Positions 1 through 57,567 of a DNA stretch of 57,567 bases are shown here, in pieces. Source of the stretch: Pseudomonas phage vB_Pae-SS2019XI; sequence record MN536026.1; one strand, written 5' to 3'. A program made the translations under genes and the position numbers. Each line of letters starts with the position of its first letter. Within the stretch, counting starts at the first letter, position 1. The notes under the pieces were generated by a model, which was not told the origin of the DNA, searched no databases, and saw only the letters and a program-made list of their open reading frames with translations.

Positions 1-576
1 ATGGCTGGCAGGCCAGATAGCAAGGTCATGGACGAGGGGACAAAAGAGATCCTCTTTGAGGGAGCGAGCATTTCGCAGCTCGGACGGCTCTTCGGCATGG
101 ACAACCGGACGGTGACCAGCAAGCTCGCCACCAACGTACAACCAGTGGGGCGCCGCGCTGGCCACTCAATCTATGCAGTCAAGGATGCGGCGCCGTACCT
201 CGTTGAGCAGAACCTCGACCTCAGCGACCTGGAGAAGATCGCCGCGTATGTGCAGCGGCTGGACCCTTCCCGCTTGCCGCGTCAGCTGACCAAAGATTTC
301 TGGCAAGCGATGTTGAACAAGCAGAAGTTCGAAGAACAGGCCGGTGATCTATGGCGGACCGCGAAGGTCGTTGAAGTCTATGCGGACTTGGTGAAAGCCA
401 TCCGTACACCCCTGATCCTGGCGGGTGACACCGTCAACAACCAGACCGAGTTGAGCCCGCGGCAGCGGCAGATCCTCAACGAGGTCATCGATGACCTATT
501 GGAGATGCTGCATGAGGCAGTCGTTAAACAGTTCGGCGAAGATGAACAGCCGCCGGAGGCGGACGACGACCTATAG
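1..576 (+). CDS. terminase small subunit (possibly 5' complete at window edge)
   Basis: First gene of the head operon. HTH-like segment ISQLGRLFGMDNRTVTSKL. Its 3' end overlaps the large-terminase gene as in lambda Nu1/A. Acidic C-terminus ...PPEADDDL. Confidence 0.55.
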   Translation: MAGRPDSKVMDEGTKEILFEGASISQLGRLFGMDNRTVTSKLATNVQPVGRRAGHSIYAVKDAAPYLVEQNLDLSDLEKIAAYVQRLDPSRLPRQLTKDFWQAMLNKQKFEEQAGDLWRTAKVVEVYADLVKAIRTPLILAGDTVNNQTELSPRQRQILNEVIDDLLEMLHEAVVKQFGEDEQPPEADDDL

Positions 577-2650
577 ACGGGTCGAGGACATCGCTCTTGG
601 CGTCGCAGCCATGTTCAATCCGCCCGAGCGCCTGTCCGTCGCTGAAGCGGCTGCGAAGTACCGCTACCTGAATAACCCCGGCTCGTTCCGAGGTTACTGG
701 CGCAACGATAAAGCTCCATACCTAGTTGAACCGATGAACGAGCTTGACTCTCGGTTCTTCGAAGGGGTGATTTTCGTAGGGCCTGCGCAGTCAGGGAAAA
801 CTGACGCCTTGATTTTGAACTGGGTATTGCACTCAGCGAAGTGCGACCCAATGGACATGATCCTCTATAACCCGTCGACAGCTGCGGCGCGGGACTTCTC
901 GATGCGGCGTATCGACCGCTTGCACCGGCATAGCCCGGTAATGGAAGAGCTGCTGCTGAAGAAGCGGGACGCCGATAATACGTTCGACAAGCACTACGTC
1001 AACGGCATGATGCTGACGATGTCGTGGCCCTCCGTGGTCGAGTTTGCAGGCAAGCCCGTCCCACGCGTGGGGTTAACAGACTTCGACCGGATGGACATGG
1101 ACATCGAAGGTGATGGTAATCCGTATGATCTGGCAGCGAAGCGAACGACCACGTACGGGAGTTACCGCATGGCGCTGGCGGAGTCATCGCCGTCGAAGCC
1201 TCTACTGAATCCGCGGTGGATCCGCACCAGCCCTCATGAAGCGCCTCCCGCTGATGGAATACTCGCTCTTTACAACCGTGGGGACCGGAGACGTTGGTAT
1301 TGGCCGTGCCCACACTGCAACGGCTACTTCGAGGGCGCCTTCGAGCTACTTGAGTGGGACGGGAAAAATCGTCAGGGCCAGAAGCTAGACCCAATTAGCG
1401 CGTCAGAATCGGTGTTCATGCGTTGCTCCCACTGCGGGCATCCGATTCGCCCGGACTGGCGCCACGAGATGCAGCAGTGGGGTATGTGGCTGAAAGAAGG
1501 CGAAGGGATCGACGCGAAGGGTAGGCGCTTCGGGCAACCCCGGCGAACGAAGATCGCCAGTTTCTGGTTAAACGGAGTCGCCGCGGCGTTCACCAACTGG
1601 GCGGAACTGGTGCGTCTCTGCTTAACGGCGGAGGAGGAGTACGCGAGTACAGGGAGCGAGGAGGCGCTGAAGAAGTTCTACAACACCGATTTGGGTGTCC
1701 CGTACATGCCGAAGGCTGTTGATTCAGAACGTCTCCCTGAACATCTGCATGCTCGCGCCGAAGAGCTGGGCGAGAAGGTTGTCCCGCTCGGTACGCGCTT
1801 CCTAGTTGCCAACGTGGACGTGCAGAAAAACATGTTTGTGGTCCAGGTTCACGGTATTGCTCCTGGGAGCCCCTTCGACATGTGCCTGGTCGACCGCTTC
1901 CAAATCCGGAAGTCGAAGCGCCTGGACGATGCTGGGGACCATCTCTGGGTGAAGCCTGCCACGTATTTGGACGACTGGGACCTGTTGATCGAGGACGTTA
2001 TGGACCGGAGTTACCCTCTTGCTGATGGCTCCGGTCGCCGGATGGCGATCAAGTTGACTACCTGCGACTCAGGCGGCTACTCGAAGGACAAGGGAGAGTC
2101 TGTCACGTCAATGGCCTATGACTTCTATCGCAGGCTGAAGCGCGAAAACCGCCACGGCCGGTTCCACTTGGTCAAGGGTGACCCCAGCCCCGGAGTCCCT
2201 CGGGCTCGGATATCGTTCCCGGACGCGCCGAAGAAGGACCGCCATTCGGCTGCTCGCGGCGATGTCCCTGTGCTCCTTCTGAATTCCAATGTTCTCAAGG
2301 ACGCGCTGCACGCCCGTCTGGATTGCATCACGCCAGGGCATGGGATGTACCGTTTCCCGGATTGGCTCCCGGACTGGTGGTATCAGGAGATGTGCGCGGA
2401 GGACCGAACAGCGAAAGGTTGGTTGAAGCGGCCGCATACCAAGAACGAAGCGTGGGACCTCTCGTACTACTGCATCGGAGTCTGCGTCTCTTCGTTACTC
2501 CTTGTTGAGAAAATGGACTGGCAAAAACCACCAGCGTGGGCCGATGAGTGGGACAGGAACTCTCTAGTGAGTGCGCCGGAAGAGGCCCCTCGCTTTGCTC
2601 CGCAAAAAGAGACTTACGACTTCGGCAAGTTCGCGCAAGCCATGGCTTAG
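512..2650 (+). CDS. terminase large subunit, lambda gpA-like
   Basis: Walker A motif VGPAQSGKT; about 700 aa; followed by W-portal-protease-D-E gene order. Start ambiguous: ATG at 491, 512, 542 or 611. The 512 ATG has GGAG 7 nt upstream and overlaps terS like lambda Nu1/A. Confidence 0.85.
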   Translation: MRQSLNSSAKMNSRRRRTTTYRRVEDIALGVAAMFNPPERLSVAEAAAKYRYLNNPGSFRGYWRNDKAPYLVEPMNELDSRFFEGVIFVGPAQSGKTDALILNWVLHSAKCDPMDMILYNPSTAAARDFSMRRIDRLHRHSPVMEELLLKKRDADNTFDKHYVNGMMLTMSWPSVVEFAGKPVPRVGLTDFDRMDMDIEGDGNPYDLAAKRTTTYGSYRMALAESSPSKPLLNPRWIRTSPHEAPPADGILALYNRGDRRRWYWPCPHCNGYFEGAFELLEWDGKNRQGQKLDPISASESVFMRCSHCGHPIRPDWRHEMQQWGMWLKEGEGIDAKGRRFGQPRRTKIASFWLNGVAAAFTNWAELVRLCLTAEEEYASTGSEEALKKFYNTDLGVPYMPKAVDSERLPEHLHARAEELGEKVVPLGTRFLVANVDVQKNMFVVQVHGIAPGSPFDMCLVDRFQIRKSKRLDDAGDHLWVKPATYLDDWDLLIEDVMDRSYPLADGSGRRMAIKLTTCDSGGYSKDKGESVTSMAYDFYRRLKRENRHGRFHLVKGDPSPGVPRARISFPDAPKKDRHSAARGDVPVLLLNSNVLKDALHARLDCITPGHGMYRFPDWLPDWWYQEMCAEDRTAKGWLKRPHTKNEAWDLSYYCIGVCVSSLLLVEKMDWQKPPAWADEWDRNSLVSAPEEAPRFAPQKETYDFGKFAQAMA

Positions 2651-2742
2651 TTTTGTCCATTAAATCAACTGTGAGTTGTATAATCGACAAAATGTTGTAA
2701 AGTTCGCTGCATGGAGAAATCCTCTCACCCGAGGCGCAGCAA

Positions 2743-2973
2743 ATGTCGTGTGGAACCGAACCAACCCTGCAAGACCTGGAAGAGGCCCGTCGGGCCTACC
2801 AGGCGCTCATCCAAGGCAACAAGCCTCGCGTGATCGTTGACCAGAATGGTGAGCGGGTCGAGTTCACTGCTGCAAACGCAGCGCGCCTTTATCTGTACAT
2901 ACAGGAGTTGGAGCGGAAGCTCTGCCCCGCTGGCGTGCGGCGCCCGAATGGACCGATGAGGTTCGTTTTCTGA
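2743..2973 (+). CDS. head-tail joining protein, gpW-like
   Basis: 76 aa, position between terminase and portal, GAGG 8 nt upstream. Residues AARLYLYIQELERKL resemble the W family. Confidence 0.6.
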   Translation: MSCGTEPTLQDLEEARRAYQALIQGNKPRVIVDQNGERVEFTAANAARLYLYIQELERKLCPAGVRRPNGPMRFVF

Positions 2974-4619
2974 TGGGCAGCATCCAGCAGTCGAGTCTAC
3001 TGCTCGACGCGGCACCACCTTCCCACCGAGCAATTGGCGGAGGTTTGGAGGGGGCTGATCGAACCTCTCGCGAGACCATGCTTTGGTATCCGCCTGTGCG
3101 CTCTCCGGACCAAGCGATCAATGGCGGTAAACCGCTTGCAGACGCTCGCGGGCGCGACATTGTCCAGAACGACGGGTATGCCTCCGGTGCAGTCGCGCTC
3201 AATCAAGACAACATCGTTGGCGCACAGTACCGGCTGAATGCCCAGCCGAACTACCGTGCCCTCGGCGTGAGCGAGGGGTGGGCTGAAGACTTCCAAGAGG
3301 TCGTCGAGGCGCGCTTCAACGTACTCGCCGATTCACAGGATTGCTGGCTGGACGCATCTCGCCGCAACACGCTGACCGGGATGGTGCGCCTGGCCGTCGC
3401 GAGTTTCGTAATGACGGGCGAAGACCTGGCTTCTGCGGAGTGGATCAGGGAAGCGCGTAGGCCATGTCGCACCGCCGTGCAGCTTCTTTCTCCGGATCGC
3501 CTGTGTAACCCCGACGGCCGCTCGGACGACAAGTATCTGCGCCGGGGCGTGGCGATCAGTGAGCGAGGTCAACACAGGGGGTACTGGATCCGGAACGGAT
3601 ACCCCAACGACCCCTGGAATGACTCGTACACCTGGAGCTACATCCCTGCGGAGAAACCCTGGGGGCGCAAGCAGATGTTGCACATCGTCGAGCAGCGGCT
3701 GCCGGACCAAACCAGGGGCGTGGCCGACATGGTCGCTGTGCTTAAGCAGATGCGGATGACGAAGCGCTTCCAGGACGTGACGCTTCAACAGGCCGTCGTC
3801 GCAGCTACGTACGCAGCAGCCGTTGAGTCGGAGCTGCCGCCGAACATGGTCTTCGAACAACTCGGCGGCGGTTCTCTCGATTTCGGGCCTATGGCGGGAT
3901 ACCTGAACTCGTACATGGGAGCGCTCAGCTCCTACCTGGATGAGTCGAAAAGCATCCAGGTGGATGGAGTCAAGATGCCGCATCTGTTCCCCGGCACCAA
4001 GCTGAAGATCCAGAGCTTGGCGCAACCGGGGGGTATCGGCGATGGGTTCGAGCAGTCGCTGCTTCGCCACATTGCCGCCTGCTTGGGGCTCTCCTACGAG
4101 CAGTTCACTCGTGACTACACGAAGACGAACTACAGCTCGGCCAGGGCAAGCATGACCGAGACCTGGAAGTTCATGCAGTCCAGGAAGAAGGCGGTCGCTG
4201 ACCGATTCGCCACCTTCGTTTACCTGCTCTGGCTCGAAGAGGAAATCAACGCCGGGAACATCCCGCTGCCACGCGGGAAAAAGGCGTCCTGGTTCTACGA
4301 GCCCCTGGTGAAAGACGCCTTGGGCGCTTGCAGCTGGATCGGCGCCAGCCGCGGGCAGATCGACGAGCTGAAAGAGACACAAGCGGCACTTCTCCGCATC
4401 AAGTCGGGGCTTTCTACATACGAGATCGAGGCCGCCAAACTCGGAATGGACTGGCGTGATCTGTTCGCGCAGCGCGCTCGCGAGGAACGCCTGGCCGCTA
4501 AGTACAAGCTGGTGTTCTCGATGAACGCGCAGCAGAGCGACACGAACGAGGCTCAGCGCACCTTGGCTGATGACCCGGATAACACGAAATCGAACGACGA
4601 AGAGGACGAGGCAGCATGA
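2973..4619 (+). CDS. portal protein, lambda gpB-like
   Basis: 548 aa; conserved blocks (QNDGYASGAVALNQDNIVG; QSLLRHIAACLGLSYEQFTRDY...SSARAS) match the lambda B family; start overlaps W stop (TGATG). Confidence 0.9.
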   Translation: MGSIQQSSLLLDAAPPSHRAIGGGLEGADRTSRETMLWYPPVRSPDQAINGGKPLADARGRDIVQNDGYASGAVALNQDNIVGAQYRLNAQPNYRALGVSEGWAEDFQEVVEARFNVLADSQDCWLDASRRNTLTGMVRLAVASFVMTGEDLASAEWIREARRPCRTAVQLLSPDRLCNPDGRSDDKYLRRGVAISERGQHRGYWIRNGYPNDPWNDSYTWSYIPAEKPWGRKQMLHIVEQRLPDQTRGVADMVAVLKQMRMTKRFQDVTLQQAVVAATYAAAVESELPPNMVFEQLGGGSLDFGPMAGYLNSYMGALSSYLDESKSIQVDGVKMPHLFPGTKLKIQSLAQPGGIGDGFEQSLLRHIAACLGLSYEQFTRDYTKTNYSSARASMTETWKFMQSRKKAVADRFATFVYLLWLEEEINAGNIPLPRGKKASWFYEPLVKDALGACSWIGASRGQIDELKETQAALLRIKSGLSTYEIEAAKLGMDWRDLFAQRAREERLAAKYKLVFSMNAQQSDTNEAQRTLADDPDNTKSNDEEDEAA

Positions 4620-5902
4620 GCGAACTGATCGCCCGCCAAGTGCTCGGGCGCCTGAATATGACCGAGGCGCTGGTTAGCGTCCATGGCATCCCGGAAGTGG
4701 CTGCGGATCTCCGTGCGCTCTCTCTGGCAGACGCTCGACAGGAGAACGCCAAAGCGGAGGAGAGCAAGGCCAGTCTCCTTGCAGCCTATGGCTTTGAGGA
4801 GACCGGAGCCCAAAAGCCATTCGCATTTGCAGCTGGTATCGCTGTGATACCTGTCCACGGCAGCCTCATAAACCGTTTTGGTGCGAGCTGGGGGTATGTC
4901 ACTGGGTACAACTTCATTCGCTCGCAACTGAACGCAGCGTTAGCCGATGACGATGTAAAGGCTGTTGTTTTCGACTGCAACAGCTACGGCGGCGAGGCTG
5001 CAGGGTGCTTCGAGCTTGCGGATGAAATCTACGCAGCACGGGGGCGGAAGCCCCTGACAGCCGTGGTCGACTCCAACTGCTATTCGGCCTGTTACGCCAT
5101 CGCGAGTGCATGCGACCGGGTTCACGTAACCCCGACAGGTGGCGCCGCGAGCATCGGCGTGGTTGCGATGCATATCAGCTTCGAACGCGCCCTGGAAAAC
5201 ATCGGCTTGAAAGTCGAGCTGATCTACGCCGGGGCACACAAAGTCGACGGCAATCCGTTCAGCGATTTGCCCGACAACGTGAGGGCGAACATCCAACGCG
5301 GGGTCGACAAGTCCCGCGACGACTTCGTGGCGGCGGTTGCCCGTAATCGCGGCCTCGATAAGCAGGTAGTCCGGGATACCGAGGCGGCGTGCTATCGCGC
5401 CGACGAAGCCCTGGCTATCGGCCTCATCGACGCAGTATCGACCCCTACACAGGCGGTAGCTGCGTTGCTGTCCGAGCTTTCTGGCTCAACCGACAACCAG
5501 GAGAACACCATGTCTGTACAAACCACCAAGCCGGAGGCCGAAAGCGCGGATCAGCCTGCAGTCACTCCGGTCGACGCTGCGGCCGAGCGCAAGGCTGAGC
5601 AGGATCGCTGCAAAGGGATCCTCAATTGCGAAGAGGCCAAGCGCAACCCCTCCCTCGCCAACCACCTGGCCTTCGAAACCGACATGTCGGTCGAAGCTGC
5701 ACGCAAGGCTCTCAGCGCGTCTGCGCCGAGCACCGACGACTCCTCGTCCGCGGCGAACCCGTTCCAGCAAGCCATGGACAACGACAAGCACCCCAACCTC
5801 GGCGCCGGCGGTGAGGGGGGCGCACCTCAGCTCTCCAAGGCTGACCGGATCCTCCAGGCCCATGGCGCCGCTTCTGGCCGCACCTACGGCGACAACAAGT
5901 AA
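4616..5902 (+). CDS. prohead protease / scaffold, S49 (ClpP-like) family, gpC-like
   Basis: 428 aa; S49 peptidase-like N-terminal two thirds, Ala/Glu-rich scaffold-like C-terminus; position after portal. Confidence 0.8.
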   Translation: MSELIARQVLGRLNMTEALVSVHGIPEVAADLRALSLADARQENAKAEESKASLLAAYGFEETGAQKPFAFAAGIAVIPVHGSLINRFGASWGYVTGYNFIRSQLNAALADDDVKAVVFDCNSYGGEAAGCFELADEIYAARGRKPLTAVVDSNCYSACYAIASACDRVHVTPTGGAASIGVVAMHISFERALENIGLKVELIYAGAHKVDGNPFSDLPDNVRANIQRGVDKSRDDFVAAVARNRGLDKQVVRDTEAACYRADEALAIGLIDAVSTPTQAVAALLSELSGSTDNQENTMSVQTTKPEAESADQPAVTPVDAAAERKAEQDRCKGILNCEEAKRNPSLANHLAFETDMSVEAARKALSASAPSTDDSSSAANPFQQAMDNDKHPNLGAGGEGGAPQLSKADRILQAHGAASGRTYGDNK

Positions 5903-5914
5903 CAGGAGAAGACC

Positions 5915-6298
5915 ATGACAGAGTTTCTCGCAGGCAGCGGTCGGATGAACTTCCCGCAGGCCCCTCAGCTTTTCGCTGGGAGCTTGGAGGTAACCACCAA
6001 CCGGCGCCCCGTGAAAGACGGCCTCAAGTTCGCGCAGTACGAGGTGATCGCTATCGTCGGCGACGAGATCGTCAAGTTCGACCCGGCTGGCACCGACGGC
6101 AGCGAAAAGGCCGCAGGCATTTTGCTGAACTCGGTGGATACCAGCGCGACCGGCACCACGGGCCAGGATTCCGCGTTCTATACCGGGGGCGACTTCAACC
6201 ATGAAGCCCTGATCTGGCCGGCGACCGTAACCACGCTGGCGCAGCGTCGAGCGGTATTCGCCACCACTGCCACCATCGCCATTTCTTCCGTGCTCTGA
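5915..6298 (+). CDS. head decoration protein, gpD-like
   Basis: 127 aa, between protease and major capsid gene, GGAG upstream. Confidence 0.6.
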   Translation: MTEFLAGSGRMNFPQAPQLFAGSLEVTTNRRPVKDGLKFAQYEVIAIVGDEIVKFDPAGTDGSEKAAGILLNSVDTSATGTTGQDSAFYTGGDFNHEALIWPATVTTLAQRRAVFATTATIAISSVL

Positions 6299-6313
6299 GG
6301 AGGAGCCGCCATT

Positions 6314-7369
6314 ATGGAATTTGAACTGTATGACCTGGCGACCCTGCTGCAGGTACGCCGCCGCGTCGATGACGCGCCGGTCTTCTGGCTGAACTTCTTC
6401 GGTCGGCAGATCAACTTCGAAACGCCGTACATCGACTTCGAGAACGTAAACCGGCGCTATCGCAAGCTGGCACCGTTCGTTGCACCGACCGCACAAGGGC
6501 GGGTGATCTCCAGCCAGGGGTCGCGTTTGACCCGGTACGCCCCGGCGTATGTCAAGCCGAAGTCGGTGATCGACCCGAACAAAGTGATCGCCCGTCAACC
6601 CGGCGAAGCCCCGTACCAGCCGCTCAGCAACGAGCAGCGCCGAGACGCTGTTATCGCCGAAGAGACTCGCGACCACAAGGCTCGGCTGACCAACCGCAAC
6701 GAGTGGCTGGCCGCTAATGCCGTTATCTACGGATCGGTGACCATCGCCGGCGAGGACTACCCGACCAAGTTCGTCGATTTCGGCCGCGACCCTTCTCTCA
6801 CCATCACGCTGACTGGCGCCGCGAAGTGGGACCAGACCACCGCGAAACCCTTGGTCGACCTGAAGGCGGCCCGCCGCAAGTCTGCGGACCTCTCGGGGAT
6901 CCGCATTCGCCGCTTGATCTTCGGCGAAAACGCCTGGGACCTGTTCAGCCAGCGCATGGGCTTCGACGATCCCAAGGCCGGCAATCTTCTCGACACCACG
7001 TTCCGTGGCAGTGAAACCAGCGTCTCGCGCCTGCTGGACGGCTTCGAGGGCGCCGAGTTCGCTGGCACCCTGACCGGCGTGAACGGTCAGGGGCGGTTCG
7101 AGTGCTGGGTCTACAGCGGCAGCTACGACGACGACAACGGGGTTCAGGTCCCGTATCTCGACACCAATGATGTCGTGGGTGTCGGCGACTTCGACGGGGT
7201 TCGCTGCTTCGGCGCGATCCATGACGCCCGTGTCGGGTATCGCTCGGTCGAAGTGTTCATGAAGAACTGGGAAAACCAGGACCCGAGTGTCGAGTACCTG
7301 CTGAGCCAGTCCGCGCCGCTGATGGTCCCCGGTGAACCCAACGCGACCTTCCGTATCCGCGTCGCTTAA
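6314..7369 (+). CDS. major capsid protein, lambda gpE-like
   Basis: 351 aa; N-terminal MEFELYDLATLLQ...FWLNFF typical of the lambda E family; followed by a strong stem-loop. Confidence 0.85.
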   Translation: MEFELYDLATLLQVRRRVDDAPVFWLNFFGRQINFETPYIDFENVNRRYRKLAPFVAPTAQGRVISSQGSRLTRYAPAYVKPKSVIDPNKVIARQPGEAPYQPLSNEQRRDAVIAEETRDHKARLTNRNEWLAANAVIYGSVTIAGEDYPTKFVDFGRDPSLTITLTGAAKWDQTTAKPLVDLKAARRKSADLSGIRIRRLIFGENAWDLFSQRMGFDDPKAGNLLDTTFRGSETSVSRLLDGFEGAEFAGTLTGVNGQGRFECWVYSGSYDDDNGVQVPYLDTNDVVGVGDFDGVRCFGAIHDARVGYRSVEVFMKNWENQDPSVEYLLSQSAPLMVPGEPNATFRIRVA

Positions 7370-7378
7370 CCCAACCAG

Positions 7379-7399
7379 GCGGGGCGGTGGTCGCCCCGC
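7379..7399 (+). terminator. GC-rich stem-loop after capsid gene (attenuator or mRNA stabiliser)
   Basis: GCGGGGCG-gtggt-CGCCCCGC 8-bp perfect stem directly after the capsid stop; only a short U tract follows, so probably a partial terminator. Confidence 0.4.
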
Positions 7400-7415
7400 T
7401 TCACAGGAGAAAAAC

Positions 7416-7808
7416 ATGCCGAAGCGCATCCCCCTCAGCACCATCGTCGTGTATCGCGACGGTAAACGCGTCGTGCCGGAAATCGGCAAGCCGTTCGACT
7501 TCACCTCGGAAGAAGTGGCGGATGTCAACGCCCTGGAGAAGAAGCTGAAGGACCAGGGCAACCCGCAGTTGCTCTTCCGCAAGGTGATCAACGAAGACCC
7601 GGAAACCCTGGCCGCCGCGAACACTGCAGAGCAGAACCGCAGTGGTAGCGCACCCGCTGAGGGCGCCGACTACGACAGCATGACCGTGCCTCAGCTGAAG
7701 GAACTGGCCGAGGCACGCGAGATCGACCTGGGCGACGCGACCAAGAAAGTCGACATCATCGCCAAGCTCAAGGGTGCCACCGCTGGTGAAGGGGACGAGG
7801 ACCTGTAA
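7416..7808 (+). CDS. gpFI-like DNA-packaging accessory protein with SAP/HeH-like motif
   Basis: 130 aa, acidic, after the capsid gene as lambda FI. C-terminal MTVPQLKELAEAREIDLGDATKKVDIIAKLK resembles a SAP/Rho-N DNA-binding motif. Ends GEGDEDL. Confidence 0.4.
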   Translation: MPKRIPLSTIVVYRDGKRVVPEIGKPFDFTSEEVADVNALEKKLKDQGNPQLLFRKVINEDPETLAAANTAEQNRSGSAPAEGADYDSMTVPQLKELAEAREIDLGDATKKVDIIAKLKGATAGEGDEDL

Positions 7809-8152
7809 TGGCCTTCTCTTTCGCAGAAGCGAAAGCGCAGCTGCGTCGAGCGGTGCATAGCACCCTCGGCGTCGCCGCGTTCTATCAGGATGACTCGATG
7901 AGTACACCTCAACCGATCCGTGTGCGGTGGCACTCGAAGATTGCCCGGTTCGGCGATCTCGAAAGCTCCGGCTGGGCGGAGCGGATCGAGGGTATTGATC
8001 GAGTGATCTTTGCCGCTGCTGACGCTCGTCAGCTCAACGTGCGCTATGCGGGGCGAGTGACCATTCCGGAATATGGGATCGAACTCATCCTTGACGCGAT
8101 GGAACCCGCAGATGGGCCAGAGGAGGAAATCTGGTTGGTGGCTCGCCCATGA
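7808..8152 (+). CDS. head-tail connector / head completion protein, gpFII-like
   Basis: 114 aa, synteny with lambda FII, start overlaps upstream stop. Confidence 0.45.
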   Translation: MAFSFAEAKAQLRRAVHSTLGVAAFYQDDSMSTPQPIRVRWHSKIARFGDLESSGWAERIEGIDRVIFAAADARQLNVRYAGRVTIPEYGIELILDAMEPADGPEEEIWLVARP

Positions 8153-8766
8153 TTATCAACATGGAGGGGTCGTTCGATATACCCGCCGATTACTTCGAGC
8201 GCATGCCCGAGGACGTTACGCAGGCTGCGAGGATGGCGATCAACGATGTCGCCAAGGGGCCTGCACTACGGCGCGCCCGCGAGGAAGTGGGCGACCAGGT
8301 GAACTTCCCTGCCGGCTATCTCACCGGGGACCGCCTGGGTGTGAGCAAGCTCGCAAGGAACCACGATCTCGAAGCGGTGATCACCGGCCGTGATCGCCCC
8401 ACATCGCTCGCACGTTTCGTGCGTAACCCGAGGCCTGGGCAGCGCGGGGTCATGGTTGAGGTCCACAAAGGCAGCGCGCAGTACATGAAGAAGGCCTTCC
8501 TGCTCAGGCTCCGCTCGGGTCGAGTTATGGACGGCCAGACGTTCAACATCGGCCTCGCGATACGGCTTGCGCCAGGCGAGAAGATCCACAATCGAAGGGA
8601 GGCGGCCAATGTGAACTACTCATCCTTGGGGAATGGTGTGGTGCTGCTCTACGGCCCGTCCGTTGATCAGGTTTTCCGGTCGGTCAGCGATGACATCGCA
8701 CCGGAGGTTGGCGACATGGCCGTCGCTGAATTCTGGCGGCAGTTTGCGAGGCTGACCAATGGCTGA
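8149..8766 (+). CDS. tail completion protein, gpZ-like
   Basis: 205 aa, synteny (FII-Z-U-V order), start overlaps upstream stop (ATGA). Confidence 0.4.
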   Translation: MIINMEGSFDIPADYFERMPEDVTQAARMAINDVAKGPALRRAREEVGDQVNFPAGYLTGDRLGVSKLARNHDLEAVITGRDRPTSLARFVRNPRPGQRGVMVEVHKGSAQYMKKAFLLRLRSGRVMDGQTFNIGLAIRLAPGEKIHNRREAANVNYSSLGNGVVLLYGPSVDQVFRSVSDDIAPEVGDMAVAEFWRQFARLTNG

Positions 8767-9292
8767 CTTTCCTCTGCGGCTGCTCGTATTGAAGCGGCTG
8801 ACCGAACACCTGGAAGGCGTCTACGGCCATGACGAGAACGGGAACCCGTACGACCTCCGTGGGCGCGTATTCCGTGGTCGCACGGTTTTCGGTGCCGACA
8901 CCCCGCTGCCGGCGCTGTCGATACTTGAAGCCCCCAGACCCGACACGCCGATCTACGGCGGCGAAGAAGAGGCCCAGCACGAACGTAACTGGGCTCTCTA
9001 CCTGCAGGGTTGGGTGGACGAGGACAAGGCGAACCCGACTGACCCGGCGCACTGGCTGATGGCAGCTGTCGACGAGCGCCTGGGGTTGATTGTCCGTGAA
9101 ACCAAGGGCGGAGGGCGACCGAAGCCAGTCGACCCGGTCGCTCACCATCTCGGCGGCTTGATTTCCGGCTTTCGCTACGGCCCAGGGGTCGTGCGTCCCG
9201 CCGACAATCAGGTGTCGAGCAAGGCGTACTTCTACATGCCTGTGCAAGTAGGTCTTGCCACTTATGTCGGCGAACCGTATCGTTCCGCCTAA
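8759..9292 (+). CDS. tail terminator protein, gpU-like
   Basis: 177 aa, immediately upstream of the major tail gene. Confidence 0.4.
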   Translation: MADFPLRLLVLKRLTEHLEGVYGHDENGNPYDLRGRVFRGRTVFGADTPLPALSILEAPRPDTPIYGGEEEAQHERNWALYLQGWVDEDKANPTDPAHWLMAAVDERLGLIVRETKGGGRPKPVDPVAHHLGGLISGFRYGPGVVRPADNQVSSKAYFYMPVQVGLATYVGEPYRSA

Positions 9293-9330
9293 ATACAACA
9301 TTTGGTTGATAAAACAACTGGAGAGACATC

Positions 9331-10119
9331 ATGCCGATTCAAGGCGAAAACGGGCGTAACTACGCGCTCACCCGCGGTGAGGTCTGGTTCGATAAGTTCG
9401 CACCGGGAACAACTGTCGGGACCGGGGAACGCTATCTCGGCAATACCCCGGAGATCACGTCCTCGACCGACAGCGAGAACCTGGACCACTTCGACAGTGA
9501 CCACGGCGTCAACGAGAAGGACGACAGCGTCACTCTTTCCCAGAACGATACTGGGCAGGTGACCACCGACAACATCGTTGTCGAGAACCTTGCGCTGTAC
9601 TTCCGTGGCATCACCGAGAGCCTCACCCAAACGGCGCAAACTGCCCTGACCCAGACCTTCAAGGTCAAACGCGGTCGTCGCTACCAACTTGGTGTGAGTG
9701 AGACTTCCCCGCAAGGGCTGCGGCATCTCGACAACGTGACGCTCAAGAAGGGCGCCACCGATGTCGCGGCGGCGGGCAATTACGAGGTCGATCTCGACAT
9801 GGGGGCCATCTACATCGAAGTCGACGCCACGGGCCTGGCTGACGACGACGAGGTGACCGCCACTTACGACGTCAAGGCTTACACCCAGACCGTCGTTCTG
9901 TCCGGCACGGACGAGATCGAAGGGGCGCTGCGTTACATCGGCTTCAACCCGAAAGGCGAGCAGATGGACTATTACTGGCCGAGGGTGAAACTCTCTCCCA
10001 ACGGGGATTTCGCGCTGAAGTCGGGCGACGACTGGCAGACCATCCCGTACAACATCGAGTTCCTGAAAAAGGGCAACCTGCGGAAGTTGTACATCACCAA
10101 CCGCGGCACGCCTGCTTGA
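9331..10119 (+). CDS. major tail protein, gpV-like
   Basis: 262 aa, GGAGAG RBS, precedes the G/GT chaperone pair and the tape measure gene. Confidence 0.7.
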   Translation: MPIQGENGRNYALTRGEVWFDKFAPGTTVGTGERYLGNTPEITSSTDSENLDHFDSDHGVNEKDDSVTLSQNDTGQVTTDNIVVENLALYFRGITESLTQTAQTALTQTFKVKRGRRYQLGVSETSPQGLRHLDNVTLKKGATDVAAAGNYEVDLDMGAIYIEVDATGLADDDEVTATYDVKAYTQTVVLSGTDEIEGALRYIGFNPKGEQMDYYWPRVKLSPNGDFALKSGDDWQTIPYNIEFLKKGNLRKLYITNRGTPA

Positions 10120-10128
10120 GGATGACCC

Positions 10129-10614
10129 ATGGCACTTTCGGACTACACACCGGAGCGCCGTGAGGTCTGTGTCAATGGGAAGCCCCTTTTCTACGTGGAG
10201 GGGCTTTCTCTTGAGACTCTCGCGCTTCTCATCAGAACTCACATGCCTGACTTCGAGGCGGTTTTCGCCATCCTGATCAACAGTGAGCAGGCCGGCGGGG
10301 ATTTCAATGGGCAGTTGCAACGCGCAGCGCTAGGGATCGCGCAACAGGCTCCTGGGCTCGCCGCGAACATCATTGCGGCCTGCAGTGGCGAGGAGCTGAG
10401 CGCAGACCTGGTGAGAAGTGCCAGCCGCCTGCCGTTCACCGCGCAAGTCGAGGCGTTGACCCAGATCGGCGAACTGACCTTCCGAGAGGCCGGCGGAATA
10501 AAAAAGGCGATGGAGTCCCTGATCACTCTGCTCGCGAGAATGCGGGCAGGCTTGCCGGACGAGACTCGGACTCCAGCTTCCTCCGCTATTACCAGGGAAT
10601 CAGGCGCGACGTAA
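10129..10614 (+). CDS. tail assembly chaperone G
   Basis: 161 aa directly upstream of the tape measure gene; contains slippery AAAAAAG. Confidence 0.75.
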   Translation: MALSDYTPERREVCVNGKPLFYVEGLSLETLALLIRTHMPDFEAVFAILINSEQAGGDFNGQLQRAALGIAQQAPGLAANIIAACSGEELSADLVRSASRLPFTAQVEALTQIGELTFREAGGIKKAMESLITLLARMRAGLPDETRTPASSAITRESGAT

Positions 10615-10823
10615 GCCTACTCCTTTCAGAGGGGCACGCTGATGCTCGGCGATACCCCCTCGCGGTTCTGTGGTCGGAAGCGCGGATCGTTCGGCAACGG
10701 CACAACGCCAGGGCAGTACAAGATGCCGCAGTCATGGAAGCGGTAATTGGCGCGGTTATCAGCCGAAGAAAAGGGCAGACCACCCTGAACACCCTCCTGA
10801 AACGGATCCTGAACAGTGACTGA
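10129..10823 (+). CDS. tail assembly chaperone GT fusion made by programmed -1 frameshift at 10500-10506
   Basis: Heptamer A AAA AAG is in the 0 frame of G. The -1 frame was translated by hand from 10506 to TGA at 10821-10823 with no stop, a 106-codon extension. It ends 8 nt inside the tape measure start (GTG 10816). Confidence 0.7.
10500..10506 (+). other. -1 ribosomal frameshift slippery site AAAAAAG
   Basis: X XXY YYZ heptamer in codon phase A-AAA-AAG of gene G. Confidence 0.65.
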
Positions 10824-13800
10824 TCAAACGCGCAACGTCGAGCTTGTCATCAGGGCGAAGAACCTCAGCAAGAAGACCCTGGACGACGTTCGAAAAGAGA
10901 TCGAGGCCGTCAACGCGGCTATCGATGCGCAGGTTGACGCGTCCAAGCGGGGCCAGGGATCACTGAAGGACCTGGACGCTGTCTATCGACGCCTGGAAGA
11001 CGCGATGAAGTCGCTCGTCCAGCAGCAGGCGCTGATCAAGCAGTTCGAGGCGCAAAGCGCTCGACTCAAGGAGTTGCAGGACCGCCTCGGCGCAGCGAGC
11101 ACTCGGCTGCGGGACCACCAGGCTGCGATGGAAGCCGCCGAGAAAGTGACTGCGCGCCAGACCAGCACTCAGGTCCGGTTGACGAAAGCCGTCGAACGCG
11201 CCGAACAGGCAGTCGCGAACCAGTCCAAGCGCCTCGCTGACCTTCGTGCGCAAGGCGAGGCCGCAGGTCTCGCGATGGGGGATCTGGAGCGAGCGCAGGA
11301 TCAATTACTGGCTACCGGGCGCGAGCTGGCGAATGTCAACGCCCGGCAGGCTCAAACGTCGGACCTTGTTGCCGCCAATATGGCCAACGCAGAGCGCGCA
11401 GCACGGGATCTAGCAGCAGCGCAGGCATTCGAGGCGAAGGCGGCGGTTGCAGCGCGTCAAGTAGCGGAGAGTGAGTACAGCCAATTCTGGCTTCGGGAGC
11501 TTGCAAAGCGCGAGGCGGAAGAGCGGCGCTTCCAGCAGGTAAGCGTACAGATGGCAGAGCGTGCTGCCCGTGAAAAGGCAGAGGCGGACGCGTTCCAGAG
11601 TAAAGCGGCACAGGCGGCACAGGCAAACCGTAGGCAGCAGGCTGAACGTGAATATGCGGCACTATTCGACGCCGCTGAGCAGCGACGCACGCAGGCTGCG
11701 GCTGTTGCACAGCTCAACGAGATGGCCGACAAGGCCACCGCAGCTGCACGAGGCTATACAACCCTCGGCGCAGCCGGCGAACGGTTGGTGCAGAACAATC
11801 GGGCGCTCAAGAACTCGTTGCAGCAGATCCTGGACCCGGCGGGTGCTGCTCGCTCGACTCTCGGCGGGGTGGAGGAGGAGGTCAATGCTCTCGCGTCGGC
11901 CATCGGCCGGATTGAAGGGCCTGTGCAGGACGCTCGCGGCCAGCTGCGGCAACTGGCCGAGGCACAGCGTGCACTGACCACGCAGGCGTCTGGGATCGAA
12001 GCGTACCAGCGGCAGCTGCAGTCGCTTCGCGACGCACGCGCCGCGTTCTCAGCGGCTCGCGGCCAGGTCTTGCAGTACGCCGCCGCGATGCGGCAGGCGG
12101 AGGCGCCCACGGCGGAGATGGAGAGCGAGTTGCGCCGGCTCCAGTCGAACCTCGCGAGCGCCTCTGGGCAGATGCAGCAACAGGTCGCTCGCACGCGGCA
12201 GATGCGCTCTGAGTTACAACAAGCTGGTGTAGACACAAAGAATCTTGCCGGCGCGCAGGAACGCCTAACTCAGGCAGCTAAGACCAGCGTGCAAGCCGTG
12301 GGGCAACTATCGGCAGCGGTTAAGAAGTACGGCAACGCTGCAGAGGACGCAGCGCAGGACACCAACTTCTTCGAGTCGAACGGCAGGACAACGCTGAGCT
12401 TCTTCCAGCGTATGCGCGGTGAACTGCTCGCCTTGGTTGCCGCGTACGGCGGTCTCCAGGGCGCCATCAACTTGGCCGATCAGTCGGTCGATGCCTTCAA
12501 CACGAAGCAAGGCGTGCAGAACCAATTGGCTCTCTCGGTCGGCAACGACGCGAAAGCTATCGGGGCTGAGTACGAGTACATCCGGCAGCAAGCTGATCGG
12601 ATCGGGATCGCGTTCGAAGGGGCCGCGAAGGGGTACGCGAAGTTCGCTGCCGCAGCCACCCTCGCCGGACGTAGCCGCCAAGAAGTGCGCTACGTGGCCG
12701 AGACGTTCATGGAGGTCGGTCGGGTTGCGAACTTGACTGCGGATGACATGAACGGGGTCTTCAAGGCTCTTGAGCAGATTTACTCGAAAGGGAAGATCCA
12801 GGCAGAAGAGCTGCGCGGGCAGTTGGGTGACCGTTTGTTTGGCGCGTTTGAACTGGCCGCCGCGGCGCTCAAAGACCAGTTTCCGCAGCTCGACAAGGCG
12901 ATGAAGGATGGCTTGATCACGAGCGAGCAACTGGTCCTTATCGCCGAGAAGTACAAAGAGACCGTGGCGGGGCAACTGCCCACTGCAATGCAGTCCTTGG
13001 CTGCGAACCAAGCCAGGCTGAACAGCGCTGTCTTCGACTTCAAAGTGCTGATCGCGGAGTCGGGGTTCGCCGACGAGTACGGGAAGCTCATTACCAAGCT
13101 GTCCGCGTTCTTCCGCAGCGACGACGGCAAGAAATTCGCTCAGGACCTCAGCTCGCTATTCGGAACTGTGGTTCAGGTGCTGAGTGTGCTGCTCGACCAC
13201 CTTGACGAAGTCAAGCTGGCGGTGGAGCTGGCGTTCGGGGCGAAGGCGGCGCAACTTGTTGCCGGCTTGGCCACCAGTATCACCTCGCGCCTGTTGCCGG
13301 CGCTCGTTGCGTTGCAGACCGAGCTGACCGCGACGGGGTTAAAAGGTAAGGGTGCCGCTGGGTTGATCCAGGGCGCGTTCGGCGTGCTGATGGCCGCCAT
13401 GGTCGGCTGGCAGATCGGCACCTATCTGAGCAACGAGTTCGCGGTGGTGCGGAAGGCCGGCGTGGTTATGGTTACCGCGTTGGACGAGTATTTCACCAAA
13501 CTGAAATACAGCTTCAAGCTCCTCTGGTCGGGCTTCTCCGGATCCGCCGCCGACGCGCTGAAGCAGTCGTTTAACGATGTTGTCGAGTTCTTCCAGAAGA
13601 CCCTTCGAATGTTCGAGTCCGGCTACAAGCTCGCCGGGTTGGATGATGCGGCCAAGAGTGCGGCGTCCGTCGCCGAGAAGCTCGGGAAGATCAAGCTCAA
13701 CGTTGGCGGGAAGCCCGCGGAGCTGAAGAAGCAACTGGAGGAGGAGCTGGCTGTCATCCGGCAGGTCCGCGCCGAGATGCTTGCCGACATCGACAAGCCG

Positions 13801-15063
13801 GCGAAGGGCTCTACGACCCCAGGGGCTGCGAGCGCAACGCCACGGCCGGATATCGCGACGAGTAAAGTGGTCGGCGGCGGCGGCAAGGACAAGGAATTCG
13901 AGAAGCTCGTCAAGAAGCGGATCGCCTTGGCTGAAGAACTCACCCGTGCCCTGGAGAGCGCGGAGGCGAAGATCCAGCGCAATGAGAAGCTCTCGCTTGA
14001 ACAGCGTTTGGCCGCTATCGACACCGAATACCAGAAAGTCTTCCGAAAGATCGAACAGCTTTCGAAGCTTCCTGGCGGCGCGCAGATTGCGTCCGAGATG
14101 CGTAACACGCTCAGCGGCTATGTTGAGGTGCTGAAGAAGCAGGAGACGTTGAAGTTCAACCAAGAGGAGATGGCCCGCCGTGAGCAGCGGATCAACTCCC
14201 TCCTGGCGCTCCGGCAGCAGATGCTGACGACCATTGCTGCACAGCAGAAAGCCGGTCAGATCCCCCAAAACAAACTGAAGGACGCCATCGCTGGCGTGGA
14301 CGCTCAGGTCAACCCGCAGATCGAGCAGGCCGTATCTGCTGCTCAGCAGTTCGCGCTCGCCAACAAAGAGGTTTTCTCTGACCAGACGGCGATGGATACC
14401 TACCTCTCCAAGCTCAAGGCGATCAGCGCCGGCTTGGTTACGGTCAGCACCGACCTTTACTCCGTTGATCAAGTGAACCAGGACATCGCCAGCGGGCTGA
14501 CGCAGGGCTTCGATAGCTTCGCGGAGGCTATCGCGAACGGCGACGATGCCGTCAAGGCGCTGAAGAACGCATTCCTGCAGTTCGCAGCAGACTTCCTCAA
14601 AAAAATCGCCCTGATGATCGTGCAGCAGATGATCCTCAACGCGCTGCAAGCCAGCCCGATAGGGGGTGTTGTTTCTGGCTTCGTGAACGGCGCGGTCAAG
14701 CATTCAGGCGGGCTCGTAGGGGGCACCGAGGGGCGGACCAGGAGTGCCCCGGCATCTTGGTTCGCCTCTGCCCCGCGCTATCACACAGGGGGTGTGGCAG
14801 GCCTGGCTCCGGATGAGTACCCGACGATCCTCAAGAAGAACGAGGAAGTTCTCACCGACGACGACCCTCGCAACGTACTGAACGGCGGCCTATCTGGCGG
14901 GAAAGGAGGCTCTGTATCGGCGCCGCAAGACGTAACGGTCATCAACACCGTCGATGCGGAGTCGTTCGTCCGGCAGGCCCTGGCTACCGATTCGGGCAAG
15001 AAACTGATCATGAATGTGCTCTCGGCCAATCGGTCGGAGCTGAAGACTCTCGTAGGGAGATGA
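10816..15063 (+). CDS. tail tape measure protein
   Basis: 1415 aa, long coiled-coil Ala/Gln/Arg-rich N-terminal half, position after G/GT. Confidence 0.9.
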   Translation: MTDQTRNVELVIRAKNLSKKTLDDVRKEIEAVNAAIDAQVDASKRGQGSLKDLDAVYRRLEDAMKSLVQQQALIKQFEAQSARLKELQDRLGAASTRLRDHQAAMEAAEKVTARQTSTQVRLTKAVERAEQAVANQSKRLADLRAQGEAAGLAMGDLERAQDQLLATGRELANVNARQAQTSDLVAANMANAERAARDLAAAQAFEAKAAVAARQVAESEYSQFWLRELAKREAEERRFQQVSVQMAERAAREKAEADAFQSKAAQAAQANRRQQAEREYAALFDAAEQRRTQAAAVAQLNEMADKATAAARGYTTLGAAGERLVQNNRALKNSLQQILDPAGAARSTLGGVEEEVNALASAIGRIEGPVQDARGQLRQLAEAQRALTTQASGIEAYQRQLQSLRDARAAFSAARGQVLQYAAAMRQAEAPTAEMESELRRLQSNLASASGQMQQQVARTRQMRSELQQAGVDTKNLAGAQERLTQAAKTSVQAVGQLSAAVKKYGNAAEDAAQDTNFFESNGRTTLSFFQRMRGELLALVAAYGGLQGAINLADQSVDAFNTKQGVQNQLALSVGNDAKAIGAEYEYIRQQADRIGIAFEGAAKGYAKFAAAATLAGRSRQEVRYVAETFMEVGRVANLTADDMNGVFKALEQIYSKGKIQAEELRGQLGDRLFGAFELAAAALKDQFPQLDKAMKDGLITSEQLVLIAEKYKETVAGQLPTAMQSLAANQARLNSAVFDFKVLIAESGFADEYGKLITKLSAFFRSDDGKKFAQDLSSLFGTVVQVLSVLLDHLDEVKLAVELAFGAKAAQLVAGLATSITSRLLPALVALQTELTATGLKGKGAAGLIQGAFGVLMAAMVGWQIGTYLSNEFAVVRKAGVVMVTALDEYFTKLKYSFKLLWSGFSGSAADALKQSFNDVVEFFQKTLRMFESGYKLAGLDDAAKSAASVAEKLGKIKLNVGGKPAELKKQLEEELAVIRQVRAEMLADIDKPAKGSTTPGAASATPRPDIATSKVVGGGGKDKEFEKLVKKRIALAEELTRALESAEAKIQRNEKLSLEQRLAAIDTEYQKVFRKIEQLSKLPGGAQIASEMRNTLSGYVEVLKKQETLKFNQEEMARREQRINSLLALRQQMLTTIAAQQKAGQIPQNKLKDAIAGVDAQVNPQIEQAVSAAQQFALANKEVFSDQTAMDTYLSKLKAISAGLVTVSTDLYSVDQVNQDIASGLTQGFDSFAEAIANGDDAVKALKNAFLQFAADFLKKIALMIVQQMILNALQASPIGGVVSGFVNGAVKHSGGLVGGTEGRTRSAPASWFASAPRYHTGGVAGLAPDEYPTILKKNEEVLTDDDPRNVLNGGLSGGKGGSVSAPQDVTVINTVDAESFVRQALATDSGKKLIMNVLSANRSELKTLVGR

Positions 15064-16430
15064 CAATGGCCGTCGAGACCGGCACCGCAAACGGGAACAT
15101 CGACTTGATGAACAAGCTGATGACCTTCCTATCCACCCACCCGGACCTGGTTAGCAGCGACCAGCAGTGGGAGGTACTGCGCAACGAAGACTATCCGATC
15201 AGCTTCCCGTTCCCCGGACGAATCGCTTTCGCGAACTATGGCAGCTCGCGCTCGACAATGCCGGACGTGTTCCCTACAGCACTCCCGGTGCAGAACTGTA
15301 AGGCTCGCTTCCAGGGTAAGCTCAACGCTCCGAGTGCTGGAACCTATGTCTTTTCGATCATCGTCAACAAGCAGTGCCGAGTGCTGATTGATGGAGCGCT
15401 CGCCGGAGGCGTGTTCTCGCCAAATTGGTCGACCAGTAACACCCCCTTCACTCAGACGTTCACTATCAACCTGACTGCGGGGCTGCACGACATAGTCGTC
15501 GACGCAGTGTTTAGCGATACCAGCTACTCGGGACTCAGCCTCGGATGGAAGACTCCAGGCGACAGCGCCTTCTCGATCATTCCGGCATCAGCATTCAGCA
15601 GCATGACGGCGCGGTACGGCTGGACCCAATACTGGAACCCTTCAGCGGCAGACATGGCCGCGACCTCTGCGGATCGGGAGTATGTTCTGAAAGGTCCCGG
15701 CTTGGCTGGCCAGGATGAGATCTTCTTAGCGATCCGTACCGCCAGCTCTGCGCAGGCCGACGTCTACAACGCGATGATCACCTACGCAGTAGGGTTCGAG
15801 CCGAGCGCCCTCTACAGCGCGCAACCGGGGGTGGGTAATAGCAGCTTCATGCTGTTGTGGAACCAAGCCATCAAGTACTGGTTTATAGCCAATGGCCGCC
15901 GCTTTATCGTGATCGCAAAGGTCTCGACGACCTACGCCAGCATGTACGGCGGCTTCATCCTGCCGTACGGCCTGCCGACCGAGATCCCGTACCCGGTAGC
16001 CAGTGGAGCGAATGCAGGGGCTGACCGCCGATGGTCGGATCAGACCGAGGAGAACTCGTCGTTCTGGAACCCCGCAAGCTACAACCCCAACGACGGTGTG
16101 ACCTCGCTGACGATGCGGCGCCCTAACGGCACAATCGAATCGTTCGCCAACATCCACTACTCGCCGACCCCGGACGCTCGGACGTATCCGTATTACAACC
16201 GCATCGCGTTCAGGCCATCCCCGGACAATCAGTACGCGTTGCAGCCGGTAGTCCTTTACTCCGTTGCCGCGGGCAAGAACGTGTGGGGAGAGCTGCAGGG
16301 GGTGTTTCACATCTCGGGCTACAACAACGCGTCCGAAAACACACTGCCAATCGGCGGCAAGACCTACCTGGTCGTCCAGAGCGCGTTTCGGACCACGGCT
16401 AGCGACTACGCAGCCATTCTGCTGGAGTAA
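15060..16430 (+). CDS. tail tip protein with PA14-like carbohydrate-binding domain
   Basis: 456 aa. Residues about 95-190 (FQGKLNAPSAGTYVFSIIVNKQCRVLIDGALAGG...TFTINLTAGLHDIVVDAVFSD...LGWKTPGD) fit the PA14 pattern. Start overlaps TMP stop. Confidence 0.55.
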   Translation: MTMAVETGTANGNIDLMNKLMTFLSTHPDLVSSDQQWEVLRNEDYPISFPFPGRIAFANYGSSRSTMPDVFPTALPVQNCKARFQGKLNAPSAGTYVFSIIVNKQCRVLIDGALAGGVFSPNWSTSNTPFTQTFTINLTAGLHDIVVDAVFSDTSYSGLSLGWKTPGDSAFSIIPASAFSSMTARYGWTQYWNPSAADMAATSADREYVLKGPGLAGQDEIFLAIRTASSAQADVYNAMITYAVGFEPSALYSAQPGVGNSSFMLLWNQAIKYWFIANGRRFIVIAKVSTTYASMYGGFILPYGLPTEIPYPVASGANAGADRRWSDQTEENSSFWNPASYNPNDGVTSLTMRRPNGTIESFANIHYSPTPDARTYPYYNRIAFRPSPDNQYALQPVVLYSVAAGKNVWGELQGVFHISGYNNASENTLPIGGKTYLVVQSAFRTTASDYAAILLE

Positions 16431-16434
16431 ACAA

Positions 16435-17376
16435 ATGGCCTATCAAACGGGCGTAGCCAGTGGGCTCGCCGACCTCATTTCCGCGTTGCAGACCTTCTGT
16501 GCAGCCAACGGCTTCACCGTCGGCCCTTCGTGGACCTTCTCGTCCGGTAGCGGTACGACGCTCACCAACTGGCAAGTACGTTCGCTTGTGAAGAATGGCG
16601 TCTACTTCACGATGCATTACGGTGTCAGCGGAGGCTCAGCCTACAGTCGAGACGTCCTTCTCATGAACACGAGCACAGCGGTTTCGTCCAGTGGCGACCC
16701 GAACACGCAAGTGGGGGCTTGTCCAGCGAACTGCAGAACGGACATGCTCGGCGGCCCCTATGTGGGTTACCACTTCTTCAGCGATGGCTACGGCGTCAAC
16801 GTGGCGGTGGAAGTTGTCACAAACGTCTTCGTGCACTTCAACTTCGGGGAGCTGCAGAAGAACGGGGCGTGGACTGGAAGCCAGTACGTGATGGGGACAG
16901 CTCTGTACACACGCAGCGGTTCTGGGCCGTACGACCTGTTCAACAGCTACAACTTCATCCCGTTTTTCAACGGGAACATCGGCGATGCTTTTAGCGATTA
17001 TGGCTCCCTCGGCGGGCACATCAGGACACCTATTGGTGATCCGACCGCGTATTGCCGGCGCGCTTACACCAGCACTACGTCCTTCTGGACGCCGTTGGCT
17101 GACAACCACGGGCGGCAGCTAGTCGACTGCTCCCCGAACTCGCAGAACGGCCGGTCGGTGATTGTCCCTGCGAACGCACTGGTAGCGTCGTCCGGGCAAT
17201 CGGGGCCCTTCTACCAGCTCGGCTACGTCGCCAATGCTGGCGTGATCAACATTACCAACTTGAACCCGAAGGAGGTCGTCAACACCGACTGGATGGTGTT
17301 CCCGATACAGCAGAAAAACGGCCCGAGCACCAACTACATCAACTCCCAGAACTACGGATTGGCGTACCGGAAATGA
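16435..17376 (+). CDS. tail-associated protein, Gly/Ser/Asn-rich, possible lectin-like
   Basis: 313 aa, ATG 16435 five nt after upstream stop, between the PA14 protein and the tail tip module. Confidence 0.45.
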   Translation: MAYQTGVASGLADLISALQTFCAANGFTVGPSWTFSSGSGTTLTNWQVRSLVKNGVYFTMHYGVSGGSAYSRDVLLMNTSTAVSSSGDPNTQVGACPANCRTDMLGGPYVGYHFFSDGYGVNVAVEVVTNVFVHFNFGELQKNGAWTGSQYVMGTALYTRSGSGPYDLFNSYNFIPFFNGNIGDAFSDYGSLGGHIRTPIGDPTAYCRRAYTSTTSFWTPLADNHGRQLVDCSPNSQNGRSVIVPANALVASSGQSGPFYQLGYVANAGVINITNLNPKEVVNTDWMVFPIQQKNGPSTNYINSQNYGLAYRK

Positions 17377-19049
17377 GCACTCTATGGCCGTCACTGCTCT
17401 ATGACGCTCAAGGGCCACACGCGCACAATGCGTATGACCAGGAGCTGCCGGCGTACCTGGAAGTCGAGGAGATCAGCTCGCAGCTACAGCCAGGACCGCT
17501 TGCCGGAAGTGGGGCCGTCCCCGAGATCCCTCGGCAGATCGCCGGCAATAGATGGCGCGGTGTCAACGACACCTTCTACAACCGACTGCTGGTAGAGCCG
17601 TCGCTGCTTGAACTGGGCAATCTGCTGAGCAACCAGACTCGTACGATCAGCGTCTGGAACGGCTTCCTGGAAAACAAGACGATCTCCGCCTTCCAGCGCG
17701 TGAATGACGCTGGTATAAGCGTCACCGAGCCAGTGGCGGTGCCTTACGTCCTGCGCCCCCTGGAGCAGCTCACCTACATCCTGAATGTCTCAACTGATGG
17801 TCCGGCTGTGATCGACGCACAGTACGTGTGGACTGTCGACGGCACGGATTATTCCGCCGAGGTCACTGGGCGTCGTGTTGTGGTTTTCCCTTTCGGCCCC
17901 AACTGGAATACCCCGGTAACGGAGCCGCTGGAATGGCTCACGAACGTCCTACGATCCTACGCAGGTAACGAGCAGCGCCGCTCTTTGCGCGTTGAAGCCA
18001 GGCGGGAACTGAGCTACAGCCTGCGGCTCACCCGGCAACAGTCTGCGCGCCTGGAGAATTTGCTGTGGGGCTGGCAGAACCGCATATACGCAATGCCGAT
18101 ATGGACGGACAAACCCCGCCTCACCGCGCATGCCCAACGGGGCGACCTGGAGCTGCTTCTACCGACCGACACGTACTCGTTTGCGGCGGGTGCCCTCGCT
18201 GTGCTGTATCAGAACGCGGAGACGATGGAGGTCGTAGAGATCGACACGGTGGCGGCAGGCAGGCTCGCGCTTCGGCGCCCCTTGGAAAGCGATTGGGGGA
18301 TCGATACGGCGGTGATGCCAATGGTCTTGGGGCATCTCCCCACGTCCGTCCCGCTGATGCGCTACACGAACAACACGTTGACCGGATCCATCTCGTTCAC
18401 ATGTGACCCGAACACCACGGACCCATACACGCCGGCTGGAACTCCCCCTGTCCAGTACGAAGGCCTGGAGGTGATCACTCGGCAACCGAACTGGGTGAGC
18501 CCTCTAGATAACTCGTTCGCGTATGAGTTTCAGACTCTCGACCAGCAAGCGGGCGCTGTGCTGTGGAACCCCACCGAGGAGTTCCCCCGAATCATCAGGC
18601 GGTACACATGGCTTTTGAACGGGAGGCAGCAGATCAAGGCATTCCGGCAGGCGTTGGGGCGCTGGCGCGGGCAAGCCAGGGCGCTCTATGTCCCGAGCTG
18701 GCACGAGGACTTCAAAGTCACCAGAGCCATTGGTGCCTCCGACGTCGGCATCGCTGTCGAGGAGAACGAGTTCCGAGGCATGGTTGGCGTCGATCCGGCG
18801 CGGAACCGACTGATGCTGCGCCTGGAGAACGGCCAGATGTTCTTCCGAAAGATCGTGGGCGTGTCCACCGATGGAACTTACACGCTTCTGACGATCGACG
18901 CTCCGTTCAACCTGCAGATCGAGGTCAACCAGGTTCGTGCTCTGCACCTGCTGATGCGCTGCAGGCTCGCTACCGACCGCGTCGAGCTGGTTTGGCGTAC
19001 CAGCCAGGTAGCGACTGTAGATACCACATTCACAACGATCCTGGAGTGA
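17373..19049 (+). CDS. tail tip / distal tail protein
   Basis: 558 aa, start overlaps upstream stop, part of a tightly coupled tail-tip gene block. Confidence 0.5.
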   Translation: MSTLWPSLLYDAQGPHAHNAYDQELPAYLEVEEISSQLQPGPLAGSGAVPEIPRQIAGNRWRGVNDTFYNRLLVEPSLLELGNLLSNQTRTISVWNGFLENKTISAFQRVNDAGISVTEPVAVPYVLRPLEQLTYILNVSTDGPAVIDAQYVWTVDGTDYSAEVTGRRVVVFPFGPNWNTPVTEPLEWLTNVLRSYAGNEQRRSLRVEARRELSYSLRLTRQQSARLENLLWGWQNRIYAMPIWTDKPRLTAHAQRGDLELLLPTDTYSFAAGALAVLYQNAETMEVVEIDTVAAGRLALRRPLESDWGIDTAVMPMVLGHLPTSVPLMRYTNNTLTGSISFTCDPNTTDPYTPAGTPPVQYEGLEVITRQPNWVSPLDNSFAYEFQTLDQQAGAVLWNPTEEFPRIIRRYTWLLNGRQQIKAFRQALGRWRGQARALYVPSWHEDFKVTRAIGASDVGIAVEENEFRGMVGVDPARNRLMLRLENGQMFFRKIVGVSTDGTYTLLTIDAPFNLQIEVNQVRALHLLMRCRLATDRVELVWRTSQVATVDTTFTTILE

Positions 19050-19052
19050 ACC

Positions 19053-19880
19053 ATGTCCATCGGAGACAACGAACTTAGCGTGCAGGACGCTCGACCCATT
19101 GAGCTTTTCGAAGTCAGCTACACCGGCAACTACTGGTACTACAACACCTCTAGCAAGGACATCGTGCTCGATGGGAGGCGCTACATTGCCGCGCCGTGTT
19201 CACACGAAGACATCATCCCTACAGTCGATGCCGAGAAGACTGGCAATACGGCGGTCTTTCCCGCGGATGCTGGGTTCGGTGAGGTCTTCCGAGTGCAACC
19301 ACCCAGTGAAGTAGTTTCGATGTCGATCCGCATGCAGAACTACCTGGTCCCGAGCGAGCTGGTTACGATCTGGAAAGGGCGCATCATCAACGTCGCCTGG
19401 AATGGGGAAGGGATGCTCGAAGCGGTCGTGGAGAACGTGTTCTCCTCCCTTCAGCGACCGGGGCTGCGCCGCCGATTCTCCATAACATGCCCCTACGTCC
19501 TGTATAACGACAGTTGCGGCGTGAACCGCGACGACTTCCGCGATGACACCCCAGTGCTCGCGGTGGCTGGCTTGGGGCTAGTGCTACAGGCCGCCATCGG
19601 TAAGCCTGACGACTACTACGCAGGCGGGTACGTCACCTGGGAGAACAATATTCATGGGAACCAGGAGAAGCGCATGGTACGCCAGTCCGTCGGCGCCACC
19701 GGCACGCTCATCCTCGCGTCTCCACCAATCGCCTTGAGCGGCGGCCAAGTGGTGTCGGCGTACGCTGGCTGCGACCACCTGATCGCAACGTGCGACTCGA
19801 AGTTCGACAACTCCGACAACTGCGGCGCGACACCCTACATCCCGAAAAAGAATCCGTTTGGCGGCTCGACTATTTATTGA
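19053..19880 (+). CDS. tail tip protein, possibly DUF2163/BR0599-like
   Basis: 275 aa, Cys-rich C-terminus, synteny. Family assignment is a recollection, not verified. Confidence 0.4.
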   Translation: MSIGDNELSVQDARPIELFEVSYTGNYWYYNTSSKDIVLDGRRYIAAPCSHEDIIPTVDAEKTGNTAVFPADAGFGEVFRVQPPSEVVSMSIRMQNYLVPSELVTIWKGRIINVAWNGEGMLEAVVENVFSSLQRPGLRRRFSITCPYVLYNDSCGVNRDDFRDDTPVLAVAGLGLVLQAAIGKPDDYYAGGYVTWENNIHGNQEKRMVRQSVGATGTLILASPPIALSGGQVVSAYAGCDHLIATCDSKFDNSDNCGATPYIPKKNPFGGSTIY

Positions 19881-19912
19881 GAGAATCAACTAATAGTTGT
19901 GGATAAAACAAG

Positions 19913-20152
19913 ATGACCGGACTTGAATACCTATTCGTAGCCCTGGTCATGGCAGTCGTGAGCTACGCGATCACGCTGTCGATGGCCCCAAAGCCAGAGA
20001 AGCCCGTTGCGGGCCAGCTCGACGTGCCTACAGCGGAAGAGGGCGGCTGCATCCCCGTTTGCTTTGGCAAGAACATCATCAAGCAGTCGAACGTGATTTG
20101 GTACGGGGCCCCATCAGTCGAACCGATCAAGACGAAAGGTGGCAAGAAATGA
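19913..20152 (+). CDS. small tail-module protein with N-terminal TM helix
   Basis: 79 aa, LFVALVMAVVSYAITLSMA hydrophobic segment. Confidence 0.4.
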   Translation: MTGLEYLFVALVMAVVSYAITLSMAPKPEKPVAGQLDVPTAEEGGCIPVCFGKNIIKQSNVIWYGAPSVEPIKTKGGKK

Positions 20153-20358
20153 CAGAACCTCGCCTGACTCTCGCAGACTGCCATGCGATGGAGCCTCGGT
20201 ACTGCAATCAAGGTATCCGGGCAGTGCTCGGGCGCCTGGGACTGAGCTGGCCAGAGTTTCGGGACCGTGGTTTGCCCTTCAGCGCGTTCGAAGGGGTGGA
20301 CGACGCAATGGTTCAAGCCGTCCTCGACAAAGCGCGTGAGCGCCTGGGGGCCCGATAA
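20149..20358 (+). CDS. small tail-module protein
   Basis: 69 aa, ATG 20149 overlaps upstream stop (ATGA); chosen over the TTG-initiated 20059 ORF. Confidence 0.35.
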   Translation: MTEPRLTLADCHAMEPRYCNQGIRAVLGRLGLSWPEFRDRGLPFSAFEGVDDAMVQAVLDKARERLGAR

Positions 20359-22565
20359 TGGGAGGTCGCAGCAAGTCAGTCACTACGGGCTACCGCTATC
20401 GGATGGGCGTGCAACTCGCGCTCACCCATGGGCCTATTGATGCAGTCCACCGCTTTATCTACGGGGAGCGCGAGGCTTGGTCAGGTAATGTCACCGACAA
20501 TGCGCAGATATTCGTCAATGCCCCGGAACTGCTCGGAGGTGACAAGCGCGAGGGCGGTGTATCTGGCTACGTCGACCTCATGTTCGGGGGGAAACAGCAG
20601 GGGAAGAACCCCTATCTCCAGCAGTGGATCAACGGCCCACTCCCGGCGTTTCGCGGGATCGTGACGGCTGTTTTCCGGGATTTCCTGTGGTCATCTGGCA
20701 ACCCTTACTTCAAGTCCCCCTGGTTGGAAATCTCGCGGTACACGAAAGGGTGGAGCAGGGATACACCCTGGTATCCCCAGAAAGCCAAGATCGGTGAGGA
20801 CATGAACGGCGTACACATCGTGTACGAGTGCTTGACGAACCTCGAATGGGGGATGGGGTACTCGCCCGACGACATCGACGACGCATCGTTTCGCGCTGCG
20901 GCCGACAAGCTCTACGACGAGAAGTTTGGCCTGTCGCTACTCTGGATGGAGCAGACCTCGATCCTTGAGTTCGTCAAGCTCGTCCTCACCCACTTCGACG
21001 GCTCAATACGTAACGACCCGAAGACCGGTCGTTTCCAGATTCGGTTGATCAGAAACGATTACGACGTCGCCACGCTCGATAAAGAGCTGAGCCCCGCGAA
21101 CGTGATCAAGCTGTCATCCTTCCAGCGCACTGCGTGGGGCGACACCGCGAACGAAGTCATCGTCAAGTACACCGACCGGGACCAGAACGAAACGACGGTG
21201 ACTGTTCACGACCTTGCGAGCATCCAGGCTCAGGGTGCCGTTGTTTCGGTGACCCGGACGTACCCCGGTATTCGCGAACCGACACTGGCGAGGCGTGTCG
21301 CAATGCGCGATCTGAATAACGCCTCCACCCCGCTCGCCAAGATCACGGTCATGGTCAACCGCGTCGCGTGGGACTGGGACGTGACCGATGTCTTCAAGTT
21401 CACATGGCCGAAGCTCGGCCTCAACGGGGTGCCATTCAGGATCATCAAGATCAACAAGGGCAACCTGCTCGACGGGACGATCACTATCGAGGCCCTGGAG
21501 GACATTTTCGGGCTGCCAGCTAACGCATACGTCGCGCAGCAACCGTCAGGCTGGGAGGACCCCATCAACGATCCTCTGCCAGTTGTCGCGCCGCGGGCAA
21601 TCGAGGCACCGTACTGGGACGTGGTCCAGAACCTGGATCCCGCTGACATCGCCTACCTACCCGACGACTATGCGTTTGGTGAAACCCTGGCCGTAAAGCC
21701 GACTGCGGACGCGTACGACTACGACCTCCACGCGAGCGCAAACAACTCTGCGTTCACCGACGTGGGCGACGGGGACTTCACGCCGAGCGGGACGATCACT
21801 GCCGACATCCCCCTCGGTGGCGCCCCGATATCGGTGACGATCAACAACATGAACGGCGTGGATCGAGTCGGCCTGCAGAGCTACGCATACATCGACAACG
21901 AAGCGTTCATCGTCACTGCGGTCAACCCGAGTACCGGGGTGCTCGCCCTTCAGCGCGGCACCCTAGACACCGTCCCAGCTCGGCACTTAGCTGGGGCGCG
22001 CATCTACTTTGCGGACAACGGTTTCGCAGGGTACGACCAGACGCAGCGCACTATCAGTGAGCGGACCTACTACAAAGCGCTGACGCGTACCGGTAAAGGC
22101 ACCTTGAAGCTCGCGCAGACCACCTCGTTCGACGTTGTGTTCTCTGGACGCGCCCAGCGACCTTACCCGCCCGGCAACTGGACGATCAACGGCGCCTACT
22201 TCCCCACTGCGATCTACGGCCCGCTGGCGTCGTCCTGGGCTCACCGAGACCGCACTCAGCAGACCGTGAGCCTGGTGCCTTTCACTACGAGCAGCATCGG
22301 ACCTGAGACCGGAACGACCTACACGTTCCAGGTGTACAGCGGGTCAGTGTTGAAGCGCACTTACTCGGGTCTCACCAGTACGAGCTGGAACTACCCACTA
22401 GCCGACGACACCGCCGACGGCGTCCTGCAGGACCTAAGACTCGTTCTGCAGACCGTTCGAGGTACGGGCGCCACTTCGACGTCCTGGCAGCGGCATGACC
22501 ATGTGATTGACAGACACGGCCTGGGCTTCCACCTGGGCGAAGAACTTGGAGGCGTTTCCGCATGA
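20358..22565 (+). CDS. tail tip / central fibre (host specificity) protein
   Basis: 735 aa, largest tail-tip gene, N-terminal TTGYRYRMGVQLALTHGPID conserved-looking block. Confidence 0.55.
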   Translation: MGGRSKSVTTGYRYRMGVQLALTHGPIDAVHRFIYGEREAWSGNVTDNAQIFVNAPELLGGDKREGGVSGYVDLMFGGKQQGKNPYLQQWINGPLPAFRGIVTAVFRDFLWSSGNPYFKSPWLEISRYTKGWSRDTPWYPQKAKIGEDMNGVHIVYECLTNLEWGMGYSPDDIDDASFRAAADKLYDEKFGLSLLWMEQTSILEFVKLVLTHFDGSIRNDPKTGRFQIRLIRNDYDVATLDKELSPANVIKLSSFQRTAWGDTANEVIVKYTDRDQNETTVTVHDLASIQAQGAVVSVTRTYPGIREPTLARRVAMRDLNNASTPLAKITVMVNRVAWDWDVTDVFKFTWPKLGLNGVPFRIIKINKGNLLDGTITIEALEDIFGLPANAYVAQQPSGWEDPINDPLPVVAPRAIEAPYWDVVQNLDPADIAYLPDDYAFGETLAVKPTADAYDYDLHASANNSAFTDVGDGDFTPSGTITADIPLGGAPISVTINNMNGVDRVGLQSYAYIDNEAFIVTAVNPSTGVLALQRGTLDTVPARHLAGARIYFADNGFAGYDQTQRTISERTYYKALTRTGKGTLKLAQTTSFDVVFSGRAQRPYPPGNWTINGAYFPTAIYGPLASSWAHRDRTQQTVSLVPFTTSSIGPETGTTYTFQVYSGSVLKRTYSGLTSTSWNYPLADDTADGVLQDLRLVLQTVRGTGATSTSWQRHDHVIDRHGLGFHLGEELGGVSA

Positions 22566-23710
22566 GTCTTACCATGGGGCCGAACACCGGCTTACTGATC
22601 AACGGCGCCCCCGGTGAGGGGCATTACAGCGAACTGATCCGCATGTTGCGCTGGGATGACTTCCTGCGCCAACCGGTCGTCAAGGGGCGCGTCGCCACGT
22701 TGCCCACAAGCGGCCAGGTCGAGGGCGACACTTACATTTTCACCGGCAGCGGCGCGAACCAGAACCGAATTGCACGCTGGTGGGCAACAGGTGCGACGAC
22801 GCCCATTTGGGAGTACATGCCGCCACGACTGGGCTGGCGGGTTCAGGTTGCGAACGAGGCCACGCCTGCTGGCCAGGTCAAGACGTATGAGTTCGGGGCC
22901 AGTGGCTGGACGGAACTGGTGGGCGGGATGGCCGACGCGCCGAGCGACGGAAAGGCATATGCCCGCGAAAGCGGCGCCTGGACGGAGCTGGGATCGGCAG
23001 CGAAATCGGCGCTCAACGTTCTGCCGTTCATGAACCTGATGCCCGACATGGGCCGCTTCGCGGGAACCGCAGCCAACCCTCTGGCTACGGTGTTCACAAC
23101 GTCATGGACTCCAAGCACCTTCATCAATGGCTGGAACGGCGCCACCCTCGCAGATGGGGGCAAGTTTGTGTTCGACAACAGCACGAACGGCGGGGCGGGG
23201 CCGGCGCTCAATGCGCGGGTGCAGGCGCTTCTCGCGGCAATGGGCCGGACGTGGACGTCAGTGTCCCGATACGGGGTCGAGTTCTTCACCACGGTGCTGA
23301 CAGCGGGATCGCAGACAACTACCGGCTCGGCCGGCGCGGATGGGGTTACGCGGTATCTGTGCTGCTCCAACGGCAGTAAGACCGTTTTCAACGCGGGCGC
23401 GTGGGCGACGGTCGTCATGTGGTTGCGGGTCGAAAGCGGCTCGGCTCATATCTCGTCGGCGCCTTATACGACCCATCGCCTTTGGATCAATGGCGCTGTC
23501 GCTGCTCCTGGCGTGGTGCTGCCTGCGAACCAATGGGTGCATCTGCGGTTCTCGATGCAGTCATACAACGGCTATGACAACGCGTGTCCGTACATCTACG
23601 CATCCTCCGGGGCTCAGATCGCGTTTGCATGCCCGGCGTGGTTCGGTGGCCTCGTCGATCCGGGTATACACGTTGCACCCATCCTGACAATCAACGGAGC
23701 AAGCGCATGA
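22562..23710 (+). CDS. tail fibre / receptor-binding protein
   Basis: 382 aa, Gly/Ala/Thr/Ser-rich C-terminal half, last large gene of the tail module. Confidence 0.5.
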   Translation: MSLTMGPNTGLLINGAPGEGHYSELIRMLRWDDFLRQPVVKGRVATLPTSGQVEGDTYIFTGSGANQNRIARWWATGATTPIWEYMPPRLGWRVQVANEATPAGQVKTYEFGASGWTELVGGMADAPSDGKAYARESGAWTELGSAAKSALNVLPFMNLMPDMGRFAGTAANPLATVFTTSWTPSTFINGWNGATLADGGKFVFDNSTNGGAGPALNARVQALLAAMGRTWTSVSRYGVEFFTTVLTAGSQTTTGSAGADGVTRYLCCSNGSKTVFNAGAWATVVMWLRVESGSAHISSAPYTTHRLWINGAVAAPGVVLPANQWVHLRFSMQSYNGYDNACPYIYASSGAQIAFACPAWFGGLVDPGIHVAPILTINGASA

Positions 23711-23994
23711 CCATGAAACGAGTCCTACTGAAAGGCGAATTCTTCGCGGAATGGGATGGCACACTGGACGAGGCCGCTGCACTCGCTGGCGTCCCGGTCG
23801 GCGACCTGGCGTTCCATCCCGACGACCTCCTCGCAGAGGTCCAGGAGCTTCGCCGCCAGGCCTATCGCGCGGAGTCCGACCCGCTGCGCCTGGAGGCCGA
23901 GTTTGACGCCATCGCCGCTGGCACCGAGCCGGACCTGGCGGCATGGGTCGCAGCTGTCCAGGCTATCAAGGCGCGGTATCCACTACCTGAATAG
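23707..23994 (+). CDS. possible tail fibre assembly protein
   Basis: 95 aa, ATG 23707 overlaps fibre gene stop (ATGA), position typical of a fibre chaperone. Confidence 0.35.
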   Translation: MTMKRVLLKGEFFAEWDGTLDEAAALAGVPVGDLAFHPDDLLAEVQELRRQAYRAESDPLRLEAEFDAIAAGTEPDLAAWVAAVQAIKARYPLPE

Positions 23995-24000
23995 GTAGTT

Positions 24001-24291
24001 GTGATGGCGTTCTCGTTTTTGCCACGTTCCGAAAGTCTGATATGCGGAGTAGATAGGGCTGTTGGCATGAACGAGGTGCTTAGACGGAGGTTGCGGGCGG
24101 AGCTGCTGGAGGTGGGGCTCCTCAACCAGTGCTGCCTCGATCTGATGGAAGCAATGGAGTCCGAATTCAGCCTCTCGCAGGATCAGCAGGAATGCTTCGA
24201 ACAGCTGAGCCGATTTCTGCAGGAAGGGATTGGCAAGCTGACCGCTCTGTCTGAGCGAGTGGCGGGCGGTGAGATCGTAGTTTTGGCTTAA
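24001..24291 (+). CDS. hypothetical protein
   Basis: 96 aa ORF between the tail and lysis modules. Confidence 0.3.
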   Translation: MMAFSFLPRSESLICGVDRAVGMNEVLRRRLRAELLEVGLLNQCCLDLMEAMESEFSLSQDQQECFEQLSRFLQEGIGKLTALSERVAGGEIVVLA

Positions 24292-24381
24292 CCGGAGGGC
24301 TGACACATGGCGCTTTGCCTCGTAGTGGAGTCGCGGTTATCATCTCAACCAAATGTTGATTTAACTACAAGGAATTGCCTG

Positions 24382-24780
24382 ATGTCAGACAACCTCCGTT
24401 CGCTGGAGTCGACGCATCACCCGAATTTGCGGCTCCCGGACGGGGCGCGCTCTGGCTTCCGGATGGATCTCACAATCAACATCCCAACCATCATCACCCT
24501 GGTCACTCTCGCGACCGGGGTGATCTCTTTCGGTGTCACGACTTACAACGACTTGAACCGAGCCGACGTCGAGCAGAAGCGGGACATCAGCATGCTCCGT
24601 ACTGACGTCGACCGCATCTCGGCCGCACAGGCAAACGTCGCGGCCGAGATGCGACAGGCGACGGACAAGATCCGCGAAGAGAACCGCCAGGACTTCCGCG
24701 AGGTTCGCGCCAGCCTGGACAAGCTAAATGACCGGCTGCAACCCGCTGCCAACAACGCAATGAGAGGCTGGACGAAATGA
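24382..24780 (+). CDS. holin-like protein (single TM, coiled-coil tail)
   Basis: 133 aa from ATG 24382 (AAGGA 8 nt upstream). TM segment INIPTIITLVTLATGVISFGV. Immediately upstream of the endolysin-like gene. Confidence 0.35.
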   Translation: MSDNLRSLESTHHPNLRLPDGARSGFRMDLTINIPTIITLVTLATGVISFGVTTYNDLNRADVEQKRDISMLRTDVDRISAAQANVAAEMRQATDKIREENRQDFREVRASLDKLNDRLQPAANNAMRGWTK

Positions 24781-25484
24781 CAGCAAGACTCCCGCGCAGC
24801 GTGCGGAACAACAACCCAGGCAACATCGAACACAACCCAGCGAACAAGTGGGTCGGCATTCTCACTCCGGAAAAGCGCAACGCCGACCAGCTCGCCGAGC
24901 CGCGTTTCGAGGTGTTCGAGTCCCCTGTCTACGGCTTCCGCGCCCTGGCCATGCTGATGCAGAGCTACCAGGACCGCTACGGTTTGAACACCGTTCGCAA
25001 GATCATCAACCGTTGGGCGCCACCGACCGAGAATGACACTGGGGCTTACGTGGCGGCCGTGGCGGCAGCACTCGGGGTGCGCGGAGACGACGTGATTGAC
25101 GTCCACCAGTACGATTACATGCGCCCGCTGGTGCAGGCTATCGCGGAGCACGAAACGGGCAAGGACCCGCGCACTGGCAAGCTGTATCGCTGGGACCCCG
25201 CGATGATCGACGAGGGCTTGCGGCGTGCAGGCATCTCCAGGCCGGCTCCGCAGGTGGTGAAGGTGCCAGTGACCAAGGAGACGGTCAGCGCCACTGTGGC
25301 CGGAGGTATCGGCGTTGGCCAACTGGCCGATGTGCTACCTGCTGTGTCCTCCGCGATGAGCCAGGCCGATGCTCACATCAGCTCCGGCTCATGGGTCCGC
25401 ATCGCCTTCGGTGTTGCGACCATTGCCGTGGCGGCGTTCATCGCCTATTCGCAAGTTAAGAAGCATCAGGCGGGCCTGGTGTGA
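24777..25484 (+). CDS. endolysin-like peptidoglycan hydrolase with C-terminal TM anchor
   Basis: 235 aa in the endolysin slot. N-terminal RNNNPGNIEHNPANKW motif. C-terminal hydrophobic VRIAFGVATIAVAAFIAY. Family unverified. Confidence 0.4.
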   Translation: MTARLPRSVRNNNPGNIEHNPANKWVGILTPEKRNADQLAEPRFEVFESPVYGFRALAMLMQSYQDRYGLNTVRKIINRWAPPTENDTGAYVAAVAAALGVRGDDVIDVHQYDYMRPLVQAIAEHETGKDPRTGKLYRWDPAMIDEGLRRAGISRPAPQVVKVPVTKETVSATVAGGIGVGQLADVLPAVSSAMSQADAHISSGSWVRIAFGVATIAVAAFIAYSQVKKHQAGLV

Positions 25485-25720
25485 TTTCGAGCCTGCTGTC
25501 GCGCCTACAGAGCGCGCTGCTCACCGCTTTTGCGGTGGCGGCAGTTCTGTTCGGCGCCTACGCCCTCGGCGGGCGAGCGGCCCGCCGGGCTGTCGAACAA
25601 AAGGCCTCTCGCCGGCAGGTCGAGGCCGCGGAGGATCGTCGTGATGTGGATGTGCAGATTGACCGTATGCCTGATGGCGAGTCTGCTGAGCGGCTGCGGG
25701 ACGACTGGTCCCGAGACTGA
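25481..25720 (+). CDS. Rz: i-spanin (Rz-like)
   Basis: 79 aa, N-terminal TM LLTAFAVAAVLFGAYAL then a charged coiled-coil region. GTG start overlaps the upstream stop. Confidence 0.6.
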   Translation: MISSLLSRLQSALLTAFAVAAVLFGAYALGGRAARRAVEQKASRRQVEAAEDRRDVDVQIDRMPDGESAERLRDDWSRD

Positions 25721-25853
25721 CCTCGGCTGCACATGGGCTCGACCGATTTACGTGAGTCGAGCTGATAGCCTCACGAAGGGCACCGCTGACCAGATCCTCG
25801 CCCACAACGAGGCAGGCGCGAAGCGCTGCGGCTGGAAGCGGACGAGTAAATGA
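25644..25853 (+). CDS. Rz1: o-spanin lipoprotein (Rz1-like), starts in +1 frame inside Rz
   Basis: MWMCRLTVCLMASLLSGC with lipobox LSGC. Begins within Rz and extends past its stop (overlapped architecture). Confidence 0.65.
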   Translation: MWMCRLTVCLMASLLSGCGTTGPETDLGCTWARPIYVSRADSLTKGTADQILAHNEAGAKRCGWKRTSK

Positions 25854-26122
25854 TCATCGAGTACGCGGAGGTGCCGGCGGCGCCTTCGGTGGTACGGGCG
25901 GCCGGTCGAGCAGGCGGGTTAACCGCGCCGCCCGCAGGACTGCCATAGCCCCGGAGGGGGTTCGTGCGCAAGTACCGCAGACGTAGACGACCTTTTTACG
26001 TTTTACAATCCGCCAGCCGCACTCCCACTTAAATTCGAGTCCGCACCCCCGGCAGCGTCTCCAGGCGAAGAGAATGAAGCATCGGTGCACCCGGTGCTTT
26101 TCCGCATTGCTTGGTCCTCGCT

Positions 26123-26365
26123 TCATCGCCCGCCTCCCCGGTAATCAAGAACTTGGTTGAGCTGCTCGTGCAGTCGGACCACTTCCAGATGCATCTGCCG
26201 CAGCTTGGAGGCCACTTCGTCGCTCGTAGCACCCCGGCTCACCTCCTTCGTGCTGAACACGTCCTTCACGCGACGATAGGCGTCTTTGGGCGCTCGGATG
26301 GCTGCTTGGATGATCACGGTTTCGGTTGCTGACGGGTATGCCCGCCATTCGATCTTGGGTGTCAT
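26123..26365 (-). CDS. hypothetical small protein (last gene of ATGA-coupled operon)
   Basis: 80 aa from ATG 26365, which overlaps the upstream stop; GGAG upstream. Confidence 0.4.
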   Translation of the reverse strand: MTPKIEWRAYPSATETVIIQAAIRAPKDAYRRVKDVFSTKEVSRGATSDEVASKLRQMHLEVVRLHEQLNQVLDYRGGGR

Positions 26366-26553
26366 TCGAGGTTCTCCAACATGTGTTCTACGACCGCGAG
26401 TGGGTCGCGGCTTGAGGCGATCAGGGGGATGGCGCCGTGCTGTGCCCGCGGCATGCGCTTGAGGCACTTCTTGACGGTGGCTCGCACCCTCGCCGGGTCA
26501 CGGTGTATCCGCGCTGCGAGGGCAATACAGAGGGCGGCATCGAGATAGGTCAT
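26362..26553 (-). CDS. hypothetical small protein
   Basis: 63 aa; start and stop both in ATGA overlaps with neighbours. Confidence 0.4.
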   Translation of the reverse strand: MTYLDAALCIALAARIHRDPARVRATVKKCLKRMPRAQHGAIPLIASSRDPLAVVEHMLENLE

Positions 26554-26783
26554 CGCTTGGTCGCCAGCAGGGTGCGGATGTGTTGGAGCCAGGAGCGGCC
26601 GACCGCTGGAGTTCGCTGCTCGGTCTTCTGGCCGACGGCTGCCGCCTGGCTCGGTTTAACCAGTGTCCAGGTGCTCTCCGCGAGCTTTGGACACTGGGGT
26701 GGGTCGGGGTCGTTGACGTCCCATCCCAGGCCGCACTCGCAGAGGATCTGGTCGCTGTGCTGACGCGCTTTGCAGGTGGTCAT
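26550..26783 (-). CDS. four-Cys small protein (Zn-ribbon-like)
   Basis: 78 aa from ATG 26783 (overlaps upstream stop); Cys spacing C-x10-C-x-C-x15-C. Confidence 0.4.
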   Translation of the reverse strand: MTTCKARQHSDQILCECGLGWDVNDPDPPQCPKLAESTWTLVKPSQAAAVGQKTEQRTPAVGRSWLQHIRTLLATKR

Positions 26784-27175
26784 GTGCGCTCCCCCTTCCA
26801 CTGGAGGTACGCAGACAAACCGACGAGCAGCAGAACGACCATGGCAGAGGCCAGCGGCCAATGGGCGAAGCCGGGGCCGCTGGCGGCGAGGATCCCGGTA
26901 TCGAGCCATGTGAACCTGCGGTCGAGGACGATACGTCGATACCAGAGGTTGGTCTCCGGATGTGGGCAGGGCCCGCGGTCTGGGCAGAGCCGACCCTTCG
27001 GCGCCAGTACGAAACTGGCCTTGTACCGCCTTGGCCCTGGCCAGTCATAGGCGGGAGCCAGGTTGTGCCGCGCTGCGATGCGCCTGATCGCTCTTCGCTC
27101 GAACCAGTTTGCCCGGATATATGCGAAGACGACGGGGCGGCTGCCCAGGCGGACGAACTGCCGGTAGATCCTCAC
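26780..27175 (-). CDS. hypothetical protein with C-terminal TM anchor
   Basis: 131 aa; C-terminal LASAMVVLLLVGLSAYL; ATGA-coupled on both sides. Confidence 0.4.
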   Translation of the reverse strand: MRIYRQFVRLGSRPVVFAYIRANWFERRAIRRIAARHNLAPAYDWPGPRRYKASFVLAPKGRLCPDRGPCPHPETNLWYRRIVLDRRFTWLDTGILAASGPGFAHWPLASAMVVLLLVGLSAYLQWKGERT

Positions 27176-27624
27176 GGCGCACCCCCGATCTTCTGCAGAG
27201 AGGCTCGCGCCACTTCGAACTCGTCGTCATCGCTCGACGGTATGTGCACCTGGCGAACAGGTAGGCCCCTGCGGCGAGCCAGTGCGACCATGTGGGCGGT
27301 CCCTCGGCCGCCGGGGAACGCTACAAGCAGCTTCGCCGGAACCCATTCGAGCATCTCGGCGTTGCGGCGCGGGCCGGCAGACCGCCCGAACGTCATCCAC
27401 TCGGCCGGCACAGCAAGAGCGGCGAGACCGCAGTCCCTGGCCCAGCGTGCGGAGAGTGTGTCCGCGCCAGGGGCGGCACCGTGGACAAGGACGAAGCGGC
27501 GAGTGCCTGCCTTGTTGGATTTGCGGAACTCGCTGAGCACCGCGTTCAAAGCGCCGTAGATCACTTCCTTGTTGGTGAAGTAACGGCCTCCCGTGACCAC
27601 GACGTAATGGGGTTGGCGCGTCAT
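27172..27624 (-). CDS. SLOG/DUF2493 (YspA/DprA-like Rossmann) nucleotide-binding protein
   Basis: 150 aa from ATG 27624 (ATGA overlap with upstream gene). Motifs VVVTGGRYF...RFVLVHGAAPGADTLSARWAR match the DprA/LOG-like SLOG pattern. Confidence 0.5.
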   Translation of the reverse strand: MTRQPHYVVVTGGRYFTNKEVIYGALNAVLSEFRKSNKAGTRRFVLVHGAAPGADTLSARWARDCGLAALAVPAEWMTFGRSAGPRRNAEMLEWVPAKLLVAFPGGRGTAHMVALARRRGLPVRQVHIPSSDDDEFEVARASLQKIGGAP

Positions 27625-27992
27625 GGCTTGGGTCTCCTGGTCTCGTCGAGCCACTGCTGGACTGCACCTGGTATGTCATACGCGGGATTTCCGTAGAACA
27701 CCTGGCGGTAACGTGCACTCATCTCCTGGTGGCTGACCACTCGACCGTCGACGACGTTTGCGCTACTGCCGGGTTCGGATCCAGGGGCGTACCAACCAAG
27801 CTCCTTCTCACGGTCCGTTAGATCCCGTTCCCGGTCGTACGGCCCGATCTCGCTGGCATTACACACCTCGCAGTGGTAGGGGCCGCACTGCTCGTACCCG
27901 ACGCCGATATCTACGAAGTCGGCTCGGCATGTAGCGCCGCAGTACGGGCAACTAATCTCCGGCTCTTTCTCGCCGTACGCGTAGCCGCTCAT
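27621..27992 (-). CDS. Zn-ribbon protein
   Basis: 123 aa, CPYCGATC...CGPYHCEVC. Confidence 0.45.
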   Translation of the reverse strand: MSGYAYGEKEPEISCPYCGATCRADFVDIGVGYEQCGPYHCEVCNASEIGPYDRERDLTDREKELGWYAPGSEPGSSANVVDGRVVSHQEMSARYRQVFYGNPAYDIPGAVQQWLDETRRPKP

Positions 27993-28672
27993 TCGAACTC
28001 CCTCCCACCGTGGATACGGAGTTCAGATTCGACGCGCTCGCCGATGGCGTTGCAGCTTCCCCTTTTGGGCTCCTGCAGGTCTCCCCCTGGTTGCAGACCG
28101 AGGTACTCCCGCCAGGGAACTTTGACCCCATCGACGAGGAAGCCCCAGGTCTCGCGCCATTTCCAGGAAATGAACAGGGTGTAGACGCCGCCATCGCTCA
28201 CCTCACAGATCGAGTGGTACTGACCAGTCTTCAGGGCTGCGGTATCGCCGGCGCGTCGCCAGATAGCCTCCGTGACTTCGATTGCCCCGATTTCACAGCC
28301 GTCAAGGGCCTCCGGTACCCGAGCGATGGCCGCCTGGTAGAGCGGATTGCTCTCGTCGACCAGGCGTTTCTCGATGTACCAGCCCTTCAGGATGATCGTG
28401 CGGGCGTCCCAGGGATGGTCATGAAGGTGCCGGTCGAGGTCTTCCCGGCGAATGTGGTGCACGCGGATCGAGAACGGGATCAGTGGCGCCCAGCGCGGCA
28501 CATTGGTGACGCGGTCGTAGGGGTTGAAGACCCAGTAGCGCTCCATGTACACCGAGCCGTCAGGACTCCGCAGGTGCAAGTACGGCGTGCGCTTTGCGAA
28601 CCGGATGAGGGCGTCTGCGATGCGCGGTTTGGTCAGCAGACGGGCCAGATAACTCCATGCAAAATCAACCAT
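27989..28672 (-). CDS. hypothetical protein with His-rich metal-site-like motif
   Basis: 227 aa from ATG 28672 (GGAGA 9 nt upstream). Motif VHHIRREDLDRHLHDHPWD. Function unknown. Confidence 0.45.
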   Translation of the reverse strand: MVDFAWSYLARLLTKPRIADALIRFAKRTPYLHLRSPDGSVYMERYWVFNPYDRVTNVPRWAPLIPFSIRVHHIRREDLDRHLHDHPWDARTIILKGWYIEKRLVDESNPLYQAAIARVPEALDGCEIGAIEVTEAIWRRAGDTAALKTGQYHSICEVSDGGVYTLFISWKWRETWGFLVDGVKVPWREYLGLQPGGDLQEPKRGSCNAIGERVESELRIHGGREFE

Positions 28673-28698
28673 TTGTTGTATCTCCAGGCGTGATTTAT

Positions 28699-28959
28699 CT
28701 AGTCGGAACCGGGGCCGAGAGACCCGGCATCCCAGATGTTCTTTGCGTCTGCCATGAGCCGGTGGTAGCCGCTTGGCGTGAACTGGTAGCGCTTGGGTGG
28801 CGCTTCGAGCAGCTCGCGCACGATGTTCCTCAGCCCTGGCCGGCGCCCTTCGTCGACCCAACTTAAATCTGCTAAATCAAAGGTTTGTTGTATCTGAGGG
28901 CGAAGAACGCCCTCCGGGGTGATCAGTGCATCCCGGCTCATGCGGATCTCTTCACTCAT
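28699..28959 (-). CDS. hypothetical protein
   Basis: 86 aa from ATG 28959, which overlaps upstream stop (ATGA). Contains the conserved 23-bp DNA motif in frame. Confidence 0.35.
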   Translation of the reverse strand: MSEEIRMSRDALITPEGVLRPQIQQTFDLADLSWVDEGRRPGLRNIVRELLEAPPKRYQFTPSGYHRLMADAKNIWDAGSLGPGSD

Positions 28960-29789
28960 AGGTCGCTCTCCTCGTAGCGCATCCAGGCGTCGTTCGCGCC
29001 GGTACGCCACATGCCGTAGTTCTGTTTGATGATGACGGCCGGCGCATTCCAGTGCTGGCAGGCCTTGTCGAGATCCGCCTCACTGGCAGTCCACTGATCG
29101 CTGTTGCTGTTGGCCGTGGTCTTGATCGGGCGTTGCGGCATCAGGCGTAGGAGACCGCCGCTGAGGTCGGACACAGCCTCTTGCAAGTCGATCTGCCGGA
29201 CGCTCAACTGCAGGCAGTCGGAGCCGCAGATCAGCGAGGTGAGCGGCATTGCGTGATAGACGAGCATCGCGCCGTCCGGCGTTAGGATGCCCTCGACCGC
29301 GGCGCCCAGCATCCAGGAGCGGTCGCCGTTGAAACGAAGGATCGAGGCCAGGTGCTCCAGCTCAGGCGTGAGTCTGTCGATAGCCGCGCCTACAAGCCCC
29401 TTGCGGTCTGTAGTCCAGGGCCAGGGTTTGCCATCGGCAGTGATGGCCGTGATAACTCGCCGGCCGGCGATCTCCGGCTCAACCCAGCAGGAGAACATCG
29501 ACACCGCCGTGCGGCTGTAGGGGACGGCGCTCATGACTTCACCTGGCCACGGGGCCTTGTTCTCGATGAAGCTGATCTGTGGGCTGGCGAGGAAGGTCTG
29601 CAGGTTCATCCGCAGCTTTACCTTGCCGTCTTCCTCTCGCCCCTGAAGCTGTGCGCGGCACATCGGGCAGTTGAACAGGCGCTGGTCATCGGGTGCGTTA
29701 CCGCAGATCTGGTACTTGCAGTAGGGGCAGGGGATGCGCACCTCGCGAGGCCACTGCGGAAACGCGAACAGTTCGAGTTTCGGGCTCAC
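28956..29789 (-). CDS. Zn-finger protein (CPYC...CPMC), acidic C-terminus ...YEESDL
   Basis: 277 aa if started at GTG 29789, which overlaps the TGA of the small upstream ORF (GTGA) and has GGGGG upstream. The table start 29855 is a GTG without RBS. Confidence 0.4.
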   Translation of the reverse strand: MSPKLELFAFPQWPREVRIPCPYCKYQICGNAPDDQRLFNCPMCRAQLQGREEDGKVKLRMNLQTFLASPQISFIENKAPWPGEVMSAVPYSRTAVSMFSCWVEPEIAGRRVITAITADGKPWPWTTDRKGLVGAAIDRLTPELEHLASILRFNGDRSWMLGAAVEGILTPDGAMLVYHAMPLTSLICGSDCLQLSVRQIDLQEAVSDLSGGLLRLMPQRPIKTTANSNSDQWTASEADLDKACQHWNAPAVIIKQNYGMWRTGANDAWMRYEESDL

Positions 29790-29899
29790 AGGTGGCACCC
29801 CCACTTCCAGCTGACGAAGCTCAGGAGCAGCGGTGCGACCGCGATAATTGCCCACCCGAATAGGACGACGATGCCGATAGGGATCAGTGCTCGCATCAT
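29786..29899 (-). CDS. possible 37-aa hydrophobic peptide
   Basis: MMRALIPIGIVVLFGWAIIAVAPLLLSFVSWKWGCHL. GAGGA 7 nt upstream. Begins right after the upstream gene's stop. Confidence 0.25.
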   Translation of the reverse strand: MMRALIPIGIVVLFGWAIIAVAPLLLSFVSWKWGCHL

Positions 29900-29901
29900 G
29901 G

Positions 29902-30720
29902 TCAGTCCTCCTCGCTGGAGGCGAGCAGGGTGCTCAGCTCTTTCATCACGGCATCGCAAACAACTCTCGCCATAGCGGCAGACTTGCAATCCACAGAAGC
30001 GCCATCAGATGGGAATACCACTACGGGATAGCGGTCTCGCACCGCCTGCACGGATGCGAAGATGTCGGCCTCACTCACCACCTTGCCGTTGAGGCGCGCC
30101 AGTTCGTCGAGGCAGGCGTTCCAGCCTCGGTTCATGTGCAGGCCTGGGATCGTGGATTGCCCGCTCTTCCGCTCCGGCACAACGACTACCCTTGCGCGCA
30201 GGGCTTCCAGCTTCTCGTCGATGCAGGTCAGACAGACATAGCCGCCCATCCAGTCGACGCGCAGCGGGGTGTGTTTGTGCTCCCCACAACCGGCGCAATT
30301 GGTTGCCTGGGTGCTGGCGTAGGTCCAACGGCTGCGCAGCTCCTTCTGCAGCTCGGCTACTTTCTCGCGTAGCTCCTGGATCTCCATTTCCATGCCGCCA
30401 GCAGCGTGGCGGACAGCATCACCCTTTGCTGCTGCGTCGAGAGCCATTGCGAGCTTGGTGGCTAGCAGCTGTTCCTGCTTCTCCGACTCGGCCAGCCTCG
30501 CCTGGAGCTTCTCGACGTCTTCCTCAGCAGCCCGCAGGCACCCTCGAATGACTTTGAGTGTGTCCTCGCTTACCTCTAAACGACACTCGATAGCTGCCGT
30601 CGCCGAGGAGGGCTGCGCCTCCAGATGTTCGATTGCGGCTTGGATCAGGGCCTTGTTGCCGATGGGGGTATTGGACCAATCGGCGGTCCGTAGAGCCTCA
30701 ATGACGTGGCTTCTGTTCAT
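29902..30720 (-). CDS. hypothetical coiled-coil protein with C-terminal Cys cluster
   Basis: 272 aa from ATG 30720 (GAGGGG upstream). Central coiled coil. CAGCGEHKH...CLTC. Confidence 0.45.
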   Translation of the reverse strand: MNRSHVIEALRTADWSNTPIGNKALIQAAIEHLEAQPSSATAAIECRLEVSEDTLKVIRGCLRAAEEDVEKLQARLAESEKQEQLLATKLAMALDAAAKGDAVRHAAGGMEMEIQELREKVAELQKELRSRWTYASTQATNCAGCGEHKHTPLRVDWMGGYVCLTCIDEKLEALRARVVVVPERKSGQSTIPGLHMNRGWNACLDELARLNGKVVSEADIFASVQAVRDRYPVVVFPSDGASVDCKSAAMARVVCDAVMKELSTLLASSEED

Positions 30721-30733
30721 GATGTGTAGCCCC

Positions 30734-30973
30734 TCAGTGCTTGGTGGTCGAGCAGGCGGGTACACGACCCTCCGCTCGTTCATGGGTCGCAACCTTGAAG
30801 AACAGCGCTCCGCAATGGGGGCAACTGGAAAGGGTGTCCCACAATTCGCCTTGTGGAGGGCGCTCCGTTTCGATCTCGAAGCCGCACCGCGGGCAGTCGA
30901 ATGCGAGAAACTGAACACCCTGTGCTTTCAGCCTGTTCGTGTACTCGGTGTACTTTTGGAAGAGGGTTTTCAC
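30734..30973 (-). CDS. Zn-ribbon protein
   Basis: 79 aa, CPRCG...CPHCG. Confidence 0.45.
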   Translation of the reverse strand: MKTLFQKYTEYTNRLKAQGVQFLAFDCPRCGFEIETERPPQGELWDTLSSCPHCGALFFKVATHERAEGRVPACSTTKH

Positions 30974-31704
30974 GCTTTTGTCTCCTCCACATGGGCCAGC
31001 AGCAGCAGATTGCCTCCGGTTTCAAGCTGCTTGGCCAGTACGTAGGTGTCCTGCACGAGGAAGTCGTGCAGCCGCTGACCAGTGGCGAGCAGGCCCTGGT
31101 AAAAGCGATTGCAGGTAGCCTCGGCCGCTTCGCTCCAGGGGATCACGGTGCAGTCGCGGGTCATGTCGTCGCCGTAGCCGCATTGGTAGAGGCGCCCGGT
31201 GTACTCGCGAGCGTAGAGCTTGCCGTTGATCCGCCAGCGGATGTCGAAATTGAAGCCGACCAGCGCGCCTTCGTAGACATCGGAGAACGACGGCAGCTTG
31301 TCGACGCGGCGCCCGTTTTCGTCTTTGGCGGCGTAGGCGGCCTTGATCACGATCACCTTCTCTTCTATGGCGGTCAGTGCCGCTTCACGGTAGGCGTTCA
31401 TGATGATCTTGAACTGCGCTTCGATGCCCTCGATGCCGCGCGTGCTGGAGATGTAGTGCGTCCCGGTTTTCGGGTCTTTCTCGACCCGGATGCGGTCGTC
31501 GATGCGGTCGCCGATCCAGACCCCCATCAGGGCGACCACGTAGTCGGGGATCGCGATCACGAGGCAGGTGTCGCCCCGAGGGTCCAGGTAGACGGCGCGC
31601 CGCTCCTGGTTGCCCTCCGGCACGCCGACCGTGTAGTCGGAGTAGACGTAGACACTGATGTCCTTGACCTTCTTGAAAATGCTAGGGAATGCTCGGGTAG
31701 CCAT
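30970..31704 (-). CDS. hypothetical protein
   Basis: 244 aa, start overlaps upstream stop; no recognisable motif. Confidence 0.45.
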   Translation of the reverse strand: MATRAFPSIFKKVKDISVYVYSDYTVGVPEGNQERRAVYLDPRGDTCLVIAIPDYVVALMGVWIGDRIDDRIRVEKDPKTGTHYISSTRGIEGIEAQFKIIMNAYREAALTAIEEKVIVIKAAYAAKDENGRRVDKLPSFSDVYEGALVGFNFDIRWRINGKLYAREYTGRLYQCGYGDDMTRDCTVIPWSEAAEATCNRFYQGLLATGQRLHDFLVQDTYVLAKQLETGGNLLLLAHVEETKA

Positions 31705-32078
31705 TAGTTACCCCCTCTGGTGCGGGGCGCGGTGATGGCTTTCTCATAGGCGGCGAGAGCCTGCGCAGCTGCGATAGGCGCTTCGTTCAGCAACTGATAG
31801 TCCTGGATGGGTATCTTCGACACTCCGGGCATCAGCATGCCGATGACTTTTTGCAGGCCCTTCAGCGCCACTGCGAGCTGTTCTTGCCGTTCTTGCCCGT
31901 CGGCAAGCTCGTCCAACAGAGTGTCGACGCCACTACCACTGAACGGCCCCAGGGCGCCGGCAGCCGGACACCAGGTATCAGCTTCGTACCCGGCCCCTTC
32001 GCTCAGGAACTCCCAACCGTTCGCAGATCTGCGTAGCCAGTGGCCGCTATCGGTCCGCATCGTTTTACTCAGTTTCAT
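31704..32078 (-). CDS. hypothetical protein
   Basis: 124 aa ORF in the leftward operon. Confidence 0.4.
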   Translation of the reverse strand: MKLSKTMRTDSGHWLRRSANGWEFLSEGAGYEADTWCPAAGALGPFSGSGVDTLLDELADGQERQEQLAVALKGLQKVIGMLMPGVSKIPIQDYQLLNEAPIAAAQALAAYEKAITAPRTRGGN

Positions 32079-32111
32079 GGTTTCCCTCTCTTTTCGTATC
32101 AGGGCGGCGCT

Positions 32112-32390
32112 TTATGCTTTGCAAAAATCCTTACGGCCTGCCAGCCAGCGGGTGAAGTCACGCGCGGCTTTGCTGACAAGTTCAGTGCTGGTGTCGCTTT
32201 CGAACTCGACGGTGTAGAAGACACTGGTCGAAGTGAAGTCGCCGCCAATTTCGTATTTGTCCGCGATCCCTTCCACCGCTTCATCGAGCGCGCGCCTGCT
32301 GGCGCATGTGCCAATCGCAGACGCACTTGGAATAAGGCGGCACGCGACTTTAGCGGTGTGCCTGGATTCCATCTTGATGTCGTATGCCAT
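32112..32390 (-). CDS. hypothetical protein
   Basis: 92 aa ORF in the leftward operon. Confidence 0.35.
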   Translation of the reverse strand: MAYDIKMESRHTAKVACRLIPSASAIGTCASRRALDEAVEGIADKYEIGGDFTSTSVFYTVEFESDTSTELVSKAARDFTRWLAGRKDFCKA

Positions 32391-32433
32391 GGTGTTGTCC
32401 TCGGTGATGCCCTGCTACCGGCAGGGCGGCGGG

Positions 32434-32655
32434 TTATGCGCCCCTGGTGTTCATCAGCTCGGCTATCTTGTCGGCGCTGAAAATATCAACCGTCGCCGAG
32501 CATTCATTGCAGCCAAGCACGAACAGGCAGACAACTTCGCTGGCCTTGAGCCGACCGTTCTGCACGCCGGAGTAGGTCACGTTATTGGTGAACCACGACA
32601 GGTCTTTACTGCCGCATTCCTTACAGGAAGTTATTGCCGTCGCCTTGATATCCAT
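32434..32655 (-). CDS. Zn-ribbon protein
   Basis: 73 aa from ATG 32655 (GAGGAAAGGAC upstream), CKECG...CNEC. Confidence 0.45.
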   Translation of the reverse strand: MDIKATAITSCKECGSKDLSWFTNNVTYSGVQNGRLKASEVVCLFVLGCNECSATVDIFSADKIAELMNTRGA

Positions 32656-32754
32656 GTCCTTTCCTCGGTGATGGCCCGGTCCGCCAGGGCGTTGGCTTTG
32701 ATAGATTTTGCACACCTTTCTGGTGTAAATACAACAGAAAGTTGATTTAGCCGT

Positions 32755-32783
32755 AATTTAGATGCGCTCGAATCGTGTGTCAA
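32755..32783 (-). promoter_or_regulatory. candidate sigma70 promoter for leftward transcription
   Basis: Minus strand reads TTGACA-N17-TAAATT (-35 at 32783-32778, -10 at 32760-32755). The spacer carries the CACACGATTCG half of the recurrent operator motif. Confidence 0.35.
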
Positions 32784-32809
32784 CTAAATACGGCTAAATC
32801 GTTCTGCCG

Positions 32810-33733
32810 TTAGGCGGCGGCGAGGAGGGTTTCCAGGACCCTGTGGCCGGCGAGCGGCGGCACCGCGTTGCCTGCCATGTGGGTGCAAAGCTTCAGGTTG
32901 GTGGGCCTGAGCGTGTCCTTGCTGAACGACATGGCTTGCAGGGTTTCGTCGTCGGTGAGCATTCGCATGTGGTCACCATCGACAACAGCCCATCGAGCAC
33001 GGGTCGTGATGGTCCCTATCGGGCGCTCAATGCTTCGGCCGGTGAGACCGGAGCCGGATCCGTAGTAGGGCATCACGAACCTGTCACCGAAGTCCTTCCG
33101 CCCATTGCGTACCCGGCGCAGCGTAGCGTCGGCGCGACCTGGCTTCTCGATCAACGTCCAGTTGCCGGAGTCGAAGTCGATGAAAGACGCAGCCGGCACA
33201 TGGTCGTACTTTGGCAACTTGAGCTGGAGAGGGGTCTTGCTGCGAGTGCAGACCAGGAAGAGCCTCACCCTGTTCTGTGGGACGCCGAGGTCTGCGCAAT
33301 CAACGACATGGGGCGAAACAGCATACCCGAGGGCCTTCACGGCGTACTCCCAAGCAGGGTACAGGGACCAGGTGAGGAACTCCGGCACGTTCTCGACTAC
33401 CGCGCCGTCTGGTTTGTGATATTCCAGTGCGTCGATTACAGCCCAGGCTGTGCTGCGGGCGGCGTCGTGCTCCGGATTCCCTTCCGGCCTACCTCGCGCC
33501 TTGGTGAAGCCGGTACAACACGGCGACGCGAGGAGTAGGTTGTGCCAAGGGACCTTGGACCAGTTTGCCTGCTGCAGATCCTGGCAGACGTGGACCGTCT
33601 CGGGGTGGTTCGCTGCGTGCCAGTGGACGGCTGTGGGCCAGTGGTTGGCGGCCCACACCACATTCACTCCAGCAGCACGCGCCCCGGTGGTCCAGCCGCC
33701 CATGCCAGCGAAGAGGTCGACTGCAGTATCCAT
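32810..33733 (-). CDS. DNA cytosine-5 methyltransferase (orphan)
   Basis: 307 aa; motif I DLFAGMGG, PC motif LLASPCCTGFT, ENV motif VVENVPEF; no adjacent restriction endonuclease. Confidence 0.8.
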   Translation of the reverse strand: MDTAVDLFAGMGGWTTGARAAGVNVVWAANHWPTAVHWHAANHPETVHVCQDLQQANWSKVPWHNLLLASPCCTGFTKARGRPEGNPEHDAARSTAWAVIDALEYHKPDGAVVENVPEFLTWSLYPAWEYAVKALGYAVSPHVVDCADLGVPQNRVRLFLVCTRSKTPLQLKLPKYDHVPAASFIDFDSGNWTLIEKPGRADATLRRVRNGRKDFGDRFVMPYYGSGSGLTGRSIERPIGTITTRARWAVVDGDHMRMLTDDETLQAMSFSKDTLRPTNLKLCTHMAGNAVPPLAGHRVLETLLAAA

Positions 33734-33747
33734 CTGCGCCTCCCCGT

Positions 33748-34278
33748 TTAAAGATCGTCGTACTCGGCCGAGAGGCGGATGTACTCAGCCTCGTCGATCT
33801 CCATGAGCGTCTGGGCTTCATCGAAATCAGGTCCACTCGGGTGACCTTTGCCCGTGCCGGGTCCGGTGCGGAACACACACTCAGACTCGGGGTGGTGCCA
33901 GTACCGCACGGAGCCCTTGAGGAACGCGCTCTTGTCGACGGTCAGCGTCTGCTTCTCGGCCTCGATCTGGGCCTTGGTGCGGCGTGTACGCACCTCGCTT
34001 TCGTCGATGCGCCACACACGGACCCCGGCCTTCTTGTAGATCTCGTCCAGTTCAACGTCGCGTGCGATTAGCGGGACGTTCACCTTCTTGCCCAGGTCGA
34101 GCAACGGGCGGACGTCCTTCTTGGTGGCATCGGCGAGGAAGAAGCTATCGCCTACCCTCATGGAGACCAGGGTCTTGACCTTCGGGTCGTTCATGTCCAC
34201 GCCGCGTTTACGTCGGGTTCCGGGTTGCTCCACGTCTTGCTCCACGATGATCACTGCTGTGTTGATGTCGAAGGTCAT
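33748..34278 (-). CDS. hypothetical protein, acidic C-terminus ...AEYDDL
   Basis: 176 aa; ATG overlaps rdgC stop (ATGA). Confidence 0.45.
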   Translation of the reverse strand: MTFDINTAVIIVEQDVEQPGTRRKRGVDMNDPKVKTLVSMRVGDSFFLADATKKDVRPLLDLGKKVNVPLIARDVELDEIYKKAGVRVWRIDESEVRTRRTKAQIEAEKQTLTVDKSAFLKGSVRYWHHPESECVFRTGPGTGKGHPSGPDFDEAQTLMEIDEAEYIRLSAEYDDL

Positions 34279-35381
34279 AGGTCGTCATCCTCGGTTTGCC
34301 GGCGGGCCTGCTCGAACTCGTCATCGTCGCCGTCCTCGCCGTCGATCACGCCCTTCAGACGCTCCTTCGAGATCTCGGGGGAGCGATAGACTTCGACGCC
34401 GTTGATGGAAATGGATCCGCCGTTCTTGATCGGAGCGATAACAGCGGCGACGTCGTTCGCCAGCTTGCTCGGCAGGTCTTCCCCCAACTGGTCAGCCAGA
34501 GTGCCGACCAAGCGCTGGATCGTCCCGACCAGGATCGCAAGGGACGCATCCAGGGTAGTGGCCGGGTCTCCATCCGAGTCCTTGCCGATCTCCCCGAGAA
34601 CCAGGTCGTCGAATTTGATGCTTTTGAAAATGAGCTGGTCGCTGACCTTGAAGTACATCTGGTCCTCACCCTCCCAACTGAACGCAACCAGCAGCTCGGC
34701 GACGCGGAAGGCGTTGTTGAGGTAGGACTGAGGCTCCTCGTCGTCCAGGTTGACCCCCTTGAACGTGACCACGTCCTTTTCGCTGTTGACCAGCTTGGCT
34801 GCGTCCAGGCGCTTGAGGTTGTCGTACGCGTTGGAGCGCATGATCTCGGTGAGCCATGCAGAGGGCTCGACCTTGAAGGTGAGGGGGCGAACAGACAGTG
34901 AGTCCATGGCGCGCCGCAGGGCGTCCAGGGCGTCCTCCGCCTTCTTGGCGCTGCTGCTTTCGACGACCAGGAGGTTGCCTATCACCAGCATGTTGATGAC
35001 GCTGTGCTTGATGAATGCCCGCGGCAGAAGCTCGGCTTCGACCTCGTCGCGGATCTGCGCCAGCTCCTTGCGGTAGCACTTCCGCTGCTCGCGACTCTCG
35101 ATCTTCTCGACTCTCGCGGCGACGTGTTCGCGGATGGTGGCGCCGGTCAGTTGGCGCTCATGGACATACAGGGTGAAGAGGTTGGCGCCGGACGGTGCAC
35201 TCCAGACCAGCTCGTCGCTCAACCGCGGCGCCGGCAGGTCGAAGCCGAGTGCCCGCCACTGGCTGCCTGTGGGCTCGCGTGCCGGCAGTTCGGCCAGCAG
35301 CGCACCGAGGCCTTCCCAGTCGTTGAGCGTGGCGACATGGTCGGGGTTGGTGACTCGGTAGAACATCATGTTCTTGAACAT
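34275..35381 (-). CDS. rdgC: recombination-associated protein RdgC-like
   Basis: N-terminal MFKNMMFYRV and the LLPRAF...SSAKKAEDALDALRRAMDSL block parallel E. coli RdgC. An extra acidic tail ends TEDDDL. Confidence 0.8.
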   Translation of the reverse strand: MFKNMMFYRVTNPDHVATLNDWEGLGALLAELPAREPTGSQWRALGFDLPAPRLSDELVWSAPSGANLFTLYVHERQLTGATIREHVAARVEKIESREQRKCYRKELAQIRDEVEAELLPRAFIKHSVINMLVIGNLLVVESSSAKKAEDALDALRRAMDSLSVRPLTFKVEPSAWLTEIMRSNAYDNLKRLDAAKLVNSEKDVVTFKGVNLDDEEPQSYLNNAFRVAELLVAFSWEGEDQMYFKVSDQLIFKSIKFDDLVLGEIGKDSDGDPATTLDASLAILVGTIQRLVGTLADQLGEDLPSKLANDVAAVIAPIKNGGSISINGVEVYRSPEISKERLKGVIDGEDGDDDEFEQARRQTEDDDL

Positions 35382-35384
35382 GAT

Positions 35385-35636
35385 CTAACCCTCCTGTGAG
35401 GCCGGCTGAGGCCGCTGGGTGAGACGGTAGGTGAAGCCCCCGCCGACCAGTTCTTCGACGGTCACTTTCTCCCCCGGCAGCAGCTTGGCGAAGTCTTCGG
35501 GCCCGACGCTGATTTCGTCGATGCCGACCTTCTTCATCACCACGCCGATGGCGAGTACGGTCGCTTGGGTGAACTGCTCCTGCTGCCGCTGGTTCATCGC
35601 GGTCAGCGTTTCGAGCGCCATGTTGTGTTTGCGCAT
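35385..35636 (-). CDS. hypothetical protein
   Basis: 83 aa ORF directly upstream of rdgC. Confidence 0.4.
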   Translation of the reverse strand: MRKHNMALETLTAMNQRQQEQFTQATVLAIGVVMKKVGIDEISVGPEDFAKLLPGEKVTVEELVGGGFTYRLTQRPQPASQEG

Positions 35637-35651
35637 TGCGTGTTCCTCTGG

Positions 35652-36005
35652 TTAAAAATCGAGTTCGTTCAGGGCGCCGCCTCGTTGACCCTCCAGAATG
35701 GCGGCTTTGATCTTCACCTCGCCGTGCACAGCGGCTAGATGGCGCAGGGCGTACCCGCCCATAACGCATAGGGAGTGTGGGGCGTGTTCTCGCGGGTCGA
35801 TCTCGTCGCCGCGCTCGTCCAGGAGGCGGTAGACGGCCCTCAAACCGCTGAGGTACTCAGTGACGGCGACTCCGGTGTTGCCGTGCATCTGAGTGAGGGC
35901 GAACAGGAACCGGTCCCCGTCTAGGGGGAACCAGAACGTCTCGAACACTTCTGCGGGGGCGGGGCCTTCCGCCGAGGCAACTTGGATCGTCGGCATGGCG
36001 GTCAC
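35652..36005 (-). CDS. hypothetical protein
   Basis: 117 aa, starts at the stop of the ParB-like gene. Confidence 0.4.
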   Translation of the reverse strand: MTAMPTIQVASAEGPAPAEVFETFWFPLDGDRFLFALTQMHGNTGVAVTEYLSGLRAVYRLLDERGDEIDPREHAPHSLCVMGGYALRHLAAVHGEVKIKAAILEGQRGGALNELDF

Positions 36006-37018
36006 AGATCGTCGTCGTCGGTCTTGGCGGCCTCGGCAGCTTTGGCCGCTTTTGCCTCGGCGCGTTTACGTTGCTCCTCCTGCACGGCTTCAACGTTCCC
36101 GTGGGCTGCGAGCAGCGCCATCAACGGTACGACGTCGATGGTGACCTGCCCTCCGTCGATGCGTCCTTCACGGAAGTCGTTGACGACGGCCTCCGCTTCG
36201 GGGCTGAGGCTGCGGCGGAACTTGGCGACATTGCCGACCAGGTCGTTCACGACGGGGCGGGGTAGGGGGCTCCCCTTCATCGTGCCGGCCGTAACTTTCT
36301 TGCTGCCCTGCTTGACTGCCTTGGCGTACTCCTTCTCGATGACTTCAACGGCGTCGCTGCCGTGCTCCTTGGCGATCTTGACCGCCTCGGTGACGGCGAT
36401 CTTGCCGGTCTTGACGGCTTCCTGAACGCCGTGGTCCGCATTCGCTAAGGCGAGGTGGCGGTCAACATGGTCGCGGGGCTTGTTGAACGCTTTGGCGATC
36501 TCCGTCGCGTTCAGGCCGAACTCGACCTGAGCCCGCTTGTAGAGTCGGGCGGTCTCCACTTCCGTGAGCGCGAGGTGCTCGTTGCCTGTGCCGATGCGCA
36601 CGAGCTTTTGCAGATCGTTGCCCTGGAACGGGATGCATTCGATGAACTCCAGGTCGTCAACTTTTTCGAGCAGCTTCGCCTTGTCCGCCGCAGCCATGTC
36701 CTCCCGGATCAGCGACCGGAGCTGCTCTTGCTTGGCCGGGATGACGCGGCCGAAGGCCTCGTGGCGGCGGTGCCCTTGGACGATCTCAATGGCCCCAGTC
36801 TTCGGGTTGACCTCGACCTCCAAGGGGGCCACTTGACCTCCACCCAGGAGGAACTTCTCCAGGGCGTTGATGCTGTGCCAGTAGCGCTCGTCCTTGTCGC
36901 GCTCGTTGTTGCCTGGGACGACCACCAGGTCGGAGTAGCGCACCCGGTAGAGGTCTCGCGACTTGATTGCTTTGTCGCGGCGGAGGCTCTTGAACGAATA
37001 TGCTTTTTCTTGAGTCAT
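36002..37018 (-). CDS. ParB-like nuclease domain protein
   Basis: 338 aa from ATG 37018; GHRRHEA motif (ParB/Srx GxRRxxA); ends TDDDDL. Confidence 0.6.
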   Translation of the reverse strand: MTQEKAYSFKSLRRDKAIKSRDLYRVRYSDLVVVPGNNERDKDERYWHSINALEKFLLGGGQVAPLEVEVNPKTGAIEIVQGHRRHEAFGRVIPAKQEQLRSLIREDMAAADKAKLLEKVDDLEFIECIPFQGNDLQKLVRIGTGNEHLALTEVETARLYKRAQVEFGLNATEIAKAFNKPRDHVDRHLALANADHGVQEAVKTGKIAVTEAVKIAKEHGSDAVEVIEKEYAKAVKQGSKKVTAGTMKGSPLPRPVVNDLVGNVAKFRRSLSPEAEAVVNDFREGRIDGGQVTIDVVPLMALLAAHGNVEAVQEEQRKRAEAKAAKAAEAAKTDDDDL

Positions 37019-37068
37019 GGTTGCTTTCTCAATGGTTTGTTGTTTCTGCAGACGCACCTATCCCGTGG

Positions 37069-37611
37069 TCAGGCGCTTTCCGTTCTCACGCCGACCTGCT
37101 GGACGAAACGTACGCTTTCAGGTAGGTAGTGCTCGCGGTCATAGGAAGTGGCCTGCTTACTAGCCTTTCGGCCGAGCACAATCACTTCAGAGCCTATGCC
37201 GATCACCATCCTGCGGCGCAAACGAGGCTCTCCGCCGATGCTGACCATCCAGGTTTCGCCTGGCTTCGCAGTGGGGGCCGTGCTTGGGTCGTAGACCTCG
37301 ATATCCGTCTCTTCTTCGACCACTCCTAGGCCTTCACCGATGACTCGACGACGGCGCAAGCGGCGCACGGGCAGGCCTCCCTCGTTCACCGCGCCTTCGA
37401 CCAGTGGCTGTATGAGAGCGTGTATCGCTTGCCCAACCGCCAGGTTGATCACCGTTTTGCCTCTCGGGGAAGGTACGTCTTTTGCCAAGCCTTTCCAGTT
37501 GAGCAGGCCGGCGGCTCGGAGTTGCGCGATAGCGGTCTCTTCCGAGAGAGCGGACGTGTCGTATTCAAGGTGGTCGAGAAGGACCTTGAGGTGCATGTGC
37601 TTGAATTCCAC
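37069..37611 (-). CDS. hypothetical protein
   Basis: 180 aa, GTG start with GAGGGG 7 nt upstream. Confidence 0.4.
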   Translation of the reverse strand: MEFKHMHLKVLLDHLEYDTSALSEETAIAQLRAAGLLNWKGLAKDVPSPRGKTVINLAVGQAIHALIQPLVEGAVNEGGLPVRRLRRRRVIGEGLGVVEEETDIEVYDPSTAPTAKPGETWMVSIGGEPRLRRRMVIGIGSEVIVLGRKASKQATSYDREHYLPESVRFVQQVGVRTESA

Positions 37612-37621
37612 GGTTGTCCCC

Positions 37622-38536
37622 TCAGATCTTCTTGCCGTTCGGTGCCAGGCGGGCTTCGCGTGTGTGGTCCTGGCGGGTCTGGTTGAACGCCATCTTCTCG
37701 ATCAGCGCTCGGCCCACGTCCAGGTTGCGGCCGCCAGCGTAGTCGGCGATGCGAATCAGCGCGTCTGCCAGCTCCACCTCGATCATCTTGCGGTGAGGAA
37801 GCTTGTCGTCCATCAGGTTCTTGCGGACCCCCTCGAAGCCCTCGATCACTTCGCTGATGATCAGGCAGAGCAGCTCGCCGTCGTTGCGCTCCTTGGGTTC
37901 GCCGGTCTCCAGGTCGCTCCACCAACCGGCGTAGCGGTTGAGGGCGTGCGACATGTCGCTGAGCCGGTTGATGGAAGTGGCGATGCTCGCCACGTACTCG
38001 GGGTCCACCAGCAAGGCGGGGTGTTCCGCGAGGCGGTCGCACGCCTCTTCGAAACTCATGGGTTCCGACTTCAGCGAGTTCCAGGCGATGCGGCAGCGCT
38101 CTTCGTGGTTCTCGGGCACCCCATTAGGCGCCAGTTCCTGGGCCGACCACTGCCGGAATACCTTGAATCCGTCCTCGTTGCCGCGGTAGGCCGCGTAGAC
38201 GGTCTGGAGGCCGAGCAGCCAGTCCTTGTAGTAGGTGCCCTGCAGATCGCAGTTACCCGCATCGACGATCCGGACGCTTAGGTCTTCCTCGTAGCTGGAC
38301 CACTCGACAATCAAGCGTAGGCCTCCTTCTTTCACGTCGAGCAGGGTATTGCGAGCCTCGGCCAAGTCTTCCTTCCGTGCCGCTTCGAACAGCGTTGGAA
38401 GTGTCGAATCAACCGTTTGTTGTTTCTGCGGGCGAGCGGAAGACCCTTGGTCGAGAAGGGTGGTAGGCATTTCCGCAAGGGCCATTTCCGTTGAGCGCGC
38501 CCCCAAGCTGGGGAGGCCGGTTGCTTTGTCATTCAT
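37622..38536 (-). CDS. protein with C-terminal MazG-like NTP pyrophosphohydrolase domain
   Basis: 304 aa from ATG 38536 (GGAGAAAAACC upstream). C-terminal LLCLIISEVIEGFEG...EVELADALIRIADYAGGRNLDVGRALIEKMAFNQTR resembles the MazG/HisE EExxE helices. Confidence 0.5.
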   Translation of the reverse strand: MNDKATGLPSLGARSTEMALAEMPTTLLDQGSSARPQKQQTVDSTLPTLFEAARKEDLAEARNTLLDVKEGGLRLIVEWSSYEEDLSVRIVDAGNCDLQGTYYKDWLLGLQTVYAAYRGNEDGFKVFRQWSAQELAPNGVPENHEERCRIAWNSLKSEPMSFEEACDRLAEHPALLVDPEYVASIATSINRLSDMSHALNRYAGWWSDLETGEPKERNDGELLCLIISEVIEGFEGVRKNLMDDKLPHRKMIEVELADALIRIADYAGGRNLDVGRALIEKMAFNQTRQDHTREARLAPNGKKI

Positions 38537-38621
38537 GGTTTTTCTCCAGGGGTGATCTATCATCGTTGTGTTGTTTATACTACATTTAGTTGAGTTAAAC
38601 ACAACAAATAAGGCCGAGGCC

Positions 38622-38969
38622 CTATTCGATGCGAGTCACCGTCGCGATGACCATGGTGTCGCCGTTCGGCGCTCGGAAGTCGCCCATGGCGAGGGTGTAC
38701 CGAGCGTCCGGCAGGCGTTTCCTTGCGTTCCGCACCTGGCCGGTGACTGTCGACTTGAGCTGCTCTTTGGCCGCCTGGATGTCGGGCCAGGGGTGTGCGC
38801 AGTCGGGGAAGCGGACAGCGCGTGCTTCCGTCTCGCCGAGGTCCAGCTCGACGAGCCGGCTGGTGAAACTGTCAGCCTGCGGCCGGCGCTTCGGTGGCAC
38901 GGCAACACCCGAGTCGACGTCGGGTAGATCCAGGTCATCGGAGGTATGGGTCGGTGTCGATTTCGCCAT
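38622..38969 (-). CDS. hypothetical protein (first gene of leftward early operon)
   Basis: 115 aa from ATG 38969. The longer 38622..39137 ORF is extended by iteron-derived KNLAG repeats and was trimmed. Confidence 0.4.
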   Translation of the reverse strand: MAKSTPTHTSDDLDLPDVDSGVAVPPKRRPQADSFTSRLVELDLGETEARAVRFPDCAHPWPDIQAAKEQLKSTVTGQVRNARKRLPDARYTLAMGDFRAPNGDTMVIATVTRIE

Positions 38970-39006
38970 AGGGAGGTTTCCGGGTTCGGTCTGCGCAGTA
39001 GCGTGG

Positions 39007-39034
39007 AATATAAGACATACGAATCGGCTGTCAA
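39007..39034 (-). promoter_or_regulatory. candidate leftward early promoter (PL-like)
   Basis: Minus strand reads TTGACA (39034-39029)-N16-TATATT (39012-39007); spacer contains the CGATTCG operator-like core. Confidence 0.4.
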
Positions 39035-39080
39035 CTCTGTTTTGCGCTTCTGGAGCTGAACGGTCGAAGAAAGGGCCAGG

Positions 39081-39254
39081 GATCCGGCGAGGTTTTTCAA
39101 GTAAGCGGAGCCGCGGGGATCCGGCGAGGTTTTTCAAGTAAGCCAGGGGTTCCGCGCCGGGGAACGGGCCAGGTTTTTCAAGTAAGGACGAGAAGGAATC
39201 CGGCCAGGTTTTTCAAGTAAGAAAAATCTGTAGCGGCGGGGTCGGCGAAGTAAG
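39081..39254. repeat. iteron array: 4.5 direct copies of CCGGC(G/C)AGGTTTTTCAAGTAAG
   Basis: 25-bp units at 39081-39105 and 39118-39142 are identical. Further cores at 39171-39186 and 39206-39221, with a partial copy at 39247-39254. Spacing 33-44 bp. Lies between the divergent PL-like and PR-like promoters. Confidence 0.8.
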
Positions 39255-39400
39255 GGGGCTGGCGCAAGGAGGGGCGCGAAGCGGTACAGGCCGCCGGAGT
39301 GATAGGCCTGAACAGAGCGCGCCAGGTTGATACCGGCGCCGGCCAGGCGGGGCGGCCAGGTGGCGGGGAATAAAGAAAGGGGGAGTGGCTGGCGCTGCTG

Positions 39401-39430
39401 TTGACACATGGTTCATGTGCTGAGATAAAT
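39401..39430 (+). promoter_or_regulatory. rightward early promoter (PR-like) with embedded operator
   Basis: TTGACA (39401-39406)-N18-ATAAAT (39425-39430). Inverted repeat CACATG-gtt-CATGTG at 39405-39419 lies in the spacer. Confidence 0.5.
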
Positions 39431-39495
39431 ACGCCGTCGGTTTTCAACGGGCGGCATTCGACCCGCCGAACAACAAACGGTTGAGGATTCAACAG

Positions 39496-40005
39496 ATGGC
39501 TAAGAAATTGACCGAGCAACAGCAAGCAGTCGCCGACTTTCTGGCGGCCGCTGGCGTAGAGTTTTCCGTTATTCCGCGCTGTGCGACGAAGCGCGACGAC
39601 TGGGAATGCGACGAATGGGCGCCGCTGTTCCGTCGCGGTTCGGACCGTGAAGGCCACCAGATAGCGCACGCCTATTTCACGGGGATCGGGCACCGTAAAT
39701 CCGAACGGCCGATGCCGCCGGACATCGCCCGACTGGCGCCCCGCATTCTCGCCCGCGTGGAGTGGGAAAAGCGCCACCTTAAGCCGGTAGCGCCGTGCGC
39801 CGCTGACGTTCTTTACTGCCTGCTGTCGGACGCCAACGGCGCCGACCAGAATTTCAACGATTGGTGCGCCGACTTCGGTTATGACCCGGACAGCCGGAAG
39901 GCCCTGGCAACCTATGACGAATGCTCCAAAGTCCTGGCGGACGTGCGGGCGTTTTTCAGCGCCGCCGAACGCGAAAAGCTGGCCGAACTGCTGGAGGGCT
40001 ATTAA
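39496..40005 (+). CDS. hypothetical protein
   Basis: 170 aa from ATG 39496; GAGG 12 nt upstream; first gene of the rightward small-gene operon. Confidence 0.45.
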   Translation: MAKKLTEQQQAVADFLAAAGVEFSVIPRCATKRDDWECDEWAPLFRRGSDREGHQIAHAYFTGIGHRKSERPMPPDIARLAPRILARVEWEKRHLKPVAPCAADVLYCLLSDANGADQNFNDWCADFGYDPDSRKALATYDECSKVLADVRAFFSAAEREKLAELLEGY

Positions 40006-40007
40006 TC

Positions 40008-40217
40008 ATGGCGATTTTCACTGTTCGGTTCGACACGGATAACGAAGCCTTCGACGGCGCCGGTCGTGACTATGAGATTGCACGGATTTTGCGCGCTATC
40101 GCCGATAAGGTGGAGGGCTTCGGCTGTTCCGGATTCTTCGAAACCATACGCGACATCAACGGGAACGACGTCGGCCGCTTCGCCCTGAAGAACGCCGACG
40201 GCACCAACGGGGAGTAG
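40008..40217 (+). CDS. hypothetical protein
   Basis: 69 aa from ATG 40008, three nt after upstream stop. Confidence 0.35.
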   Translation: MAIFTVRFDTDNEAFDGAGRDYEIARILRAIADKVEGFGCSGFFETIRDINGNDVGRFALKNADGTNGE

Positions 40218-40222
40218 CCGCA

Positions 40223-40468
40223 ATGCCTTTCACTTTCGACGCAGCCGCCACCTTGCTTATTTACGTTTGCACGACTGCTGCCTTGGATGACTGCCAGATT
40301 TACGCAGTCGCCCAAGCGGACGGCCCCCGCGCCGCTGTGACCTGTTCCCGTGAATTGACGGCAGAGGCCGACCGCTGGCGGGCCGATGGGTTTAAACACG
40401 TCGCCGCCGTATGCGTGGACCAGCAGGGGCGGGACGTGACCGACATTGACGAAGTGCAGCGATTTTAG
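40223..40468 (+). CDS. hypothetical protein
   Basis: 81 aa ORF in the rightward small-gene operon. Confidence 0.35.
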   Translation: MPFTFDAAATLLIYVCTTAALDDCQIYAVAQADGPRAAVTCSRELTAEADRWRADGFKHVAAVCVDQQGRDVTDIDEVQRF

Positions 40469-40504
40469 TGCCCTCGAATCAACTTTCTATTGAGGTGACA
40501 ACAA

Positions 40505-40786
40505 ATGGAACTAACCGCATATCTCCAGCACGGCAAAGCCGGCGGCCCGTATCGGACCGAGCGTGTCCCGGTAATGGAACAGCCGGCCGAAATTGTCCCC
40601 GCTGCTCGCTCCCGCACCGGCTACGGCAAAGACTTGCCGACCCCGTACCTGATCGACTGGGAAGGGCTGCGCCGCCGGGTCTATGCCGTCTGCTATTCGA
40701 ACGTCGCCAGCTTCTACATCCGTACGAATCGCGACACGGACAACGGCGGCCGGATCTTCGTCACTATCGACCGGGAGGGCGCGTAA
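40505..40786 (+). CDS. hypothetical protein
   Basis: 93 aa; GAGGTGA RBS; preceded by the 21-bp repeat. Confidence 0.4.
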   Translation: MELTAYLQHGKAGGPYRTERVPVMEQPAEIVPAARSRTGYGKDLPTPYLIDWEGLRRRVYAVCYSNVASFYIRTNRDTDNGGRIFVTIDREGA

Positions 40787-41230
40787 ATGTCCATTCACGA
40801 CGAAATCAAGCGGCATATGGCCCTGGCGTTCTTCGGGTCCGCCTATGCTGATCAGGCCGAAGAATGCGGCCAGCCCCTGGCCGGTGAAATCATGGACCAG
40901 TTACCGGAAGCGATCGACCCGGCGGCCCTTCACGCGGCCGACACTCTGGCCGCGAGCATGTTGCACGCTAACGGCCTGAAGTCGGCGCCCTTCGACCTGG
41001 AATCGCTGTTCCTGCGCGCCGTCGAAATCGCCGAAAACAGCGACGACAAGGGCGACCGGGAACACTCGCCGGAAATGTTCGGGCACTACTGCGCCATGCA
41101 AGCTATGGGACACGGAGTCGGGCTTTCCGATGCCTTCGGGCGGCAGGTCTATGACGCCATCCGCGTGCCCTATACCGAGTTCGGGAGCTATTCCCTGGAG
41201 CGCGATTATTTCGCACAGGAGGGGGCTTGA
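40787..41230 (+). CDS. hypothetical protein
   Basis: 147 aa; start abuts upstream stop. Confidence 0.4.
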   Translation: MSIHDEIKRHMALAFFGSAYADQAEECGQPLAGEIMDQLPEAIDPAALHAADTLAASMLHANGLKSAPFDLESLFLRAVEIAENSDDKGDREHSPEMFGHYCAMQAMGHGVGLSDAFGRQVYDAIRVPYTEFGSYSLERDYFAQEGA

Positions 41231-41233
41231 GCT

Positions 41234-41431
41234 ATGGCCGCGAAAAAACTCGCCTACGTGACCGGCACAAGCCGCTGGGGTTACCAACTGAAGGTCGACC
41301 CGGACAAGTGCGCTGCAGAGTTTCAGCACATGTGCGGCCTGATGTTCACCTCATACCGCGCCGCCCAAGACATCGCCAATGCGATTAACGACAACATCCG
41401 CCGCAAAAGGAGTGCGCCCAATGGCCGTTGA
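41234..41431 (+). CDS. hypothetical protein
   Basis: 65 aa ORF in the rightward small-gene operon. Confidence 0.35.
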   Translation: MAAKKLAYVTGTSRWGYQLKVDPDKCAAEFQHMCGLMFTSYRAAQDIANAINDNIRRKRSAPNGR

Positions 41432-41720
41432 ACTGATGCGCCGCGCCGGCACCGAAGGGTGCAAAACCTATTGGCTAGACGTGCGTGGGCGGGGCGGTTT
41501 CCTGCGCGTGCATACGGCCTCTATCACGAATCCGCGCCAGGTCGATCCGGAGCTTGAACGCCTGGCCGCCATGGTTGAGGCGGCGCCCCAGCTGGCGCAG
41601 GCGCTGGCCGATCTGGCCGCCGCTTCCTGGCTGGAGCCGGACCCGTCCGATTCTGAGGAACTGGCGCAGGCAAAGCTCGCCGCTCTGGCCGCCCTGGCCG
41701 CCGCTACTGGGGGGAAATGA
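41421..41720 (+). CDS. hypothetical Ala-rich protein
   Basis: 99 aa from ATG 41421 (overlaps upstream gene). Confidence 0.35.
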   Translation: MAVELMRRAGTEGCKTYWLDVRGRGGFLRVHTASITNPRQVDPELERLAAMVEAAPQLAQALADLAAASWLEPDPSDSEELAQAKLAALAALAAATGGK

Positions 41721-42034
41721 TCATGCCTATTCGAGTTTCCCAGACCTACGAAATTGTCACGCCCGAAAGCGCCGAGGCCGGCGACGCGGGAGAAAGCGGC
41801 TTTGACTTCGAAAACGCGGAGTTCGGGCTTCGCGAACTGGTCGACTATATCGAAAGCAACGGGTTTACCGAGCCTAGCTGTTCGCAAGGCTGCCCGGATT
41901 GGGTCACTCAAGCGGATGGCGACTTGGACTATCAGACCGGCGCCGAAGAACGCAAATCCTTGCATCCTGGCCGTGACGACAGGTCTCGCCGCTACTGGGA
42001 AAAGGCGCTGCGTGCCGCCGGGGTGATCCAATGA
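41717..42034 (+). CDS. hypothetical acidic protein
   Basis: 105 aa; ATGA overlap with upstream gene. Confidence 0.4.
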   Translation: MIMPIRVSQTYEIVTPESAEAGDAGESGFDFENAEFGLRELVDYIESNGFTEPSCSQGCPDWVTQADGDLDYQTGAEERKSLHPGRDDRSRRYWEKALRAAGVIQ

Positions 42035-42237
42035 AAACCGGGAGCCGTAGCGATTTAACCAACATCTGGCGTTGGAATGCGCAGGCCGGCTACTGGGCCC
42101 TTGTGCGGGATGCATACCGGGAGAATGTGGCGCGCTGGCTTGAGATTTTCCGGTCCGATGAACCTGGAGTCGTGTTCAAAGCCAGTAAAAAGCGACCGCA
42201 CAAATCGCCGGGGGTAACGCATGGCGAAGAACGATAA
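42031..42237 (+). CDS. hypothetical protein
   Basis: 68 aa; ATGA overlap. Confidence 0.35.
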   Translation: MKTGSRSDLTNIWRWNAQAGYWALVRDAYRENVARWLEIFRSDEPGVVFKASKKRPHKSPGVTHGEER

Positions 42238-42445
42238 GTCGCCGCACCTGGCCGTGCCGCCGTGGTGGCCGTTCGTGCGCCTGGCGCTGGTCCTGCTGAC
42301 CCTAGGCGCCGCTATGTGGGCGTGCGGGGCGCTGTTGCTGGCGGCGCAACGGTTCGCCGCTGCAATGGTTGTCGCGGCCGCACTCGGCGTGCTGGGGGCG
42401 CTCTATCCGACCGAACTAAAGGAGGCCGAACGGAAAGACGAATAG
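42221..42445 (+). CDS. small membrane protein (two TM)
   Basis: 74 aa; WWPFVRLALVLLTLGAAMWACGALLLAA. Confidence 0.4.
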   Translation: MAKNDKSPHLAVPPWWPFVRLALVLLTLGAAMWACGALLLAAQRFAAAMVVAAALGVLGALYPTELKEAERKDE

Positions 42446-42451
42446 AATTAG

Positions 42452-42480
42452 TTGACACACGAATCATGTGTTTCTATATT
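42452..42480 (+). promoter_or_regulatory. internal sigma70 promoter with operator
   Basis: TTGACA (42452-42457)-N17-TATATT (42475-42480); CACA-cgaatca-TGTG at 42456-42471 in the spacer. Confidence 0.5.
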
Positions 42481-42523
42481 GTGCCTGTCGGCGATTCTGC
42501 CGCACAGATACGGAGCAAAAACC

Positions 42524-42904
42524 ATGAAAACTCAAGGCTTTTCGATCCACGCGAAAGAGCCGGACGGATGGCTTAAGGCGTGGGAAGTTCGCAAAGACGG
42601 CAAGCCGGTCGCACACTTCCGCTATCGCGACTGCGCGGAAAGCTACGTTGAAGACGCCCGCGCCATGCAAACCCCGGCGGCAAGCTATCGTTTCATTCCC
42701 GGCTTAGGCATGGTTGGCGCCGTCGTGGACGTGAAGGAAATACAGGTCCGCCCGTTCTACGGTCGCGCCATGCTGGCGTGGTTGTTCGAGGAATACGCCC
42801 ATTGGGCCCAGCAACCGGATCACGCCGCCACCCTGCGCGCCGAGCTGCGCAACGGCCGGCAAATGGTCCGCATGGTCGCCTTTGAACTCCGGCAGGGGGC
42901 ATGA
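42524..42904 (+). CDS. hypothetical protein
   Basis: 126 aa from ATG 42524 downstream of the promoter; GGAG upstream. Confidence 0.45.
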   Translation: MKTQGFSIHAKEPDGWLKAWEVRKDGKPVAHFRYRDCAESYVEDARAMQTPAASYRFIPGLGMVGAVVDVKEIQVRPFYGRAMLAWLFEEYAHWAQQPDHAATLRAELRNGRQMVRMVAFELRQGA

Positions 42905-43185
42905 CCATGCTGAACAAAACTGCCCTTCGATCCACCGCTTATCTTGTCCGCGTCAAGGCTGCAATCGTCGCTGCTGTGCGCTGCGCACATGCCCCCCATC
43001 GCTCGGCGCTGGGCATCGGCCATGGCGCCGTGACGGACAGGAAAGGTCGCTTTTCCCTGCGCGTGGTATGGCGCCGGGGTCACGGTCTGGAGATTTTCGA
43101 CCGCCAGGACCGTGACGTCACCGACGTCGTGTTGACCGCCCTGAAGGCGTTCCACATGACGGAAACGCGGGCAAGTGCTGCCTGA
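42901..43185 (+). CDS. hypothetical protein
   Basis: 94 aa; ATGA overlap. Confidence 0.35.
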   Translation: MTMLNKTALRSTAYLVRVKAAIVAAVRCAHAPHRSALGIGHGAVTDRKGRFSLRVVWRRGHGLEIFDRQDRDVTDVVLTALKAFHMTETRASAA

Positions 43186-43214
43186 CGAATCAACTTTCTA
43201 TTGAGGAAACAACT

Positions 43215-43472
43215 GTGCAGGTTCAATTTCTGTTGACGGTCTACCGGCCGGAGCCGAACGAAAACGCGGCAGAGGTGCGCAAGGCGCTAGCGAAAGCCGG
43301 CATTGCCGCCGCTGTTGAGCGGGTCGACTTCGACGCCCTGTTGACGGCGGCGCGAGCGGCGGCCGCGTCGCTACGCTGGCACCGCGACCAAGGTCACTTC
43401 GCCGGAATGGATGGCGTTTATCTGGAGAATCTGGAAGCGGCGATAAAAGGCGCCGAAGGGGGCGCCCCGTGA
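43215..43472 (+). CDS. hypothetical protein
   Basis: 85 aa, GTG start; GAGGAAACAACT RBS region; preceded by the second copy of the 21-bp repeat. Confidence 0.4.
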   Translation: MQVQFLLTVYRPEPNENAAEVRKALAKAGIAAAVERVDFDALLTAARAAAASLRWHRDQGHFAGMDGVYLENLEAAIKGAEGGAP

Positions 43473-43629
43473 ACCGTTCCGACCGTGAGGGCGCCGCCGT
43501 GGTCGCCGTGGTAGTGCTGGGGGCCGTCGCTGTCGCTGCTGTGCTGCTCGCCGTGGTAGGCCTCAACCTGCCGCATGTGGTCGCCGGATTCGCCCAAGGG
43601 CCGTAGTCGGCGGCCGGAACGCTAGGTTG

Positions 43630-44187
43630 TCAGCGGGAGCCCCACGGGAGCCCGTCCGCTTTGAACTCAACAGGAACCGCCCCAAAGTCGAAGAATGGTA
43701 GCTCAAGGGTTACCGTCTTCGACTTTTGCATTTGGGCGATGAACCGAGCGGCGCCGACAATGTGCAGGGCCCCGGTTTCGTAATTCTTCAGCTCCCCGCC
43801 CCATCGCTCGGCGGCGCCTTCGTCGAAGCGCACGCGAATATCACACGTCCCCATGCACCCGAACTGCCCACGCGGCACGCCCACGAAAGCCAGGGCCTTG
43901 CCGCTGGAGTCCTTGCCTACGGTCAACGTCAAGCGCTGCGCCCCCTCATAGGGCGGCGGCAGGGTAACCGCGTCACGCGACCATATGGTGGCGCTATAGG
44001 CTGTGCGGCCACTCATGCGGTCGGGCGCAGCCTGGAATATCCATGTGTCGGGCGACCCGTCGCGCAGGCTCAAGCCTTGATTGCCGCCTGGCCGCGTGTC
44101 CGTCGCATGGTCCGGCGGCGAGCTGGCGCAGCCGCTTAGCGCTGCCACCAGTCCCACCACGGCCAGGGAAAACCGCATAGTTCGCAT
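43630..44187 (-). CDS. lipoprotein (moron; superinfection-exclusion candidate)
   Basis: Signal peptide plus lipobox MRTMRFSLAVVGLVAALSGC; 185 aa; convergent with the rightward operon. Confidence 0.5.
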   Translation of the reverse strand: MRTMRFSLAVVGLVAALSGCASSPPDHATDTRPGGNQGLSLRDGSPDTWIFQAAPDRMSGRTAYSATIWSRDAVTLPPPYEGAQRLTLTVGKDSSGKALAFVGVPRGQFGCMGTCDIRVRFDEGAAERWGGELKNYETGALHIVGAARFIAQMQKSKTVTLELPFFDFGAVPVEFKADGLPWGSR

Positions 44188-44283
44188 TGATCCTTTCTCC
44201 CGTTCGGCGTGCTGTGCCGGCGACCATAGCCGCACCTGGCACAAAATGCCACGGCCGAACGCGGAACTGTGACGCGGGGCGGC

Positions 44284-44466
44284 CTAGTCGCGGGCGACCT
44301 GCTTCAGCCTGGCGGGCCTTGCTTGCTGCACACGTTCACGGAGTCGCTCTAGCTCCAGGTCCTGTTCTACCACGACAGCCCATAGCTCCCGAATGGCGGC
44401 GCGGCACTCGGCCAGTTCATCCCCAAGGCGTGCCGCTGTAGTGCGTCCCATTGCCTGACTCATCAC
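44284..44466 (-). CDS. hypothetical small coiled-coil protein
   Basis: 60 aa ORF immediately left of the AT-rich island. Confidence 0.3.
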   Translation of the reverse strand: MMSQAMGRTTAARLGDELAECRAAIRELWAVVVEQDLELERLRERVQQARPARLKQVARD

Positions 44467-44853
44467 TCACCCCTGCTGAGTACTGGTTATCCATACAGTA
44501 TATTCAGGACCGCATGCGTCGGCCTGTCAAGCTCCAGGGCGCAGGGATGCCGGCCGCCGTATGTGCAATGCATATAGGCGTGTTTCGTCGTGCCAGGTCG
44601 CCGCGTCGCCGTGTTTCGGCGTGCCTGTTTAACTAGAACGTTTATTTAAACCGTATATCTATCACTACCGTTCGTCGGTTTATCGGCCCGTTTACAGGCG
44701 TCGATTAACTGCCCGCCTAAGTGACCGGGTCCCTCCAGGGCCTTTTTTCGGCTGGGCGGGGGCGCTGAGCCGCGATCACGCATTTTGTCGATTTTCCGCA
44801 ACGCCACCTTTGGATTTCGGCGCGTACCCCGTCAAAAGGGCTGGACCCGGAAA

Positions 44854-45129
44854 CCCGGATAATCTGCTCATTCTCTATTTGGACAAAAAATATTTTTCTC
44901 TCCTTTTCCGAATCACTATTTTTTCCGGGACTATCCGGGACAGACTTTTCAGGGAAAATAAAAAGTATAGAGAAATCAACGTTTTGCGGAGTTGAGGAGG
45001 GGGAGGCACTTTGGCTGATTCAACGCAGGTAATTCCGCTGTCCCGGAAAAATGTGAAATTATCCGGGACATCTCAGGAAAATCATCAAAATGGCACACGG
45101 TTCATGTGTCTATAAACACGATTCGTGTG
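44854..45129. repeat. AT-rich island with (T)TATCCGGGAC(A) repeats and two CACA-N7-TGTG sites
   Basis: TCCGGGAC at 44924, 44934 and 45062, inverted at 45040. The 11-mer TATCCGGGACA is at 44932-44942 and 45060-45070, with an inverted ATTATCCGGG at 44854-44863. Operator-like sites at 45094-45108 and 45115-45129. Local GC is far below the genome average. Confidence 0.55.
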
Positions 45130-45230
45130 TCATTTATGTACGGGGAATGGGTCAGTTTTCGATGACTTTTATGCTGCGTCATACACAGAGTCGTAAACGG
45201 CACGATAAACCGATCTTCTGCCCAGCATTT

Positions 45231-45266
45231 AGCGAGCAAAAATAAACCCGCCATGTAGGCGGGTTT
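45231..45266 (-). terminator. rho-independent terminator downstream of primase-helicase gene
   Basis: AAACCCGCC-atgta-GGCGGGTTT 9-bp perfect stem (45244-45266), followed on the minus strand by AUUUUUG. Confidence 0.6.
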
Positions 45267-45284
45267 CGGGGGTGAAAGGGGAGG

Positions 45285-47828
45285 CTACAAGTCGTCGTCC
45301 TCATCATCGTCTTGCTCGCCTTCCATGTACTTGCGGATCTTCTCGGTATCCGGGATCAAATCACCTTCGGCGTTTCTCCAGGTGAACTTCTCGGGGTTTC
45401 GCGAGTAGAAGCGATACCGCTCCTGCCCGATCCGGACGCGCCCGATTGGAATGAACCCGTGGTTCTCCAGGATGTAGTTGAGGGTCTTTGGTGCCGGCAG
45501 CTCGAAATCGTAGTCGTCGTTCATCGTTAGGCTTTCGAGCCGGGTGATGTTCAATAGGTCATCCGAGATGTCAGGGAATTCCTTCGACTCGATTATTTCG
45601 CGGATGCCTCGTAGTTCCTTCGGCTGGGACACCCGCACCATGTAGCGGAATGCCGGGGTAATGGGTGCATTGCCATCCGGGTGGAAATCGGGACTCTGCT
45701 CTAGCTGCAGCATCCACTGCCGAAGTGCCGGTGCTGACTCGTCCAACGCGGCGTACAGATCGTTGTAGTAGTCCGGGTTCTCCTCCATGAACTCCGCGAG
45801 CTTTTCGCGCTGTTGCCATTGTGAGAAGAGGACGCAGTAGCGCCGCTCGTTGTCTTGCAGTGGCAGGGCCTTGCGGTAGTTACTGAAGAGTAGGTAGGAG
45901 GTCGTGTTCTCGACGTTGTAAGGGTCGCGGCCCTTCGCATGGATCTCGATCACCCGGTTCGTCACCAGCGGCTTGAACCTGTTCAGCACGTCGTAGCGGT
46001 TGTGGCCGACCATGTGGACTTCTTCGAAAGCGAGCACGCATTGACCCTGGGCCCAGGCGGTGAAGCTGGACTCCAGGATGTGGGCGTTGGCCATCGTCAC
46101 GTTGCCGATCCCCATGACGGCGCGGAGCAGGAAGGCGAAGAACGATTTACCGTCACCTGGGACGCCTTGCAGCAGGATCGCCCAGTTGACCCTTTTACCT
46201 GGGTTCTGCACGACGTACGACAGCCAGTCGAGCAGGATGCGCTGCTCCTTCGGGTCCTCCAACATGTGGGCAATGTGGGCTCGCACCCGCTTTATGTTGA
46301 TCTTGTCGATGGGCCGGATGTTCTTCGGCTTCGGCGGGATGTGGTGCTCGGGGTAGGTGTTGGCCCATTGAGTGCCGTTGTAGATGAAGACCCCGTCACG
46401 ACCAGGTGCGTACATGCGTCCGTGCACAGTCGGGATTTTGTAGACGTTCAGCGCGAGGTGGCAGGCGGTACTGACTGGCGCCGACTTCCCATCCAGAACG
46501 TCCTTTTTGGTCATTGCGTGCCGATCGTTGATCGCGTTGAAGCCTTGGGCTGAGACCGCATGCTTGTGGACGGTGTGGTAGAACCGGTCCTCGCTGGCGT
46601 CATAAACCCAGTCGCGGCACCACCGCGGTAGCTCTTTGGTATTGATCTCGTAGGCCAGAGATTTCTTCACTTCCGCCAGCGGGACCTTGTTGCCCGTCAA
46701 AGCCACCAGTCGGTCTCTTGCGATCTCGGCGAGGCTAGCTCGGGAGAGGTGGTCGATTTCGGCCCGCCGGGTGATCTTCGCTGCCTCGTTCCATTCAGCT
46801 CGGTCTTTCGCCATCGCGAACTGGTTGCGGAGTTCGACGGCGGTTTCAATCGCCTTCGTCTCCGCAGCCTCCTTCGCGAGTTGCAGGATCAGTCGGGCAG
46901 TAACTGGGGCGCGGCCCTTGTCGCTGATATCGAAGGTGTCCCACTTCCGGTTCAGCGCATCGGCGTCGTAGTTGTCTGCGGACTCCGACCATTCGTGCCA
47001 CATCTCTCGGCCGATGTCCTCTCCATCGTACTGGTGGTAGAGCGCCATCCCGATCTGGAGCCAGGTGTCGTAGTCTTCTGCACCTGGAACGAGCATTAGG
47101 CGCTGCTGCAACTCGGCCTGCGACAGATTCACAGGCTGGGCGTCGGCCGCAAACGGATCGTCCTTGTCTATCGCTGCAGAGCCGGGTTGCCTGTTGATGC
47201 GAGAGCCTCGGACCAGCGTCCAGCCCCGTTTCTCTGCTTCTGATTCGAATAAACGAACAAGCCCTCCAAGCTTTTCCGGCTCAATCAGCGGGAGGTCGTC
47301 AGCTGACGTGTTGAGCGGGCTCTCCTCACTGGTCCAGCGGTACGGCCGGTGCGTTTCGGGGTGCTTGTGGAAGGCTACGAATTGCTGGCCATCGCCGAGA
47401 ATCTCGATTCGGCAGCGCTCTTGCCACTCGTTGAGGTAAGTCTTCGAGGTGATTTTTCGGAAGGGCTCGTCTGTGCGGTAGAGCAAAAGGCGCTTGGGCG
47501 GCAACCCAATACGGACGGGGGCTCGTCCTAAATTCTCATGGCACCAGTCTTCAAGCAGATCCGCCAACTCGTCATCGAGCACGTCGATGTCTACGGCTGG
47601 GGTATGCGCGGCGAGGATCCCCACGCCGTGGTTCTCCAGACCTGACTCCATCCAACGCGCCAACTGAGCTTGGCTCGCACGGGTTTTCTGCCAGTCGTCG
47701 AACCCCGGTGCCTTTTTGCCAGGGGCAATAGGGACGATGTTGTACCCGTGGTCGATCAGTGTCTTGCCGTGCTGCGCCAGGTAGCCGCCCTTTATCACCT
47801 GGGTGCGGTCTTTCGTGGCTCGGTCCAT
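45285..47828 (-). CDS. primase-helicase (prim-pol N-terminal domain + D5_N + P4-type SF3 helicase)
   Basis: About 847 aa. N-terminal GYNIVPIAPGKKAPGFDDWQ fits a prim-pol domain. Walker A GVPGDGKSFF. ATG 47828 has GAGGTGG upstream (the table's GTG 47834 is the alternative). Ends DDDEDDDL. Confidence 0.8.
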   Translation of the reverse strand: MDRATKDRTQVIKGGYLAQHGKTLIDHGYNIVPIAPGKKAPGFDDWQKTRASQAQLARWMESGLENHGVGILAAHTPAVDIDVLDDELADLLEDWCHENLGRAPVRIGLPPKRLLLYRTDEPFRKITSKTYLNEWQERCRIEILGDGQQFVAFHKHPETHRPYRWTSEESPLNTSADDLPLIEPEKLGGLVRLFESEAEKRGWTLVRGSRINRQPGSAAIDKDDPFAADAQPVNLSQAELQQRLMLVPGAEDYDTWLQIGMALYHQYDGEDIGREMWHEWSESADNYDADALNRKWDTFDISDKGRAPVTARLILQLAKEAAETKAIETAVELRNQFAMAKDRAEWNEAAKITRRAEIDHLSRASLAEIARDRLVALTGNKVPLAEVKKSLAYEINTKELPRWCRDWVYDASEDRFYHTVHKHAVSAQGFNAINDRHAMTKKDVLDGKSAPVSTACHLALNVYKIPTVHGRMYAPGRDGVFIYNGTQWANTYPEHHIPPKPKNIRPIDKINIKRVRAHIAHMLEDPKEQRILLDWLSYVVQNPGKRVNWAILLQGVPGDGKSFFAFLLRAVMGIGNVTMANAHILESSFTAWAQGQCVLAFEEVHMVGHNRYDVLNRFKPLVTNRVIEIHAKGRDPYNVENTTSYLLFSNYRKALPLQDNERRYCVLFSQWQQREKLAEFMEENPDYYNDLYAALDESAPALRQWMLQLEQSPDFHPDGNAPITPAFRYMVRVSQPKELRGIREIIESKEFPDISDDLLNITRLESLTMNDDYDFELPAPKTLNYILENHGFIPIGRVRIGQERYRFYSRNPEKFTWRNAEGDLIPDTEKIRKYMEGEQDDDEDDDL

Positions 47829-47836
47829 GCCCACCT

Positions 47837-48100
47837 CTACGCTTCAGCGGACTGAGGGGTTTCTGTCCATGCACTGCCGACCAAGGCCTTGAGCGCCAAA
47901 TCGACCTTCAGGCTGAGGCGGCCCCTGGACATAGCGACGTGCAGGTGATTGGGGTGGCATCCGACGGCTTTACTCAGCACAGGTAACGAGCCGCTGGCGT
48001 TGTGGAAGAGGGCTGCTCTACGCAGGCGATAGATCAGGAGCATTCTGCGTCGCTCTTCGTCGCTGAGCGCGGGATCTGTCACCCAGGAAGGGAGATTCAT
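47837..48100 (-). CDS. Cro/YdaS-like HTH regulator
   Basis: 87 aa from ATG 48100 (GAGG 9 nt upstream). HTH-like LSKAVGCHPNHLHVAMSRGRLS. Divergent from the replication operon. Confidence 0.45.
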   Translation of the reverse strand: MNLPSWVTDPALSDEERRRMLLIYRLRRAALFHNASGSLPVLSKAVGCHPNHLHVAMSRGRLSLKVDLALKALVGSAWTETPQSAEA

Positions 48101-48181
48101 AGTTACAACCTCTGGTAGAGTGGACAATCTCAAGTTGATAGCCTACAGTCGGCCCTGTTAGAGATCAATCGATAATGAGTG

Positions 48182-48210
48182 TTGACCAAAACAACTGTTT
48201 GTTGTTTTAT
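48182..48210 (+). promoter_or_regulatory. candidate replication-operon promoter with perfect palindromic operator
   Basis: TTGACC (48182-48187)-N17-TTTTAT. The spacer is AAAACAAC-tgttt-GTTGTTTT, a perfect 8-bp inverted repeat at 48188-48208. Confidence 0.45.
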
Positions 48211-48276
48211 CAATAGGCGATTGAGCATAACCCGCCAACACCTTTCGGCGGAAATTCAACCCCCTGGAGACATGCA

Positions 48277-48687
48277 ATGAGTAGCGAAATGACCCTCAAC
48301 CAATTCGGCGCTGAGCTGATTCGTCACCTGGCCCGCCTGGCCAACGCCGTGGAAGGTATCGAGTCGAAAGTCGGGGCTGCCGGCGCCGGCTCGGCCGGTA
48401 GCACCAGCGCCTCCACCACTACTGGCGGCAGCAAGGGCTCTTCCGGTCGCAGCACCAAGCAGAAGGAAGAACCGTCCAAGCCGAAGCACGACAGAGCCGA
48501 GGTCGACAAGGCCCTGATCGCGCTGAAGGACGCCCATGGCAAGGACGAGGCCGTCGCGGTCTACAAGGGTTTCGGTTACGCGAAGATGGCCGAGATCGCC
48601 GAGAAAGATTTCGACGCTGTCTACGAAAAAGCGGTTGCTCGCCTGGAAGAGCTGAACAGCGACGGCGGCGAAGGCGAAGATCTGTAG
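48277..48687 (+). CDS. hypothetical protein with Gly/Ser/Ala-rich linker, ends GEGEDL
   Basis: 136 aa, GGAG upstream, first gene of the rightward replication operon. Confidence 0.4.
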   Translation: MSSEMTLNQFGAELIRHLARLANAVEGIESKVGAAGAGSAGSTSASTTTGGSKGSSGRSTKQKEEPSKPKHDRAEVDKALIALKDAHGKDEAVAVYKGFGYAKMAEIAEKDFDAVYEKAVARLEELNSDGGEGEDL

Positions 48688-48689
48688 CC

Positions 48690-50009
48690 ATGGCTGACCA
48701 CGGCTTCGATCTCGCTGCCGTGCAGCGGAAGCTGGGAGGGCATAGCGTATTTGCCCCCTCGGCTTCCGCCATGTGGTTGCTGTGCTCAGGCTCGCTTATC
48801 CCAAATCTTCTTGCCGAAGATGAGGTGGGGGAGGACGCAGCCTACGGCACAGTGGCTCATGGGGTCGCCGAGAGGTGGCTGAAGACCGGCATCAAGCCGG
48901 TAGACCTTGTCGGGACCGTTGAACTGGTTGCCGAACACACCCAGACATTCGAGATCGAGATCGACCATTCGATGCTCGATTACGTGCAGCAGTACGTCGA
49001 TTGGTGCACGGCGCTGCCGGGGGACCACTTTGTCGAGCAGCGCGTCGACTTCTCTCGCTTGACGCCGATCCCCGATCAAGGTGGGACCGCCGACCACATC
49101 GCCTGTCTTCCCGGCCTCCTGGTCATTACCGACCTCAAAATGGGGAAGGGCGTCCAAGTTTTTGCCAAACGGAATACTCAGGCGCTTCTGTATGCGCTCG
49201 GCTCGTTCTACCGCTGGGACTGGGAGTACGGGTTCCAGCGCGTGATTATCCGAATCGCGCAGCCCCGTCTCGATCACTTCGACGAGTGGGAAGTAAGCCG
49301 CGATGAGCTGTTGCAGTTTGCCGAATACGCTAAAGAGCGAGCCCACGCCGCGTGGGCGCCGAATGCGCCGCGGACTCCCGGCGAGAAGCAGTGCCAGTGG
49401 TGTCGAGTGAAAGCTTCGTGCACAGCCTTCGCCGCTCACATGGAGTCGCTATTGGCAGGCGTGTTTGACGACCTGGACGACGCGTGCAGCGAAGAGCAGG
49501 TGCACCAGTTCATCGAGCGTTTGGAAGACGAGTTCGATGAATTCACGTTGGCTCCTGCGCCTCTGCAAACCCTGTCGACAAGCCAGAAAGCCAAGATCTA
49601 CCGCTGGAGAAAGGCGGTAGAGAACTGGTTCAAAAGCCTCGAAGACGACCTTGAAAAGACCCTCCAGGCCGGGAATCCGGTCCCTGGTTACAAGGTCGTG
49701 GAGGGGCGGTCCAACCGATTCTTTAGAGATCCGTCCTCGGTCCCCGAGACGCTGGAGATGTTAACTGGCGTCCCTGCGGAAAAGTTCATTGCGACCTCGG
49801 TGCGGACCCCCGCACAGGTCGAAGAGATCCTGAAAAAAGAGGGCGGCTATCGGGCTGCCCAACTCCCCGAATTACTGGAGCGCGAGGTCCTCGGTGTAAC
49901 GAAGCCTCGCGGTAAGCCGGTAATGGCCCCAGCGCACGACAAGCGCGCTGAGCTAACCCTGACGGTCGATGACGTTTTCGATGATCTCGAAGGCGAAGAC
50001 GACCTTTGA
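48690..50009 (+). CDS. DUF2800-type PD-(D/E)XK (Cas4-like) nuclease
   Basis: 439 aa. Central ITDLKMGKG...QALLYA block. Synteny with the DUF2815/PolA module. Ends GEDDL. Confidence 0.5.
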   Translation: MADHGFDLAAVQRKLGGHSVFAPSASAMWLLCSGSLIPNLLAEDEVGEDAAYGTVAHGVAERWLKTGIKPVDLVGTVELVAEHTQTFEIEIDHSMLDYVQQYVDWCTALPGDHFVEQRVDFSRLTPIPDQGGTADHIACLPGLLVITDLKMGKGVQVFAKRNTQALLYALGSFYRWDWEYGFQRVIIRIAQPRLDHFDEWEVSRDELLQFAEYAKERAHAAWAPNAPRTPGEKQCQWCRVKASCTAFAAHMESLLAGVFDDLDDACSEEQVHQFIERLEDEFDEFTLAPAPLQTLSTSQKAKIYRWRKAVENWFKSLEDDLEKTLQAGNPVPGYKVVEGRSNRFFRDPSSVPETLEMLTGVPAEKFIATSVRTPAQVEEILKKEGGYRAAQLPELLEREVLGVTKPRGKPVMAPAHDKRAELTLTVDDVFDDLEGEDDL

Positions 50010-50045
50010 CCCGTAAATCGAGTAAATCTGAAATAGGTGAATCGC

Positions 50046-50663
50046 ATGGCTCGTGAGATCGTCAAAAAGGTAAAGAATGCCGTTCTGTACTCCGATGGTT
50101 GCATCCGTATCGATAACGTTCGGGCGTCGTATCCGCACTTGGATAAAGCTTGGGCGAAAAACGAGAGTGACCGGCCGAAGTTCAGCATCACCGGCCTGGC
50201 ACCCAAGGAAACGCACGAAGAAGCCAAGAAGCTCCTGGTGGAAGAGATCAATAAGCTGCTGACCTCCAGCAAGATCGGCAAGCTGGCTTCCGAACACAAA
50301 TTCGTTCGGAACGGCGACGACTCTGGCAAAGAAGAAGCGGAAGGCCACTGGATTATCAAGGCTTCGGAGAACCCGGATCGCCGCCCCTCCTGCAGGACGC
50401 CTCGCGGGACTGTGATGACCCCGGAAGAAACCGCCAAGAAGATCTACCCTGGCTGCTGGGTGAACATCCTTGTGCGCCCTTGGGCCCAGAACAATCAACA
50501 TGGCAAGAAAATCAACGCTAACCTGATCGCGGTCCAGTTCGTTCGCGACGGCGAACGGTTCGGTGAAGGCGCTATCGATGATGAGGATGTCTGGGACGAA
50601 CTCGACGACGCCGCGGATGATGGATACGACTTCGGGGACGAGGGCGGCGACGACGACCTCTGA
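50046..50663 (+). CDS. DUF2815-type phage ssDNA-binding protein
   Basis: About 205 aa from ATG 50046 (GGTGA upstream; GTG 50037 is the table start). N-terminal VKNAVLYSDGCIRI...YPHL. Acidic tail GGDDDL. Confidence 0.5.
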   Translation: MAREIVKKVKNAVLYSDGCIRIDNVRASYPHLDKAWAKNESDRPKFSITGLAPKETHEEAKKLLVEEINKLLTSSKIGKLASEHKFVRNGDDSGKEEAEGHWIIKASENPDRRPSCRTPRGTVMTPEETAKKIYPGCWVNILVRPWAQNNQHGKKINANLIAVQFVRDGERFGEGAIDDEDVWDELDDAADDGYDFGDEGGDDDL

Positions 50664-50717
50664 TACAACATACTGGTGTTATAACTACAGGGCGTCGTAA
50701 TTGACGCTCCAGGGTTT

Positions 50718-50746
50718 CGCCCGACTCCGGTCGGGCGCCTTTTCTT
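50718..50746 (+). terminator. intra-operon terminator/attenuator between SSB-like and polymerase genes
   Basis: CGCCCGAC-tccg-GTCGGGCG 8-bp perfect stem followed by CCTTTTCTT. Confidence 0.5.
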
Positions 50747-50756
50747 GGAGGCTTGC

Positions 50757-52805
50757 ATGACTACCCTCCGCCTCGACTGGGAAACAGCCAGCGAGATCGA
50801 TTTACCAAAATACGGACTCGACGTTTACTCAGCGCACCCTTCGACACGGATCCTCATGGGTGCGTACCAGTTCGATAGTGGTCGCGTTCAGCATTGGGAC
50901 ACCGCCGACACGGATCGCATGCCCGCCGAGTTGCGCGAGGCCTTGGAAGATCCCCACGTCATCAAAAAGGCTTTCAATGCGCAGTTCGAACGCGTCATCG
51001 CTCGGCGCGTAGCAGGGTTGAAAGTCCCTTACCAGAACTGGCGTTGCACCATGGCCCTCGCATACCAGCATTCGTTTGTCGGCACCTTGGGCGACATTGG
51101 CCAACAAATGGGGTTGCCGGATGAGATGCTCAAGTCGAAAGAGGGAGACAGGCTCATCCAACTGTTCTCCAAACCCCAGCGCATAACCAAGAACCAGCCG
51201 CACCGATGGCGCGACTCATTCACCGACCCGGACGAGTGGGAACGATTTGGAGCTTACAACGTCCAGGACGTCGTATCTGAAGGGTTCATGGAGGAGGTGC
51301 TGTCACGCTACGAAATGCTTGCCTCCGAATGGCAGCTCTACGAGCTGGACCAGCGCATCAACGACAGAGGCCTTCCAGTCGACATGGAGTATGTGGAGAG
51401 CGCAATCCACATGGCTGCGAGGCGGAAAGCCGAGTTGTTAGAGGAAATGGCGGAACTGACTGGGCTCGCCAACCCCAACTCGACCTCTCAACTCCTACCG
51501 TGGCTGCAGGATAGGGGCTATCCCTTCTCTGACCTGGTCAAGGACACGGTGAAAAAGGTACTGCGCGAGGACAAACAGGCACGAGACGACGAGGCAGAAG
51601 GTTTCTTGGATGACGATGCAGTCAAGTGCTTGAGGCTGCGGTTGAATGCGAGTCGTACAAGTACCTCGAAGTACACAGCCTTGAAGGTAGCTGTGGGCCG
51701 AAAGAGCCGGATCCGGTTTTGCTTTCAGTTTGGCGGGGCCAGTCGGACGAACCGATGGTCGGGGCGACGGTTCCAGCCTCAGAACCTTACTCGTACCCCC
51801 AAGGATATTGAGCCCAACGGCGGCGATCACTATCAACTTGCGTTTACGACCGAACTGATTCGCCGCGGGGATTATGACGGGCTATCGATGATGATCGGTG
51901 AGCCAATGGATGCCCTCGCTGGTTGCATCAGGTCTGCTATTCGCGCGCCTCGCGGATACGAACTACGCGTTTGCGATCTTTCGTCTATCGAAACCTGCGT
52001 GATTGCGTGGCTGGCTGGCTGCGTGCGCCTCCTCAATGTGATCCGTGGAGGGAAAGACCCGTACAAGGACTTCGGGACCGTCCTTTTCCGCAAACCCTAC
52101 GAAGAGGTGACGAAGAAGGAGCGAGGGGACAGTAAACCTGCCGTTCTTGGCTCCGGCTATCGATTGGGTGGGGGAGACCTCAAGGAAGGTAAGCGCACAG
52201 GGCTATGGGGTTATGCCGAGAATATGGGCGTCGACATGAGTCGTGAAATGGCGCACCAGGCTACCAAGCTATTCCGAGACACCTATCACGAAATCCCCAA
52301 ACTTTGGTTTGCGCTGGAGAGAGCGGTTGAGCGCTGTTTGAAGACATCACAGGAACAGGTATGCGGCCCACTTCGGTTTATCCATAGGCCTCCGTACTTG
52401 TTGGTACGACTGCCGTCGGGGCGTTTCATGCACTACTTCAAGCCCAAGATCGTTATGCGTACGCCACCGTGGGGCGGCGAAAAGAAAAAGAACTTCAGCT
52501 ACATGGCCCAACCGCAAGGCAAGAAAACCTGGGTGCGCATCACAAGCCATGGCGGAAAGCTGGTGGAGAACTTCGTCCAGGCAATCGCTCGCGACATCCT
52601 CAAAGAGGGTTTGCTGGCGGCGCATGCCGCTGGTTTCAACATCGTGGGGCATGTGCATGACGAGATAATCACTCTGCAGCCTGTCGATGACCAAGAGCAC
52701 ACCCTGGACGCCTTGAAAACCTGCATGACCCGAAAATTGGACTGGTGCCCTGATCTGCCACTCGGAGCCGCCGGTTGGTGTGGACCTTTTTACATGAAGG
52801 ATTGA
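50757..52805 (+). CDS. DNA polymerase, family A (no 5'-3' exonuclease domain)
   Basis: 682 aa from ATG 50757 (GGAGG 6 nt upstream). Motif A RVCDLSSIE, motif B around KDPYKDFG...K, motif C VGHVHDEI. Confidence 0.85.
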   Translation: MTTLRLDWETASEIDLPKYGLDVYSAHPSTRILMGAYQFDSGRVQHWDTADTDRMPAELREALEDPHVIKKAFNAQFERVIARRVAGLKVPYQNWRCTMALAYQHSFVGTLGDIGQQMGLPDEMLKSKEGDRLIQLFSKPQRITKNQPHRWRDSFTDPDEWERFGAYNVQDVVSEGFMEEVLSRYEMLASEWQLYELDQRINDRGLPVDMEYVESAIHMAARRKAELLEEMAELTGLANPNSTSQLLPWLQDRGYPFSDLVKDTVKKVLREDKQARDDEAEGFLDDDAVKCLRLRLNASRTSTSKYTALKVAVGRKSRIRFCFQFGGASRTNRWSGRRFQPQNLTRTPKDIEPNGGDHYQLAFTTELIRRGDYDGLSMMIGEPMDALAGCIRSAIRAPRGYELRVCDLSSIETCVIAWLAGCVRLLNVIRGGKDPYKDFGTVLFRKPYEEVTKKERGDSKPAVLGSGYRLGGGDLKEGKRTGLWGYAENMGVDMSREMAHQATKLFRDTYHEIPKLWFALERAVERCLKTSQEQVCGPLRFIHRPPYLLVRLPSGRFMHYFKPKIVMRTPPWGGEKKKNFSYMAQPQGKKTWVRITSHGGKLVENFVQAIARDILKEGLLAAHAAGFNIVGHVHDEIITLQPVDDQEHTLDALKTCMTRKLDWCPDLPLGAAGWCGPFYMKD

Positions 52806-52806
52806 T

Positions 52807-53094
52807 ATGAACGAGTACGAATTTCCGAACGAACTTGAGGTGGATGTAGAGCGACCGGCTAAGGAATTCGCGAAAAAGCGTGGGTGGTTTGTTGTAAAGC
52901 TCATGCGGTGCGACATCGACTCTATGCCGGACGACCTTTTTCACCGCCGTGGCGTGACGATGTACATCGAGTTCAAGCGGCCAGGGGAGCAGCCCTCCAA
53001 GAAGCAGCGTAGTCGACATCGAGAGCTGCGGGCCCATGGAATCCCGGTTCACGTTTGCGACAATTTGGACACAGCGTATGACCTCTTGGCATGA
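52807..53094 (+). CDS. VRR-NUC domain nuclease
   Basis: 95 aa; D...EFK PD-(D/E)XK core (RCDIDSMPDD...MYIEFKRPGE). Confidence 0.6.
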   Translation: MNEYEFPNELEVDVERPAKEFAKKRGWFVVKLMRCDIDSMPDDLFHRRGVTMYIEFKRPGEQPSKKQRSRHRELRAHGIPVHVCDNLDTAYDLLA

Positions 53095-54787
53095 GTGGAT
53101 ACAAGCTGCTTTCGCCAACTGCGAACGGGACCGGGACTCCCTGCACGACTACCAAGAGCACGCCGTCGAGTTCCTCAAGCTCAACCCCTTCAGCGCTTTG
53201 TTCATCGACCTGGGTCTCGGGAAGACGGTTATTTCGCTCACAACTGTGTTGGACCTTGTCTGCGCGCTTGAAACGGATTGCACCCTGGTCATTGGACCCT
53301 TGAGGGTCGTGAACGAGACTTGGCCCACTGAGATTGGGCTGTGGCGCCATACCTCCGCCTTGTCGATGCACCGTATTCGAGAGGAACCCTTGGTGGAACA
53401 TGTCAGGGCGGCTGGCGCGAAGGCCAGGGCGCTCATCAAGGAGCAAGGATCTTCTTCGGAAGAAGTCAGGGCATTCCTCATTCGTCACCGCACCCTTGAA
53501 CTGCGTCGAAGAGCGAAGAACTTAGGCTACAGCAGAGGCGACATCAGAAAGTACGCCCTGGCGCGGATCGGGGAGGCAATGCTCAAGCCGGTGTCTGAGC
53601 AAGAGAAGAAGCTTTTCGTCGTAGCAGCCCGCCAGAAAGCGGCAGCAGAAGCGGTACGGGAGCAGAAGCGCCTTAACCCGGCGAGCATCTACATCATCAA
53701 CCGTGAACAGGTGGAGTTCCTGGTGAATGCTTGGGGCAAAGACTGGCCTTACGACACCGTAGTAGTGGATGAGTCGAGCAGCTTGAAGGATCACCGGACT
53801 AACCGCTGGAAGGCCCTACGTAAGGTTCGGCCGTTCATCAAGCGCATGCACCAACTGACGGCGACACCTGCCGCAGAGAGCTATCTACACCTATTCGGGC
53901 AAATTGGTTTGCTTGATCTCGGTGAGCGCCTCGGCAGAACTTACACCGAGTTCACCGAAAAGTACTTTAAACACAACAAGTACGACTACAGCTATAAGCT
54001 GCTCCCCGGCGCGGCCGAGGAGATCGCCAGGGCGATTTCCGATATCTGCTTAACCATGAAGGCTGAGGACTACCTATCGCTCGAAAAGCCAGTATTCGAA
54101 GTTCGCAGGATCGATCTGCCGGAAAATGCAGCTGCTATCTATCGTTCAATGGAGCAGGACTCTATCGTGGAGCTGGAAGAGCGGGAGATCACGGCAGACA
54201 CCGCCGCGGCTCTGTCCAGCAAGCTCTTGCAGATCGCATCGGGTGTACTGTACGAAACCTTCTTACTCGAAGACGCCGATACCCACGACTTCAACAAGGT
54301 CAAGCGTGTTCACCAGGTGCATGACAAGAAGGTCGAAGATCTGAAAGACCTGGTCGCAGAACTCGGCGAAGAGAGCGTCCTCGTGTCATACCACTTCAAG
54401 GCGTCACTTGACCGTCTGCGGAAAGCCTTCCCCCACGCCGTGGTCATGGATAAGGAAGGGGCGTGCGTGAAGAGGTGGAATGATGGCAAGATCAAAATGC
54501 TGTTGGTCCACCCGCAAAGCGCTGGGCATGGGCTTAACCTCCAGAGGGGAGGGCGGCACATAGCTTTCTTCGACATCCCCTGGTCGCTCGAACTCTACCT
54601 TCAGTTGATCGGACGACTGGCGAGGCAGGGACAGAAGTATGTCGTCTACGTGCACCATCTCGTAGCGAAAGGGACGCTAGACGAGGCGGTTATGCAGTGT
54701 TTGCTGGAAAAGCGCAACGGCCAGGAGGAGTTGTTCAAAATGCTCAAAGCCCTTCGGCGTCGGTCCAGAATCCACAAAAAGTTGTAA
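53078..54787 (+). CDS. SNF2-family helicase
   Basis: About 569 aa. DYQEHAV...LGLGKT motif I, DESSSL motif II, and C-terminal helicase motifs (QRGGRHIAFFD...GRLARQGQ). The start could instead be ATG 53036. Confidence 0.8.
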   Translation: MTSWHEWIQAAFANCERDRDSLHDYQEHAVEFLKLNPFSALFIDLGLGKTVISLTTVLDLVCALETDCTLVIGPLRVVNETWPTEIGLWRHTSALSMHRIREEPLVEHVRAAGAKARALIKEQGSSSEEVRAFLIRHRTLELRRRAKNLGYSRGDIRKYALARIGEAMLKPVSEQEKKLFVVAARQKAAAEAVREQKRLNPASIYIINREQVEFLVNAWGKDWPYDTVVVDESSSLKDHRTNRWKALRKVRPFIKRMHQLTATPAAESYLHLFGQIGLLDLGERLGRTYTEFTEKYFKHNKYDYSYKLLPGAAEEIARAISDICLTMKAEDYLSLEKPVFEVRRIDLPENAAAIYRSMEQDSIVELEEREITADTAAALSSKLLQIASGVLYETFLLEDADTHDFNKVKRVHQVHDKKVEDLKDLVAELGEESVLVSYHFKASLDRLRKAFPHAVVMDKEGACVKRWNDGKIKMLLVHPQSAGHGLNLQRGGRHIAFFDIPWSLELYLQLIGRLARQGQKYVVYVHHLVAKGTLDEAVMQCLLEKRNGQEELFKMLKALRRRSRIHKKL

Positions 54788-54851
54788 ATTCCCCTTGTTA
54801 TTGATCCCGCATGCCTTAGAATGCCAGAAAACCACCAACGAGGAGGTCGGT

Positions 54852-55517
54852 GTGGATACTACTTTCAGGGCACGTCTTGATCAGGCGTGCGACGACTCGC
54901 CGAGCGTCCCCGAGAAAGGTAAGGGGCGGCAGGTCGTGATCGCGAACGCGATCAATGTGACGCAGGAGGCCGTTCGCAAATGGTTTGCGGGCGAGTCGAC
55001 TCCGCGACCGAGCAAAATGCGTGAGCTGGCCAAGTTCCTTGAAGTCGATGAAGGCTGGCTGGCACTGGGAATCAAGCCGGAGCTTGACCGCAAAGAGAAG
55101 CGTCGCGCCGCGATGAACCGTGATGGCGCAGTCTACCTGGTGGCAGGCCTCATCCTTCTTGAGGGCGGAAGTTGCGCGTTCCCTGCGGAGAATGATAAAC
55201 GCGGGTCCTGGGTCGACCTGTACTCGATCATCCGCGGGCAGCAGGTCGCGCTTCACATCAGCTTGGCGCGGGCAGTATCAGACAACTTATTTGAAGTTAT
55301 CGTCCCTCGCCAGTATGACGATGTCACCTGCATAGCCGTTATCCCGATTGGCGTGGGTGAGTTCAAGTTCATTCAACTGCCGGCAGAACAGATAGAGCAG
55401 CTTAAAACCAAGAAGGCGGGTGACTTCGCACTCACCATCGAGCGGGCCGGCACGAAGTTCCTTTCCAATGGCCATCCGTGGCCGCGATTCAAGACATTCG
55501 GAGAGATCCATGGCTAA
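54852..55517 (+). CDS. HTH (Cro/CI-type) regulator with non-peptidase C-terminal domain
   Basis: 221 aa from GTG 54852 (AGGAGG 5 nt upstream; the table start is a TTG). HTH RQVVIANAINVTQEAVRKWF. No S24 Ser/Lys dyad is recognisable. Confidence 0.45.
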   Translation: MDTTFRARLDQACDDSPSVPEKGKGRQVVIANAINVTQEAVRKWFAGESTPRPSKMRELAKFLEVDEGWLALGIKPELDRKEKRRAAMNRDGAVYLVAGLILLEGGSCAFPAENDKRGSWVDLYSIIRGQQVALHISLARAVSDNLFEVIVPRQYDDVTCIAVIPIGVGEFKFIQLPAEQIEQLKTKKAGDFALTIERAGTKFLSNGHPWPRFKTFGEIHG

Positions 55518-55740
55518 CACACTCGAAACCTCTGACCTGGAAACCCCTTGGGTGCTGCTGAAAGACGTTTGCCACTGCTACGGGGTGAACTTCGAAAGCG
55601 CGAAGAATAAAGTCGCTTTGGGGACCTTCGAAGTCCCCACTTACAAAGTAGGCCGGCAAATCGTTATCGCAAAAGAAGTTCATCGGGAGCACTTCCGCCG
55701 CAAAGCGGAGGAAGGTTTGCGGGCCTTAAAATCAACTTAG
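55510..55740 (+). CDS. PrtN-like (pyocin activator family) DNA-binding protein
   Basis: 76 aa; KDVCHCYGVNFESAKNKVALGTFEVPTYKVGRQIVIAKEV matches the PrtN/AlpA-like pattern. Confidence 0.5.
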   Translation: MANTLETSDLETPWVLLKDVCHCYGVNFESAKNKVALGTFEVPTYKVGRQIVIAKEVHREHFRRKAEEGLRALKST

Positions 55741-55806
55741 TGTTGTAACTGTAATCGAAAGTTGATTTTATCTGTTGGGATATCAGTCTGCTGCGAGGGT
55801 TTTAGA

Positions 55807-55983
55807 ATGAGCATCGAAGAATACTTGAAGAGCTGCCTAGAGGACGGGCTGGACACGCATCGGTTGAGGGTCTCTCTCACCGTTGACGGCAAGGTCCAGT
55901 TCTATATCCATCCGGAGGGCGAAGAAGAGGAGGCCGTAGATTTCGAGGTCGACGGCAGCACGTTGATCCATGTGACGGATTAG
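55807..55983 (+). CDS. hypothetical small acidic protein
   Basis: 58 aa from ATG 55807, followed by a strong terminator. Confidence 0.3.
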   Translation: MSIEEYLKSCLEDGLDTHRLRVSLTVDGKVQFYIHPEGEEEEAVDFEVDGSTLIHVTD

Positions 55984-56000
55984 CTCATGGGGCGAAAGCA

Positions 56001-56032
56001 AAAACCCGCTTACTCGGCGGGTTTTTTGTTTT
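56001..56032. terminator. bidirectional rho-independent terminator
   Basis: AAAACCCGC-ttactcg-GCGGGTTTT followed by TTTGTTTT on the plus strand; the minus-strand reading also gives a hairpin plus U tract. Overlaps the integrase stop. Confidence 0.7.
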
Positions 56033-57044
56033 CGAGAGGTGCCCTCGACACGGGCCCCGCGTGCAGGCTTTCAGCTTTGAGGTTGGTGTACCGTCGCAAC
56101 TGGTTCCAGTCTTTGTGGCCGGACACCAGAGCGACCTCCTGAATCGCGTAGCCCTGCTCAAATAACAAGCTGATCCCGTGGTGACGGAGATCGTGAAAGT
56201 GCAAGTCTTCTACCTCAGCACGCTTGCACGCCTTACGGAACGCAGCCTCTACAGAGCGCGGGTTGAACGGGAAAATCCTATCGTCCCCCTCGACGGCGAC
56301 CTGGCGTTTGGCAATATCGAATGCGCCGTTGAGCAGCGGCACCTCTTGATCGTTTCCAATCTTCTCGGTAGGGTGCTTGCGGTCCCGAACTATCACAGTT
56401 CGCTTTTTTTCGTCCAGATCCGATCTTGTGATTCGGGTTATCTCGCTTGACCTCATAGCGGACGCAACAGCGAAGTCGATAAGGTCTCCCATTGGGAGGC
56501 TGCTGATGATCTCCGCCTTGATTCGGTCAAGGTCGCCGGCTTCGGGCCGCCGGTCGCGTTCTTGGCTTCGCCCGACCATACCAAGCCTACGCAAAGCGGT
56601 TCGGCCTTTTGCAAACTCAGCCCACGGTACGGTGATACCCCAAAATGCTTCAGCAGTCCTGAGCACCGAGCTGATCATCGACACGTCTATCGCGAGAGTC
56701 CCCCGCGAGACGCCTTGCCTCTTGGTTTGAACCCATTTGAGGAGGCCAGGGGCAGATAGGTGCTCCAGGTACAGGCCGCGAGTAACCTTGGCAAGAGCTT
56801 TGTAATTGCGTTGGTTCTGTCGGCGCCCTGGGCGCAGCGGTTCGATTTCCTCAAGGTACTTTTCAATCAGCTTCGAGATCTCGACGTTGGAACTGGCCAG
56901 CTCCTGTTTCTCCATCGCGAGTTCGATCTCTTTGACCCACTGGCTGGCTTGAGCCTTCTTAGACCAGACCTTCGTTTTCGTCGGGTAACCTTTCTTTCGA
57001 ACGACCGCCCGCCACTTGTCCCCGTGACGGATGATGCTGCCCAT
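56010..57044 (-). CDS. int: tyrosine integrase
   Basis: 344 aa; catalytic-region pattern R...HDLRHHGISLL...GH...LRRYTNL with a C-terminal Tyr. Confidence 0.9.
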   Translation of the reverse strand: MGSIIRHGDKWRAVVRKKGYPTKTKVWSKKAQASQWVKEIELAMEKQELASSNVEISKLIEKYLEEIEPLRPGRRQNQRNYKALAKVTRGLYLEHLSAPGLLKWVQTKRQGVSRGTLAIDVSMISSVLRTAEAFWGITVPWAEFAKGRTALRRLGMVGRSQERDRRPEAGDLDRIKAEIISSLPMGDLIDFAVASAMRSSEITRITRSDLDEKKRTVIVRDRKHPTEKIGNDQEVPLLNGAFDIAKRQVAVEGDDRIFPFNPRSVEAAFRKACKRAEVEDLHFHDLRHHGISLLFEQGYAIQEVALVSGHKDWNQLRRYTNLKAESLHAGPVSRAPLENKKPAE

Positions 57045-57064
57045 GCTTCCTCCTTGTAACAGAT

Positions 57065-57291
57065 ACGTGTAACACCCGCAGAATTGTAGAGAATGCCAGA
57101 GCCTGATTCTACGGGCTTTTGACGGGCACTCTCGGGCATTCTAAGTCATTGAAAACTATAGATCTGTCCTATGCGCAATTGGAAGCTCTGGATTTTCTAT
57201 TGAAAAAATATATATAAATCAAATAGATAAACCAGAAAAAATCCTATGTAACGCATCGTGTAACACACGTTCGGGCACGCTCAGGCATTCT
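57065..57291. repeat. integrase-proximal repeats (candidate arm-type Int sites in an attP/attL region)
   Basis: CGTGTAACAC at 57066-57075 and 57257-57266. GGGCAC(T/G)CTC(G/A)GGCATTCT at 57124-57142 and 57273-57291. Inverted GAGAATGCCAGAGCC at 57089-57103. An AT-rich tract at 57180-57240 sits between them. Confidence 0.45.
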
Positions 57292-57353
57292 CAACGATTG
57301 AGATCGCATGTGCATCGCGCATATCTTCACTGCATCTATGCGCGGAGAGCCCG

Positions 57354-57567
57354 GTGAAAGCGACCAATCGCCTACTGGCTGATTTCGAAAAGCACACTCG
57401 CTTGGGGCCTACGTTCGCCGCCGAGCTGCTCGGTGTCGCCTATTCGACGTACAACCAGTACCGCAATTTCAGTCGAGCTACCCCAAAGTACCTCCAGCGC
57501 CATATCCAGGCCGTCCAGCTACTGCCGGAGTCGGCTCTCCAATCTTTGATAAAGGAGCATGTGCGCG
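57354..57567 (+). CDS. partial CDS (3' truncated by window), possible HTH protein
   Basis: GTG 57354 open to the window end; ELLGVAYSTYNQY resembles an HTH; may be phage or flanking host. Confidence 0.25.
   Translation, partial: MKATNRLLADFEKHTRLGPTFAAELLGVAYSTYNQYRNFSRATPKYLQRHIQAVQLLPESALQSLIKEHVR

Follow-up and report, generated by a model that had tools for sequence, protein, structure and literature searches.

Why do at least ten proteins of one phage, acting in replication, recombination and DNA packaging, share one short, acidic, leucine-tipped C-terminal tail? The window analysed here is the whole stretch of 57,567 nucleotides (record MN536026.1) from Pseudomonas phage vB_Pae-SS2019XI, a temperate siphophage whose relatives are Casjensviridae (Chi, BcepNazgul, FoX4). 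Holding a replisome together through acidic, hydrophobic-tipped tails is textbook biology, as in T7 gp2.5 and gp4 and in bacterial SSB, and such tails have been described one or two to a system. No earlier description of the shared tail was found in the literature. A first-pass annotation had listed ten such proteins and proposed a common docking hub.

An acidic Asp-Leu tail on ten proteins of the window

All ten listed C-termini translated exactly as given, each with an acidic run and a terminal Asp-Leu, and the domain assignments were confirmed with Pfam and PHROGs. The tailed proteins and one possible further member are:

1..576, plus strand: TerS, DUF1441/phrog_141, tail PPEADDDL (translation, Pfam/PHROGs)
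7416..7808, plus strand: DUF7443 protein in the lambda-FI gene position, tail GEGDEDL
28956..29789, minus strand: early protein, the weakest member, tail RYEESDL (translation)
33748..34278, minus strand: early protein, phrog_7200, tail SAEYDDL
34275..35381, minus strand: RdgC-like protein, tail end TEDDDL (Pfam)
35652..35996, minus strand: possible eleventh member, 114 aa, ending ALNELDF
36002..37057 (start 37018 or 37057), minus strand: ParB-like HTH protein, tail AAKTDDDDL (Pfam/PHROGs)
45285..47828, minus strand: primase-helicase, PrimPol + PriCT_2 + DUF5906 (D5-like), tail EQDDDEDDDL (Pfam/PHROGs)
48277..48687, plus strand: small conserved replication-module protein, phrog_7721, tail GGEGEDL
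48690..50009, plus strand: DUF2800 PD-(D/E)XK nuclease, tail VFDDLEGEDDL (Pfam/PHROGs)
50046..50663, plus strand: SSB, DUF2815/Enc34-type, T7 gp2.5-like, tail GGDDDL

The 35652..35996 protein, missed by the first-pass annotation, had no family match and may, with some uncertainty, belong to the set. No family match (Pfam, PHROGs) was found for the 28956..29789 protein either, nor any orthologue in six comparison genomes.

The proposed enrichment was borne out: when genes were called by codon usage, 10 of the 79 window genes ended in -DL, and composition predicts 0.44 (binomial P = 2.7e-11). Seven genes of this call ended in [DE][DE]DL (0.007 expected), and -DL closed none of the 587 stop-to-stop ORFs of the window that lie outside the gene call and reach 50 codons. 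Among the ten tails, Leu is encoded by five different codons, Asp by either of its two and the stop by any of the three, and no pair out of 45 is identical in nucleotides over the last four codons (12 nt). The 3' context of the tails varies from ATGA overlaps to a gap of 90 nt after the SSB gene, with 36 nt after the DUF2800 nuclease gene and no gene at all downstream of the primase-helicase gene. Since codons, stops and downstream context differ, the signal lies in the protein and not in the DNA; the tail is selected at the protein level.

The tails extend beyond the conserved domains, as had been claimed. In the RdgC-like protein, a full-length RdgC domain (PF04381, E = 4.5e-49) occupies residues 2-301 of 368, and the tail belongs to the acidic stretch of 67 residues that follows it; acidic tails tipped by a hydrophobic residue were found in 87 of the 150 nearest RdgC-family representatives, and the classical RdgC of ~300 aa is without one. 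The SSB (PF10991, E = 9e-22; phrog_112, E = 2e-44) was modelled by AF2 with an OB core at residues 1-175 (pLDDT > 90) and a disordered tail at residues 176-205 (pLDDT 48-70). This tail was not docked on its own OB fold (pLDDT < 50 at 203-205), which leaves the DUF2815 OB fold, one of the hubs suggested earlier, unsupported. Among 120 SSB homologues, 117 end in Leu (92 DL, 18 GL, 4 SL, 2 EL and 1 AL), two in DI and none in PF, and the acidic linker before this near-invariant Leu is variable. The window protein, of gp2.5-type fold, likewise does not carry the bacterial SSB-Ct tip [DE]DD[IL]PF. The terminal Leu was also retained in 15 of 15 DUF7443 homologues, including those without the SAP-like motif, so that the suggestion of a tip conserved independently of the domains is upheld in both families.

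Within a head module of lambda type (Nu1-A-W-B-C-D-E-FI), the DUF7443 gene directly follows that for the major capsid protein, an assignment supported by the DUF1441 TerS, the gpA-type TerL and the lambda-type portal, and matching head gene order is seen in the annotations of FoX4, Chi, JC01 and BUCT551. The earlier label "FI-like" stands for the gene position and not for the family, which is DUF7443; beyond this family, the search for likeness to gpFI returned just a weak match to a SAP-like helix-loop-helix, and the AF2 model (mean pLDDT 67.5, pTM 0.35) was too poor for a fold search.

Joint change of the tip among related phages

Tails were found group-wide on the gp2.5-like SSB, the PrimPol-helicase, the DUF2800 nuclease, the phrog_7721 protein, the SNF2 helicase, TerS, the FI-position protein, RdgC and many small early proteins, many of which lack an assigned function in the relatives. 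The motif is kept at the protein level across genomes of differing gene order. Loci anchored on RdgC contain 5-9 tailed proteins if RdgC is tailed and 0-2 if it is untailed; tail presence is all-or-none at the genome level.

The tip itself differs by genome: -DL on ten proteins in the window, -EL/-DL on ~11 in FoX4, -EV on 9-10 in Chi, -[DE]I on 11 in Aeromonas phage BUCT551, -GL on five in BcepNazgul and -FD(D) on three in a metagenomic lineage (L070), and in Achromobacter phage phiAxp-2 nine proteins end in -EL and three in -M. In BcepNazgul, the -GL of the primase, the helicase and the FI-position protein is accompanied by almost no acidity. The ends of orthologues of individual window proteins are:

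TerS: DDDEV (Chi), DDEEI (BUCT551), DDDEI (JC01), EDDEL (phiAxp-2)
FI-position protein: GDGDL (FoX4), AEDEV (Chi), GDDI (JC01), NDDEI (BUCT551), ASGL (Nazgul)
33748..34278 protein: EEDDEL (FoX4, phiAxp-2), G[ES][FYW]DEL (IMG/VR loci)
Primase-helicase: EDDEL, DEDEV, DDEEI, GCGL, each matching the tip of its own genome
phrog_7721 protein: EEDDV (Chi), NDDDI (BUCT551), ADDDF (JC01), often M in L-type phages

When concordance was examined over 39 SSB clusters, the last residue was common to 173 of 215 within-genome pairs (0.80), compared with 0.54 +/- 0.025 after permutation, and 0.80 was reached in none of 5000 permutations. On the PolA tree, at least three L-to-I, two L-to-V and one L-to-F switches are needed. 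The two Serratia marcescens phages Smarc1 and Smarc5 carry L and V tips, respectively, and among phages of Enterobacterales MA12 is of L type, Chi of V type and JC01 of F/I type. Genome GC content was ruled out as the driver of tip choice; the I-type genomes are the richest in GC. The motif is thus real, far beyond chance and conserved across the group, and its tips change in concert independently of the host species.

The concert is not uniform throughout. Cronobacter phage JC01 and phiAxp-2 each have two tip classes, one comprising the small protein, the SSB and the SNF2 helicase and the other TerS, RdgC, the FI-position protein and the primase; in one clade, the primase tip is F. With M and F tips and two classes in one genome, a single pocket is too simple, and two specificities fit better than one.

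A probable docking tag and its alternatives

With a probability of about 0.6, we read the tail as a short linear motif for docking, shared by at least ten proteins acting on phage DNA. Concerted change of the tip in unrelated proteins of one genome is what a shared receptor predicts, and this pattern in the sequences points to one docking tag, common to these proteins, for a phage partner. One or two phage-encoded receptors are the best reading. Of the common hub proposed earlier, the common docking is favoured by the concerted switching, and the single hub is disfavoured by the two classes. In the proposed mechanism, a flexible, usually acidic linker would present one hydrophobic residue with its free carboxylate, and this tip would enter a hydrophobic pocket, with basic residues at its sides, in one or two phage proteins. 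The tailed proteins would thereby be tethered to one place, the replisome or the replicating DNA, much as the Phe-tipped acidic tails of gp2.5 and gp4 are held to the T7 DNA polymerase. The putative clients are at least ten in the window phage and up to about 15 in relatives. They would include the SSB, the PrimPol-helicase and the small protein for replication, with the SNF2 helicase in relatives; DUF2800 and RdgC for recombination and nuclease functions, plus the ParB-like protein and several early proteins; and TerS and the FI-position protein for packaging, with the portal in relatives. As many tailed early proteins lack a known function, the tail may also serve a purpose different from bringing proteins to DNA transactions.

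Two candidate receptors, PolA and TerL, and two proteins whose tail is complete only in relatives are:

50757..52805, plus strand: family A DNA polymerase (PolA), untailed in every relative
512..2650 (start uncertain, 491 or 512), plus strand: TerL, lambda gpA type, never tailed
53078..54787, plus strand: SNF2-family helicase, ending RIHKKL, no tail in the window; orthologues tailed in many relatives
2973..4619, plus strand: portal protein, lambda family, ending NDEEDEAA, an acidic run with no hydrophobic tip; full tail on orthologues of FoX4 and several IMG/VR loci

PolA would be the first candidate for the class of the SSB and the helicase, and TerL or another untailed conserved protein could serve the class of TerS, the FI-position protein and RdgC. 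In T7, the acidic tails of gp4 attach to basic patches of gp5 (PMC12593628). The thioredoxin-binding domain of T7 carries one such patch. When the PolA family was aligned with T7 gp5 using hhalign, window residues 157-236 matched T7 156-262 (probability 76%), and residues 237-328 were placed on T7 333-425 with a probability < 1%, a match accepted solely on account of its colinear junction. T7 residues 262-337 had no PolA counterpart in this alignment, indicating that the thioredoxin-binding-domain insertion is absent, and the earlier naming of PolA as one candidate hub gains no support from it. Scans for receptor columns co-varying with the tip gave weak leads confounded by phylogeny, with Y373 and E226 as those in PolA.

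Among the alternatives, the one that survives best is a cis-acting autoinhibitory DNA mimic, in which each tail folds back over the surface with which its carrier binds DNA, tuning affinity or specificity with no common receptor, as in T7 gp2.5, T4 gp32 and bacterial SSB. The tails are acidic and disordered, and the majority of identifiable carriers bind DNA. In the crystal of the Enc34 DUF2815 SSB, the disordered acidic tail enters a groove of the neighbouring molecule, and the protein without its tail binds dsDNA besides ssDNA (PMC5686142). Such a function could coexist with docking. However, mimicry leaves unexplained why the last two residues switch jointly in unrelated folds (L, V, I, F, GL, FD) and why the -GL tails of BcepNazgul are nearly non-acidic, and self-docking was absent from the SSB model; as the explanation of the tail we regard it as unlikely.

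Docking on a host hub, such as a protein that binds the SSB tip, the beta clamp or RNA polymerase, is a quite improbable reading, because phages of the same host differ in tip (Smarc1 and Smarc5), and L, V and F/I types all occur among Enterobacterales hosts. The tail does resemble DDDIPF, the tip of bacterial SSB: both have an acidic run, end in a hydrophobic residue and present a free carboxylate. Many phages also exploit host hubs, phage Mu and the beta clamp being one example (PMC12867686). Yet the PF end is missing from all 120 SSB homologues, some relatives encode a bacterial-type SSB ending in DDDIPF or DDEVPF that is distinct from the shared tail, and a clamp motif of the QL[SD]LF or QLxLxL type was found in none of the ten tails.

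A turnover or handling tag, that is, a C-terminal degron, chaperone or modification signal spanning early, middle and late proteins, is very improbable. C-terminal tags commonly mark protein sets, and the carriers (early genes, replication genes, TerS/FI) are rather diverse clients for one hub at the replisome. Among bacteria, the C-terminal degrons that are known are non-polar (LAA of the ssrA type), and an acidic C-terminus is stabilising; the tails here are acidic through the penultimate residue, with no ssrA-like non-polar tripeptide. As the tip is independent of the host, a degron would need a phage-encoded protease, and the prohead protease was the only protease found. The T7 precedent for the SSB and the primase-helicase is, moreover, one of docking.

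An origin by chance or as a by-product of DNA-level features (Shine-Dalgarno-like GAGGA/GACGAC, ATGA overlaps, 3'-end gene conversion) is refuted by codon diversity, homologue conservation and enrichment, although the next start codon abuts four of the ten tailed genes and two tails use the rare Leu codon CTA in CTATGA overlaps.

Known docking systems and the meaning of the proposed tag

The docking tag most resembles T7, and the analogy drawn by the first-pass annotation holds for the SSB and the primase-helicase. Both systems combine a gp2.5-type OB-fold SSB, a disordered acidic tail with one hydrophobic tip residue, a matching tail on the replicative primase-helicase and an adjoining family A polymerase gene. 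They differ in number, since T7 carries the tail on 2 of 53 proteins (gp2.5 and gp4; DEDGDF, SNDTDF) and the window group on 10 to 15; in the tip, which is fixed as F in T7 and is L, V, I, M or F by lineage here; in the polymerase, which in the window is without the domain bearing one of the patches; and in the primase-helicase, which is of PrimPol/D5 type and not of DnaG/DnaB type.

With the bacterial SSB tip the tail shares, in addition, the disordered linker and the principle that one element organises many DNA-metabolism proteins. The topology is inverted, however: bacteria have one SSB tail and many pockets, and here many tails would meet presumably one or two pockets. In T4, gp43, gp33 and gp55 are clients of the gp45 clamp, which couples replication to late transcription (PMC2988020, PMC7892883). 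A terminal motif on functionally different proteins and many tails on one DNA-borne hub are common to both schemes; by contrast, the window yielded no clamp gene, the motif is acidic with one hydrophobic residue and does not follow the clamp consensus, and the processes coupled here would be replication, recombination and packaging. In the Hsp70/Hsp90 EEVD-TPR system and in encapsulin cargo loading, one receptor reads the C-terminal peptide of unrelated proteins, and receptor and peptide co-vary between lineages. This likeness is functional only: TerS and the portal are not cargo, and no TPR or PDZ domain was detected in the 20 window proteins scanned.

A wider form of the docking tag, which we hold only tentatively, is a phage-wide address tag by which one or two phage receptors gather 10-15 unrelated proteins on replicating phage DNA. 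The assembly would bring together the replisome, recombination nucleases, RdgC, the ParB-like protein, early proteins, TerS, the FI-type packaging chaperone and sometimes the portal. If this is true, replication, recombination and genome packaging would be physically coupled, and tag and receptor would co-evolve so quickly that phages sharing a host come to differ; relatives that infect one cell together may thereby be insulated from each other. Co-evolution against cross-talk would constitute a novel type of incompatibility among related phages.

What is new is that a single motif marks at least a tenth of the proteins of a phage and extends beyond replication to recombination and the packaging of DNA; the T7 case is extended to 10 to 15 tailed proteins, packaging proteins included. 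The lineage-specific tips (L, V, I, F, GL, FD) represent a natural specificity experiment, and the tag gives a functional handle on the dozens of small early proteins that carry it, as well as a simple sequence signature with which the network can be annotated in Casjensviridae-like phages and prophages. The coupling of replication, recombination and packaging is an old question that now becomes testable, with Chi-like phages tractable in Salmonella.

Acidic C-terminal tails in the window

Translation of the ten ORFs that the first-pass annotation had singled out for an acidic C-terminal run closing in Asp-Leu reproduced every listed ending exactly.

Window proteins ending in Asp-Leu
TerS: EADDDL
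7416-7808 (+), DUF7443 protein at the lambda FI gene position (FI-position protein): GDEDL
28956-29789: EESDL
33748-34278: EYDDL
RdgC: TEDDDL
ParB-like protein: TDDDDL
PrimPol-helicase: DDEDDDL
48277-48687 (+), small protein of the replication module (phrog_7721): GEGEDL
DUF2800 nuclease: EGEDDL
SSB: GGDDDL

In the set of 79 genes obtained with a codon-usage caller, 10 end in DL against 0.44 predicted from amino-acid composition (binomial P = 2.7e-11), so the enrichment above chance claimed for this ending holds. The stricter [DE][DE]DL closes 7 of the 79 genes (0.007 expected), and DL closes none of the 587 non-gene ORFs of at least 50 codons in the window. The ten tails draw on five kinds of Leu codon, on both codons for Asp and on every stop codon, and no pair shares identical last four codons; their stops are followed by an overlapping start codon, a gap of up to 90 nt, or no downstream gene. 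Given this diversity of codons, stops and downstream contexts, the tail is selected in the protein. The same diversity rules out a Shine-Dalgarno/ribosome-binding site or overlap artefact, as well as recent gene conversion between tails; chance and DNA-level artefacts are excluded as the source of the tails. Three of the ten tails close with CTA, a rare codon that makes up 6% of Leu codons genome-wide; in two of them it lies within a CTATGA overlap with the ATG of the next gene (34275-34280 and 28956-28961), where translational coupling constrains the choice of tip codon and leaves the residue unchanged.

Many tails, among them those of the window's SSB, DUF2800 nuclease, RdgC, primase and TerS and others in relatives, have one more hydrophobic or aromatic residue, 10-14 positions upstream of the C-terminus, as in the SSB (...YDFGDEGGDDDL), the nuclease (...VFDDLEGEDDL), RdgC (...DEFEQARRQTEDDDL) and the SSB of phage Chi (...AWDEDEDWEDEV), with a counterpart in T7 gp4 (...DWSNDTDF); the motif may be bipartite. 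A 114-aa protein encoded between the RdgC and ParB-like genes (35652-35996, -) and ending in ...ALNELDF may be a Phe-tipped variant of the tail, absent from the original list.

The tip is conserved independently of the domains, a check proposed with the first-pass annotation: terminal Leu is present in 15 of 15 DUF7443 homologues and is kept in the three members that lack a SAP-like helix-loop-helix. For the SSB, 120 homologues were compared, down to 50% identity: DL closes 92 of them, GL 18, SL 4, EL 2, AL 1 and DI 2. Upstream of the tip the acidic linker varies freely, and an alignment of 92 sequences places the final position among its near-invariant columns. In the 368-residue RdgC protein the RdgC domain stops at residue 301. 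A search of a 1.8-billion-protein library showed that 87 of the 150 RdgC-family representatives nearest to this protein have an acidic tail tipped by a hydrophobic residue, and classical RdgC proteins of about 300 residues are without it. In a second RdgC tail type a pair of hydrophobic residues follows the acidic run (...EDLV, ...EDLI or ...EDLL; representatives P0161-P0256). Only two proteins carry it in the loci L095 and L096, and it may be a different phage group's own variant of the tail system.

The SAP-like helix-loop-helix of the FI-position protein lies at residues ~85-123, between the conserved N-terminal domain and the tail. Weak matches to the THO1 SAP domain and to Pfam SAP suggest that this head-completion/packaging protein may bind DNA; its AF2 model was too poor for fold comparison. 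Searched against PDB and NCBIfam, four of the tailed proteins (the small protein, the FI-position protein, 33748-34278 and 28956-29789) could not be identified, and a word-index search returned only four homologues of the small protein.

Distribution of the tails and concerted change of the tip

The head genes of the window phage are lambda-like (Nu1-type TerS of family DUF1441, gpA-type TerL, lambda-family portal). Its replication module comprises a PrimPol/PriCT_2/DUF5906 primase-helicase, the DUF2800 nuclease, a DUF2815 SSB (as in phage Enc34; T7 gp2.5-like), a family A polymerase, a VRR-NUC protein and an SNF2 helicase. Megablast against 50,697 phage records revealed no DNA-level relatives of this module; at the protein level, primase relatives with 31-46% identity occur in Casjensviridae and allies (FoX4, phiAxp-2, BcepNazgul, AH2, Chi, Sano and others). 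Lytic growth has been described for many Casjensviridae. The closest SSB sequences lie on Pseudomonas aeruginosa genome contigs of 0.4-7 Mb, as do matching FI-position proteins, at 96-98% identity to those of the window. Together with two genes listed here, these matches make the window look temperate; a phage or prophage of P. aeruginosa is its most likely identity.

56010-57044 (-), tyrosine integrase (PF00589)
54852-55517 (+), HTH/Cro-like regulator

The tail system is all-or-none per genome. With a 12-sequence subset of the RdgC alignment as query, 38 RdgC-anchored loci were scanned over 20 kb around the gene: loci with a tailed RdgC hold 5-9 tailed proteins, many of them small early ORFs without assigned function, and loci with an untailed RdgC, mostly on prophage-like contigs of ~35-52 kb with a few longer, hold 0-2. 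Several of the latter encode a bacterial SSB ending in DDDIPF. In phiAxp-2, seven consecutive early genes (L092 35082-38933) end in -[DE][DE]EL, and seven to nine neighbouring small early genes all share this ending in L092 and in three further loci (L099, L106, L122); in these loci the tag marks an entire block of uncharacterised early proteins. Across the whole genomes examined, the motif occurs in no tail-fibre, tail-tube or lysis protein, and PolA, TerL, the major capsid protein and the protease, though conserved, are never tailed. Other proteins differ in status between lineages or adjoin tailed genes.

53078-54787 (+), SNF2 helicase: untailed in the window (RIHKKL), orthologues tailed in many relatives
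2973-4619 (+), portal: acidic run with no hydrophobic tip (NDEEDEAA), full tail on the FoX4 portal and several IMG/VR portals
32810-33733 (-), C-5 cytosine DNA methyltransferase (PF00145) of the early region: adjoins tailed genes, untailed (ETLLAAA)

Which proteins belong to the tailed set varies between lineages. A PAPS-reductase-like protein is tailed in Chi and BUCT551. Two IMG/VR SSB loci, L044 and L053, encode a gp2.5-like SSB plus a second protein with a bacterial SSB tip (DDDIPF or DDEVPF); two tail systems therefore coexist in one phage, with distinct endings.

The main new result is the concerted evolution of the tip. Whole-genome comparison shows the tail on one and the same protein set in the relatives, with a tip that is lineage-specific and uniform within each genome.

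Tailed proteins and tips in relatives
Xanthomonas phage FoX4: ~11 tailed, -EL or -DL (primase, nuclease, SSB, SNF2 helicase, portal, FI-position protein, RdgC, 3'-5' exonuclease, others)
Salmonella phage Chi: 9-10 tailed, -EV (primase gp2, gp4, nuclease, SSB gp7, TerS gp11, FI-position protein gp18, gp42, RdgC gp58, gp62)
Aeromonas phage BUCT551: 11 tailed, -[DE]I
BcepNazgul: 5 tailed, -GL (little acidity left on primase, helicase and FI-position protein)
Metagenomic lineage L070: -FD(D) (SSB, nuclease, TerS)

The Enc34 SSB ends in WDEDEV, as read from a cloning primer (PMC5686142). The residue before the tip is also lineage-specific: D in the window, E in Chi and BUCT551, and G in Nazgul. Concordance was measured on 80 SSB-anchored IMG/VR loci, reduced to 39 clusters at 80% SSB identity. 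Identical last residues were found in 173 of 215 same-genome pairs of tailed proteins (0.80), against 0.54 +/- 0.025 when genomes were permuted; none of 5000 permutations reached 0.80. On the PolA tree, non-Leu tips arose repeatedly (at least three Ile clades, two Val and one Phe). GC bias was ruled out as the cause of tip choice because the Ile-type genomes are the highest in GC. The host was likewise rejected as determinant, since six matching proteins of two Serratia marcescens phages end in L in Smarc1 and V in Smarc5, and Enterobacterales phages differ among themselves (MA12, L; Chi, V; JC01, F/I).

Proposed receptor of the tails and comparison with T7

Each tail consists of a conserved hydrophobic residue at the very C-terminus preceded by a disordered acidic linker, a build typical of peptides read by a pocket that would bind the side chain and free carboxylate, with a basic surface adjacent. 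That the tip changes in concert in unrelated folds, independently of the host, argues that the protein reading the tails would be a phage protein co-evolving with its clients. We therefore favour a model in which a shared docking tag would recruit DNA-transaction and packaging proteins to a phage-encoded receptor. Cis-acting tails that mimic DNA may well contribute, as the tail-deletion phenotype of the Enc34 SSB indicates (PMC5686142), but they leave unexplained both the concerted tips and the nearly non-acidic -GL tails. A host hub is disfavoured by the contrast between Smarc1 and Smarc5 and because the tails match neither the SSB-tip nor the clamp motif. A degron or handling tag is an unlikely alternative, hard to square with acidic C-termini and with tips that do not depend on the host.

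The first-pass annotation had read the tails as a common docking peptide for one hub. Comparative evidence supports the common docking tag well; the single hub fares less well, since JC01 and phiAxp-2 have two matching tip classes, F or M on the small protein, SSB and SNF2 helicase, and I or L on TerS, RdgC and the FI-position protein or primase. In many L-type genomes, moreover, the SSB prefers -DL and the other proteins -EL. Both patterns suggest either a pair of receptor sites or a single tolerant site for which two kinds of ligand are preferred. PolA is a natural candidate receptor for the replisome class. For TerS, the FI-position protein and the portal, all classical terminase partners in lambda, TerL is such a candidate.

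Two scans for columns co-varying with the tip covered PolA, SSB, VRR-NUC, helicase, primase, nuclease, TerS and TerL; the small protein was included in the first. As a positive control, the tip columns came out of the second scan; beyond these, matches were weak (PolA Y373, which differs in every one of the six non-Leu clades; PolA E226; SSB I177) or phylogenetically confounded, as were the many co-varying positions of TerL and primase. In the AF2 model of the SSB (92-sequence alignment) the OB core is predicted with confidence, and the tail is disordered and gives no indication of docking on its own protein.

In T7, such endings occur on only 2 of 53 proteins, gp2.5 (...DEDGDF) and gp4 (...SNDTDF), whose tails bind basic patches of the polymerase, one at the thioredoxin-binding domain and one at the front (PMC12593628). 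The window shares with T7 the gp2.5-like SSB fold, similar tails on SSB and primase-helicase, and a family A polymerase; the earlier T7 analogy thus stands for these two proteins, and the replisome part would be a direct T7 analogue. Unlike T7, 10 to 15 proteins are tailed; the set extends to recombination proteins, the ParB-like protein, TerS, the FI-position protein and sometimes the portal; and the tip differs between lineages. The polymerase (50757-52805, +) also differs in lacking the thioredoxin-binding domain: hhalign in local mode aligned it with T7 gp5 on both sides of that domain, joining T7 residue 262 directly to 333, and in the profile alignment gp5 residues 262-337 have no counterpart.

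In the literature searched, we found no description of a multi-protein tail; the Enc34 paper notes an acidic tail on the SSB only (PMC5686142). The original observation is confirmed and considerably extended, and its interpretation partly supported. The class of mechanism is already known, and its breadth here is unusual: a proteome-wide, co-evolving C-terminal tag linking replication, recombination and packaging would be an unusually broad variant.

Follow-up and report, generated by a model that had tools for sequence, protein, structure and literature searches.

Dispersed CAAC-N5-GTTG palindromes in a Pseudomonas phage genome as candidate operators of the phage's own HTH regulator

A number of mobile elements control transcription through repeated operator sites. 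The operator of phage 434 has the form ACAA-N6-TTGT. In the case of the P1 C1 operators, the phiC31 conserved inverted repeats and the RP4 KorA/KorB system, one element-encoded repressor acts at many dispersed operators. The 'stoperators' of mycobacteriophage L5 and cluster A are reportedly 20 or more scattered repressor sites in a temperate phage; these asymmetric 13-mers lie for the most part in narrow gaps between genes and keep one orientation with respect to transcription. Cluster K mycobacteriophages have start-associated sequences that are also asymmetric and stand at a fixed distance of a few nucleotides from the start codon, pointing in one direction. Among chromosomal proteins, PraR, an Xre-family repressor of Rhizobium and Azorhizobium, has the SELEX consensus CAAC-N5-GTTG (PMC5527310). 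Its cro/C1-like HTH spans residues 19-73, and a multimerisation domain is probably present as well (PMC4149787).

In this study, we have analysed 57,567 nucleotides of Pseudomonas phage vB_Pae-SS2019XI (MN536026.1; hereafter the window), in which a palindrome of this kind is repeated. Sequence comparison makes it probable that the phage's own Xre-type HTH regulator, encoded at 54852-55517, has the motif as its operator and would silence the prophage through dispersed promoters.

The palindrome and its copies in the window

Judged by its statistics, the repeated CAAC-N5-GTTG palindrome is real and non-coding. Exact copies of WCAAC-N5-GTTGW start at 2665, 9295, 19886, 24345, 28665, 32731, 38409, 39470, 48191 and 55732, ten in the window against 0.08 expected in shuffled sequence, a strong enrichment in the kind of control that an earlier, sequence-only reading of this DNA had proposed. 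The bare core matches 12 times (0.91 expected) and tops the enrichment among palindromes with 4-bp arms (p = 3e-8; all arms, spacers 0-12). Intergenic DNA alone (7.0 kb, gene ends included to 15 nt) holds nine exact copies against 0.08 expected and a maximum of 2 in 1000 dinucleotide shuffles; these shuffles of intergenic sequence rule out AT-rich intergenic DNA as the source of the enrichment. The complete unit is a 19-bp palindrome, WWWCAAC-N5-GTTGWWW, with about 24 sites at 17 loci of the window, in promoter or intergenic regions. Two abutting units are a frequent arrangement, the spacing between centres peaking at exactly 19 bp (25 second sites against 1.7 expected). Family-wide, 73% of 119 sites are intergenic, although intergenic DNA makes up 12% of the sequence, and among close relatives the arms change at a rate of 1.6% versus 4.7% for the spacer, two of the arm changes going towards the consensus. 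The sequence-only reading had listed at least 14 copies, all of which were found again at the coordinates given, including the one-mismatch copies at 28876, 37029, 40479 and 43190 and a degenerate pair in 38560-38610; its count holds for the listed set and has to be extended by sites at 2691, 48112/48131, 48217, 50672, 54778 and 55758, and by a weak one at 32719.

Many of the sites lie on or near predicted promoters. In the gap between the large terminase and gpW genes, a weak predicted promoter, TTGTAT-16-TAAAGT, covers both units of a tandem pair at 2663..2700 (centres 2672 and 2691, exactly 19 bp apart; AATCAACTGTGAGTTGTAT and AATCGACAAAATGTTGTAA), and phage AH2 has a site at the equivalent junction. 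The site ATACAACATTTGGTTGATA at 9293..9311, 20 nt upstream of the major tail protein start (9331), is centred at about +12 of a promoter-like TTGCCA-17-TATCGT (9255-9283), with a counterpart before the major tail gene of AchV4. Upstream of the tail assembly chaperone gene (19913), AATCAACTAATAGTTGTGG (19884..19902) is centred at about 0 of the predicted promoter TTGGCG-17-GAGAAT; upstream of the lysis cassette (spanin-like 24382, endolysin 24777), TCTCAACCAAATGTTGATT (24343..24361) is centred at about +2 of a promoter-like TTGCCT-17-TATCAT (24315-24343), and sites precede the lysis genes at corresponding places in both AH2 and AchV4. A strong leftward promoter, TTGACA-17-TAAATT (32783-32755, minus strand), has the sites of 32710..32747 just downstream: a strong one (centre 32738) at about +10 and an abutting weak CACC...GGTG unit (centre 32719) at about +29. 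The tandem pair at 38558..38595 (centres 38567 and 38586, spacing 19 bp), past the terminator-like hairpin that comes after gene 38622-38969, is overlapped by a weak predicted promoter, TTGTGT-16-TAGTAT. The divergent early region has a tandem pair of weak sites (48103..48140; centres 48112 and 48131) on its leftward and rightward promoters and, at 48189..48226, the best site of the window (centre 48198) with an abutting weaker one (48217). As the sequence-only reading had described for its copy at 48188-48208, the best site has perfect 8-bp arms and lies inside a promoter. It falls in the spacer of the rightward early TTGACC-17-TTTTAT, and the 48217 site lies on the predicted start point; AH2 and AchV4 have sites in the equivalent region. 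The one-mismatch site at 54769..54787 is directly upstream of the regulator's own promoter, TTGTTA-16-TAGAAT (54795-54822), with its centre near -51, outside the core promoter.

Near several window sites, no promoter was recognisable in a search with the E. coli-type consensus. One is the exact site at 28663..28681, whose spacer holds the ATG (28672, a start backed by GC3) of the leftward gene 27989-28672; another, the one-mismatch CAAA...GTTG at 28875..28893, lies in a leftward operon past a GC-rich hairpin, in a stretch that is non-coding by GC3. Likewise, the CAAT...GTTG site at 37027..37045, identical in three close relatives, stands 9 nt before the ParB-like start (37018, minus strand), and the CAAC...ATTG site at 40477..40495, upstream of gene 40505, has a third CAAC at exactly +19, its ATTG being GTTG in two close relatives. 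A one-mismatch site nearly identical to the latter is found at 43188..43206, upstream of gene 43215 (GTG). The exact site at 38407..38425 lies upstream of a MazG-like gene (minus strand) that probably starts at 38365 or 38314, and is not in coding sequence because GC3 is low above about 38360. At 39468..39486, about 40 nt downstream of the predicted start point of the 39401 promoter, the right flank GAGG of an exact site is the ribosome-binding site of gene 39496. Among the remaining loci, a one-mismatch site directly after the SSB gene stop (50663..50681) is followed by TGTTATAAC (extended -10-like), a terminator-like hairpin (50718-50737) and the DNA polymerase gene, a junction that also carries a site in at least 8 distant relatives. 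Finally, a tandem pair at 55730..55767 (centres 55739 and 55758) marks the end of the small gene 55510-55740, upstream of gene 55807; in distant relatives a comparable site falls at +825 to +881 from the regulator start.

Around the sites, the promoter score is 8.41 bits on the sense strand versus 5.54 on the antisense strand (p = 1.6e-6). Predicted with an E. coli-type consensus, the sigma-70-like promoters have site centres clustered at -43 to +17, and 21 of 46 promoter-site pairs place the site at -38 to -43 (about -39). The strongest promoters of the window (39034, minus strand; 39401; 42452) have no CAAC site on the core promoter and carry a different palindrome, which implies a second regulator; this could be the primary immunity repressor.

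The sequence-only reading had also seen the motif as start-associated and oriented with transcription, and neither property is borne out. The ACAAC/TCAAC halves give seven sites as claimed, seven against and five symmetric, and the flanks are mirror-symmetric (59 oriented sites, 29 genomes). Only about 7 of the about 24 window sites end 10-25 nt upstream of a start codon. In the family as a whole, site centres stand 0 to 383 nt from the next start (median near 53), with no preferred value.

The regulator gene and the motif in related phages

The proposed binding protein (54852..55517, plus strand) is a 221-aa regulator with an Xre/Cro-CI-type HTH (about residues 20-75), a long helix and a C-terminal domain. 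Its N-terminal domain has a fold match to the P22 c2 and 434 repressors, and its C-terminal domain has a PD-(D/E)XK nuclease-like fold. The gene, at the junction between replication and packaging genes, is co-oriented with that gene string, with no classical divergent immunity region around it, a placement that counts against an immunity role. An integrase accompanies it in most loci, and it is not present in virulent relatives; a role in prophage silencing and immunity is therefore likely.

The motif is kept in related phages. All 41 IMG/VR viral contigs with a regulator homologue (29-100% identical) have the core, with 151 copies against 16.8 expected in 588 kb, and in nearly all of them the regulator gene is preceded, at a distance of 15-140 bp, by one or two sites. 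There are about 10 sites in AH2, and AchV4 carries 14 where 1.2 are expected. The motif was not found in UF_RH7, Smarc1 and AXY1, which have the backbone in common and no regulator gene. The layout is also conserved, with sites at equivalent positions across different genera. These lie upstream of the regulator gene, behind the small gene that follows it, at the SSB/polymerase junction, ahead of the lysis genes and the major tail gene, and within the divergent early region.

In 32 of 33 viral-contig homologues the recognition helix is (S/T)QEAVRKWF without change; in AH2 it reads SQEGVRKWF. In 23 prophage loci, sorted into helix classes defined after the data had been seen, an xE[A/S/G]xRKWF helix goes with 37 sites (3.4 expected) and divergent helices with 4 (3.0 expected); two loci with QEAVRRWF have 0-1 sites. 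Comparative data thus show that the motif is linked to the 54852-55517 gene and to its recognition helix, and its reality and non-coding location have the same comparative basis. The sequence-only reading had suggested the binding site of a phage HTH regulator, with 54852-55517 as one candidate; co-occurrence, helix-motif covariation and putative autoregulatory sites point strongly to this protein.

Proposed mode of action and alternatives

For the mechanism we infer physical binding, repression, cooperativity, roadblock action and a role in lysogeny. A regulator dimer would read WWWCAAC and GTTGWWW, two half-sites with a centre-to-centre distance of about one helical turn, and at abutting 19-bp units two dimers probably bind jointly via the C-terminal domain. 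The setting would be a Chi-like (Casjensviridae-type) genome with many dispersed sigma-70 promoters. As most sites appear to fall on the core promoter (-35 hexamer, spacer, -10 hexamer or start point), binding should shut those promoters, and the sites at the regulator's own promoter suggest autoregulation. The minority of intra-operon sites with no nearby promoter, just 5' of the ribosome-binding site, are most likely RNA polymerase roadblocks (centres 28672, 28884, 37036, 38416, 39477, 40486 and 43197). If this is true, a single protein could control nearly the whole genome of a temperate Pseudomonas phage via about 17 regions.

Since class II activators also bind at about -39, the regulator may activate instead of repress at some promoters. 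That it acts mainly as a lytic activator or temporal switch rather than a lysogeny repressor, for instance by inducing middle and late genes while bound at a class II-like position, we regard as unlikely. The large -39 class, sites upstream of structural and lysis genes, a gene location frequent for late activators and the position of the regulator's own site are consistent with it. However, there is no fixed site-to-promoter distance or orientation, many sites lie where binding blocks RNA polymerase, on the spacer, -10 hexamer or start point, and the -35 hexamers of the -39 class, which the protein would cover, already match the consensus closely (TTGACA, TTGACT); integrase linkage also speaks against it, and virulent relatives without the gene must still express the same late genes. 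Recognition by a different phage protein is an improbable explanation. The main candidate, the excisionase/PrtN-like product of 55510-55740, has homologues in AH2 and in most motif-bearing IMG/VR loci and is absent from motif-less relatives, but five motif-enriched prophage loci (L058, L063, L064, L070 and L071, with 3-7 sites each) have no homologue of it detected within 10 kb. The Cro-like 47837-48100, the other candidate and one that the sequence-only reading had also named for binding assays, is unlikely because it is conserved in motif-less relatives. Moreover, inverted half-sites one helical turn apart fit a Cro/CI-type HTH dimer, and the motif follows the recognition helix of the 54852-55517 family.

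Two further proposals of the sequence-only reading, a translational control element and a module-boundary recombination sequence, find no support in the data, and the motif is neither a stable RNA hairpin nor a marker of mosaic junctions. An action in mRNA as a start-associated element is very improbable, whether as a hairpin or as an A/C-rich leader that would adjust translation or be the target of an RNA-binding factor. The AGAAACAACAAAC of the promoter-less copies does form (ARN)n repeats like the Pseudomonas Hfq/Crc 'CA motifs', with the A-rich strand as sense strand in all five asymmetric copies, and of the window copies close to a start codon, seven by the 10-25 nt measure, three overlap the ribosome-binding site. 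Nevertheless, predicted hairpins reach 0 to -4.4 kcal/mol, mostly no better than shuffled sequence, and 7 of 8 single-arm variants lose pairing with no compensating change; family-wide, there is no strand bias or fixed start distance, and the motif persists across hosts of three proteobacterial classes, tracking the DNA-binding helix. Hardly credible is a recombination sequence for gene exchange, perhaps helped by the regulator's C-terminal domain with its homing-endonuclease-like fold. Of the mosaic junctions with close relatives, four end no more than 30 bp from a site (32692, 39498-39503, 40509-40511 and 50663), and the 40486 and 43197 copies have about 30 bp in common; yet about 29 of some 33 junctions have no site, most being gene ends without the motif, the family alignment shows no conservation of the canonical (D/E)xK catalytic motif, and positions conserved relative to promoters and to the regulator gene are unexpected for a recombination site.

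Comparison with known operators

Read as operators of the 54852-55517 regulator, the window sites resemble the Cro/CI-type operators (434, P22 c2, lambda) in having inverted half-sites at a distance of about one helical turn, an AT-rich spacer under little constraint, promoter overlap and autoregulatory copies; the 434 half-site ACAA resembles ACAAC, and the window protein belongs to HTH_3, its N-terminal domain superposing on the P22 c2 and 434 repressors. Unlike them, the window has about 24 sites at 17 loci genome-wide, where those phages have two or three operators within a single immunity region; its abutting units show strict 19-bp tandem spacing, and the C-terminal domain of its protein has a nuclease-like fold in place of an S24 peptidase. 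Many scattered sites, some of them intra-operon and without a promoter, where elongation could be blocked, recall L5, whereas the palindromic sites without orientation bias, mostly on promoters, the Gram-negative host and a repressor family unrelated as far as tested set the window apart. A single repressor co-ordinating many transcription units is shared with P1 C1, phiC31 and RP4 KorA/KorB, which differ in protein families and site sequences; a 19-bp abutting-dimer layout is not known from these systems. The likeness to start-associated sequences that the sequence-only reading had seen extends to short repeats near the starts of a subset of genes; unlike those of cluster K, the window motif is palindromic, with neither a consistent orientation nor a fixed place within its 0-383 nt range. 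PraR has a SELEX consensus identical to the window motif, a likeness by site and domain description only, and differs as a chromosomal regulator of quorum-sensing, biofilm and R-body genes that is relieved by the small anti-repressor CinS or by 2-oxoglutarate. Closest to the window motif are the 434/P22-type operators, the multi-site regulons of P1 C1 and L5, and the PraR system of rhizobia with the same consensus.

A dispersed 19-bp palindrome

The interrupted palindrome CAAC-N5-GTTG is a genuine feature of this genome, and all the copies listed in the sequence-only reading lie where they had been placed. The form WCAAC-N5-GTTGW occurs 10 times, versus 0.08 expected from shuffles, and the bare core 12 times versus 0.91; among all palindromes with 4-bp arms and spacers of 0-12, it is the most enriched in the genome. 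As intergenic DNA is more AT-rich, the comparison was repeated on the 7.0 kb of intergenic sequence alone, where 9 exact copies are found versus 0.08 expected (1000 dinucleotide shuffles). Three matches fall in nominally coding sequence, namely those at 7559 and 33152, which have GC spacers and are attributable to chance, and the copy at 38410, which GC3 places upstream of the true gene start. Family-wide, 73% of the sites are intergenic.

The palindrome described in that reading has thus stood, but it is part of a longer unit, the 19-bp palindrome WWWCAAC-N5-GTTGWWW, of which there are about 24 at 17 loci dispersed genome-wide. According to the position matrix, the half-sites are AATCAAC or ATACAAC, the centre of the spacer is A/T, and the spacer is otherwise free and AT-rich. 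Abutting units, previously overlooked, have centres exactly 19 bp apart (2672/2691, 32719/32738, 38567/38586, 48112/48131, 48198/48217 and 55739/55758), and several single sites show a third CAAC exactly at +19. When 37 genomes and loci are taken together, the spacing between an exact site and a second, weaker one has a sharp maximum at 19 bp (25 cases versus 1.7 expected). In close relatives, substitutions amount to 1.6% in the arms versus 4.7% in the spacer; arms more constrained than the spacer, with half-sites about one helical turn apart, are features of the operators of Cro/CI-type (HTH_3) dimers.

Some gene starts near the sites deserve comment. Longest-ORF models overcall the 5' ends of genes in 38366-38536 and 28822-28959, GC3 remaining low until about 38360 and 28870; for the MazG-like gene the probable start is TTG 38365 or 38314, and for the small gene it is GTG 28821. 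A shared peptide (PQKQQTVD/PQIQQTFD) encoded by the sites at 38416 and 28884 was considered and rejected, given the low GC3 and the better starts downstream. The ATG of the gene at 27989-28672 lies inside the spacer of a site.

The candidate regulator

The 57,567-bp genome is complete and circularly permuted, that of a siphophage of the Chi-like (Casjensviridae) type with about 60% G+C, and its small-terminase gene spans both window ends. Capsid-protein identity with Serratia phage Smarc1, Pseudomonas phage UF_RH7, Pectobacterium phages MA11 and MA12, and Achromobacter phages AXY1 and phiAxp-2 is 65-70%, and the genes are arranged in the same order as in those phages; for the first 20 kb, no close DNA relative was found among sequenced phages. 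The host is Pseudomonas aeruginosa. A full-length identical copy of the Xre-type HTH protein of gene 54852-55517, the proposed regulator, is annotated from this species, and there are prophage contigs 93-99% identical to the window. The regulator gene, located between the helicase and small-terminase genes, and an integrase gene (56010-57044, minus strand) are both lacking in the published virulent relatives.

With the 54852-55517 protein as query, homologues of 29-100% identity were found in 41 viral contigs. CAAC-N5-GTTG is present in all 41 (151 copies versus 16.8 expected, 588 kb), and it is the top palindrome in many homologue loci despite G+C contents of 44-65%. About 10 sites, in which the TGTTGTT half is strong, occur in Burkholderia phage AH2 (gp70, 45% identical), and Achromobacter phage AchV4 (gp78, 44% identical) has 14 exact cores versus 1.2 expected, with 18-19-bp pairs as well. 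UF_RH7, Smarc1 and AXY1 have the backbone and the whole replication module in common with the window, yet carry neither the gene nor the motif. The regulator gene is found on the same element as the sites and co-inherited with them, as Cro/CI (HTH_3) operators are with their repressors.

All but one of the 33 distinct homologues from viral contigs share the recognition helix (S/T)QEAVRKWF without change, the exception being that of AH2, with SQEGVRKWF and a variant site. When 23 prophage loci from bacterial genomes were split post hoc by helix class, those with xE[A/S/G]xRKWF contained 37 sites versus 3.4 expected, and those with other helices (NETVSKWF, IETIRKWF, ANTVHKWI, LETVRKWA, PNSVHKWV and others) 4 versus 3.0; two QEAVRRWF loci, with 0-1 sites, are exceptions to this covariation. 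Both this covariation and the co-occurrence with the motif argue for the HTH protein 54852-55517, one of two binders put forward from the sequence alone; the other, the 'Cro-like' gene 47837-48100, is conserved in phages without the motif. The small excisionase/PrtN-like protein of 55510-55740 was discarded, as it is undetectable in five motif-rich prophage loci, and the ParB-like protein (36002-37018) was set aside because the motif tracks the HTH gene. On these comparative grounds, CAAC-N5-GTTG is very likely to be the binding site of the 54852-55517 protein. Searches with the regulator, as single sequence or profile, against solved structures gave generic HTH matches only, and those against NCBIfam only sub-threshold matches.

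Other repeated sequences were noted. Four exact direct repeats of AGGTTTTTCAAGTAAG, spaced by 35-44 bp (0 expected by chance), occupy 39090-39221 in the 527 bp of non-coding DNA that separate the divergent genes 38622-38969 (minus) and 39496-40005; they resemble iterons and may be an origin of replication or an array to which the ParB-like protein binds. The 8-bp palindrome ATGGCCAT is enriched in UF_RH7 (L001+L002) and Smarc1 (L008+L009), with 11-13 copies versus about 1.1 expected, and CTGGCCAG, also 8 bp long, in AXY1 (L006+L007), with 20 versus 3.8; these could be regulatory sites or sites related to methylation or restriction.

Promoters, site positions and a proposed mode of action

The placement of the sites is shared between genera. 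Upstream of the regulator gene there are one or two, at a distance of 15-140 bp, frequently reading GTTGACA, which makes the right arm part of a -35 hexamer; another one is found at +825 to +881, after the small gene next to the regulator gene. Further conserved sites occupy the SSB/DNA-polymerase junction, the terminase/gpW junction, the regions ahead of the lysis cassette and of the major tail gene, and the divergent early region beside the primase operon.

Most sites overlap predicted promoters, as Cro/CI (HTH_3) operators do. The best sigma-70-type promoter near 59 oriented intergenic sites scores 8.41 bits in the sense versus 5.54 in the antisense direction (Wilcoxon p = 1.6e-6), the palindromic site itself adding equally to the scores of both strands. 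Of 46 predicted promoter-site pairs, 42 have the site centre between -43 and +17, in classes at -38 to -43 (21 cases), -19 to -23, -9 to -12 and 0 to +17. The copy at 48188, correctly placed inside a promoter by the sequence-only reading, is a site with perfect 8-bp arms between the two hexamers of TTGACC-17-TTTTAT, the rightward early promoter; the unit paired with it lies across the start point, and the pair 48112/48131 spans the leftward promoter and a second rightward one. Promoter-like sequences put sites 9302, 24352 and 32738 at +2 to +12, and a predicted promoter puts 19893 at about 0. Seven sites (28672, 28884, 37036, 38416, 39477, 40486 and 43197) are in 5' leaders inside operons, with no or marginal nearby sigma-70-like promoters (scores of only 5-7.5 bits at 39477 and 43197).

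Between the SSB and DNA polymerase genes, a stop codon is followed by a CAAC site, a TA-rich hexamer resembling a -10 box, a GC-rich hairpin and its T-run, and then a ribosome-binding site. This layout is conserved (hairpin at 50718-50737 in the window, equivalents in relatives L026, L027, L036 and L044) and looks like a regulated internal promoter or an attenuator for the polymerase gene. The polymerase stretch 50663-52849 has no blastn match (E <= 1e-20) in L010 and L011, prophage contigs otherwise 98% identical; one of their junctions is exactly at the SSB stop codon, beside site 50672, and the other at 52849.

The remaining proposals made from the sequence alone are not supported. An element oriented with transcription would show a consistent facing, and in the window seven sites face with the gene, seven against it and five are symmetric; over 59 oriented sites in 29 genomes, the flanks are mirror images. 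A bias appears only in the five asymmetric promoter-less copies, which are too few to claim it. As for the tie to start codons, family-wide the next start lies anywhere from 0 to 383 nt away (median about 53), with no mode, and the short distances in the window follow from tight gene packing. A translational control element acting as an RNA hairpin is likewise disfavoured, since folding energies are predicted at 0 to -4.4 kcal/mol, in most cases not better than for shuffles, and 7 of 8 single-arm variants (CAAA, CAAT, ATTG, GATG, GTAG, GGTG, CCAC) break a pair with no compensation. Regarding a module-boundary marker, 4 of about 33 distinct mosaic junctions (window versus five contig segments from close relatives) lie <=30 bp from a site, nearly all the others being at gene ends without the motif. 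A fixed promoter element was also rejected: no -10 or -35 is conserved at a set offset, and the sequences up- and downstream mirror each other.

The five asymmetric promoter-less copies (28663-28681, 28875-28893, 37027-37045, 38407-38425 and 39468-39486) have an A-rich sense strand, AGA(A/T)ACAACAAA(C/T), which reads as (ARN)n triplets, comparable to the 'CA motifs' through which Hfq/Crc regulates translation in Pseudomonas. The five all face alike relative to the gene, possibly by chance with so few sites.

A different palindrome, TTGACACAYGRWTCATGTG (ACACG-N5-CGTGT within the -35 hexamer and spacer), is embedded in the strongest promoters of the window (39034 minus, 39401, 42452 and partly 32783 minus). 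Sites of this type are at 39401-39419, 42452-42470, 32765-32783 (minus), 39007-39034 (minus) and 45090-45133, with a tandem pair past the primase gene, where genes are sparse; ACAC-N7-GTGT occurs in 5 copies versus 0.34 expected. AH2 has an analogous set of five promoters of the form TTGACAC-N9-GTGTC(A/G)CCTAnnnT. The presence of a different palindrome on the strongest promoters suggests that a second regulator exists, of which it is probably the operator, and either this or the CAAC-site regulator may be the primary immunity repressor. The gene-poor stretch itself, 44178-45285, just past the primase gene end, comprises 1.1 kb of lower G+C (0.56) with no convincing gene; it holds several inverted repeats (45039-45070, 45088-45135) and a bidirectional terminator-like hairpin (45244-45266), and the Smarc1 cos site is at the equivalent position.

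We propose that a regulator dimer would bind each 19-bp unit, abutting units being filled cooperatively through the C-terminal domain. Occupancy would occlude the core promoter at most loci, including the regulator's own, which would be autoregulated; at promoter-less sites, bound regulator would probably block elongating polymerase, with which the seven window sites without a clear promoter are compatible. The effect is likely to be mainly repression. Linkage of the regulator gene to integrase in most loci, together with its absence from virulent relatives, makes prophage silencing and immunity the simplest role, and we lean slightly towards the regulator being a lysogeny-maintenance repressor. 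A genome of this type would have many separate host-type promoters, each needing its own operator. We regard with some doubt a broader reading, in which an undescribed genome-silencing system, a palindromic Gram-negative counterpart of stoperators, lets an otherwise virulent Chi-like backbone live as a prophage. The repressor would then be a Cro/CI-type HTH fused to a nuclease-fold oligomerisation domain, and would occupy pairs of 19-bp operators at all of the dispersed promoters, as well as promoter-less sites immediately before ribosome-binding sites, where it would stop elongating polymerase.

Implications and relation to known systems

The regulator belongs to a widespread phage and prophage HTH family, annotated so far only as 'transcriptional regulator' or 'putative repressor' and found in phages of Pseudomonas, Burkholderia, Achromobacter, Klebsiella and many alphaproteobacteria, to which our results assign a candidate function, DNA target and regulon. 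They offer a testable picture of how temperate Chi-like (Casjensviridae) phages may silence a genome with many separate promoters, and identify a gene to delete and sites to mutate for obligately lytic therapy phages; phage therapy was in view when both AH2 and AchV4 were isolated. For structural work, starting points are given by the strict 19-bp pairing of sites and by the nuclease-fold C-terminal domain.

The SELEX consensus of PraR, an alphaproteobacterial Xre repressor, is CAAC-N5-GTTG (PMC5527310), identical to the phage motif; residues 19-73 of PraR form a cro/C1-like HTH, and a multimerisation domain is probably present too (PMC4149787). This common consensus raises the question of regulator exchange between phages and hosts, and hints that one of the two may have been recruited from the other. 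HTH-domain searches returned phage and prophage homologues only; the domain alone gave 2 matches in a 5.8-billion-protein set, with no link to PraR, and tblastn against plasmids gave enterobacterial and Marinobacter HTH genes, nothing rhizobial. In the papers describing AchV4, AH2 and homologue-encoding Rhodobacter phages, a term search found no repeated palindrome or motif described; in the paper on Serratia phage JS26, which is not known to encode the regulator, the sole match to 'palindrom' is the title of a CRISPR reference. A search of the literature for Casjensviridae with repressor and operator gave nothing relevant.

The AH2 homologue gp70 has been likened by HHpred to a phage 186 CI-type repressor (PMC3483164); assembly of the C-terminal domain into a wheel of dimers is a feature of 186 CI. 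The likeness once drawn to mycobacteriophage start-associated sequences does not extend to those of cluster K, as the sites have neither a fixed short distance to the start nor a gene-oriented asymmetry. There is partial overlap with the stoperators of cluster A mycobacteriophages, where many repressor sites are likewise dispersed in short intergenic regions. However, stoperators are asymmetric, have a single orientation to transcription and act downstream of promoters by blocking elongation, whereas CAAC sites are palindromic, have no orientation and mostly overlap predicted promoters. The proposed CAAC operator-regulator system is uncharacterised so far and of a kind already known: it is the same in form as the 434/P22-type operator and repressor, and its expansion to a genome-wide regulon is like those of P1 C1, phiC31 and RP4 KorA.

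Follow-up and report, generated by a model that had tools for sequence, protein, structure and literature searches.

An Enriched Palindromic Site Family in a Pseudomonas aeruginosa Siphophage Genome as Candidate Operators of an XRE-Type Regulator

Introduction

The stoperators of the Cluster A mycobacteriophages L5 and Bxb1 are the sites of a phage helix-turn-helix (HTH) regulator, and about 24-34 copies are present genome-wide. They are 13-bp asymmetric sequences located mostly in short intergenic gaps and oriented with transcription, and their consensus varies between heteroimmune subclusters. Protein p4 of phi29 binds multiple inverted repeats, by which early promoters are repressed and a late one is activated, and in the Streptomyces phage phiC31 about 18 conserved inverted repeats bound by the repressor are dispersed in the early region. 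In mosaic temperate phages, short conserved boundary or linker sequences are found at module junctions where alternative genes are exchanged. The CI system of coliphage 186 comprises three pR operators two helical turns apart and the distal FL and FR operators; the promoter-proximal operators are strong, and the distal single operators aid repression by looping (PMC3675496).

The sequence analyzed here (the window, 57,567 nt) is that of a Pseudomonas aeruginosa temperate siphophage of the Casjensviridae type. A preliminary description had reported four minus-strand copies of a 23-mer in it and had proposed a protein-binding site or a recombination linker. The former is the best-supported reading, given a palindromic core, its genome-wide enrichment and its presence in distant relatives that carry a homologue of one particular HTH regulator. 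Judging from sequence, we consider the chance slightly better than even that these copies and the palindrome family to which they belong are operator-type sites for the XRE-type regulator encoded at 54852-55517.

Results

With up to two mismatches, the consensus CWGAWACAACAAAYNNTTGA gave exactly four minus-strand matches in the window (28665-28684, 28877-28896, 37029-37048, and 38409-38428) against 0 expected, and 0 of 100 dinucleotide shuffles contained any match, which confirms the four copies first reported. A fifth extended copy on the plus strand (39470-39484) had been missed. The likeness among the extended copies spans 33 nt, CGnC..AGAWACAACAAAYNNTTGA...nCA, and they are located as follows:

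28870-28902, minus strand: extended copy 1, core ACAACAAACCTTTGA, within the 86-aa ORF 28699-28959
28658-28690, minus strand: extended copy 2, core ACAACAAATGGTTGA, which contributes a GGAG ribosome-binding site and ATG 28672
37022-37054, minus strand: extended copy 3, in the intergenic gap before the ParB-like gene, whose ATG 37018 lies 11 nt downstream
38402-38434, minus strand: extended copy 4, codons 35-45 of ORF 37622-38536
39459-39493, plus strand: extended copy 5, in the 5' leader preceding ATG 39496, the start codon of the first rightward gene

Copies 1-4 are spread along the leftward early operon, copy 5 occupies the leader of its rightward counterpart, and all five are in the sense orientation relative to transcription, which has a chance of 1/16. 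The gene at copy 2 (27989-28672, 227 aa) bears the PHROG name 'cysteine dioxygenase'. Copies 3 (CAAC-N5-ATTG-AGAAAG-CAAC) and 5 (CAAC-N5-GTTG-AGGATT-CAAC) have a three-box form, and copy 5 is located at a gene-swap junction, 11 nt upstream of ATG 39496 and below a TTGACA-17-GATAAA promoter-like site. Among five close genomes, the 20-nt cores varied at 3 of 100 positions and their flanks at 109 of 911 (Fisher p = 0.004). The 33-nt extension (CGCC..AGA) is confined to the phage's own lineage, and the likeness most likely reflects duplication of one site-plus-translation-start unit.

Two copies had been noted to give the same in-frame peptide. RPQKQQTVD is indeed found at codons 35-43 of ORF 37622-38536, and LRPQIQQTFD is encoded in ORF 28699-28959, although at codons 19-28 rather than 18-27. 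The identity of frame is not informative, since one motif frame holds TGA and, in copy 1, a second frame reaches TAG three codons on, so that a read-through ORF is limited to the QQT frame (copy 1) or to two frames (copy 4). As read from the sequence, the shared peptide is a by-product of a motif readable in just one or two frames. A functional peptide, R-P/L-x-x-Q-Q-T-hydrophobic-D/E, selected at the protein level would agree with the conservative changes (T/M, F/V/I, D/E) produced by the variable bases; however, copies 3 and 5 are untranslated, the coding part of copy 2 is just MVD, and rare CAA CAA codons recur in all copies in a frame forced by stops elsewhere. This explanation has a vanishingly small probability and is refuted by the non-coding copies. 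The earlier suggestion that the constraint acts on the nucleic acid rather than the peptide holds, because the rare codons CAA CAA and ATA/AAA are present in all copies of a genome with a GC3 of 0.75-0.9, and two extended copies (3 and 5) are non-coding.

Misannotated N-termini had also been considered. For the ParB-like gene this is refuted: homologue alignments begin at ATG 37018 and the gene caller concurs, so that copy 3 is intergenic, as first described. The start ATG 28959 of ORF 28699-28959 overlaps the stop of the upstream gene (ATGA), and the GC3 of this ORF, 0.75-0.85 downstream of the motif, drops to 0.40-0.45 across it. In the MazG-like ORF 37622-38536, the first ~65 codons have a weak coding signal, and the MazG-like pyrophosphatase domain is confined to residues ~179-304.

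The copies do not form a stand-alone 23-mer, but are a subfamily of about 20 genome-wide copies of the palindrome CAAC-N5-GTTG, which is the core of the motif. Exact CAACNNNNNGTTG occurred 12 times versus 0.91 expected, with about ten near-copies in addition; ACAAC-N6-TTGA occurred 10 times (0.27 expected), and CAAC-N5-GTTG with at most one mismatch 56 times (23 +/- 6). The palindrome ranked first among all 4-mer gapped palindromes tested (p = 3e-8). The family is spread over the whole genome, almost entirely in AT-rich intergenic gaps and occasionally inside ORFs, and most members have spacers that differ from that of the extended copies. In six places, two sites are spaced 19 bp apart with a TATAAT-like hexamer between them; the remaining sites are single and occupy short gaps where genes begin or, now and then, the interior of an ORF. 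Six matches to the three-box pattern CAAC-N5-RTWG-N6-CAAC were found where 0.01 would be expected; all six run in the direction of transcription, and four overlap a ribosome-binding site exactly. The sites of the family include the following:

2666-2697, plus strand: double site flanking TATAAT, in the gap that separates the terminase large subunit and head-tail adaptor genes
9296-9318, plus strand: three-box site preceding the major tail protein gene 9331-10119
19887-19899, plus strand: single site preceding the tail assembly chaperone gene 19913-20152
24346-24358, plus strand: single site upstream of the first lysis-region gene
32713-32744, minus strand: double site flanking TATTTA, with centres 19 bp apart; a TTGACA-17-TAAATT promoter-like site lies immediately upstream
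38561-38592, minus strand: double site CAACTAAATGTAG-TATAAA-CAACACAACGATG, after a terminator at 38605-38628
40480-40502, plus strand: three-box site fused with a ribosome-binding site and ATG 40505
43191-43213, plus strand: three-box site fused with a ribosome-binding site and GTG 43215
48106-48204: double site 48106-48137 and single site 48192-48204, between the divergent primase and replication operons
50666-50697, plus strand: weaker double site CAAC..GGTG-TTATAA-CTAC..GTCG
54772-54784, plus strand: near-site CCACAAAAAGTTG, just upstream of the regulator's TTGTTA-16-TAGAAT promoter-like site
55733-55764, plus strand: double site directly 3' of the regulator gene, with a terminator-like hairpin before it

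The double site 38561-38592, about 150 nt upstream of copy 4, is probably the promoter/operator of the leftward operon containing copies 1-4. No -35 element accompanies the double sites, which might therefore be promoters that depend on an activator. It is conceivable, but rather unlikely, that the whole family consists of phage-specific promoters, in which CAAC-N5-GTTG and a hexamer are recognized by host RNA polymerase with a phage factor, possibly with the regulator as activator, and the extended copies are weak internal promoters. TATAAT, TATAAA or TATTTA indeed follows GTTG exactly in double sites, 38561-38592 is the sole promoter candidate past a strong terminator, every three-box site is co-oriented with transcription, and the order of site, -10-like hexamer, CAAC, ribosome-binding site, and ATG before the major tail gene is common to the window and Achromobacter phage AchV4. 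However, the hexamers in the extended copies (ATTTAG, ATTTTG, AGAAAG, ATTCGA, AGGATT) are unlike a -10 element, and a good sigma-70-type promoter is already present upstream of copy 5. Moreover, in four family sites the hexamer is itself the ribosome-binding site, 1-2 nt plus CAAC from the start codon, so that a transcript beginning there would lack one.

Three family sites, including copy 5, are located exactly at junctions where the downstream gene has been swapped among five close genomes. The upstream sequence and the element are kept, and the gene starting 1-2 nt after the element is replaced. Three versions were found at 39471 and two at 43191, and at 40480 each of four close genomes has a different gene. 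This accords in part with the recombination linker proposed earlier, but at none of the four copies then reported was a swap junction seen in the available close genomes. A primary role as linker, in which the site and ribosome-binding-site unit supplies homology for cassette swaps, appears improbable, because no cassettes are exchanged at many of the sites, namely those within the conserved structural operon or beside -10 hexamers, and because the palindrome is retained in several genera at equivalent gene junctions and along with a single regulator gene, which suggests that its role is regulatory. Exchange at a shared regulatory sequence would be a side effect, and the junction position looks like a consequence rather than the function of the sites.

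CAAC-N5-GTTG was also the most enriched palindrome in AchV4 (14 versus 1.2 expected; TCAAC-N5-GTTGA, 9 versus 0.09), Klebsiella phage N133 (5 versus 0.55), and two metagenomic contigs (L068, 7 versus 0.47; L066, 4 versus 0.32). Enrichment was weaker in a third metagenomic contig and in Burkholderia phage AH2 (4 versus 0.97), where the variant AACA-N6-TGTT occurred 8 times (0.47 expected). In the first 50 kb of each genome, the palindrome was not enriched in Chi (0 versus 0.76) or BcepNazgul (3 versus 0.87, all in GC-rich coding sequence). Several positions are shared: the gap between the terminase large subunit and head-tail adaptor genes in AH2 (44037), the primase divergent region in L066, L067, L068, and AH2, the position before the lysis genes in AH2 (21688) and AchV4 (29063), the 3' side of the regulator gene in L066 (10880) and L068 (10725), and its upstream side in six other genomes. 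Phages of other genera also have the A-rich spacer (CAACAAACGGTTG), possibly as a mark of sites with high affinity.

P. aeruginosa, the host of this phage, uses CA motifs (AAnAAnAA) for control by Hfq/Crc. The CA-rich sequence AACAACAA near start codons might accordingly be such a motif, or a translational operator or enhancer; AACAACAA is found in copies 3, 4, and 5, a start codon lies within 11 nt of copies 2, 3, and 5, and the orientation is always sense. We regard control at the RNA level as very unlikely, however. AAnAAnAA is absent from copies 1 and 2, the conserved TTGA half and the palindromic symmetry would have no role, most family sites have other spacers, and the uniform orientation may have arisen by chance. 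In addition, the identical core CAACAAACGGTTG is antisense to its operon in L060, as is the close variant CAACAAACAGTTG in AchV4. RNA folds of the five extended copies were no better than shuffles (z -0.64 to +1.24), and an Rfam search gave no match.

The candidate binding protein is encoded as follows:

54852-55517, plus strand: XRE/HTH_3 regulator, GTG 54852 with a GGAGG ribosome-binding site

It has 221 aa from this start and 238 aa in NCBI. Homologous HTH regulators of 220-240 aa are encoded in AchV4, N133, AH2, and three metagenomic contigs. Across nine genomes (N133, Chi, and Nazgul by their first 50 kb), the sites were present in 7 of 7 genomes or contigs with the homologous regulator and were the top-enriched palindrome in four; in the first 50 kb of Chi and BcepNazgul no regulator homologue was found, and the helicase directly adjoins TerS. 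Residues 55-62 (QEAVRKWF), the predicted recognition helix, vary little or not at all among 42 homologues (31-61% identity), in keeping with the unchanging DNA motif. The structural model (mean pLDDT 92.7) has an N-terminal domain that superposes on 434 Cro (TM 0.79) and a C-terminal domain weakly resembling PD-(D/E)xK nucleases, and 186 CI was absent from its top 50 PDB matches. The AH2 homologue was reported as an HHpred match to 186 CI (PMC3483164).

Other binding proteins fit these distributions less well. Dispersed parS-like centromere sites for the adjacent ParB-like protein would suit copy 3, which directly precedes the gene, and the HTH_ParB domain of its product. This is barely plausible, as AchV4 and N133 (the latter by its first 50 kb), strongest in enrichment, have no ParB homologue by tblastn, BcepNazgul has an annotated ParB-like gene but lacks the motif in its first 50 kb, and no counterpart of copy 3 was found upstream of ParB in relatives with a 40-55% identical protein. 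The last observation indicates that individual sites turn over. DUF7609 is likewise absent from AchV4 and the first 50 kb of N133 and present in Nazgul; the occurrence of neither protein tracks the motif. The host nucleoid protein IHF has the consensus WATCAANNNNTTR, and AATCAA-NNNN-TTG on the plus strand of copies 1, 2, and 4 fits it. Binding of IHF is nevertheless highly improbable: copies 3 and 5 have CTCAA, the TTR part is unmatched in other family sites, the AchV4 and N133 sites read TTCAAC rather than ATCAA, and a host factor leaves unexplained why the first 50 kb of Chi and Nazgul lack the motif.

Discussion

We infer that the XRE-type regulator binds this site family and that binding represses transcription. 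The core (A/T)CAAC-N5-GTTG(A/T), a 13-15 bp inverted repeat, would suit a dimeric HTH protein. On the double sites, where 19 bp corresponds to about two helical turns and a TATAAT-like hexamer is flanked, such a protein would deny access to RNA polymerase. The role proposed for the five extended copies is that of auxiliary operators or roadblocks that strengthen the shut-off of both early operons, either by DNA looping with the promoter-proximal double sites or by blocking the elongating polymerase. The operator reading accommodates the 33-nt extension and the fixed AAA spacer by assumption, and a plain symmetric operator requires neither the co-orientation of the three-box sites nor their overlap with ribosome-binding sites. 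The palindrome is unchanged from Pseudomonas to Klebsiella phages; immunity repressors normally diverge in specificity, and such constancy would be unusual among them. In L067 and L068, no integrase was seen near the regulator. Instead of a lysogeny repressor, the regulator may thus be an activator or a timer of development.

Similar to the boundary sequences of mosaic phages, a conserved element lies where alternative genes are exchanged, but here it belongs to a regulatory site family that is also present without exchange. As in phi29 and phiC31, multiple inverted repeats are candidate sites of a phage regulator; the proteins and motifs are unrelated, however, and a dual role of the regulator is not indicated. 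The layout resembles that of 186, with double sites 19 bp apart at -10 hexamers and single sites 150 bp to kilobases off, although the sites are far more numerous and far more widely spread. The host is Gram-negative and the phage family unrelated to that of the stoperator phages, and binding is predicted. Like stoperators, about 20 sites lie in short gaps, often over start codons, and the three-box sites are all co-oriented with transcription. Unlike stoperators, they have a palindromic core that does not differ among phages of four host genera, a constancy that speaks against an immunity determinant.

Motif copies and genome organization

The genome is that of a temperate siphophage with the gene organization of the Casjensviridae, and its main blocks are arranged as follows.

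Gene blocks of the window
1 to 25.5 kb, + strand: packaging, head, tail and lysis genes
38.5 down to 25.8 kb, leftward: early/recombination block with MazG-like, ParB-like, RdgC-like, methylase and Lar-like genes
from 39.5 kb, rightward: block of small genes
45.3-47.8 kb, - strand: primase
48.3 to 54.8 kb: replication operon
54.85-55.5 kb: HTH_3 regulator
56.0-57.0 kb: integrase

The region separating the two early blocks holds a DUF7609 gene, which has a TTGACA-16-TATATT promoter-like site, and a rightward TTGACA-17-GATAAA site. These leftward and rightward promoter-like sites flank four direct repeats of 28 nt (GGGATCCGGCGAGGTTTTTCAAGTAAGC; 39079-39222, spacing 37, 44, and 35 nt), which resemble iterons or an operator array and have no relation to the CAAC palindrome described below. 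Strong intrinsic-terminator-like hairpins mark operon ends at 38605-38628, 45244-45266, 50718-50737, and 56000-56026, the third of them lying between a weak double site (two palindromes around a hexamer) and the DNA polymerase gene. In addition, two close relatives, L040 and L043, lack about 426 bp of the window (27639-28065). Their BLAST segments meet there and overlap by 10 bp, a pattern suggestive of an insertion or deletion event between short direct repeats close to the end of gene 27989-28672. When the 26-41 kb region was compared with phages by megablast, only small mosaic patches and no close annotated relative came back, and no tRNAs were found in the window.

The preliminary description had reported four minus-strand copies of an extended motif. 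Consistent with this, its consensus with up to two mismatches gave exactly four matches in the window, all on the minus strand (28665, 28877, 37029, and 38409), and none in 100 dinucleotide shuffles, and a repeat search of the window placed the four in one 33-nt family, D1 (CGnC..AGAWACAACAAAYNNTTGA...nCA). The octamer ACAACAAA by itself occurred 9 times against 0.72 expected, and inspection of the extra octamer matches brought up a fifth full copy, ACAACAAACGGTTGA, on the plus strand.

Positions of the five extended copies
Copy 1, 28877, - strand: inside the 86-aa ORF (28699-28959)
Copy 2, 28665, - strand: holds GGAG and ATG of gene 27989-28672
Copy 3, 37029, - strand: intergenic, before the ParB-like gene (ATG 37018)
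Copy 4, 38409, - strand: in the MazG-like ORF (37622-38536), ~150 nt below the leftward double site 38561-38592
Copy 5, 39470-39484, + strand: ~35 nt below the rightward TTGACA-17-GATAAA promoter-like site and 11 nt before ATG 39496

The intergenic position first ascribed to copy 3 is correct, as ParB homologues align from ATG 37018 and the gene caller concurs. Five close genomes with 93-99% identity were compared, namely the window, one Logan contig, and three contigs from IMG/VR. Their 20-nt cores were variable at 3 of 100 positions, compared with 109 of 911 in the flanks (p = 0.004). Together with the absence of matches in shuffled sequence, this indicates that the motif is real and under constraint. 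Copy 2 keeps GGAG...ATG, while the other copies have GCAG or TCAG followed by ACG or ACC. The lineage-specific 33-nt extension is missing from sites with the same core in relatives, and it most likely arose by duplication of one site-plus-translation-start unit. In Klebsiella phage N133, the sites at 42948 and 44960 share about 50 nt of extended similarity (the site plus ...acctgggcatgaaaaagccccgg), so lineage-specific extended copies of the palindrome occur in another genus too.

The motif belongs to a palindromic site family

The motif is a genuine regulatory one but had been read too narrowly: it is a subfamily of a larger palindrome family. The core CAAC-N5-GTTG was observed 12 times in the window against 0.91 expected, and the asymmetric form ACAAC-N6-TTGA 10 times against 0.27. 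When one mismatch was allowed, the core count was 56, compared with 23 +/- 6 in sequences simulated from a first-order Markov model of the window, and the core was the most enriched 4-mer palindrome among all gaps from 2 to 9 (p = 3e-8). The half-site consensus is taaA(A/T)CAAC; the core is symmetric, and the outer A/T asymmetry has no consistent orientation. About 20-23 sites are spread from 2.6 to 55.7 kb. Two lie in ORFs, and further sites occupy AT-rich intergenic gaps genome-wide, including the TerL/adaptor gap, the regions upstream of the major tail, tail chaperone, and lysis genes, the divergent region at the primase, and the surroundings of the regulator gene. The operators of a dimeric HTH regulator are expected to be inverted repeats of ~13-19 bp that occur far above chance and overlap core promoter elements; the palindrome agrees with this, at promoters that are predicted.

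Six double sites consist of a pair 19 bp apart flanking TATAAT, TATAAA, TATTTA, TTATAA, TAACTG, or TCCACT. One falls at +4 of a predicted TTGACA-17-TAAATT promoter, and another, 38561-38592, lies just after a strong terminator, where it is the sole promoter candidate for the leftward operon. The double sites, which are without a -35 element, may be activator-dependent promoters. A promoter reading was rejected for the five extended copies, in which no fitting -10 or -24/-12 spacing of a sigma-70 or sigma-54 promoter was seen by eye. The three-box arrangement CAAC-N5-RTWG-N6-CAAC occurred 6 times against 0.01 expected, every time in the direction of local transcription, and in 4 of these sites the hexamer serves as the ribosome-binding site for the gene that follows.

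Several other explanations were considered for the extended copies. The Hfq/Crc CA motif, AAnAAnAA, is read on the sense strand of the mRNA, within or close to the ribosome-binding site. This pattern is present in copies 3, 4, and 5, but that is only three of the five, and the core is antisense in relatives, so the explanation is unlikely. The binding consensus of IHF, WATCAANNNNTTR, is matched on the plus strand by copies 1, 2, and 4, whereas copies 3 and 5 and the remaining family do not fit it, and an IHF site is likewise unlikely. An RNA hairpin or nut-like element was dismissed as well: the folds had z values of -0.64 to +1.24 with no common fold, and the window had no Rfam match.

Shared peptide and N-termini

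Copies 1 and 4 had been noted to give the same in-frame peptide in two unrelated genes, which is right apart from one codon in the numbering. A peptide motif was rejected, as two copies are non-coding. Read in one frame, the motif has a TGA stop (ACA ACA AAY NNT TGA), and in copy 1 a second frame meets TAG after three codons (TTG ATT TAG). Because of these stops, an ORF crossing the motif can use a single frame at copy 1 and either of two at copy 4, and the common QQT frame would therefore arise by chance with a probability of at least 1/2.

The 86-aa ORF overlaps the gene upstream of it through ATGA, and its coding signal is good both before and after the motif. In the MazG-like ORF, GC3 was 0.53-0.67 in the first ~65 codons and 0.8-0.93 afterwards. 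Substitutions among close relatives showed no third-position bias until ~38000, with 18:12:21 at codon positions 1:2:3 upstream of this point, whereas the pyrophosphatase domain had 1:1:14. The sequence GGAAGGAAG precedes an in-frame TTG at 38365, and the N-terminus (residues 1-178; window 38000-38536) had no homologues beyond its own 90% cluster. The N-terminal ~180 codons are either a young, fast-evolving extension or the result of a mis-called start.

Distribution among relatives

Burkholderia phage AH2, Achromobacter phage AchV4, and Klebsiella phage N133 encode the closest annotated homologues of the regulator, at 40-45% identity; all three phages are Casjensviridae and share the gene order of the window. 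Sites were also counted in three metagenomic contigs, L066-L068.

CAAC-N5-GTTG in regulator-bearing relatives (observed / expected)
AchV4: 14 / 1.2; TCAAC-N5-GTTGA 9 / 0.09, top among 5-mer half-sites
N133 (first 50 kb): 5 / 0.55; 5/5 are TCAAC-N5-GTTGA (0.06 expected)
AH2: 4 / 0.97; plus AACA-N6-TGTT 8 / 0.47
L066 (regulator 57% identical): 4 / 0.32; top palindrome
L067 (regulator 47% identical): 3 sites; not top palindrome
L068 (regulator 35% identical): 7 / 0.47; top palindrome

In all three contigs, the sites lie in the primase region and upstream of the regulator gene, with an additional site downstream of that gene in L066 and L068; counted over all genomes, seven have a site upstream of it. 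The core sequence shared by copies 4 and 5, CAACAAACGGTTG, recurs unchanged within the AchV4 helicase gene and was found again in two further loci, L062 and L060, in the latter antisense to its operon. In two other family members, Chi and BcepNazgul (first 50 kb of each), the helicase adjoins TerS and tblastn found no regulator homologue. Chi had no CAAC-N5-GTTG against 0.76 expected, and BcepNazgul had 3 against 0.87, all in GC-rich coding sequence. Thus, sites were present in 7 of 7 regulator-positive genomes, whereas neither of the 2 regulator-negative genomes was enriched. A motif scan of IMG/VR gave 50 loci, with several copies in three contigs only, all close relatives of the window; the rest were single chance matches in AT-rich contigs. 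A scan of GTDB genomes with the ParB protein gave no relatives.

Other repeats were observed in these phages. Five sigma-70-type promoter-like sites of AH2 (5954, 6647, 8416, 10994, and 57620) share TTGACAC-N9-GTGTC(A/G)CCTA..., and the palindrome in their spacer, GACAC-N9-GTGTC, occurs 6 times against 0.04 expected, the sixth at 12976. It is a second operator-like family, distinct from the CAAC palindrome. In the first 50 kb of BcepNazgul, GAAG-N3-CTTC was strongly enriched (18 against 3.1 expected) and the CAAC palindrome was not.

The candidate regulator

The regulator is identical to a protein named by NCBI from Pseudomonas aeruginosa. When 42 homologues of 31-61% identity were aligned, invariant positions were concentrated at residues 55-62, QEAVRKWF, which form the second HTH helix in a confident model (pLDDT 92.7). 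An invariant recognition helix fits with the unvarying DNA motif. The N-terminal domain of the model superposes on 434 Cro. The best PDB matches of the C-terminal domain were the PD-(D/E)xK nucleases I-Ssp6803I, Hjc, and SPARDA, all weak (E ~3e-4, TM 0.5-0.6). An HHpred match of the AH2 homologue to 186 CI has been reported (PMC3483164). In our analyses, a fold search of the PDB with the regulator model did not retrieve 186 CI among the top 50 matches, and a phmmer search of PDB sequences yielded nothing beyond a weak match to the HTH of LexA; as modeled, the C-terminal domain is not of the CI/LexA or 186 CI type.

Other candidate binders were rejected. ParB homologues are missing from AchV4 and N133, and BcepNazgul has an annotated ParB-like gene, so the sites do not track the ParB gene as parS sites would. 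DUF7609 homologues are also missing from AchV4 and N133 yet present in BcepNazgul, and an 87-aa Cro-like protein does not track the motif.

Sites at cassette junctions

Three family members, at 39471, 40480, and 43191, keep both the sequence upstream of them and their site-RBS-start unit in 5/5 close genomes, but the gene that begins at the start codon comes in three, four, and two versions, respectively. Cassettes at 39496-40221, 40505-40786, and 43215 onward hold unrelated genes in close relatives, with breakpoints exactly at the start codon after the conserved site-plus-RBS unit. We read these junctions as recombination exploiting shared regulatory sequence. The three junctions lend support to the preliminary suggestion of a recombination linker for the family, but not for the four copies for which it was made.

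Proposed mechanism and comparison with known systems

Taken together, a constrained palindromic site family extends over the genome and co-occurs with one HTH regulator gene; double sites bracket -10-like hexamers, and single sites lie in and between genes. From these sequence patterns, we infer dispersed operator sites of a phage regulator, with the product of 54852-55517 as the candidate binder. The regulator would bind the sites as a dimer and at double sites would block RNA polymerase, and within the two early operons the five extended copies might serve as roadblocks or auxiliary operators. In which direction regulation goes is uncertain, because the motif, unlike immunity operators, does not diverge between genera, and because some regulator-bearing relatives show no integrase nearby. 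The double sites have no -35 element, so the regulator may be an activator or timer. A wider generalization is tentative and on balance doubtful: regulator-bearing Casjensviridae-type phages might have a common regulon in which one XRE-type protein, having an invariant recognition helix and a C-terminal domain of nuclease fold, binds 10-25 TCAAC-N5-GTTGA sites per genome, including RBS-fused and intra-ORF sites. In this view, the protein would silence or time the early, replication, and late operons globally, in the manner of stoperators, with site-plus-start-codon units as the standard junctions of early-cassette exchange.

If the sites are such operators, a testable regulatory map becomes available for a little-studied group of temperate siphophages, with hosts in Pseudomonas, Achromobacter, Burkholderia, and Klebsiella and with some members under consideration for therapy. 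Such a map would name one regulator gene, one 13-bp recognition sequence, and ~20 sites per genome, and would account for AT-rich, rare-codon islands within two ORFs. The coincidence of translation-start-fused regulatory sites with cassette exchange points also bears on how mosaic phage genomes are assembled. No new kind of mechanism is revealed, and no earlier description was found in the searchable literature on Pseudomonas stoperators, Casjensviridae promoters, AH2, or the motif itself.

Among well-studied systems, 186 CI and the L5/Bxb1 stoperators come closest. The operators of 186 CI are two turns apart, and distal FL/FR sites help repression via looping (PMC3675496); the regulator studied here differs in that its C-terminal domain is predicted to lack the 186 CI fold that forms a 14-mer wheel. 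The L5/Bxb1 stoperators are 24-34 intergenic sites that block elongation (PMC3029335). Like L5-type stoperators, the sites in the window are many, dispersed genome-wide, and in short intergenic gaps. L5-type stoperators are asymmetric with one orientation; the core described here is symmetric, and its three-box extension is co-oriented (6/6). Moreover, L5-type stoperators are bound by the immunity repressor with a specificity that differs among heteroimmune relatives, whereas the present motif and the recognition helix are constant across genera.
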